This document shows positions 1-64,000 of a stretch of 64,000 nucleotides of DNA, piece after piece; position 1 is the first letter of the stretch; the number at the start of each line of letters is the position of its first letter. The position numbers were made by a program, and so were the translations under genes. The notes under the pieces were generated by a model. It did not search any database, was not told the origin of the DNA, and saw only the letters and a program-made list of their open reading frames with translations. Origin of the DNA: a bacterium (GTDB taxonomy: Bacteria; Bacteroidota; Ignavibacteria; Kapaibacteriales; UBA2268); NCBI GenBank assembly GCA_030431515.1, contig JAUIIX010000002.1:14936-78935 (forward strand), given 5' to 3'.

Positions 1-979
1 TAAATTCTCCACCAAATTCTTTTAGTGAGTCGATTACTTTATATCTTGTATTATCAGGGCAGAAAAACATCATAAATCCGCCACCACCAGCACCAGAAAT
101 TTTACCACCGCTGGCACCATTCTCTCGAGCAGTATTATAAATCTTGTCTATCACTGGATTTGAGATTTCATTAGCAAGTTGTTTTTTGTATTTCCAACCA
201 AAATCTAATATCTCCCCTACATGATAAATATCACCTTTTAGCAAAGTTTCTTTCATTTTTTGGGCTTGCTCTTTTAGTTTGTGCATTCCCTCGAGTGAAC
301 TTTTATTTTTAGAAATTATATTTCTTGTTTGCGATTCAATAATATTTGCTGAAAGCCGAGATGTACCAGTGTAATATATTAGAAGATTAAAATTTAATTC
401 ATCTATATATTCCTGTTTCAAAGGCAAAGGATTAACTATAACTTTGTCATTATCTAAAAATTCCATAAAGTTAATACCACCAAAAGTAGCTGCATATTGA
501 TCTTGTTTCCCACCAGCCATATTTAAGTCTAATCTTTCAATTTCATAAGCAAGATGTGCAATATCATATTCACCAAGTGGAAGTTTCAGCCATTCTGTAA
601 ATGCACCTATAATTGATACTGTTAGTGTTGATGATGTTCCTAAACCCGAACCAGCAGGAGCATCGACATAAGTTGATAACTCAAAGGAAAGTGGTTCATT
701 GTTATTAAATTCTTTGATTATCCTATTATAAACACCTTTTTGGAGGTTTAAATCTCCGTCTATATCAAGAATTTTATCCGCATCTAATTCAATTCTTTTA
801 TTTCTGTCAATTGCATTAAATATTATTTTACCATTGTTTAATGGTTTTATTGTGCTGTATGCGTAAAGGTTTATTGAGGCATTGAGTACAGAACCACCGA
901 ATTGATCGGAATATGGGCTTACATCTGTGCCACCGCCTGCTAAACCAATTCTTAAAGGAGCTTTTGATCTAATTAACAT
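1..979 (-). CDS. hddA: GHMP sugar kinase, D-glycero-D-manno-heptose 7-phosphate kinase-like (runs off left edge)
   Basis: Not in ORF track; translated by hand from ATG at 979: MLIRSKAPLRIGLAGGGTDVSPY..., with PAGSGLGTSS ATP-binding motif, GGKQDQYAATFGG and GGKISGAGGGGF. Confidence 0.85.
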   Translation of the reverse strand, partial: MLIRSKAPLRIGLAGGGTDVSPYSDQFGGSVLNASINLYAYSTIKPLNNGKIIFNAIDRNKRIELDADKILDIDGDLNLQKGVYNRIIKEFNNNEPLSFELSTYVDAPAGSGLGTSSTLTVSIIGAFTEWLKLPLGEYDIAHLAYEIERLDLNMAGGKQDQYAATFGGINFMEFLDNDKVIVNPLPLKQEYIDELNFNLLIYYTGTSRLSANIIESQTRNIISKNKSSLEGMHKLKEQAQKMKETLLKGDIYHVGEILDFGWKYKKQLANEISNPVIDKIYNTARENGASGGKISGAGGGGFMMFFCPDNTRYKVIDSLKEFGGEF

Positions 980-980
980 A

Positions 981-1742
981 TTACAATCTATAAAATATCG
1001 AAATATTATAAACAAGTGTGAACAAACTGATTTCAGTTTTTTCTTGAACTAAACCACTGGTAAGAAGTTCTCCATAAGCATCATCTCTTCCAAGAAGATT
1101 AACTAAATTTAAAGCTGCACTAATATTGATACCAAATTCTTTGTCAATTTCGCCTTCTGCTCCAATTCTAAATGCACCGCCTAATCTAAAAGCATCATCT
1201 TTCAGACTTTTATCTAAAATTGTAGTTTTATTTCTATCTAAAATATTTTGAAATTCTGATTTAAAATTTGAATTATTAATGAAGTTAAATCTTACTTCTG
1301 GACCTAAATAAATATTCGTATTAGCTAAAGGAATCCTAAATACTTTGTAATATGCACCAAGATAAGGTGTTAATAGGTTTTGATCATTTCTATAATTTAC
1401 TACAGATGAACTAGATATTGTGTATTGTTCTTTTGAAGTCATTGAAGCATATTCAACCCCAAGAGCAAAATAATAATTTTCAAGTTTTTCTGGGATATAT
1501 GTTATTCTAAAATCTAAAGCTACTTGTGCTCCATCAAAACTACCACCACTGATATAGTCATCTTCGTTATCAAAATTAATTGTATTTCTTGCAGGGTGGT
1601 CAAATAGAACTGAATGAGTTGATATACCAGCTGAATACATCCAAGGTGTTTTATACTTAAAAACATCTCTATAATTTTTTATCTGAGAGAAGCTTGTATT
1701 TACAAAAAGTAAAGATAATATGATTATTAATATTTTTTTCAT
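981..1742 (-). CDS. Secreted/outer-membrane beta-barrel-like hypothetical protein
   Basis: Signal peptide, alternating amphipathic strands, C-terminal ...ISIFYRL. Confidence 0.6.
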   Translation of the reverse strand: MKKILIIILSLLFVNTSFSQIKNYRDVFKYKTPWMYSAGISTHSVLFDHPARNTINFDNEDDYISGGSFDGAQVALDFRITYIPEKLENYYFALGVEYASMTSKEQYTISSSSVVNYRNDQNLLTPYLGAYYKVFRIPLANTNIYLGPEVRFNFINNSNFKSEFQNILDRNKTTILDKSLKDDAFRLGGAFRIGAEGEIDKEFGINISAALNLVNLLGRDDAYGELLTSGLVQEKTEISLFTLVYNISIFYRL

Positions 1743-1743
1743 T

Positions 1744-2697
1744 TTATATTTGCTCTTTGATTGAATAATTTTGATCTTTAGCAGAATTTCTTACTAACAT
1801 TTCACCTAATAATCCCATAGATACAAATTGGACACCAACAATTATTAATGCTATCCCAAGTATTGCTAAAGGTCTTTCACTTATATATGTTAAACCAAGC
1901 ATCCATTCTATAGTTAAATATATATCAATTCCTAAACCGACAAAAACACATAAAAAACCTAAAGTCCCAAATAAATGTAATGGTCTTTTAATAAAACGTG
2001 TTAAAAATATAACAGTTATTAAATCTAAGAATCCTTTTAGAAATCTTGAGGCACCAAATTTAGAAATCCCATGTTTTCTTGGATGATGTAATACAGGTAT
2101 TTCTGTTACTTTAAATCCATCTCTGAAAGATAGAGCAGGCAAGAATCTATGCATTTCTCCATAAACATTTAATGATTTTGCTGCTTCATTTGTATATGCT
2201 TTTAAACCACAATTAAAATCATGTAATTTTATTCCAGCAGCTTTTGAAGTTACCCAGTTAAAGAATTTAGATGGTAATGTTTTCGAAATTGGATCATATC
2301 GTTTCTTTTTCCACCCAGAAACTAAGTCATATCCTTCATTAATCTTATTTACAAGGTTCTCTAACTCATTAGGGTCATCTTGTAGGTCTGCATCCATTGT
2401 GATAATTATATCGCCCTCAGCTCGTTTAAAGCCAACCGATAATGCAGCAGACTTTCCATAGTTACGTCTAAATCTTATAGATTTGAATTTATTATTTTCT
2501 TTACAGATTTTTTTAATAATTTCATAAGATTTATCAGTAGATCCATCATCAATAAAAATTACCTCCCAACTATCAACAGCAATTTTAGTTAAGTTGAATG
2601 TAAGTAATTTGCTTAATTCTTCTAATGAATCTTCTTCATTTAAAAGAGGAATTACGACTGAAATATATAAATTATCTTTTTGAATTTCTTCTTTCAT
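1744..2697 (-). CDS. GT2 polyprenyl-phosphate glycosyltransferase (ArnC/Dpm1-like)
   Basis: ISVVIPLLNEE, IDDGSTD, RRNYGKSAAL, MDADLQDDP, two C-terminal TM helices. Confidence 0.92.
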   Translation of the reverse strand: MKEEIQKDNLYISVVIPLLNEEDSLEELSKLLTFNLTKIAVDSWEVIFIDDGSTDKSYEIIKKICKENNKFKSIRFRRNYGKSAALSVGFKRAEGDIIITMDADLQDDPNELENLVNKINEGYDLVSGWKKKRYDPISKTLPSKFFNWVTSKAAGIKLHDFNCGLKAYTNEAAKSLNVYGEMHRFLPALSFRDGFKVTEIPVLHHPRKHGISKFGASRFLKGFLDLITVIFLTRFIKRPLHLFGTLGFLCVFVGLGIDIYLTIEWMLGLTYISERPLAILGIALIIVGVQFVSMGLLGEMLVRNSAKDQNYSIKEQI

Positions 2698-2707
2698 TAA
2701 TTAATTT

Positions 2708-3451
2708 TTATTCTACAATTAACTTTTTAGTTAAAACGTAATCATTGTTAAATAATTTTAAAAAATAAGTGCCAGGAGTATAATTTGATACATTTAATTT
2801 AGATTGAGTAAAATCTAATACTTTAATCCCTTCCAAATTATACAGTTCCCCTCTACTAAATTGAGAATCAATAATTACAATATTATTAGTCGGATTAGGG
2901 TATAAATTAATATTATCATCTTTGATTTTAACTGAATTTATATTTGTGTTATACCAAACTAATAATTTTAGATTTAAAGAAGGTACTAAGTCGTTATCCC
3001 AAAAATATGATTCAGATTTCATTAAATCAATATTTATAAATTGACCACCTGCTTCATCTTGTATTTTAGCAGAATCAATATTGATACCTGATAATTCCCA
3101 TTTGATAGTGAATTTACGACCGCCGTCCAACCAAACTCTAAAATTATGTGTGTGTTGTATATCTTCAGTTGGGTAAGGAATTAAATCTAAATTACCCCAA
3201 ACTTGACTTGTTAAATTTGAATCATAATAATTAAGTAATGTAGAGATATAATATGGAGAAGGTGGAGGAGCGTTAATTGTAAATATTTCATTTAAATCTT
3301 CATCCCATCCAAAAGTTGCATCTTGATGTAAACCAAAAATCAAATCACTTCCTTTGTCACCATCTTCTGTTTCAAAAGATAGTTTAATTTGTGTTCCTTG
3401 TGCAAATGAAGCAGAATAACACAATAATATTATTAGAATATATTTTAACAT
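2708..3451 (-). CDS. T9SS type A sorting domain protein
   Basis: Signal peptide; C-terminal LYPNPT...LYNLEG...GTYFLKL...KKLIVE. Confidence 0.85.
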   Translation of the reverse strand: MLKYILIILLCYSASFAQGTQIKLSFETEDGDKGSDLIFGLHQDATFGWDEDLNEIFTINAPPPSPYYISTLLNYYDSNLTSQVWGNLDLIPYPTEDIQHTHNFRVWLDGGRKFTIKWELSGINIDSAKIQDEAGGQFINIDLMKSESYFWDNDLVPSLNLKLLVWYNTNINSVKIKDDNINLYPNPTNNIVIIDSQFSRGELYNLEGIKVLDFTQSKLNVSNYTPGTYFLKLFNNDYVLTKKLIVE

Positions 3452-3467
3452 AGTTTTCCTTTAAAAT

Positions 3468-3501
3468 ATAAATGGACAACTATTGCTAGCTGTCCATTTA
3501 T
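3468..3501 (-). terminator. Intergenic hairpin (terminator or mRNA-stabilising stem)
   Basis: ATAAATGGACA-actattgctagc-TGTCCATTTAT inverted repeat just after the stop of 3525..6887; weak U-tract. Confidence 0.55.
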
Positions 3502-3524
3502 TATTAATAACTTATTAGCATTAT

Positions 3525-6500
3525 TTATTTAACAATACTAATTTTTTGAGTAGTAACGTTAGCACCAGCTTCAATTCTTACGATGTAATTACCAACAGTT
3601 AAGTTGTTTACATCATAGTTGATAGTATAAGTACCAGCATTTACATTATTATTTAATACTGTAGCAACTTTGTTACCAATAGCATCAAATAAAGAAATAG
3701 TTACAAATTCATCGTTTGCAATTGTATAAGCAATGTTTACAACACCACTTTCGTTAGCAGGGTTAGGATAAACATCGATACCGAATTGGTTATCAACTGT
3801 TTCAGTTCTATTAACAACGATAGCGTTAGAGATTGAGTTTTCAATCATAACATTACCATTAGTACCTTTTGCAATAGTACCATAAACTTCACCAGTAACT
3901 GCATCAGAGAAAGTTAAGTCTTTATCAGCATATTTTACACTGATTGATAATGGATATTCAACACCTTGTAAATTAATTACAGTTTCGTTAACATTATCAA
4001 CTTTGTAATCACCTCTAAATCTAACATCAAATACTTCAGTAGGAGGTACTGGAGGTAATTGATATTTTTCAATATCAGTGTTTTTATCAGCTAAGAATAA
4101 TTGACCATTATGAGCTTTATTATCTCTAATTTCAATTTTAGTTGAATTAGCATATACATCGTTTCTTGAATTTTTTCTACCAGTAATAACTTTTAAGTTA
4201 TTTTGCTCTAAATGGTAGTAACCATTATCGTTAACTTTGATCCAGTAACCTAAACCAGGTAAAATAGTAGAAACTTCTTCATAACCTTGATCAGTAACAT
4301 ATCTCCAAACTCCATACTCTAATGTATATTCTACATCTGGAGTAGTACCGTTAAATGCATCAAATTCAATATTTTCAACACTAACTGGAGTAGAAATAGC
4401 ACCAACTGTATTCCATCCACCTCTACCTTTAGAACCAGGATATACTCTTGGAGCATTACCTTTATCTACAGAGATTTCAGAGATATAAGTACCAGCAAAT
4501 GATTTATCTACTGTACTTGAATACTTCATGAAGTAACCAATACCTACTCTTAATATCTCATCTTGTTGATAAGTAGAAGGAGTGAAGAAAATTGGTTTGT
4601 TAATTACATTCGGGTAGAATGTTTTGTAGTTTTGGTTAACTGCACTTACAGGTAAAGATAAGAAATTCCAACCTTCTTTGATAATTGGGTTACCAAATTC
4701 ATCAACGAATTGAACTTCTCTAGGTAAAGTATATTCAATTAAGAATTCATTTACTCTTTGATCCTGAATAGTGTAAGAACGTTTAAACTGACCTAAAGAG
4801 TTAGCAGTTCTCATATTTACTGAAGGGAATAATTGTCCATTTTCAGTATCTCTTAAGAATAACTCAGAACCAGGTAAAAATTGTCTAGTATCCCATTCAA
4901 CTACAACTGGATAATTTTCATCACCATTTTCGTCAAATTTAACATAATAAACGATTGATTGATTAGTATCAAAGTTACTTCTGATATCTCTTGATGCAGA
5001 ACGAGGAACTTCATCATAAGCAGCCCAATCACCGAAACCGTATTGAGAACCTTTAATGTCATTACCATTAGCATCTTTTAATGGATTACCTTGAGCATCT
5101 AACGCATAGAATCTAGCACCAAAACCAGTTAATGGAGATCCGTAAGCATACTCACCATATAGTGTATCAACTGCATCTGTTGCTCTATGACCAGTACCAA
5201 AAATGATATTAGTTTTGTCTGGACCAGGGTTTCCAGGTACAGAACCTCTAGAGTTATAGATATCTAAATTAATACCTGCAACATTACCTAAACCTTCAAT
5301 ACCTTCTTGAGGCGTTCTGAAATAGATAAAGATAACTTTCAATCTTGTAACTTGGTTTAAAGCATAATCTGAAGATATTGTAATATATCCTTCATACATA
5401 CCAGCTCTTTCAGGAGTATTAGTTAATTTACTTGGATCACAAATAATTTTAAAAAATACTCTACCAGGATTACCATTAGGATCATTAAGTTCCTCATCAG
5501 GTTGTACACCATCAATAGAAACACTACCTAAAGTACCATTATCCACATAATTAAAAGTAGCTCTTCTTGTACGACTTGGAACAACATTTCTACCTTTTGA
5601 AGAAACAGTTTGTACTTCTAACCACTCTTGGTCTGTTTCAATAGTAACATTTTCAATACGAGTATTAGTAGTTAAATTAACTAATTCAAACTCTCTTTCA
5701 GCAACTATTGGGTCTATTGAATTAGAATCAATTGTTAAAGGATCAGCAACAGCCATCTCAATAATTTCATTGAAATTACCTTTCTTAATTTCAACTAATT
5801 GTTCTGGTTGACCAATTTGTCTTTCCATTATATAATTGAACTGTGGTAATGCTTGCATCAATCTAACATAAATAACACCAGGTAAAGTTGGATTATCAAT
5901 TGGAGTAACTCTATTTTCATCATAGTTATTTATACCAGCTAATCCAGGTGTTTTTGGATCTTCACTTGGTGGTATATTATAATAATTGTGTTTAGTTACA
6001 GGCCAATATGTATCAAAACCAGGATATAATGAAGTTCTATAAGAATTAGGTTGAACTTGATCTAAATGAGCTTTCCACTCGATAAATGGAGCATGTTCAG
6101 TAACATTATAATCATTATATATAATTTCTTCATTATCAATTATTAATTGAGATACAATAATACCTGCATCATTAATTTGTTGATTTCTGTAAGGTCTAAC
6201 TCTCATTTTAATATAACATAGTACTCTATAATCATCATGAGCCGGCAAAGCAACACCATTTGAAGTACCAGTAATAGTTAATTTCATACCACCTTTTGAT
6301 ACATCTACTGATTTAGAAGGATCTACTAAATATGTTCTATATCTATCAGATTCTTCATAATCCATAGAAATATTCCAATCCTTAGCATCACAAGGTTCGT
6401 CAGTTCCAACTCTTTCTTGCTCTTTAAAGATTCTTGGATGCTCAGTTACTATTCCTAATGGTTGAAAGACTTCATTTCTATATAAAATAGAAAATTTAAA

Positions 6501-6887
6501 ACTTTCAATAGGATCTGGAACTAATTCGACAGTATCAGAATTAAATTCTAATACTACCTTTTCTTTTATATTCCATTGATTTCGAATAAATATAGGAATA
6601 AAGACTTCTCTATTTCCTTCACCAACATAATTACTTGTTTGGTCATTTATTCTCTCAACAGATATAGGCAATAATACACGACCATCTGGATACCAATCAG
6701 ATTCATAGGTACCATCAGCACCTACTAAACTAAGTTCTGGTATTCTTGGTGCATTAGTTAGATGTTGACCTTTGTAATGGTTCTGTTGAGCAACAGAACT
6801 ACTTACCAAGCCCATACCAAATATGGCTACTAGAACCAAAGGTAACAGACCTCTATAGATCTTGTTTCTTGAAAATATTCCTTTCAT
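3525..6887 (-). CDS. Large T9SS cargo protein with cohesin-like and BACON-like domains
   Basis: Signal peptide; REVFIPIFIRN...IESFKFSILY...VLCYIKMRV (cohesin-like); ETDQEWLEV...GMYEGYITISS (BACON-like); CTD VYPNPA...GNYIVRI...KISIVK. Confidence 0.75.
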   Translation of the reverse strand: MKGIFSRNKIYRGLLPLVLVAIFGMGLVSSSVAQQNHYKGQHLTNAPRIPELSLVGADGTYESDWYPDGRVLLPISVERINDQTSNYVGEGNREVFIPIFIRNQWNIKEKVVLEFNSDTVELVPDPIESFKFSILYRNEVFQPLGIVTEHPRIFKEQERVGTDEPCDAKDWNISMDYEESDRYRTYLVDPSKSVDVSKGGMKLTITGTSNGVALPAHDDYRVLCYIKMRVRPYRNQQINDAGIIVSQLIIDNEEIIYNDYNVTEHAPFIEWKAHLDQVQPNSYRTSLYPGFDTYWPVTKHNYYNIPPSEDPKTPGLAGINNYDENRVTPIDNPTLPGVIYVRLMQALPQFNYIMERQIGQPEQLVEIKKGNFNEIIEMAVADPLTIDSNSIDPIVAEREFELVNLTTNTRIENVTIETDQEWLEVQTVSSKGRNVVPSRTRRATFNYVDNGTLGSVSIDGVQPDEELNDPNGNPGRVFFKIICDPSKLTNTPERAGMYEGYITISSDYALNQVTRLKVIFIYFRTPQEGIEGLGNVAGINLDIYNSRGSVPGNPGPDKTNIIFGTGHRATDAVDTLYGEYAYGSPLTGFGARFYALDAQGNPLKDANGNDIKGSQYGFGDWAAYDEVPRSASRDIRSNFDTNQSIVYYVKFDENGDENYPVVVEWDTRQFLPGSELFLRDTENGQLFPSVNMRTANSLGQFKRSYTIQDQRVNEFLIEYTLPREVQFVDEFGNPIIKEGWNFLSLPVSAVNQNYKTFYPNVINKPIFFTPSTYQQDEILRVGIGYFMKYSSTVDKSFAGTYISEISVDKGNAPRVYPGSKGRGGWNTVGAISTPVSVENIEFDAFNGTTPDVEYTLEYGVWRYVTDQGYEEVSTILPGLGYWIKVNDNGYYHLEQNNLKVITGRKNSRNDVYANSTKIEIRDNKAHNGQLFLADKNTDIEKYQLPPVPPTEVFDVRFRGDYKVDNVNETVINLQGVEYPLSISVKYADKDLTFSDAVTGEVYGTIAKGTNGNVMIENSISNAIVVNRTETVDNQFGIDVYPNPANESGVVNIAYTIANDEFVTISLFDAIGNKVATVLNNNVNAGTYTINYDVNNLTVGNYIVRIEAGANVTTQKISIVK

Positions 6888-6916
6888 AAGGACACCTTTT
6901 ATTTATTTTTTAAAAA

Positions 6917-7999
6917 TTAATTAATAATTATTTTTTCTGTTTTTAATTCAGATTTTATAATATATAATCCTCTGTCTAATTGAGGAATAGTTTCAATACC
7001 AATTTTACTTTCGTAAACTTTAGTACCTAATATATTATAAATCTGAAATTTAGTAATTTTAGAACTTTGAATATAATCTCTTATAGAATTCATTTCCTTA
7101 GATTTATAAGTTTGGTAATTTACTTCAAACTTATTTCCAATTCGAGTTATACAAGATTTTTTATCCCAATCAACAATTTCAACTTCAATTTTTGAATTTG
7201 TTTCTAAGTTTAGTTCAGCATTTTGAATTATATTTATTTCAATCAACTCATTTTTACTTACTATATTTTTAGAATTCAATCTATATACATCGTATAATAG
7301 TTTATCATCTATTTTTTCTAATGTATAATTTTCATTTTCAACTAATGCTAATGATATTAAGTTTTTATCATAAGTTAATTTAAAATCAAAATTATCCATT
7401 CTATTGTCTGAGTATATATCAGTATCCAAGAATAATTTTTTTGTTAATGTTGAATCTATTATTATATCTTTCAAAGAACTGTTTAATGAAATTTTTCTAT
7501 TTTCCAAATCTTTTACCGTTGGAGAAAATTCAATATATGATTCAGATATATCTATTTCACGAGTATATTCATCTGTCATTTGTAAAAAATCAAGCGAAAA
7601 TGTTACACTACTAAAATCATCAGCTATATATATAAATTCAAACCCAACTAAACTAGTATCACCACTTAACGGATTAGAACCTAAAACACCACCATCTATT
7701 CTTACTACTTGATTATCTTTATCATTATTAGCAAATTTATGACTAAATTTACTCATAACAGTTGAAGCAGTTAAATAGTTATTATAAAGAACTTTTGTTG
7801 TATCATATTTTAATCCAAGATTAAATCCATATAAAGAATCTTCTTTTTTAATATCTTCAACAGATATAAAGAAAGTTATTCTTTTATCGTCTTCGCAGGG
7901 ATCAAAACTTCTTACCAAATTAAATCTTGGTTTAATACTCTCCTCACCATAACTAATGTTACAGAATAATATAAGTAATATGGAGAGGAAAGTATTCAT
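6917..7999 (-). CDS. Secreted protein with two cohesin-like domains and a short T9SS-like CTD
   Basis: SLYGFNLGLKYDTTK...LSGDTSLVGFEF and MDNFDFKLTYDKNLI; C-terminal IYNILG...GLYIIK...KIIIN. Confidence 0.65.
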   Translation of the reverse strand: MNTFLSILLILFCNISYGEESIKPRFNLVRSFDPCEDDKRITFFISVEDIKKEDSLYGFNLGLKYDTTKVLYNNYLTASTVMSKFSHKFANNDKDNQVVRIDGGVLGSNPLSGDTSLVGFEFIYIADDFSSVTFSLDFLQMTDEYTREIDISESYIEFSPTVKDLENRKISLNSSLKDIIIDSTLTKKLFLDTDIYSDNRMDNFDFKLTYDKNLISLALVENENYTLEKIDDKLLYDVYRLNSKNIVSKNELIEINIIQNAELNLETNSKIEVEIVDWDKKSCITRIGNKFEVNYQTYKSKEMNSIRDYIQSSKITKFQIYNILGTKVYESKIGIETIPQLDRGLYIIKSELKTEKIIIN

Positions 8000-8013
8000 A
8001 CCAAAATTATAAA

Positions 8014-10095
8014 TTATTTACTTAAAATAATTTTAGAAACTGCATTAAATTCAGAATTACTGATTCTAATGATATAAGTACCTGTAGCACAAGCTTTACC
8101 TGTGTTATCAATACCATTCCAATTGAATTCATTAATTCCACTATTTAATTCACCTGCAAATATAGTTGAAACTAAGTTACCATAAACATCATATACTTCT
8201 AAGTTATAAAAGTTTGTAGCATCTAAGTTAACTCTAATTTTTGCATTTTCACCAGTTGTAACTGGATTAGGATGAACATCAATAGTATTTTCTAATGTTT
8301 CATTTTTATTTAAAGTAATTGTCATGTTGTTAGTTTTAACATCATTATATTTTGTTCCAGAAACATTAATAACATCGTTTTCTGTTTCAACATAGATATA
8401 AGCATAAGCTTCATCTTTAGCAAAGTTTCCTGATCCAATAATAGCAGTTCTATTATTATGGAAATCTGCAAATATATCTTTTTCAGAATCATTGTTATCT
8501 AAGTTTATTTCTACTTGATTAATTTTAACATCAAAGTTAAATACAGTAGAGAAACCTTCTGGTGCAATACCATTACTATAAACAGGGATTTTATATTTAT
8601 TATTTCCTTGTTTCATTGGTTCACCGAATGAAATATTATCAGCTAAATTTTCTTTATAAACTAATTTACCTTTTTTATCTTTCCATTCATATAACCAAGG
8701 TAAAGAGGGAATATGTACTGATAAATAATCAATAATCCAATAAGCATCATGTTCGTCACATTGGAAATGAACTTGGTTCAAAGATGTAACTCTATTAGGT
8801 AAATCTTGTTGGAAGTATTTACTTCTTTGAGGAATATCACCTCTTGTTTTAGTATTTACTAATACAATACCAGCTGCTTGTGGTGTAACAACATTCCCAG
8901 GATAACCAGGATCATTTTTCCCACCACTCGTGTTATAAAAAGTATGAGAAACAGATTGAATATAACCTTGAACTTTTACAGTATCAGAGTCATAGTATAA
9001 TGGAACACCTGCATCGTTAACAAAGTAACCTTGAGCATTAGTTTTCCAAACAACAGTATCAATACTATAGAATCTACCATCGTGATCAACATCAGCATGA
9101 TAAGCTTCTCTACCTCTTACTGAATCCATTGGGATACCAGTTACAACAGATCTCATAATTTTTCTTACATCATTAAATGTAACAAATCTATTTTGAGCCA
9201 TTCCAAAGTGCATACCAAATTCACCATGCGATAAATCAGTATCACCATCACCCCAAGAATCTAACAAAGTAGTAATTGGGAAAGCAGAAAACTTAATTTT
9301 AAAGTTTGTTCCACCAGATGGTTGCCAAATATTAGATAATGTTTGAACACCAAAAGGATCACAGTTAGGGAAAATATTGTCTAAAGGATCATTATCATAA
9401 CATAATCCATTAATATATTCACCAGACTCACCTTTTATACCAATAGAAGCACCATCAGTTTTAACAATAGCTCCTCCAGATCCATTTACTAAACCATAAG
9501 CAAACTCAATATCACCTTGACGAGTATTGATATTTGTAGATTTATAAAGAATAACTTGGAAACTACCAATAGAAGAAGGTTCTGTTTTATCGTTCATATT
9601 AATATCTTTCCACTCGATAACGATTCTATTATTATCCGCTTTAATCAATACATTAGATACTTTGTAACCTACATCTGCAACAGTTCTGTAATAGTGATCA
9701 CCCCAAAAAGGAGCAACAACATTATTTTGAAATGAATTTACTTGATTATTAAATAAATTCATAGGGTCAGCTTGTGGTAAGTTTAATGGTTGATTAAATG
9801 TAATAAATCCATTAACACAAATCCACAATTCAGTTCTATCTATACCATTAAAAGTAAATGGGAAAGGTAGAGTATATTTATAATAACCATCATCTCTGTT
9901 GACGTTATTAAAATTGTCAGTAAATTGAGCACCAGTTACTTGAGTGACACCAAAACCAGGAGTTAGAGTTGTATAATTCTCTTGACTAATAATTGGTGTT
10001 TCGAACTCGCTATCAATTCCTGCAGTAGCGTAATAGCTTGGCATAACTGTTAATACTAACAGTAGCGATGCTATTTTAAGGAAATTTGATTTCAT
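8014..10095 (-). CDS. T9SS cargo protein: nidogen(NIDO)-like domain, split dockerin-like region, CTD
   Basis: LPFPFTFNG..NGFITF..VAPFWGD..FQVILY..GDIEFAY; GDGDTD..VTFNDV / ADVDHDG..DAYWIIDYL; CTD VHPNPV..WNGIDNTG..GTYIIRI..KIILSK. Confidence 0.7.
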   Translation of the reverse strand: MKSNFLKIASLLLVLTVMPSYYATAGIDSEFETPIISQENYTTLTPGFGVTQVTGAQFTDNFNNVNRDDGYYKYTLPFPFTFNGIDRTELWICVNGFITFNQPLNLPQADPMNLFNNQVNSFQNNVVAPFWGDHYYRTVADVGYKVSNVLIKADNNRIVIEWKDINMNDKTEPSSIGSFQVILYKSTNINTRQGDIEFAYGLVNGSGGAIVKTDGASIGIKGESGEYINGLCYDNDPLDNIFPNCDPFGVQTLSNIWQPSGGTNFKIKFSAFPITTLLDSWGDGDTDLSHGEFGMHFGMAQNRFVTFNDVRKIMRSVVTGIPMDSVRGREAYHADVDHDGRFYSIDTVVWKTNAQGYFVNDAGVPLYYDSDTVKVQGYIQSVSHTFYNTSGGKNDPGYPGNVVTPQAAGIVLVNTKTRGDIPQRSKYFQQDLPNRVTSLNQVHFQCDEHDAYWIIDYLSVHIPSLPWLYEWKDKKGKLVYKENLADNISFGEPMKQGNNKYKIPVYSNGIAPEGFSTVFNFDVKINQVEINLDNNDSEKDIFADFHNNRTAIIGSGNFAKDEAYAYIYVETENDVINVSGTKYNDVKTNNMTITLNKNETLENTIDVHPNPVTTGENAKIRVNLDATNFYNLEVYDVYGNLVSTIFAGELNSGINEFNWNGIDNTGKACATGTYIIRISNSEFNAVSKIILSK

Positions 10096-10130
10096 TTTAA
10101 ACCTCTATTTTATAATATTCGAATTAAATA

Positions 10131-10148
10131 GCAGGGGTTTCCCCCTGC
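10131..10148 (-). terminator. GC-rich intergenic hairpin after giant gene
   Basis: GCAGGGG-tttc-CCCCTGC between 10157 stop and 10095 start; short U-rich tail. Confidence 0.55.
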
Positions 10149-10156
10149 AATTGTTA

Positions 10157-13100
10157 TTATTTTACAATGTTTACAGGATAGTTAGATGTTTGTCCATTTA
10201 CAACCATTCTTACTCTGTATGCACCGTTAGTCAATTGTAATCCTGTGTCAGTTGTAGCATTCCAGTTTACTGTGTGAGTTCCAACTTTGTAAGTATTATT
10301 TACTAAAGTAGCAACTGTATTACCTAACATATCAACAACAACCATTTCAACATTAGCAGTTTGATCAACTGTGAATGTGATTTTACTGTCTTCACTTACT
10401 GGGTTAGGACTTACACTATTAATTGCAGTGCTTAAACCAGTGTTAGTTTCAACTGAAGTATAAATATCACTAAAGATAATTAAACTATTGATAGTTGAGT
10501 TTGTAATTGTTAAAGTAACGATATCACCATCTACATTTACTGTTTCTAAACCAGTATAATCAGAATTATCCCAACCTTTACCAGTTCTCATGTCTATATC
10601 AAAGAATTGACCATTAGAGAAACCATCTCTTAAGTACCAAGAAGTTCCATCAGGGTTACCATCTTTGTCATCAATTGCTGGAACACAAGTTTTATCCCAA
10701 GTAACAGTTAATGGGTACATTGGAGATGTATTACCATTTTCACCACCTGGTTGAATTTCAGCTTTGTAAATAAATGAAGCTACTGGGAATTGTTGACCAG
10801 CTGGATAAATAGTTCTTTCTAAACCATTTCTTTCTGGCATTGTCCATCTTGCATCAAACACGTCTGATACAGGTAATGGAGGTAATTCATATTCACAGAA
10901 GTTATCATCTAAGTTACCGATAGTTAAATCACCATCTTTACCATCACCAGTTGTTGGTCCATTATCAGAAGCAGCACCCCACTCTAATACATTGAATGCA
11001 CCAATACTATTTTGAATTCTTAATTCACAAGTAAAGTTAGTTTCATCAGAGATTTTGATTCTATAAGTAATAACGTGTTCGTTACCAGCTTTGTCAGTTA
11101 CTCTAATTTTTACAGTAGCTTTACCATCAGCATCTCTAGGGATGTTAAGGTTAGTACTTTTAACTACGATTTTTTGTTCTTTAGAAGTTGTTCCAGTATA
11201 AGTTTCTGGAGAAACAGTAACACCATTTGCTGGCTCTAATACTTCAAAAGTTAATGTTTCTTCAAATCCAACTTCTTCTCTTTCTAAGTCAATATCAGTT
11301 ACGATTAAAGTATCAGAGTACTCTAATCCCATATCCCAACAATCAACACTTGGAGTAGCTGTTAACATTGGAGTGTGGTTAGTAGAATCAACTCTTAAAT
11401 CAAAAGTTTTAACAGCAGTTAAGCCATTTGGATCTTTAACTAAAACAGATACTTTAGCAGCTGCTTTAGGAGCATCTTTAACTCTTGGAATACCGTATAA
11501 CATACCTGATTGTTCATTGATGAATAACCACTCTGGAGTTTCTGCAAAATAATCAGTTCCTAATTCCCAGTTACCTGCTTCAGGGAAACAATTATCTTTT
11601 GGAATACCATTAGGGTAATCACCAGCTTTAATTAATTCAAATGTATGTTCATCATCAAAGTTTCTATCGATAATTCTGATAGATTTTAATGTATCAATTA
11701 ACTCTTTATTATACTCAACATCTTCTTTAGCTGGTAATAAAGTAGTAGTGATAATTTCAGGAGCAACGTTAACTTTAACATTATATGTCATAGCTAATTT
11801 TCCACCGTGACCGTCATTTGCAATAATTGTAAATGATGTATCAGTATTGATATATCTATTATAAGAATCTTGACCACCTTGAGGTAAACCTTTAAGTAAA
11901 CTTAATGCATCAGTTCTAGGAATTCTAATGTTTAATTTACCATAAGTAGTTAAATCTTGCTCTAATAAATCTTTATCATTTACATCATCACCATCTTTAC
12001 CATATAAATACATGTATTCATTTGACATCCAAGAAGGTCTTGTATGAGTTAAAACTGTATCGATTTTACCATTATCTGGATTAGTATAATAAGTTGTATC
12101 AATTACAATTACATCACCATCACCAGTTATAACTTGGTTAATAAATCCATAAGAAGTTCTACCATATTTAAAGTCCCAGTTGTGAACTTTTTGAGCCCAA
12201 GCATCTTCTAACTCATCATCTGTGTTAATATCAACTTGGAATCTTAATTTGTCAGTTAAGTTTGCAACTAAGTATGGTTGACCATTAATATCAATTGGAT
12301 CACAAGCAGCTACTGAACCATCGTAAACTACGATTGTATCTTTAACGCTACCATCTTTATAATCTCTAGTAAGTGTTTCTGAAGAAGCACCCCAATCTAA
12401 GAAACGAGGAACTGAGTCAGTTACAAATATTTTGAAAGCATAAGTATTTGTGAATGCAGGATTCTTAGATCCAGCAAAGTCAATTGTATCTTGTTGTAAA
12501 TATCTAGCGTTTAATTCATCATAGCTTTCTGCGTGATAGTAGTCAGCATATAATTCAATTAATTTAGCTAAAGTATCATTATCATTAGTCCAACCATAAG
12601 TTTTCTTAAGTGAATCTAATGTTCTAAAGTTAGGAGGATAAGATTTAGCAGTTACAGTAACTGTTTCACCACCTGGAACAACATAAGGATTAATTGGTTT
12701 ACCTTTGAATACGTAATGTCCAACAGCACCATCTTTAACAGCAGCACTTTCAGAAGCGTATATTGAGTCAACCATTAACCAGTTTCTAACACCAGAACCA
12801 CTTGGAGTAGCCCATGAGTAATCTAAATAAGTATATTTATCTTTAGTCATGTCAAAAATAGCTCTTGGGTCATAGTAACTATTAGAATCAACAGCAGTAA
12901 TTGCTAAGATTGAATCTGTACCATTTGCATATCCAGTTAAGTTAGAGTAAGTACCATTTTGAACTGGGTAGTATCTATCTTCAGATACCCAAACAGTGTT
13001 AAATAATTCTTCAATAACTAAAGTATCCATATCACCATTTGCGTTTTTGATATCATCCATATTAGGTCTGATTTCAATAACTGGCTCAGTTTGTAATCTC

Positions 13101-16100
13101 ACGATATCACCAGTCCATTGAGGTTTCTCAACACCTGAAGTGATAACGAATTCTGCACCTTTATCATAAGCAGCATTAATACCTTCAGCCCAAAGAACTG
13201 TTCTTGAAACAACTCTTACAGTGTCATTAACTCTTACTGGTAATGCTCTATATCTTTCTCCAGCGAAGAAAGTAGCTCTACCTGCATTTTCAGTTGGAAG
13301 GTCAGGTCTGTTAGAGAATATGTTAGTACCTACACCACCGAATTGTGCTTTTACATTAGAATATTTTCTACCTGGTAAAGTTGCACCATCTTCTTTGTAA
13401 GCGTCTCTATATAAGTTATCTAATAAACTTGTAACTCCACCTAAGTTAGAACCATAGTTTTCAAGACCTTCAGCAGATCTTCTAATTAAAGTATTACCTA
13501 ATCTGTTTGATGAATCAGGTACTAATTCAACTCTACCTCTGAATAATTCTCTGTTAGGAGCATCTTCAGATACTTGCTCTAAGTTAATTCTAATAAAATC
13601 TGAAGTAGTTTCGTTAATAACGAAGAATACTGTTTCATTTTTCACTAATGGATCGTGGTTAGATCTTTCAATTAAACCATTGTAATCAGCTTCAGCTTCT
13701 AAATAAATAGGTTGTCCAATTGGATGATAAAATCCACCATTAGAATTTCTAGCATATTCTTGTTGTAATACATCAAAGAATTCATATCTAGTATCTTCTG
13801 CACAGAAAGGATCTCTAACCCATCTTTTTACAACTTTGTTATCAGAAGGTAATGCATTGTCAAATGTTACTAACATTGGAGGAACACCAACTGCAAAGTC
13901 TTCAATAGGAGACATTCTACGTTTTGAATAATCTGCTGATTTAATATCAGTACCTTTGTCAAAAATATCATAGATAAGACCAGAGAATAATAAATTCTCA
14001 GGAATTGACATAGTACCAGAAGTATTTTCATCAACACCATTTCTTAAAGGAATAGACTCATAGTTATATCTTTCGTATGATTCAAAAGGACCTTGTTCTC
14101 TTGCATCATCACCAGTTTGCCATGAATTTCTAAATCTTAACCAAGTATTACCATCACCTGCAACAAAGAAAGTTTCTCTTGAAGCATTAGGGAAATTATA
14201 CTGTTGGTTATTTACAATTAAGTTTTCTAAGTCAATATTAATATTAGCTTCAGTTTTACCCCAGTAGTTACCTCTTAATGTATCAGTACCACCAAAACCT
14301 AAACCAGTTGAACCAGCTAAAACACCTTTTGTATCAGGAGCATCTGGTAATCTGATTAAGAATCTTGCATTGTTATCATACATTGAGTTTGCAGCTTCTG
14401 AGAATATTCTAGATGGTAATGGTCCTTGAACCTCACCATAAAGAACAGCACCAGCTAAATCACTTGAAGCAAAGTTATGCTCAATATCACCATTACCATC
14501 TCTTTGGATAGGACCAGTGATTAAGTTTTGAGAAGCACCAATTCCAGAGTTAGCAACGTTTCCAGTTACTAATGATCTGTTGAATACTAATTTTAAGTCA
14601 TAGTTATCAGAATAAATACCAGCACCAGTAAATGAAGTATTATTTTGAATTCTTACACGGTTAAATTGAACTGAATCTTGTCTTCCAACATTACCTTTTG
14701 TAACGTCATCTAAGATATATAAAGCTCCACCAAGACCAACACCATTTTCTGCTAAGTTAGTACCTTTGTGTCTTCTTACTACATCAATTTTACCTAAGTC
14801 AGCTGGTTTAGCTTCTGTTAAATCATCACCATTAGTAGTAAATTCAACAAAACCATCATCACCAACAACGTAACCTAAATCTGCATTTCTAAATGCTGCA
14901 CCATATAAATTGTTATTATTAGTTGCAGTAGATGTTAAATCAGACCAAGAAACACCTTGATCATCAGATTTATAAATAGTAGCACCATTACCAACTGCAT
15001 AAATTACATTTTGAGTAGCAACGATTACTTTATTTAAATTGTTAGGAGTAAATCTAGGACTAGCTTCATTCCAGTTAGCACCACCATCATTAGTCCAAGC
15101 AAATACACCTGAATTACCAACAGTATAACCTCTAGTAGCAGAACTAAACGCTACAGAGTTCAAGTTTTGGTTAATTGTAGATGTTTGGAAATTCCAAGTA
15201 GCACCACCATCAATAGTTTTTAAGATAGTAGCGTTGTCACCAACAGCATATCCAACCAATGAACTAACAAAACTTACATCACGTAATTCAACACCAGCTT
15301 GAATTGTTGATACATTCCAAGTTTCTCCACCATCAATAGTAGTTAAGAAACCACCATCTTCACCAACAGCGTATCCAGTGTTAACTCCTAAGAATTGAAC
15401 TGCATTGATATTTCTTGTGTAAGCATTAGCTTTTAATACCCAAGTAGCACCACCATTAGTAGTTTTTAATATCTCACCTGCATCACCTACGGCGATAGCT
15501 AAGTTATCATTAATTATATCAATATCATTTATTCTTCTTTGAGTACCAGAATTTAAAGTAGTCCATTTAGTACCATTTTCGTCAATCTTAACGATAGTTC
15601 CTAAAGCACCAACTGCAAATCCCCATTCATCATTAAACATATCAATAGCACTTAACAAGTTAGTTGTTTTACTAGTTCCACCTTCTTGTTGAGTAGTACC
15701 TCTACCCATTTCAGTATCAATTACATCTTGATCTAAAATGATTTCATTTTCAATAAATCTAGTTAACATTCTTGTATCAGCTGGGTAAGTAGCTGCTGAA
15801 TTCCATGTAAACACATCATTATTAGAAGTGTACATTTGACCAACACCATTAGCATCATAAGATACAGTATCTAAATCAGTAACAAACATTTTATTACTAG
15901 ATACACCAGCACCGATACTTACAGTAGGAGAAATTTGTGCAATAGCTGCACCATTACCATTATAAACTGTATTACCGATAAATTCAGTAGCTTGAACAAC
16001 GTTCAAGTTAGCTATTTTAGCATAAATAGCTCCACCACCTCTAATGTCTAATCTAGTTTTACCAGTAATTGATTTACCAACTACGTTATCTCTAAAAGAT

Positions 16101-18412
16101 GCTCTTCTAATTAAAATGTGTTTGTGCCATTCTTGAAGACCATTCCCTTCAGGAATATCTAAATGTAAAGCACCACCAGAATAACCAGCTTCGTTTTCCC
16201 AGAATCTAACTGCAAATTTTCCACCATAACCTAATAATTGGTTATTTTCAACTCCACCTGCACCATAAATTCTTGCATTTCTTTTTCCAAATATAGCTCC
16301 ACCATGAGTTAAAGCTGTATTGTTTTGGAATAAAATGTTATAACCTAAATCTCTTTGAGAGATTAAATTATCATTACCACCAATAATTGGAGACATTGTT
16401 CTATCAGAATTACCATCTACATAGATTGCACCACCATTACCAGCTTTATTTTGAGAAAATTCAGTTGAATTACTAAAGTTCTCTCTATTTGGCCCACCTC
16501 TTACTTGAAGTCTTCCAAAAGTATTCTTAGAGAATATCGCTCCACCTTGTGCATACTCACCTGGAGAGAATCCAGAGTTGTAGTCAACAAAATAAGGAGA
16601 GAAAGCTTCATTTGAATTAAAGTGACCAGCTACGATTAAAGAAGTGTAATCACCAACGTAAATTGCACCACCTTTAGAACCAACTGATTGACCAGAATTT
16701 TGTCTGTTTTCTACTCTATTATTAATAGCACTAAATGAATCATCTCCTAAAGAAATTCTTTCAGCTGCTTGATACGTTCCATCACCATCAGCATCAACAT
16801 ATATTGCATTGTTAATACCAAAACCAACTTCTATTCTTCTATTTTCGTCAAATTCACGACCAGCAATATAAATTGCACCACCAAATGCATTGTTACCATA
16901 ACCAGAACCGTAAGGATAAGATGCTATATCTAAATCAGTAATTACTGTTTGATTACCGATTTTAATCTGACCAACATCTGCTAAAACTACTTCATTATTT
17001 TCAAATGTATTATTTCTAACACGCCCTAAATAAATAGCTATTCTTGCATCGTCCCAAGCCATTCTATCTCTATCATTTAATGGTTCAGGATAATCAGTTC
17101 CATTTTCATCAATTCTATCGATAGCTGGAATACCACCTAAAGGACCATTAGGAGGTACAAAACCACCTGGATTATAAGTATTGATATCTGAATTTGAACC
17201 ATCAGGGTTTGTTACATTAGGGTTTTTAGTAAATGGATAAATACCATTTGGAGTTTTTATTGGAACTACCAAACTATTTTTTAAAGCGTTTAAAGTTGCA
17301 ATATCAGATCTTGCAGGTAATCCAGCAGGAGCTTGTAAGAATTGGATTGCTCCACCTTTAAATCTAGCTCTGTTATTTGCAAATTTAGAATTTAAAATCC
17401 AAGTTCTAGTAGAGAAAGTAGTTATTACCCCTCCAGAACCATTAGTTAATTTTCTAAATTCATTATTTACATTATCCCAATTTGGAGCAGAAGCTGCCCA
17501 AGCATAGTTAGCACCATTTTCTGAATAATATGGAGCTCTATCAACTAAAGTATCTTTTTTAAATCCTTCAAACTCACAATTTCTAAAGAAAGCTGCTCTA
17601 GCACCAGGAAGAACAACAATGTGTCCCCACTCTTGCGAAAAGTTATTTACTGGCTGACCAATAAATTTAATTTTGCTTTTTACAATACTTGGAGTCTTGT
17701 TACCAATTCTCTTATAAGGGAATTGTTTTAAGTTTGGATCTGAATTTGGATTCAAATTCATTCTAGATGTGATAAACATTAATGCTTGTTCGTAAGTCAC
17801 CACGATATCTTTACCTGCAACTAATCCTATTGGATTACCTGCAGCATCAACATCTAAATCTCTCATTTTTCTTGCTGTTGTATCTAAAACTACATTGAAG
17901 ATAAAATTTCTTTTAGCTTCATTAATAGTTAATTCAGGAGTAGTACCTGTGAAATCAACAGTAGAAATAGTTCCACTTGTGTTGTTCCCATTATTTCCAT
18001 GTAAGAAATAAGCAAGATCACTATATCCAGCATAAGAAGGCAAAGTATTACCTGCTCTTAATGGATTAGCCGAACCTGTAGGAGCAATTGGATTCAAATT
18101 TGAACCACTTAATAACTGGGGATTAGCTGTATATGTTGCTTCAGCAAAACCATCAGCTATTATTCTACCACCAACCGAGTCAATTAAACGACCTGATGGC
18201 ATGAACATCACAGTTGTACCTGGCTCTATAATTAGAGCACCCGCTACAACATAAGACTTATTAATCTCGTAAATTGTGTCCTTTACGAAGACTCTGACAT
18301 CTCCTGGGGCTAATTTACCTGAGACTTGCACTCTTGGCTGACCTAACATCACGCTCGTTGAGAGCAATGTCAGTACCGCCATAAAGATGCATGAACGAAA
18401 TAATCGTTTCAT
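10157..18412 (-). CDS. Giant (~2750 aa) T9SS surface protein: Pmp-like GGA(I/L)/FxxN beta-helix, YCF48-like propeller, Ig-like (He_PIG) domains, CTD
   Basis: About a dozen GGAI-type/FxxN repeats; AVG..G.ILKT.DGG.TW blades; PEWLFINEQSGMLYGIP; CTD SPNPV..GAYRVRM..VNIVK. Start placed at 18412 (GGAGGT SD upstream, signal peptide MKRLFRSC) rather than 18466. Confidence 0.85.
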   Translation of the reverse strand: MKRLFRSCIFMAVLTLLSTSVMLGQPRVQVSGKLAPGDVRVFVKDTIYEINKSYVVAGALIIEPGTTVMFMPSGRLIDSVGGRIIADGFAEATYTANPQLLSGSNLNPIAPTGSANPLRAGNTLPSYAGYSDLAYFLHGNNGNNTSGTISTVDFTGTTPELTINEAKRNFIFNVVLDTTARKMRDLDVDAAGNPIGLVAGKDIVVTYEQALMFITSRMNLNPNSDPNLKQFPYKRIGNKTPSIVKSKIKFIGQPVNNFSQEWGHIVVLPGARAAFFRNCEFEGFKKDTLVDRAPYYSENGANYAWAASAPNWDNVNNEFRKLTNGSGGVITTFSTRTWILNSKFANNRARFKGGAIQFLQAPAGLPARSDIATLNALKNSLVVPIKTPNGIYPFTKNPNVTNPDGSNSDINTYNPGGFVPPNGPLGGIPAIDRIDENGTDYPEPLNDRDRMAWDDARIAIYLGRVRNNTFENNEVVLADVGQIKIGNQTVITDLDIASYPYGSGYGNNAFGGAIYIAGREFDENRRIEVGFGINNAIYVDADGDGTYQAAERISLGDDSFSAINNRVENRQNSGQSVGSKGGAIYVGDYTSLIVAGHFNSNEAFSPYFVDYNSGFSPGEYAQGGAIFSKNTFGRLQVRGGPNRENFSNSTEFSQNKAGNGGAIYVDGNSDRTMSPIIGGNDNLISQRDLGYNILFQNNTALTHGGAIFGKRNARIYGAGGVENNQLLGYGGKFAVRFWENEAGYSGGALHLDIPEGNGLQEWHKHILIRRASFRDNVVGKSITGKTRLDIRGGGAIYAKIANLNVVQATEFIGNTVYNGNGAAIAQISPTVSIGAGVSSNKMFVTDLDTVSYDANGVGQMYTSNNDVFTWNSAATYPADTRMLTRFIENEIILDQDVIDTEMGRGTTQQEGGTSKTTNLLSAIDMFNDEWGFAVGALGTIVKIDENGTKWTTLNSGTQRRINDIDIINDNLAIAVGDAGEILKTTNGGATWVLKANAYTRNINAVQFLGVNTGYAVGEDGGFLTTIDGGETWNVSTIQAGVELRDVSFVSSLVGYAVGDNATILKTIDGGATWNFQTSTINQNLNSVAFSSATRGYTVGNSGVFAWTNDGGANWNEASPRFTPNNLNKVIVATQNVIYAVGNGATIYKSDDQGVSWSDLTSTATNNNNLYGAAFRNADLGYVVGDDGFVEFTTNGDDLTEAKPADLGKIDVVRRHKGTNLAENGVGLGGALYILDDVTKGNVGRQDSVQFNRVRIQNNTSFTGAGIYSDNYDLKLVFNRSLVTGNVANSGIGASQNLITGPIQRDGNGDIEHNFASSDLAGAVLYGEVQGPLPSRIFSEAANSMYDNNARFLIRLPDAPDTKGVLAGSTGLGFGGTDTLRGNYWGKTEANINIDLENLIVNNQQYNFPNASRETFFVAGDGNTWLRFRNSWQTGDDAREQGPFESYERYNYESIPLRNGVDENTSGTMSIPENLLFSGLIYDIFDKGTDIKSADYSKRRMSPIEDFAVGVPPMLVTFDNALPSDNKVVKRWVRDPFCAEDTRYEFFDVLQQEYARNSNGGFYHPIGQPIYLEAEADYNGLIERSNHDPLVKNETVFFVINETTSDFIRINLEQVSEDAPNRELFRGRVELVPDSSNRLGNTLIRRSAEGLENYGSNLGGVTSLLDNLYRDAYKEDGATLPGRKYSNVKAQFGGVGTNIFSNRPDLPTENAGRATFFAGERYRALPVRVNDTVRVVSRTVLWAEGINAAYDKGAEFVITSGVEKPQWTGDIVRLQTEPVIEIRPNMDDIKNANGDMDTLVIEELFNTVWVSEDRYYPVQNGTYSNLTGYANGTDSILAITAVDSNSYYDPRAIFDMTKDKYTYLDYSWATPSGSGVRNWLMVDSIYASESAAVKDGAVGHYVFKGKPINPYVVPGGETVTVTAKSYPPNFRTLDSLKKTYGWTNDNDTLAKLIELYADYYHAESYDELNARYLQQDTIDFAGSKNPAFTNTYAFKIFVTDSVPRFLDWGASSETLTRDYKDGSVKDTIVVYDGSVAACDPIDINGQPYLVANLTDKLRFQVDINTDDELEDAWAQKVHNWDFKYGRTSYGFINQVITGDGDVIVIDTTYYTNPDNGKIDTVLTHTRPSWMSNEYMYLYGKDGDDVNDKDLLEQDLTTYGKLNIRIPRTDALSLLKGLPQGGQDSYNRYINTDTSFTIIANDGHGGKLAMTYNVKVNVAPEIITTTLLPAKEDVEYNKELIDTLKSIRIIDRNFDDEHTFELIKAGDYPNGIPKDNCFPEAGNWELGTDYFAETPEWLFINEQSGMLYGIPRVKDAPKAAAKVSVLVKDPNGLTAVKTFDLRVDSTNHTPMLTATPSVDCWDMGLEYSDTLIVTDIDLEREEVGFEETLTFEVLEPANGVTVSPETYTGTTSKEQKIVVKSTNLNIPRDADGKATVKIRVTDKAGNEHVITYRIKISDETNFTCELRIQNSIGAFNVLEWGAASDNGPTTGDGKDGDLTIGNLDDNFCEYELPPLPVSDVFDARWTMPERNGLERTIYPAGQQFPVASFIYKAEIQPGGENGNTSPMYPLTVTWDKTCVPAIDDKDGNPDGTSWYLRDGFSNGQFFDIDMRTGKGWDNSDYTGLETVNVDGDIVTLTITNSTINSLIIFSDIYTSVETNTGLSTAINSVSPNPVSEDSKITFTVDQTANVEMVVVDMLGNTVATLVNNTYKVGTHTVNWNATTDTGLQLTNGAYRVRMVVNGQTSNYPVNIVK

Positions 18413-18487
18413 AAAAACCTCCGAAATACAATATTTAGTTAAAAAATTATTTTTTTTCATTTTCATTTTATAGTTTATTCACTTTGA

Positions 18488-19213
18488 TTATCCATCAATT
18501 TTCGTGCCAACACGCTCTAAGCCCGCACTTGACAAGCCACCGAACTCTGAGTAAGCATTTTCAGAATTCATCCTAATTACTTTCTCATACATTGATTTAG
18601 CTTTCGAAGCATCTCCTGCTTTTTCGGCTGTTAATCCTGAAAAATATAAATATTTAGATTTCATTTCTAATTGCTCTACCAAATTAGATGCTGCTTCATA
18701 GTTTCCAGAAGCTTCTTTAAATTGACCAACTTCTTCTTGACAAGCCGCTAAACCATTATAAGCACCAACTTTAACTTCATTTGATTCATTCGATGTTGCT
18801 TTCTCAAAATAGCTTTTTGCTTCATCAAATTTACCTTGCATCAACAATGCTTTACCAGCATAAAATGATGCTACTGCCCCTACATCAGAACCAGCATAAG
18901 TACTTGCTATATCTTTAAATCCAATCAATGGTTTATTGTCTATTATGATATTAACATCACCGTTTAATGCTTTTTCAAAATCTCCTTGAGCCATAAGGGG
19001 AACAACCCTTGCCAGATACTTACTTGCTTCAGCATTTTCTGCATCTGCTTGCTCATTCATATAATTGTATGAAAATACTGCAATTGCGACTACAACCAAA
19101 ACTACGACAACTATAGTCCCGTATTTTTTTATCTGCGAAATCGCATCATCTTCTTCATAAACTTCAATTATTTCTTCTTCAATTTCTTCGTTAAATTCTT
19201 GTTCTTTACTCAT
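18488..19213 (-). CDS. Membrane-anchored TPR protein (YfgM-like)
   Basis: Single N-terminal TM then TPR helices (A..YAG.A....G.FDEA..YFEKA). Confidence 0.8.
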   Translation of the reverse strand: MSKEQEFNEEIEEEIIEVYEEDDAISQIKKYGTIVVVVLVVVAIAVFSYNYMNEQADAENAEASKYLARVVPLMAQGDFEKALNGDVNIIIDNKPLIGFKDIASTYAGSDVGAVASFYAGKALLMQGKFDEAKSYFEKATSNESNEVKVGAYNGLAACQEEVGQFKEASGNYEAASNLVEQLEMKSKYLYFSGLTAEKAGDASKAKSMYEKVIRMNSENAYSEFGGLSSAGLERVGTKIDG

Positions 19214-19407
19214 AAATATAGACTTACATAAATATTAAATTCTACAAATTCCAAAAATGTTTTTTCTTTTGGACTATAATCTAAGTTACAAATATACGGC
19301 ACTATTTTCTAATTACAAACCAAAAAATGTTTTTATACTTCTATTTTTCTGATTTTGTTGTTCAAATTGAAATGTTAATAAAAAAGTGTCAAGCATACTT
19401 CACACAT

Positions 19408-20673
19408 TTACACTTTTTGTGGAATTCTTTTTAACACTATTCCTAAAATGAGGAGGTAAATCGAATTAATATGTCTATATTCATATTGAATACCTGACAC
19501 AATTATTAATTTATGGATAAAAAATGCAAGCACTATCAAGCTTATATAATCCCATTTTTGACGATATAATGTATATAAAAATAGAATTAATATTGTTGCC
19601 CAAATTAGACGATATAAAACTAAAATTAATTTTTCAAATATTATAGGATATTTTGACTGCATACTTTGTTTCATTATCACATCAAACTTAGCAGCACCAT
19701 TTGCTTTATTTATACTATTATCTATTCTTATTCTATCAGTTTTTGGAATAAATATACTTCCATATTCACCTGTATAAACACCGCCAATAACAAAATCTAA
19801 TGAGTTCGATAGCATCTTTTTTAAATACTCAATTGGATTGTTGCTAATATTTTTATAGAACTCATCTTTTAATATTTCTTCACCTTTTATGCTGTAAGGG
19901 TCTTTTATCCCTTTCTTTTTTACAAATGCAAATGCACTTTCATCTTTAGCTTTAATATTCCAGATATTATCCTCTAACTGACCTAAAGATATATACATAA
20001 CAGAAGCACCGTTTGAAGAAGTTAACTTAAAATTATCAAATTCAATATAGTTCCTAATGCCCCATGGTAATAGCACCATAAAAGTAGTCAAATATAATAC
20101 ACAATGTCGGATAAAACTTACATTAGCCCTTACACTTTTGAAGCTAAATAAGATTATAATTTGTAATGGAATAAGCAATAAATATTCTGATCTGAAATTT
20201 AAAATCACCCCTAAGACAACACCACTAAATATTATATCTTTTAATGTATTAGATTTTAAAGATTTTAGTAACAAATCTATATATATAATTATTAAAGAAG
20301 CTACAATTGCATCATTCCATTTCACCGTACAAAGTGCTACAAATGGAAGTAAAAGTACAAAGTGGTATTTTCTAAACTTTAATTCAAATATCTTGTAAAA
20401 AGATTGGATAGCAAAGAAACAAAGTATCAATTGAAAAAGCAAAATTGCTGAGTATTGAGCAAATATATTACAAATACTCATTAATATGCTATAACCCCAC
20501 ATAGGATAAGAATATGACACACCATTAATGCTATAAGTGGAGTGATTGCTAATAGATTTAGCAAGTGGGAGGTAATAAAGATTATAAACGTCTTGTTGGG
20601 CTATATGACCCATATTTAGAATATAAATGAAAATGATAAAGAAAATCAAATAATATTTATCTTTTGAGTTCAT
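19408..20673 (-). CDS. Polytopic membrane protein, GT-C (ArnT/PMT-like) glycosyltransferase
   Basis: ~10 TMs, YPMWGY, LPWGIRNY, EYRH motifs; start moved to MNSKDK at 20673 because the longer start overlaps the rny terminator. Confidence 0.6.
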   Translation of the reverse strand: MNSKDKYYLIFFIIFIYILNMGHIAQQDVYNLYYLPLAKSISNHSTYSINGVSYSYPMWGYSILMSICNIFAQYSAILLFQLILCFFAIQSFYKIFELKFRKYHFVLLLPFVALCTVKWNDAIVASLIIIYIDLLLKSLKSNTLKDIIFSGVVLGVILNFRSEYLLLIPLQIIILFSFKSVRANVSFIRHCVLYLTTFMVLLPWGIRNYIEFDNFKLTSSNGASVMYISLGQLEDNIWNIKAKDESAFAFVKKKGIKDPYSIKGEEILKDEFYKNISNNPIEYLKKMLSNSLDFVIGGVYTGEYGSIFIPKTDRIRIDNSINKANGAAKFDVIMKQSMQSKYPIIFEKLILVLYRLIWATILILFLYTLYRQKWDYISLIVLAFFIHKLIIVSGIQYEYRHINSIYLLILGIVLKRIPQKV

Positions 20674-20699
20674 TTTACTATCAAATATATCTTTTGGAT

Positions 20700-20726
20700 A
20701 AAAAAAGGGGTGATAAAGCACCCCTA
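20700..20726 (-). terminator. Rho-independent terminator of rny
   Basis: Minus strand AGGGGTG-cttta-TCACCCCT followed by T-run. Confidence 0.75.
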
Positions 20727-20751
20727 TTCTATTTTTAAATTAATTGGCTAA

Positions 20752-22311
20752 TTACTTAGCAACTCCAACACTTCTTTTCTCTCTGACAACTGTTACTCTA
20801 ATTTGCCCCGGATATTCCATTTCTTCTTCTATCCTCTTAGCAATATCAGTAGCCATATCATCAGCAGCTTGGTCATTCACTATTTCTGGTTCAACAATTA
20901 CTCTTATTTCTCTACCAGCTTGAATACAGAATGTTTTCTCAACACCTTTATATGAGTTAGCAATCTCTTCCAGATTTTCTAATCTCTTAACATAATTTTC
21001 TAATGATTCTCTTCTTGCACCAGGTCTAGCTCCACTAATCGAATCGGCAGACTGAACAATAACTGCTATCGCAGTTTCCATTTCAATATCTTCGTGGTGA
21101 GCTCCAATTGCATTAACAATTACTGGATGTTCGCCATACTTTTTAGCTATTTCCATTCCAAGTAATGCGTGAGGACCTTCCAATTCTTTATTTGCTACTT
21201 TACCAATATCATGAAGAAGAGCAGCACGTTTTGCGAATTTTATATTTAATCCTAATTGACCAGCCATAATACCCGCAAGGTGAGCAACCTCTACTGAGTG
21301 CTTCAATAAGTTTTGACCGTAAGAAGTACGATATTTCATTCTACCAATATAAGCCATTAATTCAGGTCTTACATTATGAATATCTAATTCAAGAGTAACC
21401 TCTTCACCTACTCTTACCATATCATCTTCAAGTTCTTTAGTAACCTTAGTCACAATTTCTTCAATTCTTGTAGGGTGGATTCTACCATCAACCATCAAGT
21501 ACTCAAGTGATTTTTTAGCTACTTCACGTCTAAATGGATCAAAACCAGAAATAATAACTGCTTCAGGAGTGTCATCAATAATTAAGTCAATACCAGTAGC
21601 AGACTCAAATGCTCTAATATTTCTACCTTCCTTACCAATTATTCTACCTTTCATCTCGTCCGACTCTAAATCAACCACAGATACAGTAGATTCCATAGCG
21701 TGGTCAGAAGCTGTTCTCTGAATAGATGCAACAATAATATTTTGTGCTTCTCTGAGAGCTTTTTCTTTTGCTTCTTGCTTTATTTTATTAATTCGATTAG
21801 CCGCTTCTTTTTTAGCATCGTTTTCTAGTTCAATAACTAATCTATTTTTAGCTTCCTCGCGAGTAATACCAGCAATTTCTTCTAATTTTTTAGTCAAGCT
21901 GTCAACTAATTCTTGAGCTTTAATTTCATTTTCTTTAGCTTCTTCATTCTTTTTAGCTAGGTCAATCTCAAAATTATGAAGTTGTTTTTCTTTATTTAGA
22001 ATAGTCTGAAGTTTTTTCTCGATACCATCTTCACGAGCTTTGACTTCTTTTTCCTGAACATCAATTCTTGCTTTTCTCGAATTAGTATCAGACTCAAATT
22101 CTTGTTTTTTCTGATGCCATTCGTCTTTTACTTCTCTAAGTTTTTCTTTTTTAACATTTTCACCTTCTTTCTCAGCATCTACTATAATACTTTTTGCTTT
22201 TAATTCAGCTTCTAGTATTTTAGTACTAACTACTTTTTTACCGATAAAAAACGCTATTGCAAAACCAGATAAAGCTACGACAATGGCAACTATTAGCGAA
22301 TAGTCTTCCAT
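20752..22311 (-). CDS. rny: Ribonuclease Y
   Basis: N-terminal TM, coiled coil, KH ([13 protein letters not shown]), HD (LLHDIGK), C-terminal [12 protein letters not shown]. Confidence 0.97.
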
Positions 22312-22345
22312 TATTTCCTTAACATATTTAATTTAAAAATAAAAA

Positions 22346-22595
22346 AGCCACAATCTGCCGTTCAAATGGAAATGAAGAATCCTCATTTCACCACAGTGGG
22401 TTCAGTCCATATTATATCTATAATCCTCCGGCTCATCAAACTATGTATTAGAAGTTTATTTCACCCCCTAAAAGTGACAGAATGATAGCAATCATTTAAG
22501 ATCTTGAGGCCCGCTATTAATAATACGAGAGCATGTCCCATAATTTAAAGTAACGATTCTTTTTTTTCGATGTGACGACGACAGAAAGCAGCTCT
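22346..22595 (-). ncRNA. ssrS: 6S RNA
   Basis: Canonical zapA-6S-rny position; 5' UCUGUCGU pairs with 3' ACGGCAGA and AAGAAUC with GAUUCUU, giving a long rod; ends in a T-run; ends approximate. Confidence 0.75.
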
Positions 22596-22625
22596 ATAAA
22601 ATCTACTTTTCTTATTTAATAAGAA

Positions 22626-22898
22626 CTAATTTAAAATAGAACTCAATTTTGTGTTCATTTCCGATAACTGTGCTTCTAATAAACTAATTTCTTTTTGTAA
22701 GGAAGAAACTTCATTTATTTTTGACTCAGCTATGTTCAATGCTGTTAGGACAGGTAATGCATCAATAGTAATTTTCGATGAGGAATCCTGCAATAATTTT
22801 AAATGTCTGTTTACTTCTTCTGCAGACTTTTCAATTAACTCCTTATCACCATATAAATTATATTCTTTATTTCCTATTCTAACTTTAACTGAATTCAT
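22626..22898 (-). CDS. zapA: Cell division protein ZapA
   Basis: VKVRIGNKEYNL, VLTALNIAE, C-terminal coiled coil; upstream of 6S/rny. Confidence 0.85.
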   Translation of the reverse strand: MNSVKVRIGNKEYNLYGDKELIEKSAEEVNRHLKLLQDSSSKITIDALPVLTALNIAESKINEVSSLQKEISLLEAQLSEMNTKLSSILN

Positions 22899-22962
22899 AT
22901 TTTTTCAATGTCACATTTTAGTAATAATACTTTTCCAAAAAACAAATTTAAACAAGAATTAT

Positions 22963-24333
22963 CTATACTGCAAATTTTTCTAACTTTTCGACCAAAATAT
23001 CAATATCTTTGATCATTTTATCCTTTTGCATTAAAAGTTTATTTTTCTCTTTACTTTCTACTTTTTTCTGTAAACTAATTATATCTTCCAAACGCTTTGA
23101 AGCCATATTCTCTAAATTCATTAAATTATTTTTAAGAGAAGTTATTTCAGTTTCCTTGCTTTCTACTTTTTCCTCTAAATCTAATATTTTTGACTCCAAA
23201 TTCTCAATTTTTTCATTATTAGCTTCTTTGCTATCATTATCAAATAACTTCTGCTGCCCTCTTAACTCTTCAATTAATCTATCTCTTTCAGTCATTTGCT
23301 TATTAATTTCAGCTAAAATGCTCTCAGCTTTTTTCAGATTATCTTTGTAATATTCTTTTTCTTCATTCAATTCAATCAATTTTTTACTTTCTTCTATATC
23401 AGAATTATCATTGTTCTTAGTTAGTTCGGCTATTTCCTTTTTAACAAGTTCAATATCTTTATCTTTTTGAATCAAATCATTTTTAACTTTACTATTTTCT
23501 TCTTTTAACTCAGCTATTTCCTTTTCTTTATTCTCATTAAGTCTTTTATAAACACTTAACTCATTAATTTTATTCTCTAATACAGCATTCTCAGTATTTA
23601 ATTTTTCTAAACGTGAATTGAGCAATTCATAATTGTTCTTAGATTGTTCAATTTTTCGATTATTTTCAAATTTTTCTTCATTAAACAGCAACAATCTTTG
23701 ATTAAATTCTTCAATAGTAAATGATTGTTCTTTAATTTCATCTTCATACTGACTAATCTTAGCAAGGAGTTCATTATTTCTATTCTTTAATTCTTCTAAC
23801 TCAGCATTTTTCGAGTTAATTAATTCATTAGATTTAGGATTGTCAGAATTATTTAATTTATATATTTCACTATCTTTAGAAGCCAACTCTTCTCTTAATT
23901 CATTTACTTCAGATGCTTTAGTATTTAATTCCTTATTTTTACGAGCAATTTCAAGTTTAGTGTATTCAATATCTTTTTCAATTTTTTGTAGTTCATTCAG
24001 TTTTTTTAAAATATTATCTTTTTCAAGTATAGTTTTATTTAACTCAACTCTTAAATTAGATAAATCATTAAAAACATTTTCACTATCTTTTACTTTTTCA
24101 TTACTTAAACTTAACTCTTCAATTAATTTTTGATTTTCACTATTGATTCTTTCATTTTCATCAACAAGAAAACTGATTAATTCAGAAGCATTAGCTTTTT
24201 CTAAATTAATGTTATTGTATTTTTCAGCATATAAATTTACTAATTCGCTTTCTTCTTTATGTTGAGCAATAACAGAATCTACTGTTTCCCACAACTTTTG
24301 TACTAAATCTGACCTTTCCTTTTCCATAATCAA
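22963..24333 (-). CDS. Long coiled-coil protein in the ZapB position
   Basis: E/K/N/L-rich heptads over ~450 aa; directly upstream of zapA. Confidence 0.7.
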   Translation of the reverse strand: MIMEKERSDLVQKLWETVDSVIAQHKEESELVNLYAEKYNNINLEKANASELISFLVDENERINSENQKLIEELSLSNEKVKDSENVFNDLSNLRVELNKTILEKDNILKKLNELQKIEKDIEYTKLEIARKNKELNTKASEVNELREELASKDSEIYKLNNSDNPKSNELINSKNAELEELKNRNNELLAKISQYEDEIKEQSFTIEEFNQRLLLFNEEKFENNRKIEQSKNNYELLNSRLEKLNTENAVLENKINELSVYKRLNENKEKEIAELKEENSKVKNDLIQKDKDIELVKKEIAELTKNNDNSDIEESKKLIELNEEKEYYKDNLKKAESILAEINKQMTERDRLIEELRGQQKLFDNDSKEANNEKIENLESKILDLEEKVESKETEITSLKNNLMNLENMASKRLEDIISLQKKVESKEKNKLLMQKDKMIKDIDILVEKLEKFAV

Positions 24334-24405
24334 AATTAATTATTAGTTTTGTTATTATTATATAAAACAAAAATATAAATTTTTATTTAAAATTAGGAAA
24401 AAAAA

Positions 24406-24819
24406 ATGAATGAAAGATTTGAATCGCAAAAAGCACCCGAGCCAGTAGGTGCATATCCACATAGTAGGAAAGTCGGAAATCTCTTGTTTTTATCAGGTGT
24501 TGGACCACGCAAACGAGCATCTAAAGACATACCAGGAGTAACATTAGATGAGAACAGAAATATAATTTCTTATGATATAGAAGAGCAATGTAAATCAGTA
24601 TTTAATAATGTAAAATTGATTTTAGAAGAGTCGGGTTCATCTTGGGATAAATTAGTAGATGTTACAGTTTTTTTGACAAACATGAAAGATGATTTTGCAA
24701 TTTATAACAAAATCTATGCAGAATACTTCAAAGACAATCAACCTTGCAGGACAACTGTAGAGATAAATTGTCTGCCAACACCGATTGCAATTGAATTAAA
24801 ATGTATCGCAATTATATAA
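24406..24819 (+). CDS. RidA family protein, probable 2-aminomuconate deaminase
   Basis: APEPVGAYPHSRKVGNLLFLSG, PCRTTVEI..LPTPIAIELKCIA. Confidence 0.8.
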   Translation: MNERFESQKAPEPVGAYPHSRKVGNLLFLSGVGPRKRASKDIPGVTLDENRNIISYDIEEQCKSVFNNVKLILEESGSSWDKLVDVTVFLTNMKDDFAIYNKIYAEYFKDNQPCRTTVEINCLPTPIAIELKCIAII

Positions 24820-24938
24820 TCAAATAATTTCCAATTATTTTCGTTTATAAAGCGCGTTTATACCTCTTGTGATTTTAGGATGAAGATTTATTCAGATTCC
24901 TAAAGTCACATTTTTTTTGTATCAATTTACTTATGTTT

Positions 24939-24966
24939 GTCATTCTGAGGCGAAGCCGAAGAATCC
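24939..24966 (+). repeat. REP-like family B (GTCATTCTGAG..GAAG..GAAGAATC)
   Basis: GTCATTCTGAGGCGAAGCCGAAGAATCC; related copies at ~29333, 29392, 29435, 35344, 42302, 43709, 49698, 49829, 49872. Confidence 0.8.
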
Positions 24967-25370
24967 ATTTTATTTGCAGGGAACGGTTAGAAAAGCTCGA
25001 ATCTAAAATTCGCAACCATTATTAAGAATAAATGATATGTTATATACTGCATAAAAGCAAAAAAACCGTTCCTAATTTCTCATTAATAAAACCCAGTTCT
25101 TACAAAAAACGAAAAATTCACCCTTTTTATTGTAATTTTTTTCATCCGAAGGATAACACAAAAATTTCAGCGGAGCTAAATACTGCGAAATTCTCCTAAC
25201 GAACTAAAATTACAAAACCTTCCGAAGGTTTTGAACCTTCGGGAGGATAAAAAAAACAAAAATAATTCATCCTTTTCCGTGACGTTTTACCAAAAATTGT
25301 GTCTATGTATATATAACTTTTGCAAATTCTAAAAACTATTTGTAATTTTAAGAAAAATTAAAGAATAATT

Positions 25371-26873
25371 ATGAAAATTTTAATACTATTCATCTTATCA
25401 TTCTCCTCATTATATTCACAAAACCTTGATTTTGTAGAAGTTTTGGATTTCGATCCTTCTGGATTATCTAATGCTCAAAATGCTACGCTTTCTTTAAAAG
25501 GTGATAGTGCGTTTTTTCATGTTGAATTAGATACTGCTTCACCTTATGTTGATTATATTAATAATTTTTATTTTTCTTCAGATAATGGAAAAACTTGGGA
25601 AAATGTAACTGAAAATTTCCAAAAAATATTATTTGGTGATTTTCAATTTTTATCAGGACAATTTTTTCATCAAAAACTTTTTATGTTTATACATAAATTT
25701 AGTGAAGGCGATGATTTGTATATTGGTTATTTTGACGTCAAAGGAAATTTAGTAGATAAAGTAAAAATTGACCCTGAATATAGATATTGGAGAATAATAT
25801 TAAATCACATTAACGAAGATTTTATTGGCTTATATGCAAGGTATGTTCATGATACAAGTCATGACTATTACCAACATTTCTTCGATTATTCAACTGATAG
25901 AGGAAAAACTTGGCATAATGTTCAACCAGAACATTTACCTACAAATATGGAGATTACGTTTGAGTTGAATATTAGAAATCCAGAATTAGGTTTTTTTTCA
26001 TTTAATAATTACCATACACAAAATCACAATACTATTTTTAATCCATTCAAATATAATTTTTATGATAAAACCTATGATTATTCATATCAAAGAAGCCCTT
26101 TTGAAACAAAAGACTATGGATTTAGAAAAGATGATTTTGTCTTAGAAAGATATTTTTCTAATATTATGCCACTTTTAGACCTATCAAATAATATTAGGAT
26201 TGATACAATTAGTACATATAATATAACAAATATGCCTCAAGATTCAATTGAAAATTTGAAAAAAAATGATTTCGAAGAAAGAGTTTATTTTGATAAATTT
26301 TTTAAATATCATGAAAAAGAATATCTAGATTATAATTATTATAAGTTTAAGTTCAGTTTAATGAAACCAGATACATTTTTATTTACTATTATTCACAGTG
26401 TTTATAAAACAATTAATGGTAAATATCAAAACTTATTTTTTAAAAATTTAATTTTTACTTCTTACGATGGTGGAAATACTTACAATTTTTTAATTGATAA
26501 AGGTGCGATGAATTATTATTTAAACCCAATTAATAATGAGATATGGATGATAACAATTCAAGATGATAAAAGATTAAAATTATATAAATCAAAAACAGAT
26601 ATTTTTTCAAGTGTTAGTTTAGAAAAAATATATAAATTAAATGTTTATTTCTCAGGAAATAATTTAATAGTAGAAAATAAAGAAGACACAAAAGAAAGCA
26701 TTATTAAAATATTTGATTTAGGTGGTAGAGTTATTTTTAATCAAACAACATTTCTCCAAAAAGGTACAAATCAAATTTCACTTACATCTCAAATTAATCC
26801 AAATTTATACTTAGTAAATATAGAATTTAAAGATTCAAAAGTAAATATTTATAAATTAATTAAAGGAGAATAG
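25371..26873 (+). CDS. T9SS cargo protein with BNR/Asp-box repeats
   Basis: SSDNGKTW, STDRGKTW, SYDGGNTY; CTD IFDLGGR..NLYLVNI..KLIKGE. Confidence 0.75.
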   Translation: MKILILFILSFSSLYSQNLDFVEVLDFDPSGLSNAQNATLSLKGDSAFFHVELDTASPYVDYINNFYFSSDNGKTWENVTENFQKILFGDFQFLSGQFFHQKLFMFIHKFSEGDDLYIGYFDVKGNLVDKVKIDPEYRYWRIILNHINEDFIGLYARYVHDTSHDYYQHFFDYSTDRGKTWHNVQPEHLPTNMEITFELNIRNPELGFFSFNNYHTQNHNTIFNPFKYNFYDKTYDYSYQRSPFETKDYGFRKDDFVLERYFSNIMPLLDLSNNIRIDTISTYNITNMPQDSIENLKKNDFEERVYFDKFFKYHEKEYLDYNYYKFKFSLMKPDTFLFTIIHSVYKTINGKYQNLFFKNLIFTSYDGGNTYNFLIDKGAMNYYLNPINNEIWMITIQDDKRLKLYKSKTDIFSSVSLEKIYKLNVYFSGNNLIVENKEDTKESIIKIFDLGGRVIFNQTTFLQKGTNQISLTSQINPNLYLVNIEFKDSKVNIYKLIKGE

Positions 26874-26882
26874 ATATGAAAA
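26834..26882 (+). repeat. ~49-bp direct repeat, copy 1 (copy 2 at 29146..29193)
   Basis: TTCAAAAGTAAATATTTATA(A)ATTAATTAAAGGAGAATA(G/T)ATATGAAAA in both places. Confidence 0.9.
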
Positions 26883-26974
26883 TCTTAATTCTATTCATCT
26901 TATCATTCTCCTCATTATATTCACAAGATTCTGATTTTAGAGAGTTTGTTATCCGCTATGAATTAAATTTTTAA
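26876..26974 (+). pseudogene. 32-codon fragment repeating the signal peptide of 25371..26873
   Basis: MKILILFILSFSSLYSQ identical to the upstream gene's first 17 aa, then diverges and stops; has its own AAGGAG SD. Confidence 0.8.
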
Positions 26975-26984
26975 AGGTTAAAAT

Positions 26985-29156
26985 ATGCTAATAATAATAA
27001 AAATACTATTTCTTTCCAACTTTTGCCTATTCTCTCAATGGGAAGAGATAAATTCGCCAATTGGAAGATTATCTGTTGAAAATATATTTTATTCTGATTC
27101 CTTAATGATTACATATAACAATGAAGAATCATTTTTCACTAATAATGATTGGGTAGATTATTATCAAATTAATTTTGAAGGAATTGACTCAATAGGAACA
27201 TTAAGGAATGCATTTAAGTATAATAATGATATTTATATAGTCTATTCTACAGGTGTAATCCCAAAAAGATATGGAGGTGTTTATAAAAGTACAGATAACG
27301 GGTATTCGTGGAATCTTATTGATAAATCGACTAAAGATTCAAACTTTTATACATATTTTATTAAAAATAGTAATAGTTACTTCTTAACTAACAATGGATT
27401 CTTTAAAAAAGAAATAAATTATGATCAAATTAATATTAATTCTGGATTTGACAAAGATGATAATTTAATTTTAATGAACGCAAATTTAATGTATTTTATT
27501 CAAAACAAAATAATATTAATTGATAAAGGTGCAAATGGTTCTTCAGGGCAAACAGGTAATGGAGTATTTATATCTGAAGATGATGGTACAAGTTTTTATC
27601 AATATAATCATGGTTTAAATGATAAAATTATAAATACTTTTTATTCAGTTGGTGATACTTTACTTCTAGGTACACCTAATGGCTTATATATAACAAAAGA
27701 TAGTACATTTTCTTGGAAACAATTTAATAATGGATTAATTGACAAAAATATAGCAAGTATTATATACATAAATAATATACTTTTTATATCTACTAAAAAT
27801 GGAATCATCTATAAAAGTAATAATTTTGGTGAAAATTGGGAGAAAATATTTGATAATAATAAAAAAGGCAAAATTCTTTTAACAAAATATAAAAATCAAA
27901 TATACTTATATAGTATTTCAGGAGTGTATAAAAGCATTAATTATGGTGAATCTTGGGATGAAATTCCGGCTTTCATAAAAAGTGCAAATTCAGATCTAAT
28001 TAATTCAGAAAATAATTTATTTATGCTAACTTATTACTCAGGTATTTTCAAAAAGAATGAAAATTCAAACGAATGGTTAAAATTAAATGACTCCCTATTT
28101 AGTATTGATTTTGATCAAACATTTATTCATAAGGATGGACAAAATATTATCACTTCAAGCATTTCGAATTTTGAATCATTCCTTTCGACAAATAATGGTG
28201 CAAATTGGAGTAAAAATAATATTTCATCAGGTGATTTGAGAGCATTTAATGTATTTATAAATAATAATAGATTTTTTATTTTAACAATAAATAAAGGTAT
28301 TTTCTATTCAGATAACAATGGTCAAACTTGGCACAATTGGAATGAATTACATAATGAGAATTATATTTTTAAAGATATTATAAGCTATCAAAATAAATTG
28401 TATGGTTGTACTAATGGTGATGGGATATTGTATTCAGAAGACAATGGTGAAAACTGGTTGAAAATTAACAAAAATTCTAATGATTTAATTAATAATGAGT
28501 TTGTGTTTAGAGTTGATAAGTATGATAATATTATAGTAGCTGCAACAAGGTTTAACAAATTATTGATTTCCAGAGATAATGGTCACACTTGGGAATCTAC
28601 AATGTTTTCAACTCAGAATATAATCGTTAATGAAGTAATTTGCTATAAAAATAATATTTTTATAGCAACAAGCGAAGGTATATATTACTCTAAAAATAAT
28701 GGTTATGATTGGATAAGAAATAATATTAATATAAATGATAAAGATTTTTCTTTAATTAGAGGTTTTGTTCAATTGAAAGATAAAATTATAATATCATTTT
28801 ATAAAGATATTTATCAACTAAGTTTAAAAGATTTAGATATAGAGTACGTTCCAGTCGATAATGTTGAAAAAAGAAGTTTTCTTTATATCAAACCGCCGTT
28901 TCCACTTCCTTCAAGTTCATTAATAAATTTTCATGTATATTGGGATTTAGGATTTAATTTTAACGACTCTAATATTGAAATATTTAATTTAAATCAAAAG
29001 AAAATTGATGTATCTGGAAAAATAAACATAAAATATCTGTCTAACATAGAAGGTATAATAACATGGGATTCAAGCAAAGAAAATAATGGTATATACATAG
29101 TAAAGATTAATCAAGGTTCAGAAACAAGAATACAGAAAGTAATGGTTCAAAAGTAA
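26985..29156 (+). CDS. T9SS cargo protein, BNR-repeat (VPS10/YCF48-like) double propeller
   Basis: Many S.D/N.G..W repeats; CTD PFPLP..IFNLN..GIYIVKI..KVMVQK. Confidence 0.8.
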   Translation: MLIIIKILFLSNFCLFSQWEEINSPIGRLSVENIFYSDSLMITYNNEESFFTNNDWVDYYQINFEGIDSIGTLRNAFKYNNDIYIVYSTGVIPKRYGGVYKSTDNGYSWNLIDKSTKDSNFYTYFIKNSNSYFLTNNGFFKKEINYDQININSGFDKDDNLILMNANLMYFIQNKIILIDKGANGSSGQTGNGVFISEDDGTSFYQYNHGLNDKIINTFYSVGDTLLLGTPNGLYITKDSTFSWKQFNNGLIDKNIASIIYINNILFISTKNGIIYKSNNFGENWEKIFDNNKKGKILLTKYKNQIYLYSISGVYKSINYGESWDEIPAFIKSANSDLINSENNLFMLTYYSGIFKKNENSNEWLKLNDSLFSIDFDQTFIHKDGQNIITSSISNFESFLSTNNGANWSKNNISSGDLRAFNVFINNNRFFILTINKGIFYSDNNGQTWHNWNELHNENYIFKDIISYQNKLYGCTNGDGILYSEDNGENWLKINKNSNDLINNEFVFRVDKYDNIIVAATRFNKLLISRDNGHTWESTMFSTQNIIVNEVICYKNNIFIATSEGIYYSKNNGYDWIRNNININDKDFSLIRGFVQLKDKIIISFYKDIYQLSLKDLDIEYVPVDNVEKRSFLYIKPPFPLPSSSLINFHVYWDLGFNFNDSNIEIFNLNQKKIDVSGKINIKYLSNIEGIITWDSSKENNGIYIVKINQGSETRIQKVMVQK

Positions 29157-29193
29157 ATATTTATAATTAATTAAAGGAGAATATATATGAAAA
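29146..29193 (+). repeat. ~49-bp direct repeat, copy 2
   Basis: Matches 26834..26882 with one indel and one substitution. Confidence 0.9.
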
Positions 29194-29214
29194 GAACTTT
29201 TGCAAATCACCAAT

Positions 29215-29478
29215 AACAACATAGAAGTTTTTAGTCAAAAATTTCAGGTGATGAGGTAGTTTTTAAATTTGCTAGATGAAGGAATAATGTAATTGTAGTG
29301 AACGCAAATTTGCGATTGCTGCTTTTGAAGATGGATTCCACGCTTCGCTCTGAATAACGGGGTGTGTTAAGAATTGTTGCTTGTTCTTGGGAGATTCTTC
29401 ACTTCGTTCAGAATGACGGAGAGTTTAATAGAAGTTTCTCGACTACGCTCGAAATGACAAGGCTTCACTCTGAAGACA
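29215..29478. repeat. Composite REP-like repeat cluster
   Basis: ~100 bp shared in inverted orientation with 38930..39036, a partial GTAGTGAACGCAAATTTGCG palindrome (29295) and three to four family-B units. Confidence 0.75.
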
Positions 29479-29547
29479 AGAGAAATTGTAGTTTTTTTTT
29501 TCAACAAGGGCTTTCAAGCCATTAATAAAGTAACTATATAGTAGAAA

Positions 29548-30660
29548 TTATATTAAATTTTTCACTAATTTCGCAATCTCTAAAGAGCAAGTAAGTCCAG
29601 GTGATTCTATACCAATTAAATTAATCAAATTAGGGAATCCATTATCACTTTCATTCTTAATAACGAAATCTTTTTGGGCTTCACCTTGTTTTTGGATTTT
29701 TGGTCTAATTCCAACATAATCTGGATTCAAATCTTCAATTGTAAAATTACTCATATAAGTAAACACAGAGTCAAAGAATTTTTCCTTTAACTCATCATCA
29801 AACGAGTAATCTAAAGTATTGCTATCCAAATATCTTACGTCAGGTCCTAATTTAACCCCACCACCCATATCCAATGTTACATGAATACCAAGCCCAGTTG
29901 TATTTTTATTAGGAATAGGATATATTAATCTATTAACTAAAGTGTTTTTTGAAGGATTTAATTTAAAATAATGACCTTTAGCATATTGTAATCTATACCC
30001 TAGATCATCAATATCTAAACCGGTCATTTTTGCAATTTTATCAGAATGTAAACCCGCTGAATTAATTAAATACTCAGTCTCAATTTCGAACTCACTTCCT
30101 TCATCATCTTTAACTGTAATTTTCCAATTTGTAATATTATCAAGATTGATTACTTCGTGACTATATACTACATCAACGCCATTATTAATAGCTTCTGCTT
30201 CTAATGTTTGCATCAATGAATGTGAGTCAATAATTCCAGTGCTTGGAGATAAAATAGCAGATTCTACTTTTAGATTATTTTCTAATTTTTGGATTTCATT
30301 TTTATTGAGAATTTTTAAATCTCTCGCACCTAATTCATTTGCATTATTGAATATAGACTCTAATCTTTCATTATCTTTTGAAGTATTTACAATTAACTTA
30401 CCACAATTATTATAAGGTATAGAATATTTATCACAATATTCATAAATTGATTGATTACCTGCAACACATAATTTTGCTTTTAACGAGTCTTTGGGATAGT
30501 ATATTCCTGCGTGGATAACTTCGGAGTTTCTCGATGAAGTTTCCTCTCCGAAATGTCCCCACTTTTCGATTAATAATATATCTTTAAAGTGCTTTGATAG
30601 CTCGGCAGCAATAGCTAATCCGACAACTCCAGCACCAATAATTACAAAATTATACTTCAT
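29548..30660 (-). CDS. FAD-dependent oxidoreductase, L-2-hydroxyglutarate oxidase (LhgO)-like
   Basis: IIGAGVVG, TSSRNSEVIHAGIYY, GIRPK, GIESPGLTCSL. Confidence 0.9.
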   Translation of the reverse strand: MKYNFVIIGAGVVGLAIAAELSKHFKDILLIEKWGHFGEETSSRNSEVIHAGIYYPKDSLKAKLCVAGNQSIYEYCDKYSIPYNNCGKLIVNTSKDNERLESIFNNANELGARDLKILNKNEIQKLENNLKVESAILSPSTGIIDSHSLMQTLEAEAINNGVDVVYSHEVINLDNITNWKITVKDDEGSEFEIETEYLINSAGLHSDKIAKMTGLDIDDLGYRLQYAKGHYFKLNPSKNTLVNRLIYPIPNKNTTGLGIHVTLDMGGGVKLGPDVRYLDSNTLDYSFDDELKEKFFDSVFTYMSNFTIEDLNPDYVGIRPKIQKQGEAQKDFVIKNESDNGFPNLINLIGIESPGLTCSLEIAKLVKNLI

Positions 30661-30663
30661 TTT

Positions 30664-31920
30664 TTAATTAATATTTATAGCAGAAGATAACTGTTTTGCT
30701 AAACTTTCAGTTAATAATTTTCTGTCAAATTGTTCTACAAATTTATCATCTGGTTTAGGTAGTGAGTTTTCTTGCCACAATTTATAAAGTTTATCAATTG
30801 CATTACTTATATCATCTATATCTTTCGGATTAGTAACAATCGATGCTTTGTATTGATTGCACAACTGCTTCATACTCCCGTCTGGTATTGTCGCAATGAT
30901 TGGCTTTTTAGAACCAAAATATTCCCACAATTTACCTGGTGTTCTTATATCATCATTCAACATCAACCAAAGCACATCAGAACTAAATAGATATTTAACA
31001 GATTCACTATGATTAACAAATCCAATTACTTCAACTATAGAATCTAATTTATACTTTTTAATCATTTTCAAATGACTTTTTCTCATCATTCCGACTAATC
31101 TAACTTTAAGATGTTTTGCTATGTTTGGATTCTTTTTAATTAATTTTTGAATTGCTTTGAAGAAGTATTTTGGTGTGCGATTATCTTGGAATACCCCAGA
31201 ATGAGTAATAACAAAATAATTTTTATCAACTTGGACTTCTTTACTCATCACAAAATCTTCTGAATCAAAACCATGCGGAATAATTACCACATCGTCATAA
31301 GACAAAAACTTATATCGTTTTAACAATAACTCTTTTGCATGTCGTGATATAACAATGGCACTTGAAGAAGTTCTTAGTAGTTCATTTTCTAATTTAATTG
31401 ATTTACTTCTATGGTAGGGAGTAGGAAAATAGTGGAACTGATTATCAGTCCAACTATCTCTATAATCAATAACATAAGGCACGTCATATTTCTCTGATAA
31501 ATCATTTGCAATCAAAAAATCAGTAAAAGGTGGTGCAGTAGCAAAAATCACATCAATTTCATTCTCTTTAAATACTTTTTCTGCTGTTTTTAAAGCAAAT
31601 TTTTTCCACTTTATTTTAGAGTCTGGAATATTAAAGAAGTTTAAAAAGAATCTTCCTAACTTTTGAAATTGATAATTAGGTAAATTATTACTTTTTTTCT
31701 TCCCAGTTTGCTTGTCTTTTGTTCTATAAACTTGAATATCCATAGCTTCTAACTCAGCCATTAAAGAGTCATCATAAGCATAATAATCTTCGTTAGATGT
31801 AGTTAATACAATAGGTTCCCAGTTATAATCTCGGAGATATTTTACAAATTTAAGCGTTCTTTGAACACCACTCAAACCCATCGGGGGAAAGTAATAAGCA
31901 ATTACTAAACATTTTCTCAT
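30664..31920 (-). CDS. Glycosyltransferase family 4
   Basis: IAYYFPP..SGVQR, ATAPP, DYRDSW, PGKLWEY. Confidence 0.88.
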   Translation of the reverse strand: MRKCLVIAYYFPPMGLSGVQRTLKFVKYLRDYNWEPIVLTTSNEDYYAYDDSLMAELEAMDIQVYRTKDKQTGKKKSNNLPNYQFQKLGRFFLNFFNIPDSKIKWKKFALKTAEKVFKENEIDVIFATAPPFTDFLIANDLSEKYDVPYVIDYRDSWTDNQFHYFPTPYHRSKSIKLENELLRTSSSAIVISRHAKELLLKRYKFLSYDDVVIIPHGFDSEDFVMSKEVQVDKNYFVITHSGVFQDNRTPKYFFKAIQKLIKKNPNIAKHLKVRLVGMMRKSHLKMIKKYKLDSIVEVIGFVNHSESVKYLFSSDVLWLMLNDDIRTPGKLWEYFGSKKPIIATIPDGSMKQLCNQYKASIVTNPKDIDDISNAIDKLYKLWQENSLPKPDDKFVEQFDRKLLTESLAKQLSSAININ

Positions 31921-32037
31921 AACACAAAATTAAGGAAATAAATGAATATTGTGGATGTTTTTAGTTTTCCACATTTGATATAAATTGATAAATAAGTATT
32001 TTTGGAATTAAATTAGAATTGGTGTTCTATAGGGAAG

Positions 32038-32112
32038 TCGGAGTAGCAGGATTCGAACCTGCGGCCTTCTGGTCCCAAACCAGACGCGCTAACCGGGCTG
32101 CGCCATACTCCG
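32038..32112 (-). tRNA. tRNA-Pro(TGG), CCA not encoded
   Basis: CGGAGTATGGCGCAGCCCGGTTAGCGCGTCTGGTTTGGGACCAGAAGGCCGCAGGTTCGAATCCTGCTACTCCGA; anticodon stem TCTGG/CCAGA. Confidence 0.97.
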
Positions 32113-32247
32113 AATTTATTTTAGAACTATCTCTGAAACAGATTTCAAAATTAAGGACAATTAATATAATTTCCAAATTTTATTTTTGATTTTTAAAAAT
32201 ATTTTTTCTCATCAACCATTTTAAAGGGTTTATCTTATATAATTTTA

Positions 32248-33045
32248 CTATTTTTCTAAAATAAACTCTAAACCATCGTAGGCAAGATTTATACTTTTTG
32301 GTAATTCTTTACTTAATAAAGAATGTGATATTTGATGAGCAATATGAGTAAAATATGTTTCCTTTGCTTTTAATTGCTTCGCTATATTGATTGATTCTTC
32401 CACAGTAAAGTGTGTAGGATGAGGGTGATAACGAAGAGCATCTAATATCAAAACATCAAGTTCTTTTAATTTATCTAATGAAGTGTCAGGTATATAATTA
32501 GTATCGGTGCAGTAAGCAAACGAACCAATCCTAAAACCAAGCACTTCAATTTTACCATGTTCCATTGGAATAATTTGAAACTCAATATCTCCAATCTTAA
32601 AATCTTCTCTATCTATCATATTAATATCAACTAATGGTAATCCTCCACCTACTTGAACTGCCTCTCCAAAGGCATAAGAAAAAGTATTTTTTAATGAACT
32701 AAAAGTTGAGTTATTAATATAAATTGGCGTTGGCTTATGTTGAATAAAATTATATGCCCTAATATCATCAAATCCACTAATATGGTCAAAATGTTGATGA
32801 GTATAGACAATTGCATCTATTTTGTCAACTGAATGTTTTATCATTTGCTGTCTGAAGTCTGCCGAAGTATCTATCACAACTGTTGTACTTTGCGTTTCAA
32901 TTAACAAAGAACATCTCAATCTTTTGTCCTTCGGGTCATCAGACAAACAAACTGGACATTTGCACCCTATAGTCGGCACACCTGATGATGTTCCTGTTCC
33001 TAAAAGTGTAAATCTTATTTCATTTTCAAGTAAATTTCTTTTCAT
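32248..33045 (-). CDS. MBL-fold metallohydrolase (PhnP/YycJ-like phosphodiesterase)
   Basis: LGTGTSSGVP.IGC.CPVC, THQHFDHISG, YCTD, HPTH, FTHIAH. Confidence 0.9.
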   Translation of the reverse strand: MKRNLLENEIRFTLLGTGTSSGVPTIGCKCPVCLSDDPKDKRLRCSLLIETQSTTVVIDTSADFRQQMIKHSVDKIDAIVYTHQHFDHISGFDDIRAYNFIQHKPTPIYINNSTFSSLKNTFSYAFGEAVQVGGGLPLVDINMIDREDFKIGDIEFQIIPMEHGKIEVLGFRIGSFAYCTDTNYIPDTSLDKLKELDVLILDALRYHPHPTHFTVEESINIAKQLKAKETYFTHIAHQISHSLLSKELPKSINLAYDGLEFILEK

Positions 33046-33052
33046 TTTTATT

Positions 33053-34066
33053 CTATTTTCCTAAGTCTTCTTCCTTGATTCCAAGCCAATTTAATGCTGC
33101 TTTGTAAAGCAAATTATCTTTAGTATTTTTATCAAATTCATCTATTGATTCAATTAATTCACCTGGTGACAGTTCACCTAATGGGAAAGGATAATCTGTC
33201 CCTAAAGATACGTATTCCGACCCTGCAAGTTCTACCAAGTATTTTAGCATAGTTTTATCGTGTGTCAAACTATCAAAATAGACTTTCCCAAATACATCTC
33301 TTGGCGACATCTTAGTATTAGTCTGTATTAGGTCTGGTCTTACATCCCATCCATGTTCGATACGTCCTAAAGTGCCAGGGAAACTACCACCACCATGTGC
33401 GAACATCACTTTTAAATTAGGAAGTCTTTCAAGCACTCCACCAAAAACTAAACTTGTGATTGCTATCGTAGTTTCGGCGGGCATACTAATAAGCCATTTT
33501 CCCCAATAATTCTGAACTCTATCGCCTCCAAGCATATCCCAAGGATGAATAAATAGTGGAACATTCATACTTGCAGCAGCCTCAAAAAATGGGAATAATT
33601 CTGGGTCATCAAAATTCTTCCCGTTTATATGCGTACCAATCTCAATACCATTCAATTTTAGGTCTTCTTTCACTCGTTGCATCTCTTTAATAGCAAGATT
33701 GACATCTTGCATAGGCAAAGTTCCTAAACCAAGGTAATGGGCTTTATCTTCGGCTACGGACTCTGCAATGTGGTCATTCAAAAAGCGAGATGTTTCTAAT
33801 GCGTCATTTGGCTTTGCCCAATAATTAAAAAGAACAGGAATAGTTGAAAGCACCTGCATATCAACATTAAACTTCTCCATTTCTTGCTTCCTTACCTTAC
33901 AATCCCAACAATTACAATATACCTCTCTAAAAAACTTATCATCTTGCATCATATTTGCATAATTTTCTTTACTTTCTTCTAAAGAAATAAATCCTTTATA
34001 TCCAAACTTTTCCGCCCATTTTGGCATTTTCAGAGGCATAATGTGAGTATGTACATCAATTTTCAT
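33053..34066 (-). CDS. Aminocarboxymuconate-semialdehyde decarboxylase (ACMSD), amidohydrolase_2
   Basis: IDVHTH, QVLSTIPVLFNYWAK, FIHPWDM, MPAET, AHGGGSFP.TLGRIEHG, GTDYPFPLGE. Confidence 0.9.
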   Translation of the reverse strand: MKIDVHTHIMPLKMPKWAEKFGYKGFISLEESKENYANMMQDDKFFREVYCNCWDCKVRKQEMEKFNVDMQVLSTIPVLFNYWAKPNDALETSRFLNDHIAESVAEDKAHYLGLGTLPMQDVNLAIKEMQRVKEDLKLNGIEIGTHINGKNFDDPELFPFFEAAASMNVPLFIHPWDMLGGDRVQNYWGKWLISMPAETTIAITSLVFGGVLERLPNLKVMFAHGGGSFPGTLGRIEHGWDVRPDLIQTNTKMSPRDVFGKVYFDSLTHDKTMLKYLVELAGSEYVSLGTDYPFPLGELSPGELIESIDEFDKNTKDNLLYKAALNWLGIKEEDLGK

Positions 34067-34102
34067 AAAATAAATTTCCTTTTGTTCGTTTATACACCTA
34101 AT

Positions 34103-34414
34103 ATGATAAACCTAATTAAATACAAATATATGGTAGAATTTCATCTACCGCCTACTATGAGCAAGGAATACCTTGATTTAATTCCATCTCATAAACTTAA
34201 AATAAAGAACTATTTTGAACAAAATATCCTATTAACATATACGCTTTCTTATCACTTACACAAACTTTGGGCTGTTTTTATTGCCAAATCCAAAGAAGAA
34301 GTAGAAGGATATATCGACGAATTACCCTTATCAAAATATATGACTTATGAAGTTCATGACCTAATGTTTCACGAAACTTCTGATATAGTAATTCCAACAT
34401 TTTCTTTAAATTAA
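34103..34414 (+). CDS. Muconolactone delta-isomerase-like small protein
   Basis: YMVEF.LP...LIPSH...KLWAVF.A.S.EEV...IDELPL; start moved to 34103 to avoid overlap with ACMSD. Confidence 0.6.
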   Translation: MINLIKYKYMVEFHLPPTMSKEYLDLIPSHKLKIKNYFEQNILLTYTLSYHLHKLWAVFIAKSKEEVEGYIDELPLSKYMTYEVHDLMFHETSDIVIPTFSLN

Positions 34415-34510
34415 AAAATTAGAATTTAAAATTAGTAAAAATAAAGCTTTTAATCAAATTAAAGCTACATTTTATCGTCAATACTCTTTTATAATTCTAA
34501 AAGAAAATAA

Positions 34511-34858
34511 ATGACAACAATAGAAACTTTCCCAAATCCGAATCCAAATAGAGAATACTCGATTTCTCACGTTAATCCTGAATTTACTTCAGTTTGCCCA
34601 AAAACAGGTTTGCCTGACTTTGCAACAATAACAGTTACTTACATCCCTAATCAAACTTGTATTGAACTAAAATCTTTAAAATATTACTACCTTGATTTCC
34701 GTAATAAAGGAATATTTTTTGAAGCTGTTACAAATCAAATATTAGATGATTTAGTTGCAGTTTCTAAACCCAAATGGATGGAAGTAGTAGCAGAATTTAA
34801 CACTCGTGGCGGTATCAATTCTATAATTACTGTAGAACATTTTGAGGAAGAAAAATGA
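34511..34858 (+). CDS. queF: preQ0 reductase QueF (type I)
   Basis: [28 protein letters not shown]. Confidence 0.93.
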
Positions 34859-35280
34859 TAACAATCGCAAAAGATTTTAATTGGGAAATGTCTCATCGAC
34901 TTACATTTCACAAAGGATTATGCAGAAATATTCACGGACATTCTTATAAATTAAGAATTTACTTAACTGGTGAACTTGATGCAAATGGAATGATAATAGA
35001 CTTTTACGATTTACAAAAAATCGTTGACCCATTTTTAATGGGTGAACTCGACCATGCTTTCCTTTGCAGCAAAGACGATGTAGATGTAATTGAATTCCTA
35101 AAGAAAAATAATTGGCGATATTACATAATGGATAGAACATCAACTTGTGAGAATATGTGCTATCTCTTTATAGATAAATTAAAGGAAGATTTAGCAAAAA
35201 TTCCTAATCTTCATTCATTCAAAGTTAGAGTTTACGAAACATCCGACGCTTTCGCAGAACTTGAATATAAAATCAGATAA
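34855..35280 (+). CDS. queD: 6-carboxytetrahydropterin synthase
   Basis: [27 protein letters not shown]; coupled to queF. Confidence 0.88.
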
Positions 35281-35298
35281 ATAAATATAATATCAATC

Positions 35299-35328
35299 AA
35301 AAACCAACAAATTAGTTGGTTTTTTTTT
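35299..35328 (+). terminator. Rho-independent terminator after queD
   Basis: AAAACCAAC-aaatta-GTTGGTTTT plus T-run. Confidence 0.75.
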
Positions 35329-35421
35329 CATTTAAAGATACTTGTAATGAGCGATGCCGGAATAAGCGATGAATCTATTGTTTTAAAATTCCCCACTTTT
35401 TAAATGCTATATTAAAAAGGT

Positions 35422-36048
35422 TTAATCTACTTCAGGACTAATTATATCTAATACAAAAAGAGTAGAGCTTTTTAATGCTTCTAATGTGGAGTTATTGTTG
35501 ATTACAAAGTCCGATTTTTTCTTTTTTTCTTCAGGACTTAGTTGATTTTTTATTCGATTTAGGATTTTTTCTTCTGTTAGATTACCTCTTTTTAGTAATC
35601 TTTCTACTACTTGCTCTTGTTCAGAAATTACACATATTACAAAATTGTAAGCATCTTGCATATTGATTTCAAATATCAAAGCACTTTCTACAAAGATTAT
35701 GTCTTCCCCTTCTTCTACCAACTTATCTATCTCATCTATATTGGATTGAATTACATAAGGGTGAACGATTGAATTTAATTTGCTTAAATTTTCTTTTGAT
35801 TCTTTACTTTCTCCGAAGATAAGGTTGCCAATAAATTCTTTATTAATATTGCCATCTTGAAAATAGAATTCTTCCCCAAATTCCTTAATTAATTTGGCTT
35901 TTAATTCCTTATTTTCAACATATAATTGTTTAGCTTTATCATCAGTATTGATTACTGGGTAACCAAGTTCACTGATAAATTCGGAAACGGTTGATTTACC
36001 GCTTCCGATTCCACCAGTTATACCAATTATTTTAACGTTATCTTCCAT
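35422..36048 (-). CDS. coaE: Dephospho-CoA kinase
   Basis: IGITGGIGSGKSTV, IVHP, FVINNN. Confidence 0.93.
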   Translation of the reverse strand: MEDNVKIIGITGGIGSGKSTVSEFISELGYPVINTDDKAKQLYVENKELKAKLIKEFGEEFYFQDGNINKEFIGNLIFGESKESKENLSKLNSIVHPYVIQSNIDEIDKLVEEGEDIIFVESALIFEINMQDAYNFVICVISEQEQVVERLLKRGNLTEEKILNRIKNQLSPEEKKKKSDFVINNNSTLEALKSSTLFVLDIISPEVD

Positions 36049-36058
36049 AAAGGATAAA

Positions 36059-37321
36059 TTACATATTATTTATAATAGCATCAGCAAATTCGCTTGTCTT
36101 CATCAATTGAGCATCATCCATAAGTCTATGGAAATCATAAGTTACTTTTTTCTGAGTAATTGTTTTTTCCATTGCAGAAATTATCATATCTGCTGCTTCT
36201 TTCCAATCAAGATGTTCAAGCATCATACAAGCAGAAAGAATTAAAGAACCAGGATTTACTTTATCTAAATTAGAATATTTAGGAGCAGTTCCGTGAGTTG
36301 CTTCAAATATTGCATGACCAGAAATATAGTTAATATTTGCACCCGGAGCAATTCCAATACCACCAACTATTGCAGCTAATGCGTCAGAAACATAATCACC
36401 ATTCAAATTCATAGTAGTTACAACTGAATAATCTGTTGGACGTAATAAAATTTGTTGTAAAAAAGCATCAGCAATAAAGTCTTTAACTAAGATTTTACCA
36501 GAAGCTAAAGCATCACTTTGAGCTTTATTAGCTGCTTCTTCACCTTTATCGGCTTTGATTACATCATACTGTCTCCAAGTAAAACATTTCTCGCCATACT
36601 CTTGCTCTGCTACATCATAAGACCACTCTTTGAACATACCTTCAGTAAATTTCATAATATTACCTTTATGAACGATAGTAACAGAAGGTTTTTTATTTGC
36701 AATTGCATAGTCAATAGATGCTCTCATTAATCTTTTAGTTCCATCAACTGAAACTGGTTTAATACCAATTGAAGAAGATTCAGGGAATCTAATTTTCTTA
36801 ACTCTCATTTCATTTTGAATGAAGTTAATTACTTTTTTAACATCATCAGTTCCTGCTTTCCACTCAATCCCAGCATAAATATCTTCAGTATTTTCTCTAA
36901 AGATAACCATATCACAATCTTGAGGTCTTTTAACAGGAGAAGGTACTCCCGAAAACCATCTAACTGGACGAACACAAGAGTATAAATCTAATTCTTGTCT
37001 TAATGCAACATTCAATGATCTAATACCACCGCCAACTGGAGTAGTAAGAGGACCTTTGATAGCAACTAAATGTTCTCTGATTACATCTAAAGTTTCAGTT
37101 GGTAACCATTCACCAGTTTTATTAAAAGCTTTTTCACCAGCAAGAACTTCTTTCCAAAATATTTTCTTAATTCCTCTGTAAGATTTCTCAACAGCGGCTT
37201 CTACTACTTTTTTAGTTGCAGCCCACACATCTGGACCAATACCATCACCTTCAATAAAAGGAATAATTGGAGCATTGGGAATATGAAGTTTCCCTTCTAC
37301 CATTCTAATTTTTTCTGACAT
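36059..37321 (-). CDS. icd: NADP-dependent isocitrate dehydrogenase
   Basis: [51 protein letters not shown]. Confidence 0.97.
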
Positions 37322-37373
37322 ATAATAATTCCTATTTTAATTATAAATTCTAAAATGAAATAATAAAGTAAAT

Positions 37374-38639
37374 TTATTCAGCTTCAATTGTATCAAAACC
37401 AGTGTATTTTCTTAATACTTCTGGGATTACTAATTTTTCACCATCATAATATTGTTCTAAAATCGCAACTAAAATTCTTGGTGTAGCAAGTGCAGACCCG
37501 TTTAAAGTATGAACAAACTCAGGTTTCGAATCTTGCGATTTTTTAAATCGAATATTTGCTCTTCTTGATTGGAAATCCATAAAGTTAGAACAAGAAGAAA
37601 CTTCAAGCCATCTTTTTTCAACTCCAGCCCAAACTTCAAAATCAAAAGTTTTAGCAGATGCAAAACTTGTATCACCACTGCAAAGTAATAAAACTCTATA
37701 AGTAAGACCTAATTTTTTAATTAGATCTTCCGAATCGCGAGCGAGTGAATCAAGTTCATCAAAAGAATTTTCTGGTTCAACTAATTTAACTAATTCAACT
37801 TTATTAAATTGGTGAACTCTTAAAAATCCTCTAACTTCCTTACCGTGACTACCTGCTTCTCTTCTAAAACAAGGACTATATCCTGTAATTTTTATAGGAA
37901 GTTGTTCGCCTCTAAGCATTTCATTATTATGATAATTAGTAAGAGGAACTTCTGCTGTAGGTATCAAATATAAATTGTCTTCTGTACAATGATACATATC
38001 TTCAGCCATCTTAGGCAGTTGTCCAGTTCCTTCCATCGAATTTTGATTTACAATAAATGGAGAGAAAAATTCTGTATAACCTTTAGCCGAGTTTTCATCA
38101 AGGAAAAAGTTAAGTAAAGCACGTTCTAATTTAGCACCTTTACCAGTCAAGAAAGCAAAACCAGAACCAGTAACTTTAGCACCACGTTCAAAATCAATAA
38201 TATTTAATCTTTTACCAATTTCAATATGATCAAAATTATGATTAACTTCAAATATCTCACCGTGATTGCTAACGACTACATTATCATCTTCACTATTACC
38301 GATAGGCACAGATTCATGAATGATATTCGGGATTTTCATCAAATCTTCATTTATCTTTGCTTCTATATCTTTTAATTCATTATCTAGATTAGAGATAGTA
38401 TCAGATACATCACGCATATTTTTGATGTCATCGTCAGCATTCTCTTTATTTTTCTTTTTCTGAGCAATTAACTTAGTAGCAATATTTCTTTTATTTTTTA
38501 ACTCTTCCACTTCGCCAATAATTTGTCTTCTTCTTTCATCAGAATCAACAATAGCATCGACATCAACATTTACATTTTTATAAGTATTATTCTGTTTAAC
38601 AATATCAGGAAATTCTCTTACAAATTTCAGATTCAACAT
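37374..38639 (-). CDS. serS: Serine--tRNA ligase
   Basis: LIPTAEVP, CFRREAGS, RVHQFNKVE, EVSSCSN, HTLNGSALA. Confidence 0.97.
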   Translation of the reverse strand: MLNLKFVREFPDIVKQNNTYKNVNVDVDAIVDSDERRRQIIGEVEELKNKRNIATKLIAQKKKNKENADDDIKNMRDVSDTISNLDNELKDIEAKINEDLMKIPNIIHESVPIGNSEDDNVVVSNHGEIFEVNHNFDHIEIGKRLNIIDFERGAKVTGSGFAFLTGKGAKLERALLNFFLDENSAKGYTEFFSPFIVNQNSMEGTGQLPKMAEDMYHCTEDNLYLIPTAEVPLTNYHNNEMLRGEQLPIKITGYSPCFRREAGSHGKEVRGFLRVHQFNKVELVKLVEPENSFDELDSLARDSEDLIKKLGLTYRVLLLCSGDTSFASAKTFDFEVWAGVEKRWLEVSSCSNFMDFQSRRANIRFKKSQDSKPEFVHTLNGSALATPRILVAILEQYYDGEKLVIPEVLRKYTGFDTIEAE

Positions 38640-38929
38640 AAATATTTTCCAATATTAAATTTTTCAATTTACAAAAATAAGAATAATTTAGCAATTTATA
38701 CGCAATTCATAAAATATTCAACAAACAAAGCACTTTAGGAGTAATGAACTTCGTTGATTGTTGGTTTTTATAGATTTTTTTATTTAAATTTTTTTGAAGT
38801 GAAGTAGTTTTATTTTTGTGTTTTGATAGCCACACCCCACTATAAAGATGCAAATTTTAAGGAAGATTCAGAGACACAGATTTTAAGAATTACTCTGATT
38901 ACACGGCTTTAAGAGAAACATATTAAATA

Positions 38930-39036
38930 GTAGTGAACGCAAATTTACGTTCACTTCAATTACATTATTCCTTCATCTAACAAATTAAAAAACTACCTCA
39001 CCACATGAAATTTTTCTATAAATACCTCACTATTGT
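38930..39036. repeat. REP-like family A palindrome plus ~80-bp tail shared with 29215..29314
   Basis: GTAGTGAACGCAAATTTACGTTCACTTC followed by AATTACATTATTCCTTCATCTA..AACTACCTCA. Confidence 0.8.
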
Positions 39037-39135
39037 TTTTTGCAGAAAATAATTTAAGCAATAGATAAATCGAAAAAATCATTCAAAACTGTATGAATTT
39101 TTAAAAAAGCAATAATTTAAGTAATTTTGTAAACT

Positions 39136-41001
39136 ATGGATAATAAATTTGATGTATTAGTTATTGGTGCAGGACATGCTGGAATTGAAGCATCTCTTGC
39201 TGCAGCCCGAATGGGTATGAATGTTGCTTTGATTTCAATGAGTTTGGATAATATGGGTATGCCAAGTTGCAACCCCTCGATTGGTGGCTCTGCAAAAGGG
39301 CATTTGGTTAAAGAAATCGATGCTCTTGGTGGTGAAATGGGCTTTTTAGCTGATAAAGCAGGCCTATCATTCAAGATGTTGAACACTTCAAAAGGTCCTG
39401 CTGTGTGGTCGCCAAGATGTCAGATTGACAAAGATTTATACCCACATTATGTTTCTCAAACGCTGAAAGCACAAGAAAATTTAACCTTAATTCAAGGGAA
39501 AGCAGAAGAAGTAATCCTTAAAAATGATAAAATTGAAGGTGTGCTTTTAGAAGGTAATATTCCCCTAAAAACTAAAGCACTTATTTTGTCTGCGGGTACT
39601 TTTTTACGTGGCGTGATGCACACTGGACAAGAAAAAACTGTAGGCGGTAGAATCGGCGAACAATCTTCTGATAAAATTAGCGATATGCTAAATGCTTATG
39701 GCTTTGAACGAGGAAGATTAAAAACTGGAACTCCTCCACGTATCCACTTTGATTCTATTAATATGGAAGGAATGGAAATAGCAGATGTTGACCCTGAACC
39801 ATCTCCATTTTCTTACCGAACTCCTCAAGTGAAAAACGTCTTAGTTTGCTATCAAACAAGTACTAATGAAACTACACATGATATTTTGAGAGAAGGGTTT
39901 GAGCGTTCACCGATGTTTACTGGTAGAATAAAGGGTGCAGGACCAAGGTACTGTCCGTCTGTAGAAGAGAAAATCCATAGATTTGATGAACGACCAAGTC
40001 ATAAAGTTTTGTTAGAACCAGAGGGCTTACATACTAAGTCTGTTTATGTGAATGGTTTTTCAACGAGCTTACCTCTTGATATTCAAATGAGAGGATTGCA
40101 CTCAATAAAAGGACTTGAAAATGCTAAAATGATGAAACAAGGTTACGCTGTTGAGTATGATTTCTTTTTTCCATACCAATTAAGATTTACACTTGAAACT
40201 AAAGCAATTCAAGGACTTTACTTTGCTGGTCAGATAAATGGTACATCTGGATATGAGGAGGCAGCATCTCAGGGCTTAGTTGCCGGAATTAATGCAGCAC
40301 TAAAAATAAAAGGTGAAGAAGCATTTATTCCTAAACGTTCGGAGTCATATATTGGTGTGATGATTGACGATTTAGTAAATAAAAATACAGAAGAGCCATA
40401 TAGAATATTCACTTCACTAGCTGAATATAGATTATTGCTAAGACAAGATAATGCAGATGAAAGAATGATGAAATATGGGAATAAATTTGGCTTAATTACA
40501 GATAGAGTTTATAGTAAATTGGTAAGTAAAGTTGAAAAATATAATAGAGCAATTGAATTATCTAAAGAAATTAAACCTGATAAAGAATTAATAAATCAAC
40601 TATTAATTGAAAAAAATCTTGAGCCATTAAAAGAAAAAACATCAATTCATAATTTGTTGAAAAGAAATGTTTTTACTTCGGAAACATTATTTAATTTAGC
40701 TCCTTTAAATACTTATGAATTTAAGGAAATAATGCAAGATAAAGAAACTCTTAATAAACTTAATTTTACGATTAAATATGAAGGGTATATTCAAAGACAA
40801 TTAAAAGAAATTGCTAATTTTGCTGAAAATGAAAATAAATATATTCCTGATAGTGTTGATTATTTTAAGATTAATTCATTATCAACAGAAGGGAAGGAAA
40901 AACTTAGTAAAATTAGACCTGGTTCTCTTGGACAAGCTTCAAGAATTCAAGGAGTTTCACCTGCGGACATTTCTGTTTTATCATTATATTTGAGAAATTG
41001 A
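39136..41001 (+). CDS. mnmG: tRNA U34 carboxymethylaminomethyl modification enzyme MnmG (GidA)
   Basis: VIGAGHAGIEA, SCNPSIGG.AKG, RLKTGTPPR, GPRYCPS, AGQINGTSGYEEAA. Confidence 0.97.
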   Translation: MDNKFDVLVIGAGHAGIEASLAAARMGMNVALISMSLDNMGMPSCNPSIGGSAKGHLVKEIDALGGEMGFLADKAGLSFKMLNTSKGPAVWSPRCQIDKDLYPHYVSQTLKAQENLTLIQGKAEEVILKNDKIEGVLLEGNIPLKTKALILSAGTFLRGVMHTGQEKTVGGRIGEQSSDKISDMLNAYGFERGRLKTGTPPRIHFDSINMEGMEIADVDPEPSPFSYRTPQVKNVLVCYQTSTNETTHDILREGFERSPMFTGRIKGAGPRYCPSVEEKIHRFDERPSHKVLLEPEGLHTKSVYVNGFSTSLPLDIQMRGLHSIKGLENAKMMKQGYAVEYDFFFPYQLRFTLETKAIQGLYFAGQINGTSGYEEAASQGLVAGINAALKIKGEEAFIPKRSESYIGVMIDDLVNKNTEEPYRIFTSLAEYRLLLRQDNADERMMKYGNKFGLITDRVYSKLVSKVEKYNRAIELSKEIKPDKELINQLLIEKNLEPLKEKTSIHNLLKRNVFTSETLFNLAPLNTYEFKEIMQDKETLNKLNFTIKYEGYIQRQLKEIANFAENENKYIPDSVDYFKINSLSTEGKEKLSKIRPGSLGQASRIQGVSPADISVLSLYLRN

Positions 41002-41043
41002 GAAATTTTTATTAGTTTTGTAAAAATATAAAACAAGATACTA

Positions 41044-42213
41044 ATGAAAAAGCTTTTAATTAATATTGAAAACAAGAATTTAGTAAAGATACTTTCAAGT
41101 ATTTTAGAAGAAAATTCTTATGAATTTGATGTTATAGATAATAATAATTTTAGCAAAAGTGAATTTAGTAAATACACCTTAATAATTGTAGATTTAGATT
41201 ATTTAGAAAATAATATATACTTAGATTTTATTTCAGGTTTAGATAATATTCCATTGATAATAAATACTAACTCAAATTCTATAAAAGTCGAATTATTCAA
41301 AAAATATCAAATTATATCTATAATAAATGAATTTGTAACAAAAGATGAAATATTAAATATATTAAAAAAAGTAAGTGACACTAAAGAATTATTAAATTCT
41401 AATAATTTAATATTTGAATTTACATTAAAAAAACTATTTAGAATTTTAATTGAAATCAATTCTCATCTTTATTCTAAAAATTATAATTTTAATCCAAAGC
41501 ATAGGTATTATTGTAAATTAATTGCAAGTAAATTAGAATATCAAAGATTGTATGAAATTGATATTGCTTCACTTCTATCTAATATTGGCTATGTTGGAAT
41601 AAATCAAAATATAGTTCAAAAAGTTATAAATAATGAGGAAATTACTCCACTCGAGAACACACAATTTATTAAACATACGGAAGTTGCTTTTAAATTATTA
41701 AGCGGAATCGAAAATATAGAAAGTATCAGACAAAGCATAAAATATCAGAATCTCTGGTTTGATGGAAGAAACTCAGAGGATAAACTAAAAGGTAATTCTA
41801 TACCTCTTATTTCAAGAATATTGTTAGTTGTTAATGATTTTATATCATTACAAGTAAAAAATTCGATAAGCGAAAAAGAAGCTCTGAGATTAATGTTCAA
41901 ATCACAAAATAAATATTGTCCTAATTGTTTTGCTATTCTTTTAAAAGAAATTACTGGTAAAAGACAATTCATTAAAAAACCGCAGGAAACTAAACTTAAA
42001 GTTGTAATAGACCCTTATGAAGACAAAAAAAGTTTATATTATAAACTTGAAGAAATAAAAGATGATATGATAATAGCCGAAGACGTTTTTGATGATCTGA
42101 ATAATAAAATTGTAAAAAAAGGTACTATGTTAAACGTTTACACCAAACATTTTCTTTCGAAGATGATTGAAAACAAAAGTGTAAAAAATTCAATAAAAGT
42201 ATATTTAGATTAA
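41044..42213 (+). CDS. Degenerate REC + HD-GYP-like protein
   Basis: ASLLSNIG (vs LLHDIG), YQNLWFDG (vs HHERWDG.GYP), LKGNSIPLISRILLVVNDF. Confidence 0.7.
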   Translation: MKKLLINIENKNLVKILSSILEENSYEFDVIDNNNFSKSEFSKYTLIIVDLDYLENNIYLDFISGLDNIPLIINTNSNSIKVELFKKYQIISIINEFVTKDEILNILKKVSDTKELLNSNNLIFEFTLKKLFRILIEINSHLYSKNYNFNPKHRYYCKLIASKLEYQRLYEIDIASLLSNIGYVGINQNIVQKVINNEEITPLENTQFIKHTEVAFKLLSGIENIESIRQSIKYQNLWFDGRNSEDKLKGNSIPLISRILLVVNDFISLQVKNSISEKEALRLMFKSQNKYCPNCFAILLKEITGKRQFIKKPQETKLKVVIDPYEDKKSLYYKLEEIKDDMIIAEDVFDDLNNKIVKKGTMLNVYTKHFLSKMIENKSVKNSIKVYLD

Positions 42214-42439
42214 ATATTAATTTAACTATTTCATAAAACTAAGTTATTCAATTTGACAAATATTATTCAAATTCGTTATATAAATAATTTCTGTTCCCAT
42301 CTATTGAGCGAAGCGAAATAATCGAAGAATCTATTCTTATTTTCCATATCCAAAACCCTATAATAAACACCTACAGCTATTTTGAATGGTATTTTTCGTC
42401 ATAATTCTTCTTAATTATTAAAATATTTAAAGGTTTATA

Positions 42440-43474
42440 TTATTTTGAAATTAAAAAACTCTTAAAAACTTGTCCTTTATCTGTTTCAATAATTATAAAG
42501 TACTTACCAGAAGTTAATTGGGACGTGTTTATTTTAATCTTACTTTGATTTTCAAATAAATTTGATAACATTAATTCAGAATTATTATTATAAATATTAT
42601 AAGATTTTGAAAATGCATCTTTAAGTACAATTTCAATCATATTTGAACTAGGATTTGGATATAGGTTAGAGCTTTCTGATAAATTTCTATCAACAGAACT
42701 TACCAAATCTAATAAAATAACTGTACCATCGGAAGTAACAGCATAACTTTCAAATCCTCTTTCTTTATTTCCATCGGGTTCGTCATCTGGAGTTAAAAAT
42801 CCAGATGTAATTAGAAACAAACTTTTGCCTTTAAACTCAGAAAATGGTATATTAAAGATACCATATTGAGAAAAAATATCTAAATTTTCTGATATTTTAA
42901 TTTCTGAATTTATATCTTTAATAGTTTTCCAACCCATGGCATTATCATATTTTAAATTACTACTTACTAAAGATTTGTTTTTGTTATCATAAATGTCAAA
43001 TGACGGAGCATCAGTAACTCCATGGTATAAATTTAATTCTATAACTTCTGGAAAAACATCTCCTTTAATACCATTAAAAATACTAAGATTTAAAGCAATA
43101 TTTCTATCTTTTGATCCTAAATTAAAATCTCCAAGTCCAACACCATTAATAATTATAACATATTCTCCATAAGGTTTGAACAACGGAAATGAGTTAACCG
43201 CAAGAACTTGATCAGTAAAACCAATACTAGTATTATGATTAATTGAAAAATGATATTCCGTATTTGCTAATAAGTACATGTAATTAGTAGCACTTTGGAA
43301 CTCTATATTATCTGCAATTAAAGTTCCATTAGCATAAATATCTACCTTTTCTAATCTTGAATCTGAAGAATTATGAATAAATTGAACTAAAGCAAATTGC
43401 TCTTCGCCTGATTTAGCATTAGAAAACAAAATAAATTCGAATGCAAACACAATTAAAATCAATGATATTTTCAT
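42440..43474 (-). CDS. DUF4397-like T9SS cargo protein
   Basis: VQFIHNS...VDIYANG, HGVTDAPSFDI; CTD LYPNPS..SGKYFI..KSFLISK. Confidence 0.75.
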   Translation of the reverse strand: MKISLILIVFAFEFILFSNAKSGEEQFALVQFIHNSSDSRLEKVDIYANGTLIADNIEFQSATNYMYLLANTEYHFSINHNTSIGFTDQVLAVNSFPLFKPYGEYVIIINGVGLGDFNLGSKDRNIALNLSIFNGIKGDVFPEVIELNLYHGVTDAPSFDIYDNKNKSLVSSNLKYDNAMGWKTIKDINSEIKISENLDIFSQYGIFNIPFSEFKGKSLFLITSGFLTPDDEPDGNKERGFESYAVTSDGTVILLDLVSSVDRNLSESSNLYPNPSSNMIEIVLKDAFSKSYNIYNNNSELMLSNLFENQSKIKINTSQLTSGKYFIIIETDKGQVFKSFLISK

Positions 43475-43652
43475 ATAACATTTATTATATAGTTTTAAAA
43501 TTTACCCTTTTAATTTTAACAAAATTATTAAATTAAAAATTTATTTACAAATATATTTATTAATTCAATTTGATAAGTATTATTCAAATTCTATTTATCT
43601 AATTTCTGTTATAAATAATGGCAAGGTTATTTATAATAATAAGTTTATTTTA

Positions 43653-43684
43653 ATGTAGTGAACGCAAATTTGCGTTCACTACAT
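43653..43684. repeat. REP-like family A perfect 32-bp palindrome
   Basis: ATGTAGTGAACGCAAATTTGCGTTCACTACAT; variants at 29295, 38930, 49659, 60655, 61731. Confidence 0.9.
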
Positions 43685-43993
43685 ATCTTGGCTTATATAA
43701 AACTCTACGTCATTCTGAGCAAAGCCGATGAATCTCACAGAAATTGCAAACGTAATTCTGAGAGAAAATCAAATTGCATCCTTTAGGTGTAAAATGTTTG
43801 TAAATAATAAAACCTAAATAGAAATAAAAAAATCTAATAAAAGCTCATATCTTTAAAAATAAACTAAAACTAAAAACTTGATAAAAACACTAACACTACA
43901 TTAATTTGTATAATTTCCCCCATCAAAAAATATCTTATTCTAACAATTAAGGATAATTTCTTATTTTTGAATTTATTTTAAAAACAATTCAAA

Positions 43994-44524
43994 ATGAATT
44001 TCAATTTATTTCAGAAAGTCATAGTCATTATTTTCTTTTTATCCTTCATTATCTTCTTCGGTAGTGAAGTATTACTTACCCAGTTGGCGTATTCAATCTT
44101 TGATATTGATATCAATGGTAATTTCCATTTAGCTGTAGAAAATCAAGAAGCATTTCTGACAATTAAAGTATATGCTTTATTACTTTCTTACAAGATAGGG
44201 GCTTACTTATTTGCTTTACTTACTGGGTTTATAACACTTATATTTTACAGAAAGAAGATAAAAGAAAGTACTAATATATTTATTATGATGATATTTTTGA
44301 TGATTTCATTTGGCTGCTTAGTTCCTATTTATTTCCAAGAAGTTAGATTGTCAATGGCAATATTTTTAGATGGTGTAAATAATTTTGAAGATGGTTCAGT
44401 AAATGCCTTTTTCTTAGAAAGATACAAAAGCACAAGTTTTTCAATATTATCAGCGTTTGCTTTCTTGTCAAATTTGACTGCACTTATAGCTTTTGTGCTT
44501 AATGCTTATACTAAAAAGTCGTGA
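43994..44524 (+). CDS. Four-TM membrane protein, unknown function
   Basis: Four hydrophobic segments. Confidence 0.6.
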   Translation: MNFNLFQKVIVIIFFLSFIIFFGSEVLLTQLAYSIFDIDINGNFHLAVENQEAFLTIKVYALLLSYKIGAYLFALLTGFITLIFYRKKIKESTNIFIMMIFLMISFGCLVPIYFQEVRLSMAIFLDGVNNFEDGSVNAFFLERYKSTSFSILSAFAFLSNLTALIAFVLNAYTKKS

Positions 44525-44595
44525 ATTTTAACTTAAATATTAATTTCTTGATTTATTTTCTTATTTTAGTTTTTTTCTAATTAATCAAATCGAAA

Positions 44596-45864
44596 ATGGA
44601 TAAATTTGTAATTGAAGGTGGCGGTAAATTAAACGGTAAAATTAAAGTATCTGGTTCAAAAAATTGTTCTATTGCTTTAATTCCTGCTATGCTACTTGCC
44701 CCAGGAACATATACTTTGTCGAACACTCCTAATCTTAGAGATGTATGGACATTATCACGGCTTATGAGTGAATTAGGTGCTTTTTGTGAATTAAACGGGA
44801 ATGACTTATTTGTTGATACTCGCAATGCCAATAGCACTTACGCTTCTTACGAGCAAGTGAAAAGAATGAGAGCATCATTTTATGTTCTTGGACCTATCCT
44901 TGCAAGACACGGAGAAGCAAAAGTTTCTTTACCGGGTGGTTGTGCTTGGGGACCTCGTCCTGTGGACTTGCACTTAAAAGGTATGGAAAAATTAGGTGCT
45001 GAAATTGAAATCGAAAGTGGTTATGTAATTGCAAAAGCTAAGAATGGAAAATTAGAAGGTGCGAAAATTCACTTTGATATTTCGAGTGTTGGAGCAACAG
45101 GAAATGTACTGATGGCTGCAACTTTAGCAAAAGGGACAACTAAAATAAGCAATGCTGCACTTGAGCCAGAGATAACTGCACTTGGTAGATTTTTGATTAA
45201 AATGGGTGCTAAAATTGATGGACTTGGAACTTCAACTATTGAGATTGAAGGAGTTGATGAATTAAAAGCAGTTAATGAAACTAATATCCCTGATAGAATT
45301 GAAGCCGCAACATTTTTAATTGCAGCGGCTATGACTCAAGGTAAAATTGAACTTACAAATGTTAATCCTTATCACCTTGCGGCAGTTATAGATAAATTAG
45401 AAGAAGCAGGTTGTGAAATTGATGTAAATCAAGATACAATTGTGCTAACTATGAATGATAAACCTAAGCCAACTGATGTGATTACTTCAGTTTACCCAGG
45501 ATTCCCGACAGATGTTCAAGCACAATGGAATGCTTTTATGCTTTTGGCAGATGGTACTTCAAAAATCACGGATAACATTTATACAGATAGATTTAAGCAC
45601 GTTCCTGAGTTAAATAGACTTGGAGCAGATATTGAATTAGTTGATAATTGTGCTATAATAAATGGCGGTAAAAAATTATCTGGTGCAACTGTAATGAGTT
45701 CAGATTTAAGAGCTTCTGCAGCATTAGTTCTTGCTGGATTGATAGCTGAAGGAAATACTGATTTACTTAGAATATATCATCTTGATAGAGGGTATGAATT
45801 GATGGAAAATAAATTATTAGATCTTGGTGCGAATATTAAAAGAGTAAAAACAGAAGAATTTTAA
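44596..45864 (+). CDS. murA: UDP-N-acetylglucosamine 1-carboxyvinyltransferase
   Basis: SGSKN, MRAS, LPGGCAWGPRPVDLH, PGFPTD, DLRASA, HLDRGYE. Confidence 0.97.
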   Translation: MDKFVIEGGGKLNGKIKVSGSKNCSIALIPAMLLAPGTYTLSNTPNLRDVWTLSRLMSELGAFCELNGNDLFVDTRNANSTYASYEQVKRMRASFYVLGPILARHGEAKVSLPGGCAWGPRPVDLHLKGMEKLGAEIEIESGYVIAKAKNGKLEGAKIHFDISSVGATGNVLMAATLAKGTTKISNAALEPEITALGRFLIKMGAKIDGLGTSTIEIEGVDELKAVNETNIPDRIEAATFLIAAAMTQGKIELTNVNPYHLAAVIDKLEEAGCEIDVNQDTIVLTMNDKPKPTDVITSVYPGFPTDVQAQWNAFMLLADGTSKITDNIYTDRFKHVPELNRLGADIELVDNCAIINGGKKLSGATVMSSDLRASAALVLAGLIAEGNTDLLRIYHLDRGYELMENKLLDLGANIKRVKTEEF

Positions 45865-47024
45865 TGAAGATAATAGCAAAAACTCTCTATGGATTTGAAG
45901 AAATACTTACTAATGAATTGAATGAGCTTGGGATAAGTGAAACTATTAGCCATAATCGAGCAATTGAATTTGAAGGTGATTTAGAAACATTATATAAAGT
46001 AAATTATAATTCAAGATTAACTATTAAGTTTTTAGTAGAGTTATTTAATTTTACAGCAAATGATGAAGATGAGTTATATGATTTTATTTATCACTACGAA
46101 TGGGAAAAACTTTTTGGATTAGAGCAAAAATTCGCAATATTTTCAACAGTAAATTCAGATGATTTTACTCACTCTAAATATGCGTCTTTGAAAATGAAAG
46201 ATGCAATTGTTGATAGATTTAGAGATAAAACTGGCAAAAGACCTAGTATTTCAATTGATGACCCAGATATAACTTTCAACTTACATATTTCAAATAATGA
46301 AGTTAGCGTTTTATTAGACTCAACTGGTGAATCTCTTCACAAAAGAGGATACCGTTCTAAAATCTTAGATGCTCCAATGAGTGAAGTCCTTGCGGCTGGT
46401 TTAATTGCATTTACTGGCTATAAAGGTGAAGTTGATTTTTACGATTTAATGTGTGGGTCTGGTACAATTTTATTTGAAGCAGCTCTAATTGCTCAAAATG
46501 TGCCAAGTGGTTATTTTAGAAAGCATTATCAATTTATGAAGTGGAAAGACTTTAACCCAAAGCTACTTGAAAAAGTAAAAAAAGAAAGTAATTATAATAT
46601 CAAAAAAGCAAGTAAATATATCTATGGTTCTGATTTATCTAAAAAGTCTATAGATGTATTAAGAGAAGTTATTGCCTCTCACGACTTCTTCTCAATTATT
46701 AGTGTAAAGGTATCAGATATTAGTCAAATATCGCCTCATAGCGAGAAAGGACTCATTGTAATCAATCCTCCTTATGATGATAGACTACGAATCGAAAATA
46801 TAGATGAATTATACAGAAAAGCAGGAAAATCATTCAAATTTAATTTTGAAAATCACGATGCTTGGATGATTTCTTCTAACTTCCCAGCAATGAAATTTGT
46901 TGGACTAAAACCATCAAAAAGGATTAAACTTTTTAATGGTAATTTAGAATGTAGATTCAATCATTATGAACTTTTCAAAGGTAAAAGAAAAGAGCATATT
47001 GAAAATGTAAGTGAACAAGAATAA
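45864..47024 (+). CDS. THUMP-domain RNA methyltransferase (RlmL/YpsC-like)
   Basis: SLHKRGYR, APMSEVLAA, DLMCGSGT, INPPYD. Confidence 0.88.
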   Translation: MKIIAKTLYGFEEILTNELNELGISETISHNRAIEFEGDLETLYKVNYNSRLTIKFLVELFNFTANDEDELYDFIYHYEWEKLFGLEQKFAIFSTVNSDDFTHSKYASLKMKDAIVDRFRDKTGKRPSISIDDPDITFNLHISNNEVSVLLDSTGESLHKRGYRSKILDAPMSEVLAAGLIAFTGYKGEVDFYDLMCGSGTILFEAALIAQNVPSGYFRKHYQFMKWKDFNPKLLEKVKKESNYNIKKASKYIYGSDLSKKSIDVLREVIASHDFFSIISVKVSDISQISPHSEKGLIVINPPYDDRLRIENIDELYRKAGKSFKFNFENHDAWMISSNFPAMKFVGLKPSKRIKLFNGNLECRFNHYELFKGKRKEHIENVSEQE

Positions 47025-48005
47025 TTATTTATTTACGCTGACTATTTTACAATCTTTGAAAGTACCTTCGCCATTTGTGAAAACTAATTGTAAAGCATAG
47101 TTAGATTTAGGTAAATTTAATTGATCTAAGTTTAGTTCAAAATTATATTTATCATTATTCAAATATTGATTTATAATTGTGTGAACTTTTTTCCCTTCCA
47201 AATCATAAAGAGATAATTCAAGATTACCAGATTTATGAAGAGTAACAGGGATTTTTGTACTTGAATTTACAGGGTTTGGGTAATTTTGTTCAAATTTGAA
47301 TTGTTGAGCATTTTGTCTTTCGATATGACCAACTCCAGTAGTACCAGTACCTTTTACAGTTACATTTAAAAATGAATCATAGCCACCCATTTTAGTATTT
47401 TCAACTAAACTCGCTACCTGATATTCATATCCATCACTAAAAGAGCCATCTTGTTCGAAACTTAATGGGTCAGCACCTTTTGTATAGATGCTAGGATTAT
47501 TTGCATAAATCTCATCTCTTTTTGCTAAATCAAAGCCAAATTGAGAAACTGCTGAATATGAAGAACTAACATAAATTTGAAAATGTATATGGCATATTCT
47601 ACCTGGATACCAACCTGGGAAAATAGTTTCAAACTCCACTTCTCCATTAGAATCTGTAATTTGATATCCTCGCAAATTTGTTTTACCAACTTCTGAGTTA
47701 TAGCCAGAATAATTACCATCTTTGTCGCAATGCCAGATATTTACTCGGACGTTTGGCATTGGTTCACAATTTTCGTCACCAACTATTTTCATTTTCATTC
47801 TAAGAGGAACACCAACTCTATCTTCAATTATATTCTTTCTAAAATAAAATTCATTTGTTGTTAAATCTAATGGAAAAGGTCCTGCAGTTTCTGAAGGAAT
47901 TATAACACAATTTCCTGCTGTTTCTACACTTGATAATTTTTTAATTGGCAAAGCTAATACTAAGCCCGATAATCCAATACTTTTTAAAAATGTTTTTCTA
48001 TTCAT
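47025..48005 (-). CDS. Intradiol ring-cleavage dioxygenase-like protein with Tat-like signal and T9SS CTD
   Basis: MNRKTFLK; ETAGPF, IWHCD..GNYS, LRGYQITD, PGWYPGRICHIHF; CTD QNYPNP..LYDLEG. Confidence 0.8.
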   Translation of the reverse strand: MNRKTFLKSIGLSGLVLALPIKKLSSVETAGNCVIIPSETAGPFPLDLTTNEFYFRKNIIEDRVGVPLRMKMKIVGDENCEPMPNVRVNIWHCDKDGNYSGYNSEVGKTNLRGYQITDSNGEVEFETIFPGWYPGRICHIHFQIYVSSSYSAVSQFGFDLAKRDEIYANNPSIYTKGADPLSFEQDGSFSDGYEYQVASLVENTKMGGYDSFLNVTVKGTGTTGVGHIERQNAQQFKFEQNYPNPVNSSTKIPVTLHKSGNLELSLYDLEGKKVHTIINQYLNNDKYNFELNLDQLNLPKSNYALQLVFTNGEGTFKDCKIVSVNK

Positions 48006-48091
48006 ATTATTTCCTTTAATTTAACTAACATACACATCAACACTGAATTAATTACAAATTAATGAAAATAATTGTAATAATAATAATTGTA

Positions 48092-48129
48092 ATGGCAACT
48101 CATGAATTGCCATCATGAATTGCTACTAC
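48092..48129. repeat. REP-like palindromic element (third family)
   Basis: ATGGCAACTCATGAATTGCCAT overlapping CATGAATTGCTACTAC. Confidence 0.5.
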
Positions 48130-48177
48130 ATATTTAAAATCAAATTAAATCTTTATATAAGACTTATTCAATACCAT

Positions 48178-49545
48178 TTACTTTACAATCACAAATTCAG
48201 TTCTTCTATTTTTAGCTCTTCCTTCTGCAGTAGAGTTACTTGCAACTGGCTTACTTTCTCCATAACCAATTGATTTAATTCTATTCGGATTTATTCCTCT
48301 TCTTATTAATAAATCTTGAACAGCGTTAGCTCTATCTTGAGATAATTTCATATTATTTTCATCATTTCCAACATCATCAGTATGACCATGGATTTCAATT
48401 TTTAATTCATCTTTACTCGCAAGTAAAGATAATAATCTATCCATTGCATCATTTGATTCTGGTTTTAATTCACTTTTGTTAGTATCAAAATATACATTTA
48501 ATAGCGTAACAGTTCCAGGTAGAGGAACATTATTAAATTCTTTTTCTGCTTCAATGATAGTATCTTTCAGACAAACTTTCATATTTAACTTGTGGTCTCC
48601 ATAATCTGGTTGGTCAAACTCTAAAACATAATAGTTATTCAATCTAAAGTATAAATCTTCAAATACATAGTTGAACTCATCAGTCAAATAAATATGATGA
48701 TAAATTCCATTTGTACCTTTTGCAGTTTTCTCTAATAAACCTGGTGTTACATTATATCCATAGTCAATAGTATTTACCATTACATGACTTTCTAAAGCAT
48801 TATTAATTACTTTATCTTCTGGTAACTTAGAAGAATTATCAGCACCATCTGTAAACACCATAACTACTTTTTTATATTTATCTTCTACATTTGATAATAC
48901 TTCAACTGCTTTATCAACAGCGTCTTTAGTTGCAGTTAATCCACCAAAACCTTGTAATCCTTTAATTTGAATATAATTAGTTAATTCATTTTTGTTTGCA
49001 GTTGGTTGATTTTCAACCTTAATTTTAGCATCATAATTAATTAAAGTAATCAAATCATTAGGTCTTTTATTTTCAATAACTTTAGCAACTGCTTTTTGCA
49101 TAACTTTGGCTCTTTCTTCACCCATAGAACCAGATAAGTCCATAACAATAGCAATAGCAAGGTCTTGAACTTCCTTAGATTCAACTTTTCTAACAGTGAA
49201 ATTTTTGATTTCAGATTTGCCATCAATACTAAGTCCACACCAGTATTTCATATATTCTTTTGCATCTGCACCAGTTAAGAAGTACTTATCTTCAGTCAAA
49301 TGGAAAAATACTTTAACTTTATTGCTCGAATTAGCATCGATACTCGAAATCACAAAATTCGGATTTCCTTCTGCATCCTTAATATCTTTATAATCAGAAA
49401 GGAAAACAGGATTGTAATCAGCAGGTGGAGCAGAATCAAAAACTGGAGTTTCAGAATCACCACCATTTTGCATTAACCATGCATTAATAAAATCGCAAGA
49501 ATTTAGTGTAAACACTAAAACAAGAAGAAGAATTACATTTTTCAT
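48178..49545 (-). CDS. Lipoprotein with vWA and OmpA-like peptidoglycan-binding domains
   Basis: Lipobox LNSC after start at 49545; MIDAS DLSGSM, FTDG; HGHTDDVG..N.KLSQDRA, GYGES.P, GRAKNRRTEF. Confidence 0.88.
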   Translation of the reverse strand: MKNVILLLVLVFTLNSCDFINAWLMQNGGDSETPVFDSAPPADYNPVFLSDYKDIKDAEGNPNFVISSIDANSSNKVKVFFHLTEDKYFLTGADAKEYMKYWCGLSIDGKSEIKNFTVRKVESKEVQDLAIAIVMDLSGSMGEERAKVMQKAVAKVIENKRPNDLITLINYDAKIKVENQPTANKNELTNYIQIKGLQGFGGLTATKDAVDKAVEVLSNVEDKYKKVVMVFTDGADNSSKLPEDKVINNALESHVMVNTIDYGYNVTPGLLEKTAKGTNGIYHHIYLTDEFNYVFEDLYFRLNNYYVLEFDQPDYGDHKLNMKVCLKDTIIEAEKEFNNVPLPGTVTLLNVYFDTNKSELKPESNDAMDRLLSLLASKDELKIEIHGHTDDVGNDENNMKLSQDRANAVQDLLIRRGINPNRIKSIGYGESKPVASNSTAEGRAKNRRTEFVIVK

Positions 49546-49658
49546 AAAATTATAATTAAAATTTGTTAATAATTCCAAAATTACAAAAAATAAACGAAAT
49601 TTCATATTGATAATTTACTAAGATTTTGAATTGATTTTAATTGGTCATTCCCAAAAAA

Positions 49659-49897
49659 GTAGTGAACGCAAATTAGCGGTCACGGCTATTTTTTATGGAT
49701 TCTTCGGCTTCGCCTCAGAATGAACTAGGTCTTATGGAATGACGAGAAAGAAGGAACGGTTTTTAAGTATTGATGGAGTTGAAAACAAAAGAAATACCCC
49801 GTCGCTACCGCGACACCCCTTTTTTACATTTCGACTACGCTCAATGACCGAGGGGAATTATAAGAGAATATGGATTCTTCGCTTCGCTCTGAATGTC
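49659..49897. repeat. Composite REP-like repeat cluster
   Basis: Family A variant (49659), family B units (49698, 49829, 49872) and CCCCGTCGCTACCGCGACACCCCT..GAGGGGA element. Confidence 0.75.
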
Positions 49898-49904
49898 GTG
49901 GAAT

Positions 49905-49931
49905 AAAAAAAAGAGGCAATTGCCTCTTTTT
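49905..49931 (-). terminator. Terminator after serine palmitoyltransferase gene
   Basis: AAAAGAGGCAATTGCCTCTTTT palindrome with T-run on minus strand. Confidence 0.75.
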
Positions 49932-49935
49932 ATAA

Positions 49936-51129
49936 TTATTCAATATATCCTAAATTTTTACCGACTTTCTCGAAAACATTTAGAATTTGATCTAAATGAT
50001 GCTTTTCGTGAGATGCCATATAACTTGTTCGCATCATTGACATGTGAGGAGGTACCCCTGGTGGTATAAAGGCGTTTACGAATACTCCACTGTCAAATAA
50101 TTGCTTCCACATCATAAATGCTTTTTCTGGTTCGCCGACAATAACAGGCACAATGGCTGTTTCACTATCTAAAACGTGGAATCCTATTTTCTTAAATCCA
50201 GCTCTCATATAATCTGAATTTTCACGTAATTTTGTTACTAATTCTGGTTGTGCTTCTAAGATATCAAGAGCGGCTAAAGTAGCAGCACAAGATGAAGGCG
50301 TTGGTGATGCACTAAATATTAATGCTGGTGAATGGTGTTTTATATAATTAATTACTCTTTCTTTACCAGCTACAAATCCACCAAGGGACGCAAATGTTTT
50401 AGAGAAAGTACCAATTACTAAGTCAGTTTCATCAACTAAATTATAATAAGCAGCAGTACCTCTACCGCCAGGTCCGATAACTCCAACTGAATGTGCATCA
50501 TCTACCATTACATTTGCATTATATTTTTTAGCAAGTTCTATTACTTCTGGTAATTTCATTAGTTCACCAGATCCAGAAAACACTCCATCGGAAACTATTA
50601 ATTTTCCTACATTTTCTGGTATTCTTTGTAATTGTTTTTCAAGATCTTCTACATCGGAGTGTTTGTATCTTTTAAACTCTGCAAAGCCACCTTTTGCCAT
50701 CATACAACCATTAATAATACAAGCATGGTTTTCTTTGTCTGATAGAACATACTCGCCTTTCTGCACTAAAGTAGATATAACTCCAATCGCTGTTTGATAA
50801 CCTGTAGAAAATAATAAGACAGACTCTGTGCCTAAGTATTTGGCAAGTCTTGATTCTAATTCATTATGCAAATCAAGTGTACCTGTAAGGTATCTCGACC
50901 CAGAACAACCAGTTCCGTATTTATCAATTGCTTGTTTTGCAGCTTCTTTTACTTTCGGATGAGCTGTTAAACCAAGGTAGTTGTTAGAGCCAGCCATGAT
51001 GACTTCTCTACCTTCAATATGCACAACAGGTCCTTCATTTTCTTCAATTGCACGAAAGTAAGGGTATAATCCTGCTTGTTTTACCTCGTCTGCACGAGTA
51101 TATTCATAACATTTTTCAAATAATGACAT
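49936..51129 (-). CDS. spt: alpha-Oxoamine synthase, probable serine palmitoyltransferase
   Basis: [57 protein letters not shown]. Confidence 0.75.
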
Positions 51130-51231
51130 TCACTTTTCTCCATTTTCAATTTTCAAATATAAAAATCATTTATCAAATAATAAAATTAATGTTAATAAAA
51201 TTTTAAATTAGATTGATATTTTTACTAATGT

Positions 51232-52023
51232 TTATTTTTTAATTTTAACTTTAATTTCGATTGCTTTGTTATCATAAACTAAAATTCCTTCTAAATATTC
51301 AGGTATTTCTATTCTAAATTCATCTAAAGGAATATTAATCATTGTTATATCATTTATCAAGTTAACTGATTGTTTTGCACCGTGAGAAAATATACCACCT
51401 TCGTAAGGAAAGAAAACTATATCCTTACTTTCGCCATTTAGATTTTCGTGAAATTCTAAAATGATATTATCTTCACTTATTGTTGCCATTGCATTGTTAA
51501 GTAATTTTTCTTGTGGTCTATTTTGTACTAAATTTTTGATATATTCTTTAGCGGCTTCATCAATATTTTTTCCTTTTTGGTAAGGAATAGTGAAATTAAG
51601 AATTGTGTCTTGTGGAATACATTCTTCTTTGCAAACAAGCCAAGATATTTTAGCTTTTAGAGTTATATCCTTTCTCCAATCATCAGGATTTATCTCAATT
51701 ACTAAATTAGATTTCCCTGAGAAACCATAATTAGCTAAATCAAGAAATGGTATTTTTTCAGGAATATCAACCCAAATTATATCGCTAATACCTAAATCAT
51801 TGTCAGTTTCAATTTTAATATCAGTAGGCAAGCCAGAATCACCTGGGTTTCTCCAGTAAGTATGCCATTCGTCTTTTATATTAAGTTCAAATAGGATGTA
51901 AAATTTATCTCTGTTATGAGTAATAACACTTGTTTTGCTTGTAACTTTAACTAAATCGTTATCGCCAACTGTTTCGTCAGCACTAAGGAATAAAGAAGAT
52001 AGGAAGAAAATTAAAATTATCAT
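51232..52023 (-). CDS. DsbD N-terminal domain protein
   Basis: WHTYWRNPGDSGLPT, WLVCKEECIP. Confidence 0.85.
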   Translation of the reverse strand: MIILIFFLSSLFLSADETVGDNDLVKVTSKTSVITHNRDKFYILFELNIKDEWHTYWRNPGDSGLPTDIKIETDNDLGISDIIWVDIPEKIPFLDLANYGFSGKSNLVIEINPDDWRKDITLKAKISWLVCKEECIPQDTILNFTIPYQKGKNIDEAAKEYIKNLVQNRPQEKLLNNAMATISEDNIILEFHENLNGESKDIVFFPYEGGIFSHGAKQSVNLINDITMINIPLDEFRIEIPEYLEGILVYDNKAIEIKVKIKK

Positions 52024-52084
52024 AGTTTCATTAAATTATTAAATAAGCTAATACGTTTTTAGTTTATAATTGTTTTAAGATTTT

Positions 52085-52513
52085 GTGAATATGCAAATGA
52101 AAACCCTTTATCTTATTATATCATTACTATTTATTAATTCTTGTATTCAGTATGAGTTGAAAGAAAAATATAAGGAACATACAATTTGGTATGGTACTTC
52201 ATTAGTATTTTATAATGATAGTACTTTTAAATTTAATGAGTGGGATTGTGATGGTGATGAAATTATTACTGGAAATTATAAAAGAGAAGGAAATTATATT
52301 ACTATTCTAAATGATTATTATGGTTTAAAAGAAATAGATAATATTACTTTTGATTCAATTTACAAAAGTAATTACTTTATATATAAGTTATTTCTTATTG
52401 AATCAAAATGGAAGATTGGAAGAAATAGCATAAAAGTAGTTGAAGTTGATAGAAATTATGGAAAAATCAATAACTATTATCAAAAATTAAGTGCTGAATC
52501 AAATGAAGATTAA
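52085..52513 (+). CDS. Hypothetical lipoprotein
   Basis: Lipobox-like INSC; start codon uncertain. Confidence 0.55.
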   Translation: MNMQMKTLYLIISLLFINSCIQYELKEKYKEHTIWYGTSLVFYNDSTFKFNEWDCDGDEIITGNYKREGNYITILNDYYGLKEIDNITFDSIYKSNYFIYKLFLIESKWKIGRNSIKVVEVDRNYGKINNYYQKLSAESNED

Positions 52514-52564
52514 GTTTAATAATATTTTCTTAATTTTGTAGAAAAGATAAAACAAGGATAAAAA

Positions 52565-53410
52565 ATGAAATTAACATTAATAATATTTTTAGTAGCGAGT
52601 TCTCTATTTTCTAAAACTTTTCTTTGGGAAGTAAGTGATAATGACTCTAAAATCTATTTGCTTGGTTCAGTCCACGTAGCTAAAAAAGAAATGTATCCAC
52701 TTGCAGATGTAATTGAGAAGTCTTATAAAGATTCGGAAGCATTAGTCCTTGAAGTTATTATAGATGAAATAAACCCAATGACTATGATGAATAAAATGAT
52801 GTTACCCGAAGGGCAGCAATTAAAAGATGTGATGAAAAAAGAAACTTATGATAAGTTAACAGAAATGATGGATTCTTTGCAAATTCCGTCGATGGTTTAT
52901 TCTCGATTGAAACCATGGGGTGCTACGATTTTTATAATGCAAAGTCAAATGGCGAAAGAAGGTTTTGACCAAAGTCTTGGTTTCGATAATCATTTTTTGA
53001 CACAAGCAAGATCTGAAAATAAAAGCGTCTATGGATTAGAAACATTAGATGACCAAATTTCTGCATTTGAAAAGTTAACAGAATATTCTGATGATTTTTT
53101 CAATTATTCTATTGAGGAAATGGAAAATTCTAAGTTAATGGTTGACGAAATGCTTGAGGCGTGGAAGCAAGGTGATACTGCTAAAATTAATGATATTATT
53201 AATAATCCATCAGAAACTACTGAAAATTATGATAAAGTAATTGAAATTATGCTTGATGAAAGGAATTTCAAAATGCAAGCCAAAATTGAAGATTATTTAA
53301 AGGATAATAAAAAGTATTTTGTTATAGTTGGTGCTGGGCATTTGACGGGAGAAAATGGTTTATTAAAATTATTAAGCAAAAGCGGTAAATATAAACTAAA
53401 ACAATTATAA
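52565..53410 (+). CDS. TraB/GumN (Tiki-like) family protein
   Basis: LWEV..IYLLGSVH, LKPW, GLET..DQ, ERN, VGAGHL.G. Confidence 0.9.
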   Translation: MKLTLIIFLVASSLFSKTFLWEVSDNDSKIYLLGSVHVAKKEMYPLADVIEKSYKDSEALVLEVIIDEINPMTMMNKMMLPEGQQLKDVMKKETYDKLTEMMDSLQIPSMVYSRLKPWGATIFIMQSQMAKEGFDQSLGFDNHFLTQARSENKSVYGLETLDDQISAFEKLTEYSDDFFNYSIEEMENSKLMVDEMLEAWKQGDTAKINDIINNPSETTENYDKVIEIMLDERNFKMQAKIEDYLKDNKKYFVIVGAGHLTGENGLLKLLSKSGKYKLKQL

Positions 53411-53737
53411 TTATTTACTTTTACAATTCACACAAAACAAACTCTCTGGCATAAAAATAATTCTTTCGAGTTGAATTGTTTCGCCACAATCTTGACATTT
53501 ACCAAAATCATTAGTGTCAAGTCGATTTAATTGAGTGCGTAAATCATTCAGTTTATTTTTTGCTTGTCGCTCAGAAAACTCTGCGGTCGATTTATTATTA
53601 ATAGCGTCCATTCTACTAATTCTACCAATTGAATCATCAGGAGCAATTGGCTTTGTTATCTCCTTAAACTCCTCAAGGATAAACTCTGTTTCCTTAATTT
53701 CATTTAATATTATTTCTTTTATTTTTTGTTTATTCAT
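53411..53737 (-). CDS. TraR/DksA C4 zinc-finger protein
   Basis: IGRISRMDAI, FGKCQDCGETI..ER...PES.FCVNC. Confidence 0.88.
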   Translation of the reverse strand: MNKQKIKEIILNEIKETEFILEEFKEITKPIAPDDSIGRISRMDAINNKSTAEFSERQAKNKLNDLRTQLNRLDTNDFGKCQDCGETIQLERIIFMPESLFCVNCKSK

Positions 53738-53750
53738 TACATATATTAAT

Positions 53751-53903
53751 TTAATAATTATTTATTTGAAATATATTTTCAGCGATTCTATAATTAATAA
53801 ATGGTTTGGTATTTTCACTAAAAAGCCCAGATAATTTAGCAAATACATCTAATAAATTTAGATATTCGGTATTACTAAAATTATGTTTAAATGGGGTAAA
53901 CAT
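53751..53903 (-). pseudogene. Truncated restriction endonuclease N-terminus (NgoFVII-like), 50 codons
   Basis: Hand translation MFTPFKHNFSNTEYLNLLDVFAKLSGLFSENTKPFINYRIAENIFQINNY*; ATG overlaps MTase stop (TAATG). Confidence 0.7.
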
Positions 53904-55138
53904 TAAAGTACTTTTAATATATTTTCAAATATCCTTTTAATTAAAGGCATTGTTACTGAATTTCCAGCTTGATGATATAGTTTGCTATCAGGTAAGTCAG
54001 GTAAAATATATTCTTTTGGGTATCCTTGAAATGAAAAACATTCTCTAGGGGTTAACTTTCTAATACCGTAATCATCTTTTATTAAAGGAACATTGTGTCC
54101 ACCTAAACCCATATTCGCAGTTAATGTAGGACATACATTGCTTTTATTTTCTCTAACATATACTCTTCTCCATTGATAAATTGTATCTTTGGAAGTCATA
54201 TTTTTAATTAATTCTGGATAATATTTATGTTCTTTTTTATAATAATATTTATCATCTTGTTTATCTTTTTCTAAAATATCGTGTATAGTTTTAGTTAAAG
54301 TTATTTCTTCTGGAAAATTAAATTCTTTATAATTTACAATTTGATCTGGGTCAAATGCAATTATAAAAACTCTCTCACGATTTTGTGGAATATTTGCGTG
54401 AGTCATTGAATTTAATACTTTATAAAAGATTTTATAATTTAATTTATCTTCTAATATTGATTTAATAATTCTAAATGTATTCCCATTATCATGACTAACA
54501 AAATTTTTTACATTTTCTAAAAATATAACTTTTGGTCGATATTTATTTGCTATTTCTTCAATATCAAAAAATAATGTTCCTCGAGTATCTTCAAATCCTT
54601 TTCGTAAGCCAGCAATAGAGAATGCTTGGCAAGGAAAACCTGCACATAAAATATCGAAATCTTCTGGTATATATTTTTTAGTATTTTCCTGAGAGATATC
54701 ACCAAATGGTATTTCGCCAAAGTTTTTATAATAAGTTTTTTGTGCTGATTTTTCCCACTCACTTGAAAAAACACATTTCCCATTGGATTCTTGCAATGCT
54801 AATCTAAAACCACCTATTCCTGCAAATAAATCAATAAATTTAAAATAAGCATTTTTTGGAGAAAGAAAGGGAATACTGGCAGTATTATTATTTAAGCCCC
54901 TAATAATATCGGCTTCATAAAGTTCGACTTGGTCTTTTAACTGTTTGAATTGAATATATTTTTCAATAATATCTTTGCTTTCCGAACCATAAGTTTCTTC
55001 TGATTTAGATATATTTTGCAGATAATGAGATAACAACGCCTTATCATTAGAAGATTTTCTAAATTCTAAGTATTGCTTTGTATCAAAATCATCAAAACTA
55101 ATATTATTAATAAATTCACTCATTTTATATTCTTTCAT
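53903..55138 (-). CDS. dcm: DNA (cytosine-5) methyltransferase, Bsp6I/NgoFVII-like target-recognition domain
   Basis: DLFAGIGG, GFPCQAFS, ENV, PQNRER, YQWRRVYVRENKSNVCPTLTANMG.GGHNVP, QAGNSV. Confidence 0.93.
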   Translation of the reverse strand: MKEYKMSEFINNISFDDFDTKQYLEFRKSSNDKALLSHYLQNISKSEETYGSESKDIIEKYIQFKQLKDQVELYEADIIRGLNNNTASIPFLSPKNAYFKFIDLFAGIGGFRLALQESNGKCVFSSEWEKSAQKTYYKNFGEIPFGDISQENTKKYIPEDFDILCAGFPCQAFSIAGLRKGFEDTRGTLFFDIEEIANKYRPKVIFLENVKNFVSHDNGNTFRIIKSILEDKLNYKIFYKVLNSMTHANIPQNRERVFIIAFDPDQIVNYKEFNFPEEITLTKTIHDILEKDKQDDKYYYKKEHKYYPELIKNMTSKDTIYQWRRVYVRENKSNVCPTLTANMGLGGHNVPLIKDDYGIRKLTPRECFSFQGYPKEYILPDLPDSKLYHQAGNSVTMPLIKRIFENILKVL

Positions 55139-55346
55139 TCAATATTTACTTTCACAAAATTAACAATTTTAAGTCAGATTAACAACTCATATTTTTAAAA
55201 TTATGTTCTAAATAAATTAATAATATTTTAATTTTATTTTATAATTATTATACAATATATTGATTTTAATTGACTTTATGTTTAATATCTCTCCTGTAAT
55301 TTCGCATTGTAAATAAAACACAAATAAAAATAAAGGAGAATTTATA

Positions 55347-56210
55347 ATGTGGATTGAGATTTTCAAAAAAGGTAATCATACCGATTCGTCTGGTAAGAAA
55401 ATAAACTATACTGATGACGATATTAATGAGATTGTAAATAAATATAATCTTAAAGTAAAAGAATCTGATTCTTTTGAAGCACCTATTGTGAAAGGTCACC
55501 CAGGTAGTGATGAACCAGCTTTCGGTTGGGTAGAAAGACTACAAAAGAAAGGTGATGTAATTATTGCTAAATTAAAAGATGTAACGCCCGAATTAATGAA
55601 GGAAATTCGTGATGGTCGATTTAAAAAAGTATCTGTTGCATTATATAGTGATAATATGCTTAGACACGTGGGATTGCTCGGTGCTATGCCACCTGCAATT
55701 AAAGGATTAAAAAATGTATCTTTTAATGAAAATAATTATTTAGAGATTAATCAATTATTTAATAAAGATGATTTAAATAATGAAGTAAATGAATTAATCT
55801 TATTTAATGAAGAATTAAAAGAAAAATATAATACTTTAATTATGGAGAAAAAGAAATTATTCGATGAAATTAATAGTATTAAAAACAAAGAATTTATTGA
55901 GAATATTAAAACAAAAGGAAAAATAAATGATTCGACTTCTGAATGTATAATTAATTTATTTTCCGAATTAAATGAAATAGATAATTCTAATAAATTAATT
56001 AATAATATAAAAGAAATTATTTTAAATTTAGTAGATAATAAATTAAATAATAATTATTATGATAAAATTAATTTAACTACTGAAAATAAGTTTTCTGAAT
56101 TTCAGAATGTAAACAAGGATAGACTACATTTACATGAAAAAACAATAGAAATATTAAACGCTAACCCTACTTTAACTTACGAAGACGCATTATTATTAAC
56201 AAATAAATAA
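55347..56210 (+). CDS. Mu-like prohead protease/scaffold (gpI-like)
   Basis: IEIFKKG.HTD, APIVKGHP, PAFGWV, GRFKKVS, LRHVGLLGAMPPAIKGL, C-terminal helical scaffold ending TYEDAL; AAGGAG SD. Confidence 0.8.
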   Translation: MWIEIFKKGNHTDSSGKKINYTDDDINEIVNKYNLKVKESDSFEAPIVKGHPGSDEPAFGWVERLQKKGDVIIAKLKDVTPELMKEIRDGRFKKVSVALYSDNMLRHVGLLGAMPPAIKGLKNVSFNENNYLEINQLFNKDDLNNEVNELILFNEELKEKYNTLIMEKKKLFDEINSIKNKEFIENIKTKGKINDSTSECIINLFSELNEIDNSNKLINNIKEIILNLVDNKLNNNYYDKINLTTENKFSEFQNVNKDRLHLHEKTIEILNANPTLTYEDALLLTNK

Positions 56211-56251
56211 TTAATAATTAATAAATAAATAATTAATAATTAATAAATAAA
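56201..56251 (+). repeat. 22-bp pure-AT tandem repeat (~2.3 copies)
   Basis: AAATAAATAATTAATAATTAAT at 56201 and 56223 plus partial third copy. Confidence 0.8.
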
Positions 56252-56276
56252 TTATAAAACAAATTAGGAGACTATA

Positions 56277-57212
56277 ATGTCCTTATCAAGAATAGACACG
56301 CTAAGAGCTGTCGATCCGGTGCTTTCAACTATTGCACAATCGTATAGTAATTCATCTTTTATGAGTGAATTACTATTCCCTAAAGTTTCAGTTTCTAAAT
56401 TAAAAGGTAAAATACCTAAATTCGGAAAAGAAGCATTTTATTTAAGAGAAATAAATAGAGCTATCGGAGCGAGTTCTAATAGAATATCGCCCGCTGATTT
56501 AGAATTAATTGACTTCGAAACTCACGAAAGAGATGTCGAAATGGCAATTGATTATTTGGAGCAAGAAGAATCTTCATTTTATCGTAGATACGAAAATCAA
56601 GTTACTAAACAACTTGTAGATACTATTGCACTTAAAAAAGAAAAAGAAGCTGCTGATTTGACACAGAATACTGCGAATTATGGTGCAGGTATGTATGAAA
56701 CAATTACATCTGGAGATGCTTTTAATGATTATACTTTAAATAAAGATCCACTTGTGAAAATTAGAGCAGGTATATCGGCAATTCGTGCTAAAATTGGACG
56801 TTATCCAAATACAATGTTAATTGGTGAAGCAACTTACAAAGCACTACTTGACCACCCAAAAATACTTGAAAGAATAGAATTTAATGGAATTAAAAAAGCA
56901 AATGCTGATATTATTGGAAGTATTTGTGATATTGAAAATGTAGGAGTTGGTCTTGCTGTTTCAACAACAGACGGAATTAACTTCACAGATATTTGGGAAG
57001 ATAATATAATTCTTGCTTATGTTGATAAAAGTGATAAAAAGTCTGAATTTATTCCAAGTTTTGGATATACTTTCCAACGTGAAGGAATGCCACAAGTTGA
57101 TACTTATTTTGAAAATGGTGGAAAAATTAAAGTAATTAGAAATACTGATAATTATGCTTTGAAAATAACTGCTAATGATGCTGCTTACTTAATTAAAAAT
57201 ACTAATCATTAA
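56277..57212 (+). CDS. Major capsid protein (HK97-fold, transposable-phage type)
   Basis: LRAVDPVLSTIAQSY.N, LFPKV.V, IGRYPNTMLIG, L.DHPKI, PSFGYT; follows protease; AGGAG SD. Confidence 0.8.
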   Translation: MSLSRIDTLRAVDPVLSTIAQSYSNSSFMSELLFPKVSVSKLKGKIPKFGKEAFYLREINRAIGASSNRISPADLELIDFETHERDVEMAIDYLEQEESSFYRRYENQVTKQLVDTIALKKEKEAADLTQNTANYGAGMYETITSGDAFNDYTLNKDPLVKIRAGISAIRAKIGRYPNTMLIGEATYKALLDHPKILERIEFNGIKKANADIIGSICDIENVGVGLAVSTTDGINFTDIWEDNIILAYVDKSDKKSEFIPSFGYTFQREGMPQVDTYFENGGKIKVIRNTDNYALKITANDAAYLIKNTNH

Positions 57213-57243
57213 TTAAATAATTAATTTAAAATAGGAAAATAAA

Positions 57244-57588
57244 ATGCCAATAAATAATAAAACAAATAAATCAATATTAAATTTAACATTAAAATCAGCA
57301 GAGGCAATTCCCTCATACAGATTTGTAGATTTTAGTGGAAATTTAGCAAGTGACAACGAAAAAGCTCTCGGCACAGCAGAGATCTCCTACCTAAGTGGAG
57401 AGTTTATGTCAATCGCAGTAGTCGGTGTATCAGTAGTCGAAACTGTAGGTGCAATTACAAAAGGCACAAATGTTGCCTCGGCTGCAAGCGGAAAAGCCCG
57501 TACAGCATCACCGACTGATAATGTCGTTGGACGTGCATTAGACACTTGCTCTGGTGCTGATTTCATCCGTGTTCTTTTGGTGCCATAA
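57244..57588 (+). CDS. DUF2190-like capsid cement/decoration protein
   Basis: Small G/A/V-rich: YRFV, GV.VVE..GAI..G..VAS..SGKA, VVGRALD, IRVLL; follows capsid. Confidence 0.75.
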   Translation: MPINNKTNKSILNLTLKSAEAIPSYRFVDFSGNLASDNEKALGTAEISYLSGEFMSIAVVGVSVVETVGAITKGTNVASAASGKARTASPTDNVVGRALDTCSGADFIRVLLVP

Positions 57589-58001
57589 TGTATATTAGTA
57601 ATTTTGAATTAGTTGACGAGCTGGGCCATCAGGGCTTGGCTTTGTTGACTGGAGACCCAACTGGAACAGTAGTAGATCAAGCAAAAGTTGATGCTGCAAT
57701 AAGAATGGCAAGTAATTTAATTGACACTTTTTGCTACCCACGTTATGCAGTTCCATTGTCACCAATGCCGGAATTAATTAGGGATATTGCAACAGCACTA
57801 ACAATTTATAATTTATATATGTTTGCCAAACGTGATGATTTAATTTCTTCAACTATTATTTATAGAAAAATTGATGCAATTAAATTATTAAATGATATTT
57901 CACAAGGAATTTTAAAATTAGATATAATTCCAAATGGTAGTCAATATAAATTTATTTCAGGTCATAAAATAATTAATATGGAGGATTTAAACGATGGTTA
58001 A
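57588..58001 (+). CDS. Mu gp36/DUF1320-like head-tail adaptor
   Basis: MYI...L, AI..AS..ID....RYAVPL..P..I..IA..L.IY.LY, AIKLL.DI..G..KL. Confidence 0.8.
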   Translation: MYISNFELVDELGHQGLALLTGDPTGTVVDQAKVDAAIRMASNLIDTFCYPRYAVPLSPMPELIRDIATALTIYNLYMFAKRDDLISSTIIYRKIDAIKLLNDISQGILKLDIIPNGSQYKFISGHKIINMEDLNDG

Positions 58002-58326
58002 TAATCAAAAAATTAGTAAAATATATTCTGATATATTATTACAAATAGAAAGCATTTTAAAATATATAATTTTATCAAGTGTATTAATATTTCTACTTTA
58101 TTTGCTTAAAATAAATGAGAGTGAATATAATACAATTTTACTTGTATTAATTTTTGAAATAATTTCTATTTTTCTATCAAAAACTGCTATTTATTTTTTA
58201 AGTAATGATAATAATTATTTAATTAATAAAAAAGATAATATTTTAAATTCAGCAATTATATTGGGAGTTCATATATGTACGGGCTTAGTTATACTCGGAG
58301 TTTATATAGCACAGTTTTCCTTCTGA
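57994..58326 (+). CDS. Three-TM membrane protein, holin candidate
   Basis: Three hydrophobic helices in 110 aa; immediately upstream of lysin. Confidence 0.5.
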   Translation: MVNNQKISKIYSDILLQIESILKYIILSSVLIFLLYLLKINESEYNTILLVLIFEIISIFLSKTAIYFLSNDNNYLINKKDNILNSAIILGVHICTGLVILGVYIAQFSF

Positions 58327-58850
58327 TTTTTATTGCTTGCTCTGGCTTTGTTAAATATGAAATTAATTGTGATAAAGATGTAAAAAGCTTATCTTACGAT
58401 ATTGTTTTAAATGAAGTAGGGATTACTGAAATAAATAATAATAGAGGTGAAGTAGTAAAATATTTAAAGTCCGTAGATTTACCTGCTGGCTACCCTTACT
58501 GTATGGCAGGGCAATACTGGGCTTTTGATTCTGCTTGTCGGACATTAAATAAATTAAATCCATTATTAAAAACTGGAAGTAGTTCTGCTCAGTTTAATTA
58601 TTTAAAGAATAAAGGAAAAAATATTAAATTTAATATTAATAAATATGATTTAGTTTTCTGGAAAAAAAAAGATTCGTGGCAAGGTCATGTAGAAAGAGTA
58701 ATGGAAACAGGGCAAGCTGGGTTTATTAAAACTATTGGCTTTAATGTTAAGCATAAAAGCAAAGAAGGTGTTTTTATTAAAACAAGAAATATTTATCATA
58801 TAATTAATAGAATGTTTTTTGTTGGTTCAATAGGATTTAAAGATGAATAA
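58275..58850 (+). CDS. CHAP-like peptidoglycan hydrolase (endolysin) with N-terminal hydrophobic segment
   Basis: EVGITE..NNRGEV..YL, PYCMAG (Cys), GHVE (His), TIGFN. Confidence 0.7.
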   Translation: MYGLSYTRSLYSTVFLLIFIACSGFVKYEINCDKDVKSLSYDIVLNEVGITEINNNRGEVVKYLKSVDLPAGYPYCMAGQYWAFDSACRTLNKLNPLLKTGSSSAQFNYLKNKGKNIKFNINKYDLVFWKKKDSWQGHVERVMETGQAGFIKTIGFNVKHKSKEGVFIKTRNIYHIINRMFFVGSIGFKDE

Positions 58851-59175
58851 ATTAATAATCCTTGACCCAAGTGCTGATTCTGATTATTTATTTAATTGTG
58901 ATATTAATAAAATTCAGAATTTCGGCAGACAAGCTAAAATTCATCAAATTGAAATTGTCTGGGATTCACTCTCAGGCACTTTCAATGGTGAGTTGAATGT
59001 GTATCAAGAAAGTAAATATTCTACTTCATTAATTGAGAAAATAAATATTAATAATGCGAATGATTCTAAATTAATTTTATTAAATAATTATATAGGAAAA
59101 ATTAGGGTAGAATATAAAAGCAATTTAATTGCTTCTGGTAATATTAAGTTTATTATTTATTGGAGGAATTTATGA
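58843..59175 (+). CDS. Hypothetical beta-rich protein
   Basis: Intact ORF overlapping both neighbours; no recognised motif. Confidence 0.6.
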   Translation: MNKLIILDPSADSDYLFNCDINKIQNFGRQAKIHQIEIVWDSLSGTFNGELNVYQESKYSTSLIEKININNANDSKLILLNNYIGKIRVEYKSNLIASGNIKFIIYWRNL

Positions 59176-59576
59176 AGGATTTAATTTATATTTTAATTAT
59201 ATTAATTATTTTATTTTCCTTTTATTCAAATAATAATAAAATAAATACTCAATATATTAATAAAATTGATACTATTTATAAATTAAAAATAGACACAATT
59301 AATATTAAAAGTAAAGCAAAAGTAATTTATAAGCACGACACAATATATACTACACGAGCATTTGATGCACAACTTGACACAAACTTAAATAATAATATTA
59401 TTAAAATAAACTATTCTTTTCCAGAAAATACTTTTAAATATAATTTATTAAGGAAGGATTCTATTCTCACATTTAATAAAATTGAATACAAGGAAGTCTA
59501 TAAAAAAGAATGTTATTATTATGGATATATTTCTGGAATTATTACTTCTGGGATTTTAATATTAATTTCTAAATAG
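59172..59576 (+). CDS. Bitopic membrane protein, spanin-like candidate
   Basis: Start ATG 59172 after GGAGG; N- and C-terminal hydrophobic helices flanking an IDTI-repeat periplasmic segment; follows lysin. Confidence 0.45.
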   Translation: MKDLIYILIILIILFSFYSNNNKINTQYINKIDTIYKLKIDTINIKSKAKVIYKHDTIYTTRAFDAQLDTNLNNNIIKINYSFPENTFKYNLLRKDSILTFNKIEYKEVYKKECYYYGYISGIITSGILILISK

Positions 59577-59585
59577 GAAAATAAA

Positions 59586-60638
59586 ATGAAAAATATAAAT
59601 AATACTTACTTCGATAAAATAAATAATTATATCCCAAATATAAATGAATTTCTTACTTATGATAGAATTAGGGAGTTGCGAAAATTAACTCAAGACCCGC
59701 ATATCTGGAGTTGTATTCAATCTCGAAAATCTGGTTTGCTTTCGCTCGACTATCAACTTGAAATAAAAGATATTAATTATTTAGAAAATATCGATATTCA
59801 TAATTTAATTTCTAATATTCTCGAATCAGTTTTTTATGGATTCCAAGCATTTGAACTTATTTGGGATTGGAAAGGATATTATTACCCTAAAGCAATTATT
59901 CCACTGCCTCAAGAAATATTTCGAAAAGAATCTAATAAAGATTTAAAAATAATTATTAATGGCTATCCGCAGGAAGTCGATAAAGATAAAATAATTCTTG
60001 CTATAAATGAACGCTCATTTATTTCACCTCTGGGAGTTTCTTTGCTTGAAAAATGCTACTGGTCGGCGAAATTCAAAAACACAGGAATGCGTTATTGGAT
60101 AGATTATTTAGAGCGATTTGGAATGCCGATGATAATTGCTAAAATGAACAGAATGTCGAGTGATGGGGAAATGGAAAAATTAATGAATGAACTACATCAA
60201 ATGGCGGGGAACAATATACTCGTTACGCCGAAAGATTTTGACATCGAATATCGTGAATCGCAACGTCAAGAGGCAGTTGAAATTTTCGCTACAATGGTAG
60301 AACTATGCAATGCAGAAATCTCTAAAACTATTTTATCCCAAACACTAACTACCGAGATTAAAAATGGTTCACTCGCCGCTGCTGAAACTCATCTTAAAGT
60401 TCGTAAAGAAGTGATTGAATCCGACGCACGATTAGTTTCATACTTTATGAATGATTTAATTCGACTAATTAATAAAGTAAATAAGCAAGATAGTGGAATG
60501 AGATTTCAAATAATGATAAATGACGAAGACAAAAAAGAAAGATTAGAACGCGACATTGCTCTCTCAAAAATCGGTGTCAAATTCTCAAAACAATATTGGA
60601 TAAAACAATATCAATATCTTGAAGATGATTTGGAGTGA
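59586..60638 (+). CDS. Mu gp29/DUF935-like portal protein (short)
   Basis: DPHIWSCIQSRK, IL..VFYG.QAFEL.W, P.G.SLL..CYW..KFK, W..YLERFGMP, CNAEISK.IL.QTLTTE, GSLAAAETH..VR. Confidence 0.88.
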   Translation: MKNINNTYFDKINNYIPNINEFLTYDRIRELRKLTQDPHIWSCIQSRKSGLLSLDYQLEIKDINYLENIDIHNLISNILESVFYGFQAFELIWDWKGYYYPKAIIPLPQEIFRKESNKDLKIIINGYPQEVDKDKIILAINERSFISPLGVSLLEKCYWSAKFKNTGMRYWIDYLERFGMPMIIAKMNRMSSDGEMEKLMNELHQMAGNNILVTPKDFDIEYRESQRQEAVEIFATMVELCNAEISKTILSQTLTTEIKNGSLAAAETHLKVRKEVIESDARLVSYFMNDLIRLINKVNKQDSGMRFQIMINDEDKKERLERDIALSKIGVKFSKQYWIKQYQYLEDDLE

Positions 60639-60654
60639 GGAAACTTAAATAATT

Positions 60655-60682
60655 GTAGTGAACGAAAATTTGCGTTCACTAC
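60655..60682. repeat. REP-like family A palindrome immediately after the portal gene
   Basis: GTAGTGAACGAAAATTTGCGTTCACTAC. Confidence 0.85.
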
Positions 60683-60778
60683 TATCTGAGTAATCTGTTA
60701 AATCTGTGATTCTAATATTTATAATTTTTGTTAACTCCTAATTAATTCCTATTTTTGTAAAAACAATGGAGGTCGTAA

Positions 60779-61444
60779 ATGAAATACATAATATTATTAT
60801 CAATTATTTGCATTAATATTTTAAATGCAAAGCCAGAAGAAATAGATTCAAATGCTACGCCAAAATACTATTATATGGGATTATCAGCAGGTCCAACTTT
60901 TAGTAATTTAAGAACAAATATTGAAAATATTGATATAGAAATGGGAACTTCATATAGTTTGGGATATCATTTATATCAATATTTAGATAAATCTAAGAAA
61001 CATAGTTTAGTTTCTAAAGTAAATATAAGTTCAAGAAAAGTTATTTTTACTGTTCCAGATATTTTAGATTTGACTTTACCTAAAAAAGAATATTCAGAAA
61101 TAAATAGATCCTTTGATATTTCTATGGCTTATAAAAGACAGTTATTAAAATTTAATAAAAATTCTTTTTACGGTATTGGTGGACTATATTATTCCTATCT
61201 ATTAGAATCTCTTGGCGAAGAAAATAGTTCATATATTACTACAAAAGAATATAAATCTTATGATTTAGGTATATTAGCTGGATTAGGATACGAAATAGAG
61301 TTTAATAGCTTTATACTTGGTTTAGAGTATTCATATATGCACGGTTTTGTAAATAAACTTGACAATGATAATAGTTATTTAAAAAATCAAACTCATCTAA
61401 TCAATTTTGTCTTTACAATGAAGCATTCTTTTCAGAAGAAATAA
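60779..61444 (+). CDS. Outer-membrane beta-barrel (porin family/PorT-like) protein
   Basis: Signal peptide, GLSAGPTFS, GGLYYSYLL, DLGILAGLGYE, LEYSYMHG. Confidence 0.7.
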   Translation: MKYIILLSIICINILNAKPEEIDSNATPKYYYMGLSAGPTFSNLRTNIENIDIEMGTSYSLGYHLYQYLDKSKKHSLVSKVNISSRKVIFTVPDILDLTLPKKEYSEINRSFDISMAYKRQLLKFNKNSFYGIGGLYYSYLLESLGEENSSYITTKEYKSYDLGILAGLGYEIEFNSFILGLEYSYMHGFVNKLDNDNSYLKNQTHLINFVFTMKHSFQKK

Positions 61445-61621
61445 GAACATTTTAAATTTTCATTTATTCGATGTAATTGTAAATTTGCCTTCACTACTTT
61501 ATCATTTTTCTATATTACTTCACTTTCTGTATAATCACTATATTCCATGATTCTAACAAATATAAATTTGTTTACTCCCAATTATTCACTATTTTTATAA
61601 ATACAGGAGTTTAATATTTTG

Positions 61622-61762
61622 AATTGCCACCTGCTTTAGCTGGTAGATAATTATAATCTACAACATAATGGCTTTAGCCAAATACTAACCATTTAATTTT
61701 GTAAAATACATAATTCTGAATAAACCAAAAAAAAAGTGAACACAACTTTGCGTTCACTTTTT
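61622..61762. repeat. REP-like elements; last one may act as pyrE terminator
   Basis: GCCACCTGCTTTAGCTGGTAG..GGCTTTAGCC and AAAAAGTGAACACAACTTTGCGTTCACTTTTT (61731..61762). Confidence 0.6.
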
Positions 61763-61786
61763 AAATTTGTTGGACTTCAATATTTC

Positions 61787-62326
61787 TTACTTTACTGCGT
61801 TTTTCAATTCAGTCATTGTAAATAAGGAAAATAATTCAATTCCGTGTTCGGCTAATTTTTCTCTTCCACCAGCTTCACGGTCAATCACACAAACTGCTTT
61901 ATTAACTATTGCACCTCTATCTCTAAGGTCATTAGTTGAGATTATTATTTGCCCGCCACTTGTTACCACATCTTCTACGATTAGTAATTCTTTTTCGGCG
62001 ATTAATGGACCTTCAGCTAATTTTGCAGTTCCGTATTCCTTTGCTTCTTTGCGGACAAAAACCATACTTTTTTTATTCATCATTGCCATAGCAGTAGCAA
62101 TTGGTATTCCACCCATTTCTAAAGCCGCTAAGTAATCAAAGTCAAAGCCACTAATCAAATGGTTCAACTGAATAGCAATAGACGCTAATAGCTCAGGATT
62201 AGACTCAAATTGATATTTGTCAAAATATTCATTGCTTATTACACCACTTCTTAACTTAAACTCACCTGTGATATGAGCAATATTAAAAACATGCTTCGCT
62301 AAATCTTTTTTTTGTAATTCATTCAT
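61787..62326 (-). CDS. pyrE: Orotate phosphoribosyltransferase
   Basis: GEFKLRSG..S.EYFDK, VRKEAKEYGT, IVEDVVTSGG, VIDRE.GG. Confidence 0.92.
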   Translation of the reverse strand: MNELQKKDLAKHVFNIAHITGEFKLRSGVISNEYFDKYQFESNPELLASIAIQLNHLISGFDFDYLAALEMGGIPIATAMAMMNKKSMVFVRKEAKEYGTAKLAEGPLIAEKELLIVEDVVTSGGQIIISTNDLRDRGAIVNKAVCVIDREAGGREKLAEHGIELFSLFTMTELKNAVK

Positions 62327-62328
62327 TA

Positions 62329-62856
62329 TTAATTCTCTTTCTCAAAATCTTTATATAACATAGATGCTTGTATTCCACTATTTTTCTGATATTTACCACC
62401 TTCATAAGAAGTATATTCACCTTCTATTGTGTGATAGAAAATTTGACAAATTTCTACATTTGGATATATCTTAATTGGTTGAACACAAAGCATTTCCAAA
62501 GTCCAGAACCCAGAAAAACCAACATCACCAAATCCAGCAGTTATATGGATAAACAAACCTAACCTACCAATAGAAGAACGACCTTCGAGCATCGGCACTA
62601 AATTATTAGTTTCAGTATATTCTAAAGTTCTACCAAGATATAATTTCCCTGTTTCTAACATCAAGCCATCTTCTGGAATTATCAATTTAGAAGCAGTATT
62701 TGGTTTTTTCATATCCAAAACTTCATTATCATAAACTAACAATTCATTATGTAATCGAAGATTGTAACTATTTGGATTTAATTGCTTTTCGGAATATGGA
62801 TTGATTTTAATATCATCACCAATTCTTTTCTTTATTTCTACGCCTGATAAAATCAT
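62329..62856 (-). CDS. dcd: dCTP deaminase
   Basis: LNPNSYNLRL, EGRSSIGRLGL, TAGFGDVGFSG..TLE, KYQ. Confidence 0.92.
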   Translation of the reverse strand: MILSGVEIKKRIGDDIKINPYSEKQLNPNSYNLRLHNELLVYDNEVLDMKKPNTASKLIIPEDGLMLETGKLYLGRTLEYTETNNLVPMLEGRSSIGRLGLFIHITAGFGDVGFSGFWTLEMLCVQPIKIYPNVEICQIFYHTIEGEYTSYEGGKYQKNSGIQASMLYKDFEKEN

Positions 62857-63002
62857 TTTAAATTTATATTTTTTTTATTAATTTCAAATTGCAATTTAAC
62901 TAAATTTTTAAAGTTATAAAATTATTTGTTAGTTTTTCGATGGATATTTAACTAAAAAAATATAATTTTGAAATATTAAAAGTAATAAAAAAGAAAAAAA
63001 GT

Positions 63003-63311
63003 ATGATAAAACATATTGTAATGATGAAGTTCTTAGATGAAGCAGACGGAAGAGCAAAAGCAGAAAATTTGAAAATTGCAAAATCGATAATTGATAACTT
63101 TGCTCCAAAAATAGCTGAAATAAAAGAAATGAAGTGTGGAATAAATTTTTACAATTTAGACAGCCCTAAAGCGTTTGATATAGTAATAGATTCTGTTTTT
63201 GAAACGGTTGAGGATATTGAAACATATAGAATTCATCCTTTGCACCAAGAATTAGTAGATTTTTTAAATAAAGTACGTGATACTACATATTATGTAGATT
63301 ATAAGTTGTAA
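63003..63311 (+). CDS. Dabb family (stress-responsive A/B barrel) protein
   Basis: MIKHIVMMKF, Y.IHP.H, VDY. Confidence 0.88.
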   Translation: MIKHIVMMKFLDEADGRAKAENLKIAKSIIDNFAPKIAEIKEMKCGINFYNLDSPKAFDIVIDSVFETVEDIETYRIHPLHQELVDFLNKVRDTTYYVDYKL

Positions 63312-63313
63312 TT

Positions 63314-64000
63314 ATGGAAGAAATCTCACTCGAAAAATTAATTAAATCCAAAAATCCAAAGGTATTCGAAAAATACCCTAAGATTGTATTAAACTCTGCA
63401 TTTGCTATAATTGGGAAAATACTACATCTTAAAGAAGTAAATGAGTTTAATAGAAATTCAATAGATTTGAAAGACTTAGACTATACGAATGCATTATTTA
63501 AAAAGTTAAATTTTGGATATAGTTTTAAAGAAGAAGATTTAGAGAAAATCCCCAAAACTGGAAAATTAGTAATTGTAGCCAATCATCCACTCGGTGCTTT
63601 AGACGGACTGAGTATAGTAGAGATGATTCGCAAAGTTAGACCTGACGCAAAAATTGTAGTCAACGATTTACTAAGCAATTTAGATAATCTTGAAGGGATA
63701 TTCTTGCCTGTTGATTTGTATAATACCAAATCGCAAAGGGAAAATTTGATAAGTATCAGTAAAATGATGAAAGAAGAAAAATGTGTGATATTTTTTCCAG
63801 CAGGTAAAGTTTCACGATTAACTAATGGGAAAATTCGTGATCCCAAGTGGAATAAAGGTGCAGTTACAATTGCACGGAAATTTAATTCACCGATTTTACC
63901 AATTTTTATTTCAGGACGAAATACTTACACCTTTTATATCTTAACGAAAATCAAAGACATATTTGCTACATTCTTGTTACCACGTGAAATGTTCAAAAAA
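63314..64000 (+). CDS. Lysophospholipid/PlsC-type acyltransferase (runs off right edge)
   Basis: Not in ORF track; hand translation MEEISLEKLIKSKNPK...VANHPLGALDG...IFFPAGKVS...PILPIFI.GRN. Confidence 0.85.
   Translation, partial: MEEISLEKLIKSKNPKVFEKYPKIVLNSAFAIIGKILHLKEVNEFNRNSIDLKDLDYTNALFKKLNFGYSFKEEDLEKIPKTGKLVIVANHPLGALDGLSIVEMIRKVRPDAKIVVNDLLSNLDNLEGIFLPVDLYNTKSQRENLISISKMMKEEKCVIFFPAGKVSRLTNGKIRDPKWNKGAVTIARKFNSPILPIFISGRNTYTFYILTKIKDIFATFLLPREMFKK

Follow-up and report, generated by a model that had tools for sequence, protein, structure and literature searches.

A conserved five-gene cluster of T9SS-type surface proteins with a cohesin fold and a dockerin-like module in a Kapabacteria-type order

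The known T9SS cargo of Bacteroidota comprises enzymes, adhesins or S-layer proteins that are attached singly, and type-A cargo is normally fixed to the cell one protein at a time by PorU/PorV-dependent attachment. Cohesins outside cellulosomes include those of Archaeoglobus fulgidus (PDB 2xdh) and of Clostridium perfringens GH84C/GH33 (PDB 2w1n, 2o4e, 2vo8), and Peer et al. 2009 is reportedly a survey of non-cellulosomal cohesin and dockerin modules. Here we describe, within a window of 64,000 nt (the whole stretch of DNA analysed), a lineage-wide cluster of a Kapabacteria-type order, with close homologues named Candidatus Kapabacteria or Kapaibacterium in the databases. Its five enzyme-free surface proteins would be T9SS-anchored and may well be joined by cohesin-dockerin-type docking, a reading to which we give about an even chance.

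The cluster is formed by five ORFs in a row, spaced by 14-73 nt, as seen in the ORF list and translations (Table 1). This agrees with the initial annotation of five consecutive co-oriented genes, the exact extent being 2708-18466, all on the minus strand. Upstream of the giant P0005, at a distance of 21 nt, lies the TPR_21 (YfgM-like) gene, while at the other end the GT2 and beta-barrel-like genes also follow the P0001 position in 10 of 20 related loci, a co-occurrence that need not tie them to the five genes. The 61-nt gap past the stop codon of the giant holds a G+C-rich hairpin. Its stem recurs in the genomes G003 and G004, and G002 has another stem in its place. RNA-library contigs span this hairpin, and contigs with 95-100% identity cover parts of the giant, 693-aa and 1120-aa genes (four runs, two studies); such libraries may include DNA and are no proof of a single transcript for the five genes.

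Table 1. Features of the five-gene cluster and its surroundings (window positions)
Feature	Position	Strand	Assignment or basis
Small outer-membrane beta-barrel-like protein	981..1742	-	Downstream of GT2 gene; Pfam
GT2 glycosyltransferase	1744..2697	-	Downstream of five-gene block; Pfam
P0001, 247 aa	2708..3451	-	T9SS cargo protein; N-domain without family assignment, CTD (residues 183-246)
P0002, 1120 aa	3525..6887	-	T9SS cargo protein
T9SS type-A CTD of P0002, residues 1039-1118	3534..3773	-	PF18962, TIGR04183
Cohesin-like module at P0002 N-terminus, residues ~45-275	6063..6755	-	hhalign to P0003 cohesin
P0003, 360 aa	6917..7999	-	T9SS cargo protein; cohesin, Ig-like domain, CTD
Second beta-sandwich of P0003, residues 166-300	7100..7504	-	Generic pilin/Ig-like
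Cohesin-fold module of P0003, residues 20-163	7511..7942	-	Fold search of AF2 model
P0004, 693 aa	8014..10095	-	T9SS cargo protein; NIDO-like N-domain, dockerin-like module, beta-sandwich, CTD
T9SS type-A CTD of P0004, residues 603-693	8017..8289	-	TIGR04183
P0004 beta-sandwich ahead of CTD, residues 483-599, possibly cohesin-like	8299..8649	-	
Dockerin-like module of P0004, residues 277-469	8689..9267	-	Two EF-hand-type loop + helix segments, insertion in each loop
N-terminal beta domain of P0004, NIDO-like, residues ~30-272	9280..10008	-	Pfam NIDO in homologues
G+C-rich hairpin	10131..10148	-	
P0005 (giant), 2769 aa	10157..18466	-	T9SS cargo protein
C-terminal sorting domain of giant, residues 2685-2761	10184..10414	-	FlgD_ig 32.1 bits (cut-off 27)
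Core of Ycf48/BNR-like beta-propeller, giant residues 1036-1193	14888..15361	-	PF14870, NF010237, PDB
TPR_21 (YfgM-like) protein, membrane-anchored	18488..19213	-	Pfam TPR_21 E 1e-9; one TM helix

On the whole, the cluster is kept across the order. The succession of giant, 693-aa, 360-aa and 1120-aa orthologues is the same in all 20 related loci fetched, from 17 genera, with typical sizes along the conserved order of giant, ~650, ~390, ~1050 and ~250 aa, and this strict retention suggests that the products work together. In each of these loci a giant orthologue of 2204-2754 aa is the immediate upstream neighbour of the P0004 orthologue, and the TPR_21 gene precedes the giant in all 19 that reach that far. 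A match to P0004 occurs in every one of 41 genomes from the order. For P0002, an orthologue is present in 20 of 20 loci, and in a 151-genome phylum sample full-length matches are confined to this order, where all 7 genomes have one; among the 30 remaining genomes of the class, one, from another family, has a near-full-length match. The P0003 position holds an ORF of 358-425 aa in all 20 loci, 12 of them recognisable by BLASTP, the identity across the order being 15-25%, while an orthologue of P0001 is recognised by BLASTP at its position in 12 of the 18 loci reaching it.

As to export, a hydrophobic, signal-peptide-like N-terminus is seen in all five translations, as judged by eye. C-terminal sorting domains (CTDs) over the curated cut-offs are found in P0001 (Pfam 40.5 bits, TIGR04183 37.3 bits), P0002 (PF18962 41.1 bits, TIGR04183 31.9 bits) and P0004 (TIGR04183 34.2 bits vs 23). 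Those of P0003 (17.4 vs 23) and of the giant (TIGR04183 17.0 bits vs 23) are sub-threshold, so that the earlier assignment of a T9SS CTD to each protein stands at the cut-offs for three of them and at the family level for two: the P0003 family profile matches the solved T9SS CTD 8glk_D (E 4.3e-5), with a Por_Secre_tail match in 10 of 21 P0003 orthologues, and the C-termini of giant orthologues match the P0004 and P0002 CTDs in BLASTP. The T9SS core is present in the genome, with SprA at 716 bits (cut-off 200), PorU at 807.7 (cut-off 420) and PorV at 257.5 (cut-off 250). From what is known of these families, each protein would be exported by Sec and then pass the T9SS by way of its CTD; most likely the CTD is then cleaved and the PorU/PorV machinery attaches the protein to the outer membrane, on its external side.

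The giant is made up of a signal peptide, repeats of the PMP type around residue 710, a seven-bladed Ycf48/BNR-like propeller, a long C-terminal half without assignment and the sorting domain. The propeller core is matched by PF14870 (E 6.7e-26), NF010237 (E 4.1e-24) and the PDB Ycf48 entries 5ojp_A (E 1.4e-19) and 2xbg_A (E ~1.5e-19). Neither a cohesin nor a dockerin is found in the giant, which leaves the proposal of a complex built around this ~2750-aa protein unsupported. Most of the giant and of P0002 has no family match in Pfam and NCBIfam, and at E <= 0.1 these two collections yield no enzyme family in the five proteins, in line with the lack of glycoside hydrolase or protease motifs noticed before, except for an 'F510_1955 glycosylhydrolase' match in the giant. 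This match is far sub-threshold (34.8 vs 175 bits) and overlaps the Ycf48/BNR-type propeller.

Cohesin-like signatures had been proposed at four places, and one of them, residues 20-163 of P0003, passes the fold test. In the AF2 model (pLDDT 88.6, pTM 0.72) the cohesin match of this module is specific, ~4-5 Z units above generic sandwiches, and we regard the predicted cohesin fold as genuine; a cohesin fold on its own does not establish docking function. By sequence the match is faint: Pfam Cohesin hits P0003 at E 8.4e-4, below the Pfam cut-off and still the only such match in the genome, and at E < 0.01 it hits just 3 of 21 orthologues. The supposed second copy, residues 166-300, is not supported as a cohesin, its fold being generic pilin/Ig-like. 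The N-terminus of P0002 is weakly related by profile to the P0003 cohesin (hhalign E 2.8e-4, prob 41%; with cut domains E 4.4e-5, prob 69%, 40 columns) and is probably a second, related cohesin-like module. The pre-CTD sandwich of P0004 remains unproven, with a cohesin match level with unrelated folds and no profile relation to the P0003 cohesin in hhalign. In addition, no cohesin or dockerin was matched when the profiles of the three families were run against PDB sequences.

P0004 begins with its NIDO-like domain, where the family is best conserved, at 40-50% identity within the order. Of the 67 homologues, 21 are matched here by Pfam NIDO (E 6.1e-5 at best), and P0004 itself is not. There follows the dockerin-like motif of the initial annotation, which is present and highly conserved as a duplicated EF-hand-like pair: D or N occupies loop positions 1, 3 and 5, and a D stands ahead of each helix, in 61-67 of the 67 homologues. 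Segment 1 keeps D283 (64/67), D285, D/N287 and D309 (67/67 each), and segment 2 keeps D335, G340 and D450 (67/67 each) and N/D337 and N/D339 (65/67 each), so patterned that calcium may be bound. A conserved helix follows each segment; in the AF2 model (pLDDT 82.0, pTM 0.48, first loop at pLDDT < 50) helices lie at 307-319 and 448-458, with a short one between (330-334). Both loops, however, are interrupted, by insertions of 9-13 and 31-110 residues among the 67 homologues, the second in this genus being ~80 residues with beta strands; to our knowledge, insertions in both calcium loops occur in no solved dockerin. Pfam Dockerin_1 is blind to the motif, with no match in P0004 itself and 3 of 67 homologues matched, all at E >= 0.18. 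Against the two kinds of Pfam-positive dockerins of the lineage, hhalign gives a probability of 2% over 9-13 aligned columns.

A search of 1.84 billion proteins with the module profile found 94. The sole match outside the P0004 family is P0252, a D/N/G-rich repeat protein with eight tandem Pfam Dockerin_1 domains (197.6 bits), at an E of 8e-8 that sums eight individually insignificant stretches (0.5-13 bits). All eight align in one register, from loop end through helix and linker to the next loop start. As leads only, the named clusters of a protein language model that lie closest to the module are Dockerin_1 (scores 0.85, 0.83 and 0.81), and a cluster at 0.79 has Dockerin_1 in 92% and NIDO in 18% of its members. 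The module thus appears collinear with a dockerin and is not a canonical one. It might also clasp the following sandwich (483-599), in its own chain or a second copy, for self-stabilisation or homo-oligomers and no hetero-complex with the neighbours; given the tied cohesin match and missing profile relation of that sandwich, and a pTM that means no confident inter-domain packing, we think this quite unlikely.

Dockerins that Pfam does recognise are encoded elsewhere in the genome, in two ~2000-aa T9SS giants bearing LamG, which share a contig with the cluster (ORFs of 1971 and about 2135 aa, with Dockerin_1 at 28.6 and 22.9 bits) and in a ~455-aa protein (458-aa ORF, 19.2 bits). Dockerins of this kind are encoded by 29 of the 41 related genomes, and none of the Dockerin_1 matches in the 41 falls within a P0004 orthologue. 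With the only Pfam Cohesin match of the genome in P0003, the cluster cohesin(s) could be sockets for these proteins, and the cluster could anchor a surface network drawn from across the genome, leaving the P0004 module uninvolved. Yet 12 of the 41 genomes (10 of 34 of good quality) have no Dockerin_1 at E <= 0.001 while all 41 have P0004, and we consider such a network improbable.

A further possibility, which we hold to be doubtful though deserving more weight, is that the five are independent T9SS-anchored adhesins or coat proteins co-located by co-regulation only, with no cohesin-dockerin docking, the cohesin fold being a beta-sandwich that acts as a spacer or binds a ligand, and the EF-hand-like pair a structural hinge stabilised by calcium. 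The failure of canonical dockerin detection, the interrupted loops, the single passed fold test and the individual attachment usual for type-A cargo all speak for it, as does the fast divergence of the P0003 family beside a nearly invariant dockerin-like module, unlike what is expected of a tightly co-evolving pair. Against it stand the strictly kept gene order, the eightfold collinearity in register with true dockerin repeats and the specificity of the P0003 cohesin match.

A cohesin fold and an interrupted dockerin-like module in one conserved cluster probably point to an enzyme-free, clipped-together surface structure. In this docked assembly the P0003 cohesin fold would serve as socket, with the P0002 N-terminal module probably a second one, and the duplicated calcium-loop-plus-helix module of P0004, the only plug-like element of the cluster, as putative plug. 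The giant, with its beta-helix-type PMP repeats and propeller, and the NIDO-like head of P0004 may be outward-facing adhesive or structural parts. Of the docked scaffold first envisaged, the cohesin fold, the EF-hand-like pair and the gene order are thus retained, while the giant-centred build and the second P0003 cohesin find no support.

Compared with known systems, the likeness to cellulosomes goes no further than the two module types. The P0003 cohesin has 5-10% identity to clostridial type I pairs (PDB 4uyp, 1ohz, 2vn5, 3ul4, 4dh2), the multi-cohesin scaffoldin, dockerin-bearing enzymes and carbohydrate-binding module of clostridial cellulosomes are missing here, and anchoring would use the T9SS CTD instead of SLH or sortase. 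The genome has SprA, PorU and PorV, and the CTDs, recognised by TIGR04183/PF18962 and structure, resemble those of type-A cargo such as P. gingivalis gingipains and T. forsythia mirolase (5hfs, 8qb1, 8glk_D); unlike known Bacteroidota cargo, the cargo here comes from a conserved block of five genes that includes docking-type modules. The cluster would rather vary the non-cellulosomal cohesin-dockerin theme, with docking putative: its modules belong to T9SS cargo of a Gram-negative lineage related to Bacteroidota, no enzyme is attached to them, the five genes keep their arrangement throughout the order, and its putative dockerin, with insertions in both calcium loops, is missed by Pfam. The Pfam-positive dockerins of the same lineage, found in LamG giants of ~2000-2200 aa and in proteins of ~460-517 aa, have uninterrupted loops and score above the Pfam cut-off, as the P0004 module does not, while both have D-x-[DN]-x-[DN]-G loop starts in common, and the LamG giant of about 2135 aa in the present genome bears a T9SS CTD like the cluster proteins.

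Overall, ORFs and translations confirm that the five proteins P0001 to P0005, the last of which we call the giant, are encoded by consecutive and co-oriented genes at exactly the coordinates first reported, with intergenic gaps of 73, 29, 14 and 61 nt from P0001 to P0005. A hydrophobic, signal-peptide-like N-terminus is seen by eye in all five. The initial annotation also gave each of them the C-terminal sorting domain (CTD) of the type IX secretion system (T9SS). This stands above the curated cut-offs for P0001 (PF18962 40.5 bits, TIGR04183 37.3), P0002 (PF18962 41.1 bits, TIGR04183 31.9) and P0004 (TIGR04183 34.2 vs 23), but is sub-threshold for P0003 and P0005 (TIGR04183 17.4 and 17.0 respectively, vs 23). 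The call for P0003 is nevertheless supported, since a profile of 21 P0003 orthologues matches the solved T9SS CTD 8glk_D among PDB sequences (E 4.3e-5) and 10 of the 21 match Por_Secre_tail individually. The own genome encodes SprA (716.2 bits, cut-off 200), PorU (807.7 bits, cut-off 420) and, adjoining PorU, PorV (257.5 bits, cut-off 250). The reported absence of glycoside hydrolase and protease motifs is borne out: at E <= 0.1 in Pfam and NCBIfam the five proteins match no enzyme family, be it glycoside hydrolase, lyase, esterase or protease, and no CBM. The nearest enzyme model, 'glycosylhydrolase', is far below its threshold (34.8 vs 175 bits) and overlaps the Ycf48/BNR-like propeller of the giant (PF14870 E 6.7e-26; PDB 5ojp_A E 1.4e-19).

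Features of the cluster, of the dockerin-like module of P0004 and of Dockerin_1 proteins elsewhere in the genome (window positions, locus positions with L-number, or residues of P0004)
Feature	Position	Strand	Basis or remark
P0001, 247 aa	2708-3451	minus	ORF and translation
P0002, 1120 aa	3525-6887	minus	ORF and translation
P0003, 360 aa	6917-7999	minus	ORF and translation
P0004, 693 aa	8014-10095	minus	ORF and translation
G+C-rich hairpin	10131-10148	minus	directly after the stop codon of the giant
P0005 (giant), 2769 aa	10157-18466	minus	ORF and translation
TPR_21 (YfgM-like) single-pass membrane protein	18488-19213	minus	21 nt upstream of the giant
Segment 1, start	W281 to S289		W281, G282 67/67 each; D283 64/67; D285 67/67; D/N287 67/67; S289 67/67
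Segment 1, insertion	after S289		9-13 variable residues
Segment 1, end	Q301 to D309		Q301, V305 67/67; T306 66/67; D309 67/67; helix 307-319 (AF2)
Segment 2, start	D335 to R341		D335, V336 67/67; N/D337 65/67; H338 67/67; N/D339 65/67; G340, R341 67/67
Segment 2, insertion			31-110 variable residues; ~80 residues of beta strands in this genus
Segment 2, end	D450, A451		both 67/67; helix 448-458 closing with invariant L-P-W
2134-aa giant	L031:5161-11562	minus	Laminin_G_3, Dockerin_1 22.9 bits, T9SS CTD
1970-aa giant	L032:6023-11932	minus	Laminin_G_3, Dockerin_1 28.6 bits; no T9SS CTD found
454-aa protein, other contig	L033:1414-2775	minus	Dockerin_1 19.2 bits

All 41 sampled genomes of the same order, from 11 families and 33 genera, contain a match to P0004. 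For 20 of the 40 relatives (4 of the same genus and 16 of other genera), up to 20 kb around the P0004 orthologue were taken, and every ORF in these loci was compared with the window proteins. The gene order of the cluster proves conserved: a giant (2204-2754 aa), a P0004-like protein (621-920 aa), an ORF of 358-425 aa in the position of P0003 and a P0002-like protein (1016-1133 aa, one of them truncated by a contig end) follow one another in 20/20 loci. BLASTP recognises the relationship of the middle ORF to P0003 in 12 of the 20, and all 20 can be aligned, with an invariant Cys and a conserved D-S-L-x-G-F / Y-D stretch. Of the 18 loci reaching the position of P0001, 12 have an ORF recognised as similar to it. 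The TPR_21 gene precedes that of the giant in all 19 loci reaching that far, and its product may be a periplasmic chaperone for very large cargo proteins; farther upstream in the window come an unassigned gene and then RNase Y. Downstream of the cluster lie genes for a GT2 glycosyltransferase, a small beta-barrel-like outer-membrane protein and a GHMP kinase, the first two being kept in 10 of the 20 loci. For the 253-aa outer-membrane protein a role of the PorP/SprF type was rejected, its one match, to OMP_b-brl, being sub-threshold. Across 151 sampled genomes of the phylum, P0002 is matched over its full length in all 7 that belong to the order (own included) and nearly so in 1 of 30 other genomes of the class, and elsewhere only by its last ~380 residues or by the CTD alone; its best atlas score, 0.83, is uninformative. 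Close homologues are named in databases as Candidatus Kapabacteria or Kapaibacterium, or have the older labels Ignavibacteriae or Chlorobi. On the whole, the cluster is lineage-defining and not an island. Outside the order, the last ~380 residues of P0002 (profile positions ~665-1044) also stand as a module of their own, occurring in several proteins per genome, as in G135 (five places), G170, G044, G186, G112, G165 and G142.

Cohesin-like signatures had been read in P0002, twice in P0003 and weakly in P0004. In P0003 the reading holds by fold for residues 20-163, but not by the family threshold, as Pfam Cohesin (PF00963) matches residues 39-123 with 20.0 bits, below the gathering score of 24.1. 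This is the sole Cohesin match in the whole genome; 3 of the 21 P0003 orthologues match at E < 0.01, and 0 of 45 database homologues carry a precomputed Cohesin annotation. Searches of PDB sequences with single proteins and family profiles found no cohesin or dockerin, returning CTD/FlgD-type matches only. The AlphaFold2 model of P0003, made from a 63-sequence alignment, has a mean pLDDT of 88.6 and a pTM of 0.72. When residues 20-163 are searched against 48,161 representative PDB chains, the top 14 rows are 14 cohesins, and the choice between a cohesin fold and a generic Ig-like sandwich falls on the former. The module is predicted as a jelly-roll beta-sandwich of nine strands that superposes on solved cohesins along its full length. 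As modelled, then, residues 20-163 of P0003 are a cohesin fold, a case in which the structure decides and the sequence evidence is weak. Whole-chain Foldseek searches of both models decide nothing, the multi-domain matches (integrin legs, cohesin dyad 3l8q, 2w1n) all having a low TM score. The N-terminal ~230 residues of P0002 have the same conserved strand motifs as the P0003 cohesin, and hhalign relates the two with E 2.8e-4 for whole alignments and E 4.4e-5 for cut domains (probability 69%, 40 columns), which is suggestive of a second cohesin-like module. Residues 483-599 of P0004 and 166-300 of P0003 were further candidates for such a module, less well supported than residues 20-163 of P0003. 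Among the other putative cohesin-like parts hhalign finds no relation, and proven cohesins amount to one per protein at most. Besides, P0003 has two cysteines, C35 and C283, of which one is invariant and the other nearly so in 63 homologues that otherwise diverge strongly; one is within the cohesin and the other where the second domain ends, and an inter-domain disulfide is possible.

A dockerin of type I consists of tandem segments of ~22 residues, each with a 12-residue EF-hand-type calcium loop followed by a helix, and folds into three helices with two bound calcium ions. In P0004 the dockerin-like module, residues 277-469, lies between the NIDO-like N-domain and the beta-sandwich 483-599 and contains the stretch that is most strongly conserved within the family. 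Counting conservation by position over 67 P0004 homologues (see the table), we find the EF-hand positions 1, 3 and 5 occupied by D/N, and each helix preceded by an invariant D, in 61-67 of the 67; the distal Asp would be ligand position 12. The layout looks like the duplicated loop-plus-helix of a dockerin, differing by one insertion per loop. In short-insert orthologues, such as those of L016-L020, the module has ~125 residues. The dockerin-like motif first noticed in this protein is in this way duplicated with its ligand positions kept, but both loops are split and Dockerin_1 (PF00404) is not matched above its gathering score: there is no match at E <= 0.1 in P0004, 3 of the 67 homologues match with a best E of 0.18, and none is found at E <= 0.001 within the P0004 orthologues of the 41 genomes. 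A profile of A6, a 21-sequence alignment of the module, matches 94 of 1.84 billion representative proteins at E <= 0.001, and 93 of these are of its own family. The only other one (P0252, E 8e-8, 48.9 bits) is a 522-aa database protein with 8 tandem Dockerin_1 domains (197.6 bits) and one N-terminal hydrophobic segment. A6 positions ~20-70, with the loop end V-T-x-x-D, the helix, the linker and the next D-V-N-x-D-G, lie in register on eight successive repeats of this protein, each stretch giving just 0.5-13 bits. By protein-language-model features, the nearest named clusters of residues 270-475 are Dockerin_1 (0.85, 0.83, 0.81), and a further one at 0.79 mixes Dockerin_1 (92% of members) with NIDO (18%); these neighbours are leads only, as all scores are under 0.9. 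The AF2 helices of P0004, including a short one at 330-334 between the two segments, are those expected of a dockerin, but residues 275-287 have pLDDT < 50; when the full P0004 model is fold-searched, residues 484-693 fill the match list. In our reading the module is a real duplicated element of the calcium-loop type and probably a very divergent dockerin; by sequence it falls short of that family. Pfam NIDO (PF06119) is matched at E <= 1 by 21 of the 67 homologues (best 6.1e-5) and not by P0004 itself, and is a precomputed annotation on some database homologues. The P0004 orthologue in the related genome G033 (L027:9243-12002, plus strand) has 920 aa and carries the NIDO-like N-terminal domain twice, and database homologues of 915-934 aa suggest a sub-family in which this domain is doubled.

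Canonical dockerins are also present in the order. In the own genome, three other proteins match Dockerin_1, and both Laminin_G_3 giants among them lie on the same contig, 26-44 kb past the window end. Such matches occur in 29 of the 41 related genomes (L040-L069 being the loci in relatives), always in proteins other than P0004 orthologues. They are of two kinds, one compact and in giants of ~2000-2200 aa, both own-genome copies being LamG-bearing, and one in proteins of ~460-517 aa, where a linker of ~35 residues separates the two segments. Against both kinds the A6 module gives an hhalign probability of 2%. The own-genome Dockerin_1 proteins are candidate partners for the cohesin of the cluster; that the cluster cohesins serve these dockerins encoded elsewhere is an improbable explanation in our view.

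For docking between the cluster products themselves, a complex of P0003 residues 20-165 and P0002 residues 45-275 with the partner P0004 residues 270-475 and two Ca was predicted with scores of 0.78, 0.84 and 0.81. Controls with the partner replaced gave 0.00 and 0.00, and with chain 2 replaced 0.80, so that the required margin was missed; the three-chain prediction counts neither for nor against binding. A rival reading, which we consider rather unlikely, has five independent, co-regulated surface proteins with the P0004 module as a calcium-stabilised hinge. A self-clasp of P0004 appears a long shot. Docking between the cluster products we hold to be a real possibility somewhat short of an even chance. 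The mechanism we propose would begin with Sec export of the five proteins and T9SS passage directed by the CTD. For type-A CTD cargo, CTD removal and surface attachment by PorU/PorV are established, and by analogy the CTD would be removed here and the proteins covalently attached to the surface in the same way. The P0004 module would then plug into the cohesin of P0003, the N-terminal module of P0002 or both, and join the anchored subunits, with the giant and the NIDO-like head of P0004 as outward adhesive or structural parts. The mechanism as a whole seems to us about evenly balanced; its parts other than docking are near-certain. More tentatively, the whole order may build one fixed, enzyme-free surface machine of T9SS-anchored subunits held by cohesin-dockerin docking through a 'split-loop' plug. 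As part of this doubtful reading, the 'split-loop' dockerin would be an unrecognised class with insertions in both calcium loops, one of them grown, in this genus, to a beta module of ~80 residues.

Contigs from four metatranscriptome libraries (two studies) match parts of three cluster genes at 95-100% identity, covering ~10.2-15.6 kb in the giant, 8.08-8.66 and 9.68-10.09 kb in P0004 and 3.5-5.4 kb in P0002. Two of them, X12 (9683-10475) and X18 (9999-10501), span the junction of the giant and P0004. They fit transcription without proving it, since the libraries may hold DNA, and they do not prove a single transcript; the absence of cover, for example at 5.3-7.3 kb and 15.6-18 kb, proves nothing. 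Within the same genus, the stem of the hairpin between these two genes recurs in G003 and G004, whereas G002 has a different one there. This points to a conserved RNA structure, which may attenuate or stabilise the message. A sigma-70 promoter scan returned 87 sites vs 114.6 in shuffles, i.e. fewer, and is useless for this lineage. Near-identical DNA to window positions 2600-12599 (52-97% of sampled words) is present in several metagenomes, from bioreactor sludge, biofloc, marine sediment, freshwater or aquatic sources and wastewater, so that the organism, or strains close to it, must have a wide distribution in waters both engineered and natural.

Of the modular protein glues in bacteria, cohesin-dockerin pairs are the best known, and they find wide use in synthetic biology, yet what is known of their function comes nearly all from Gram-positive cellulosomes. 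If the docking is true, this glue would have a structural or adhesive role in a Gram-negative envelope, a role to which the order kept in all 20 loci, P0004 in all 41 genomes, the lack of enzymes and T9SS export point. T9SS cargo would then assemble after secretion, and a likely role could be given to five conserved 'hypothetical proteins' from a lineage that is widespread in wastewater, sediment and freshwater. There would also be a divergent dockerin type beyond current HMMs, which miss such dockerins, so that these systems may be under-counted in metagenomes. Should the tentative reading of a fixed surface machine hold as well, this would be the first T9SS-anchored cohesin-dockerin assembly kept as the core trait of a whole lineage, and cohesin-dockerin logic would be an ancient, general Gram-negative tool of surface building, not a cellulolytic speciality.

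A cellulosome is a multi-cohesin scaffoldin that collects dockerin-bearing carbohydrate-active enzymes, and we reject it for these five proteins, which are without enzymes or CBMs. The suggestion of a cellulosome-like scaffold free of enzymes survives in that no enzyme family is present, but not as a scaffold of that type, there being no multi-cohesin scaffoldin and no CBM. Taken together, the initial observation is confirmed in part and its interpretation supported in part. An operon of the SprB-type gliding adhesin, considered by analogy only, was rejected too, as no shared family was found. By title and abstract, no description of the cluster is found in the literature on cohesin/dockerin together with type IX secretion or in that on Kapabacteria type IX secretion, nor in the accessible parts of that on non-cellulosomal modules. 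The cluster would work like the cellulosomal cohesin-dockerin systems, with docking here proposed, but without their enzymes, CBM and multi-cohesin scaffoldin. Among known systems it comes nearest to the non-cellulosomal cohesin and dockerin modules, reportedly surveyed by Peer et al. 2009 (as cited in PMC10066038). A giant Omnitrophota ORF with nine non-cellulosomal dockerins is mentioned as a possible adhesin (PMC10066038).
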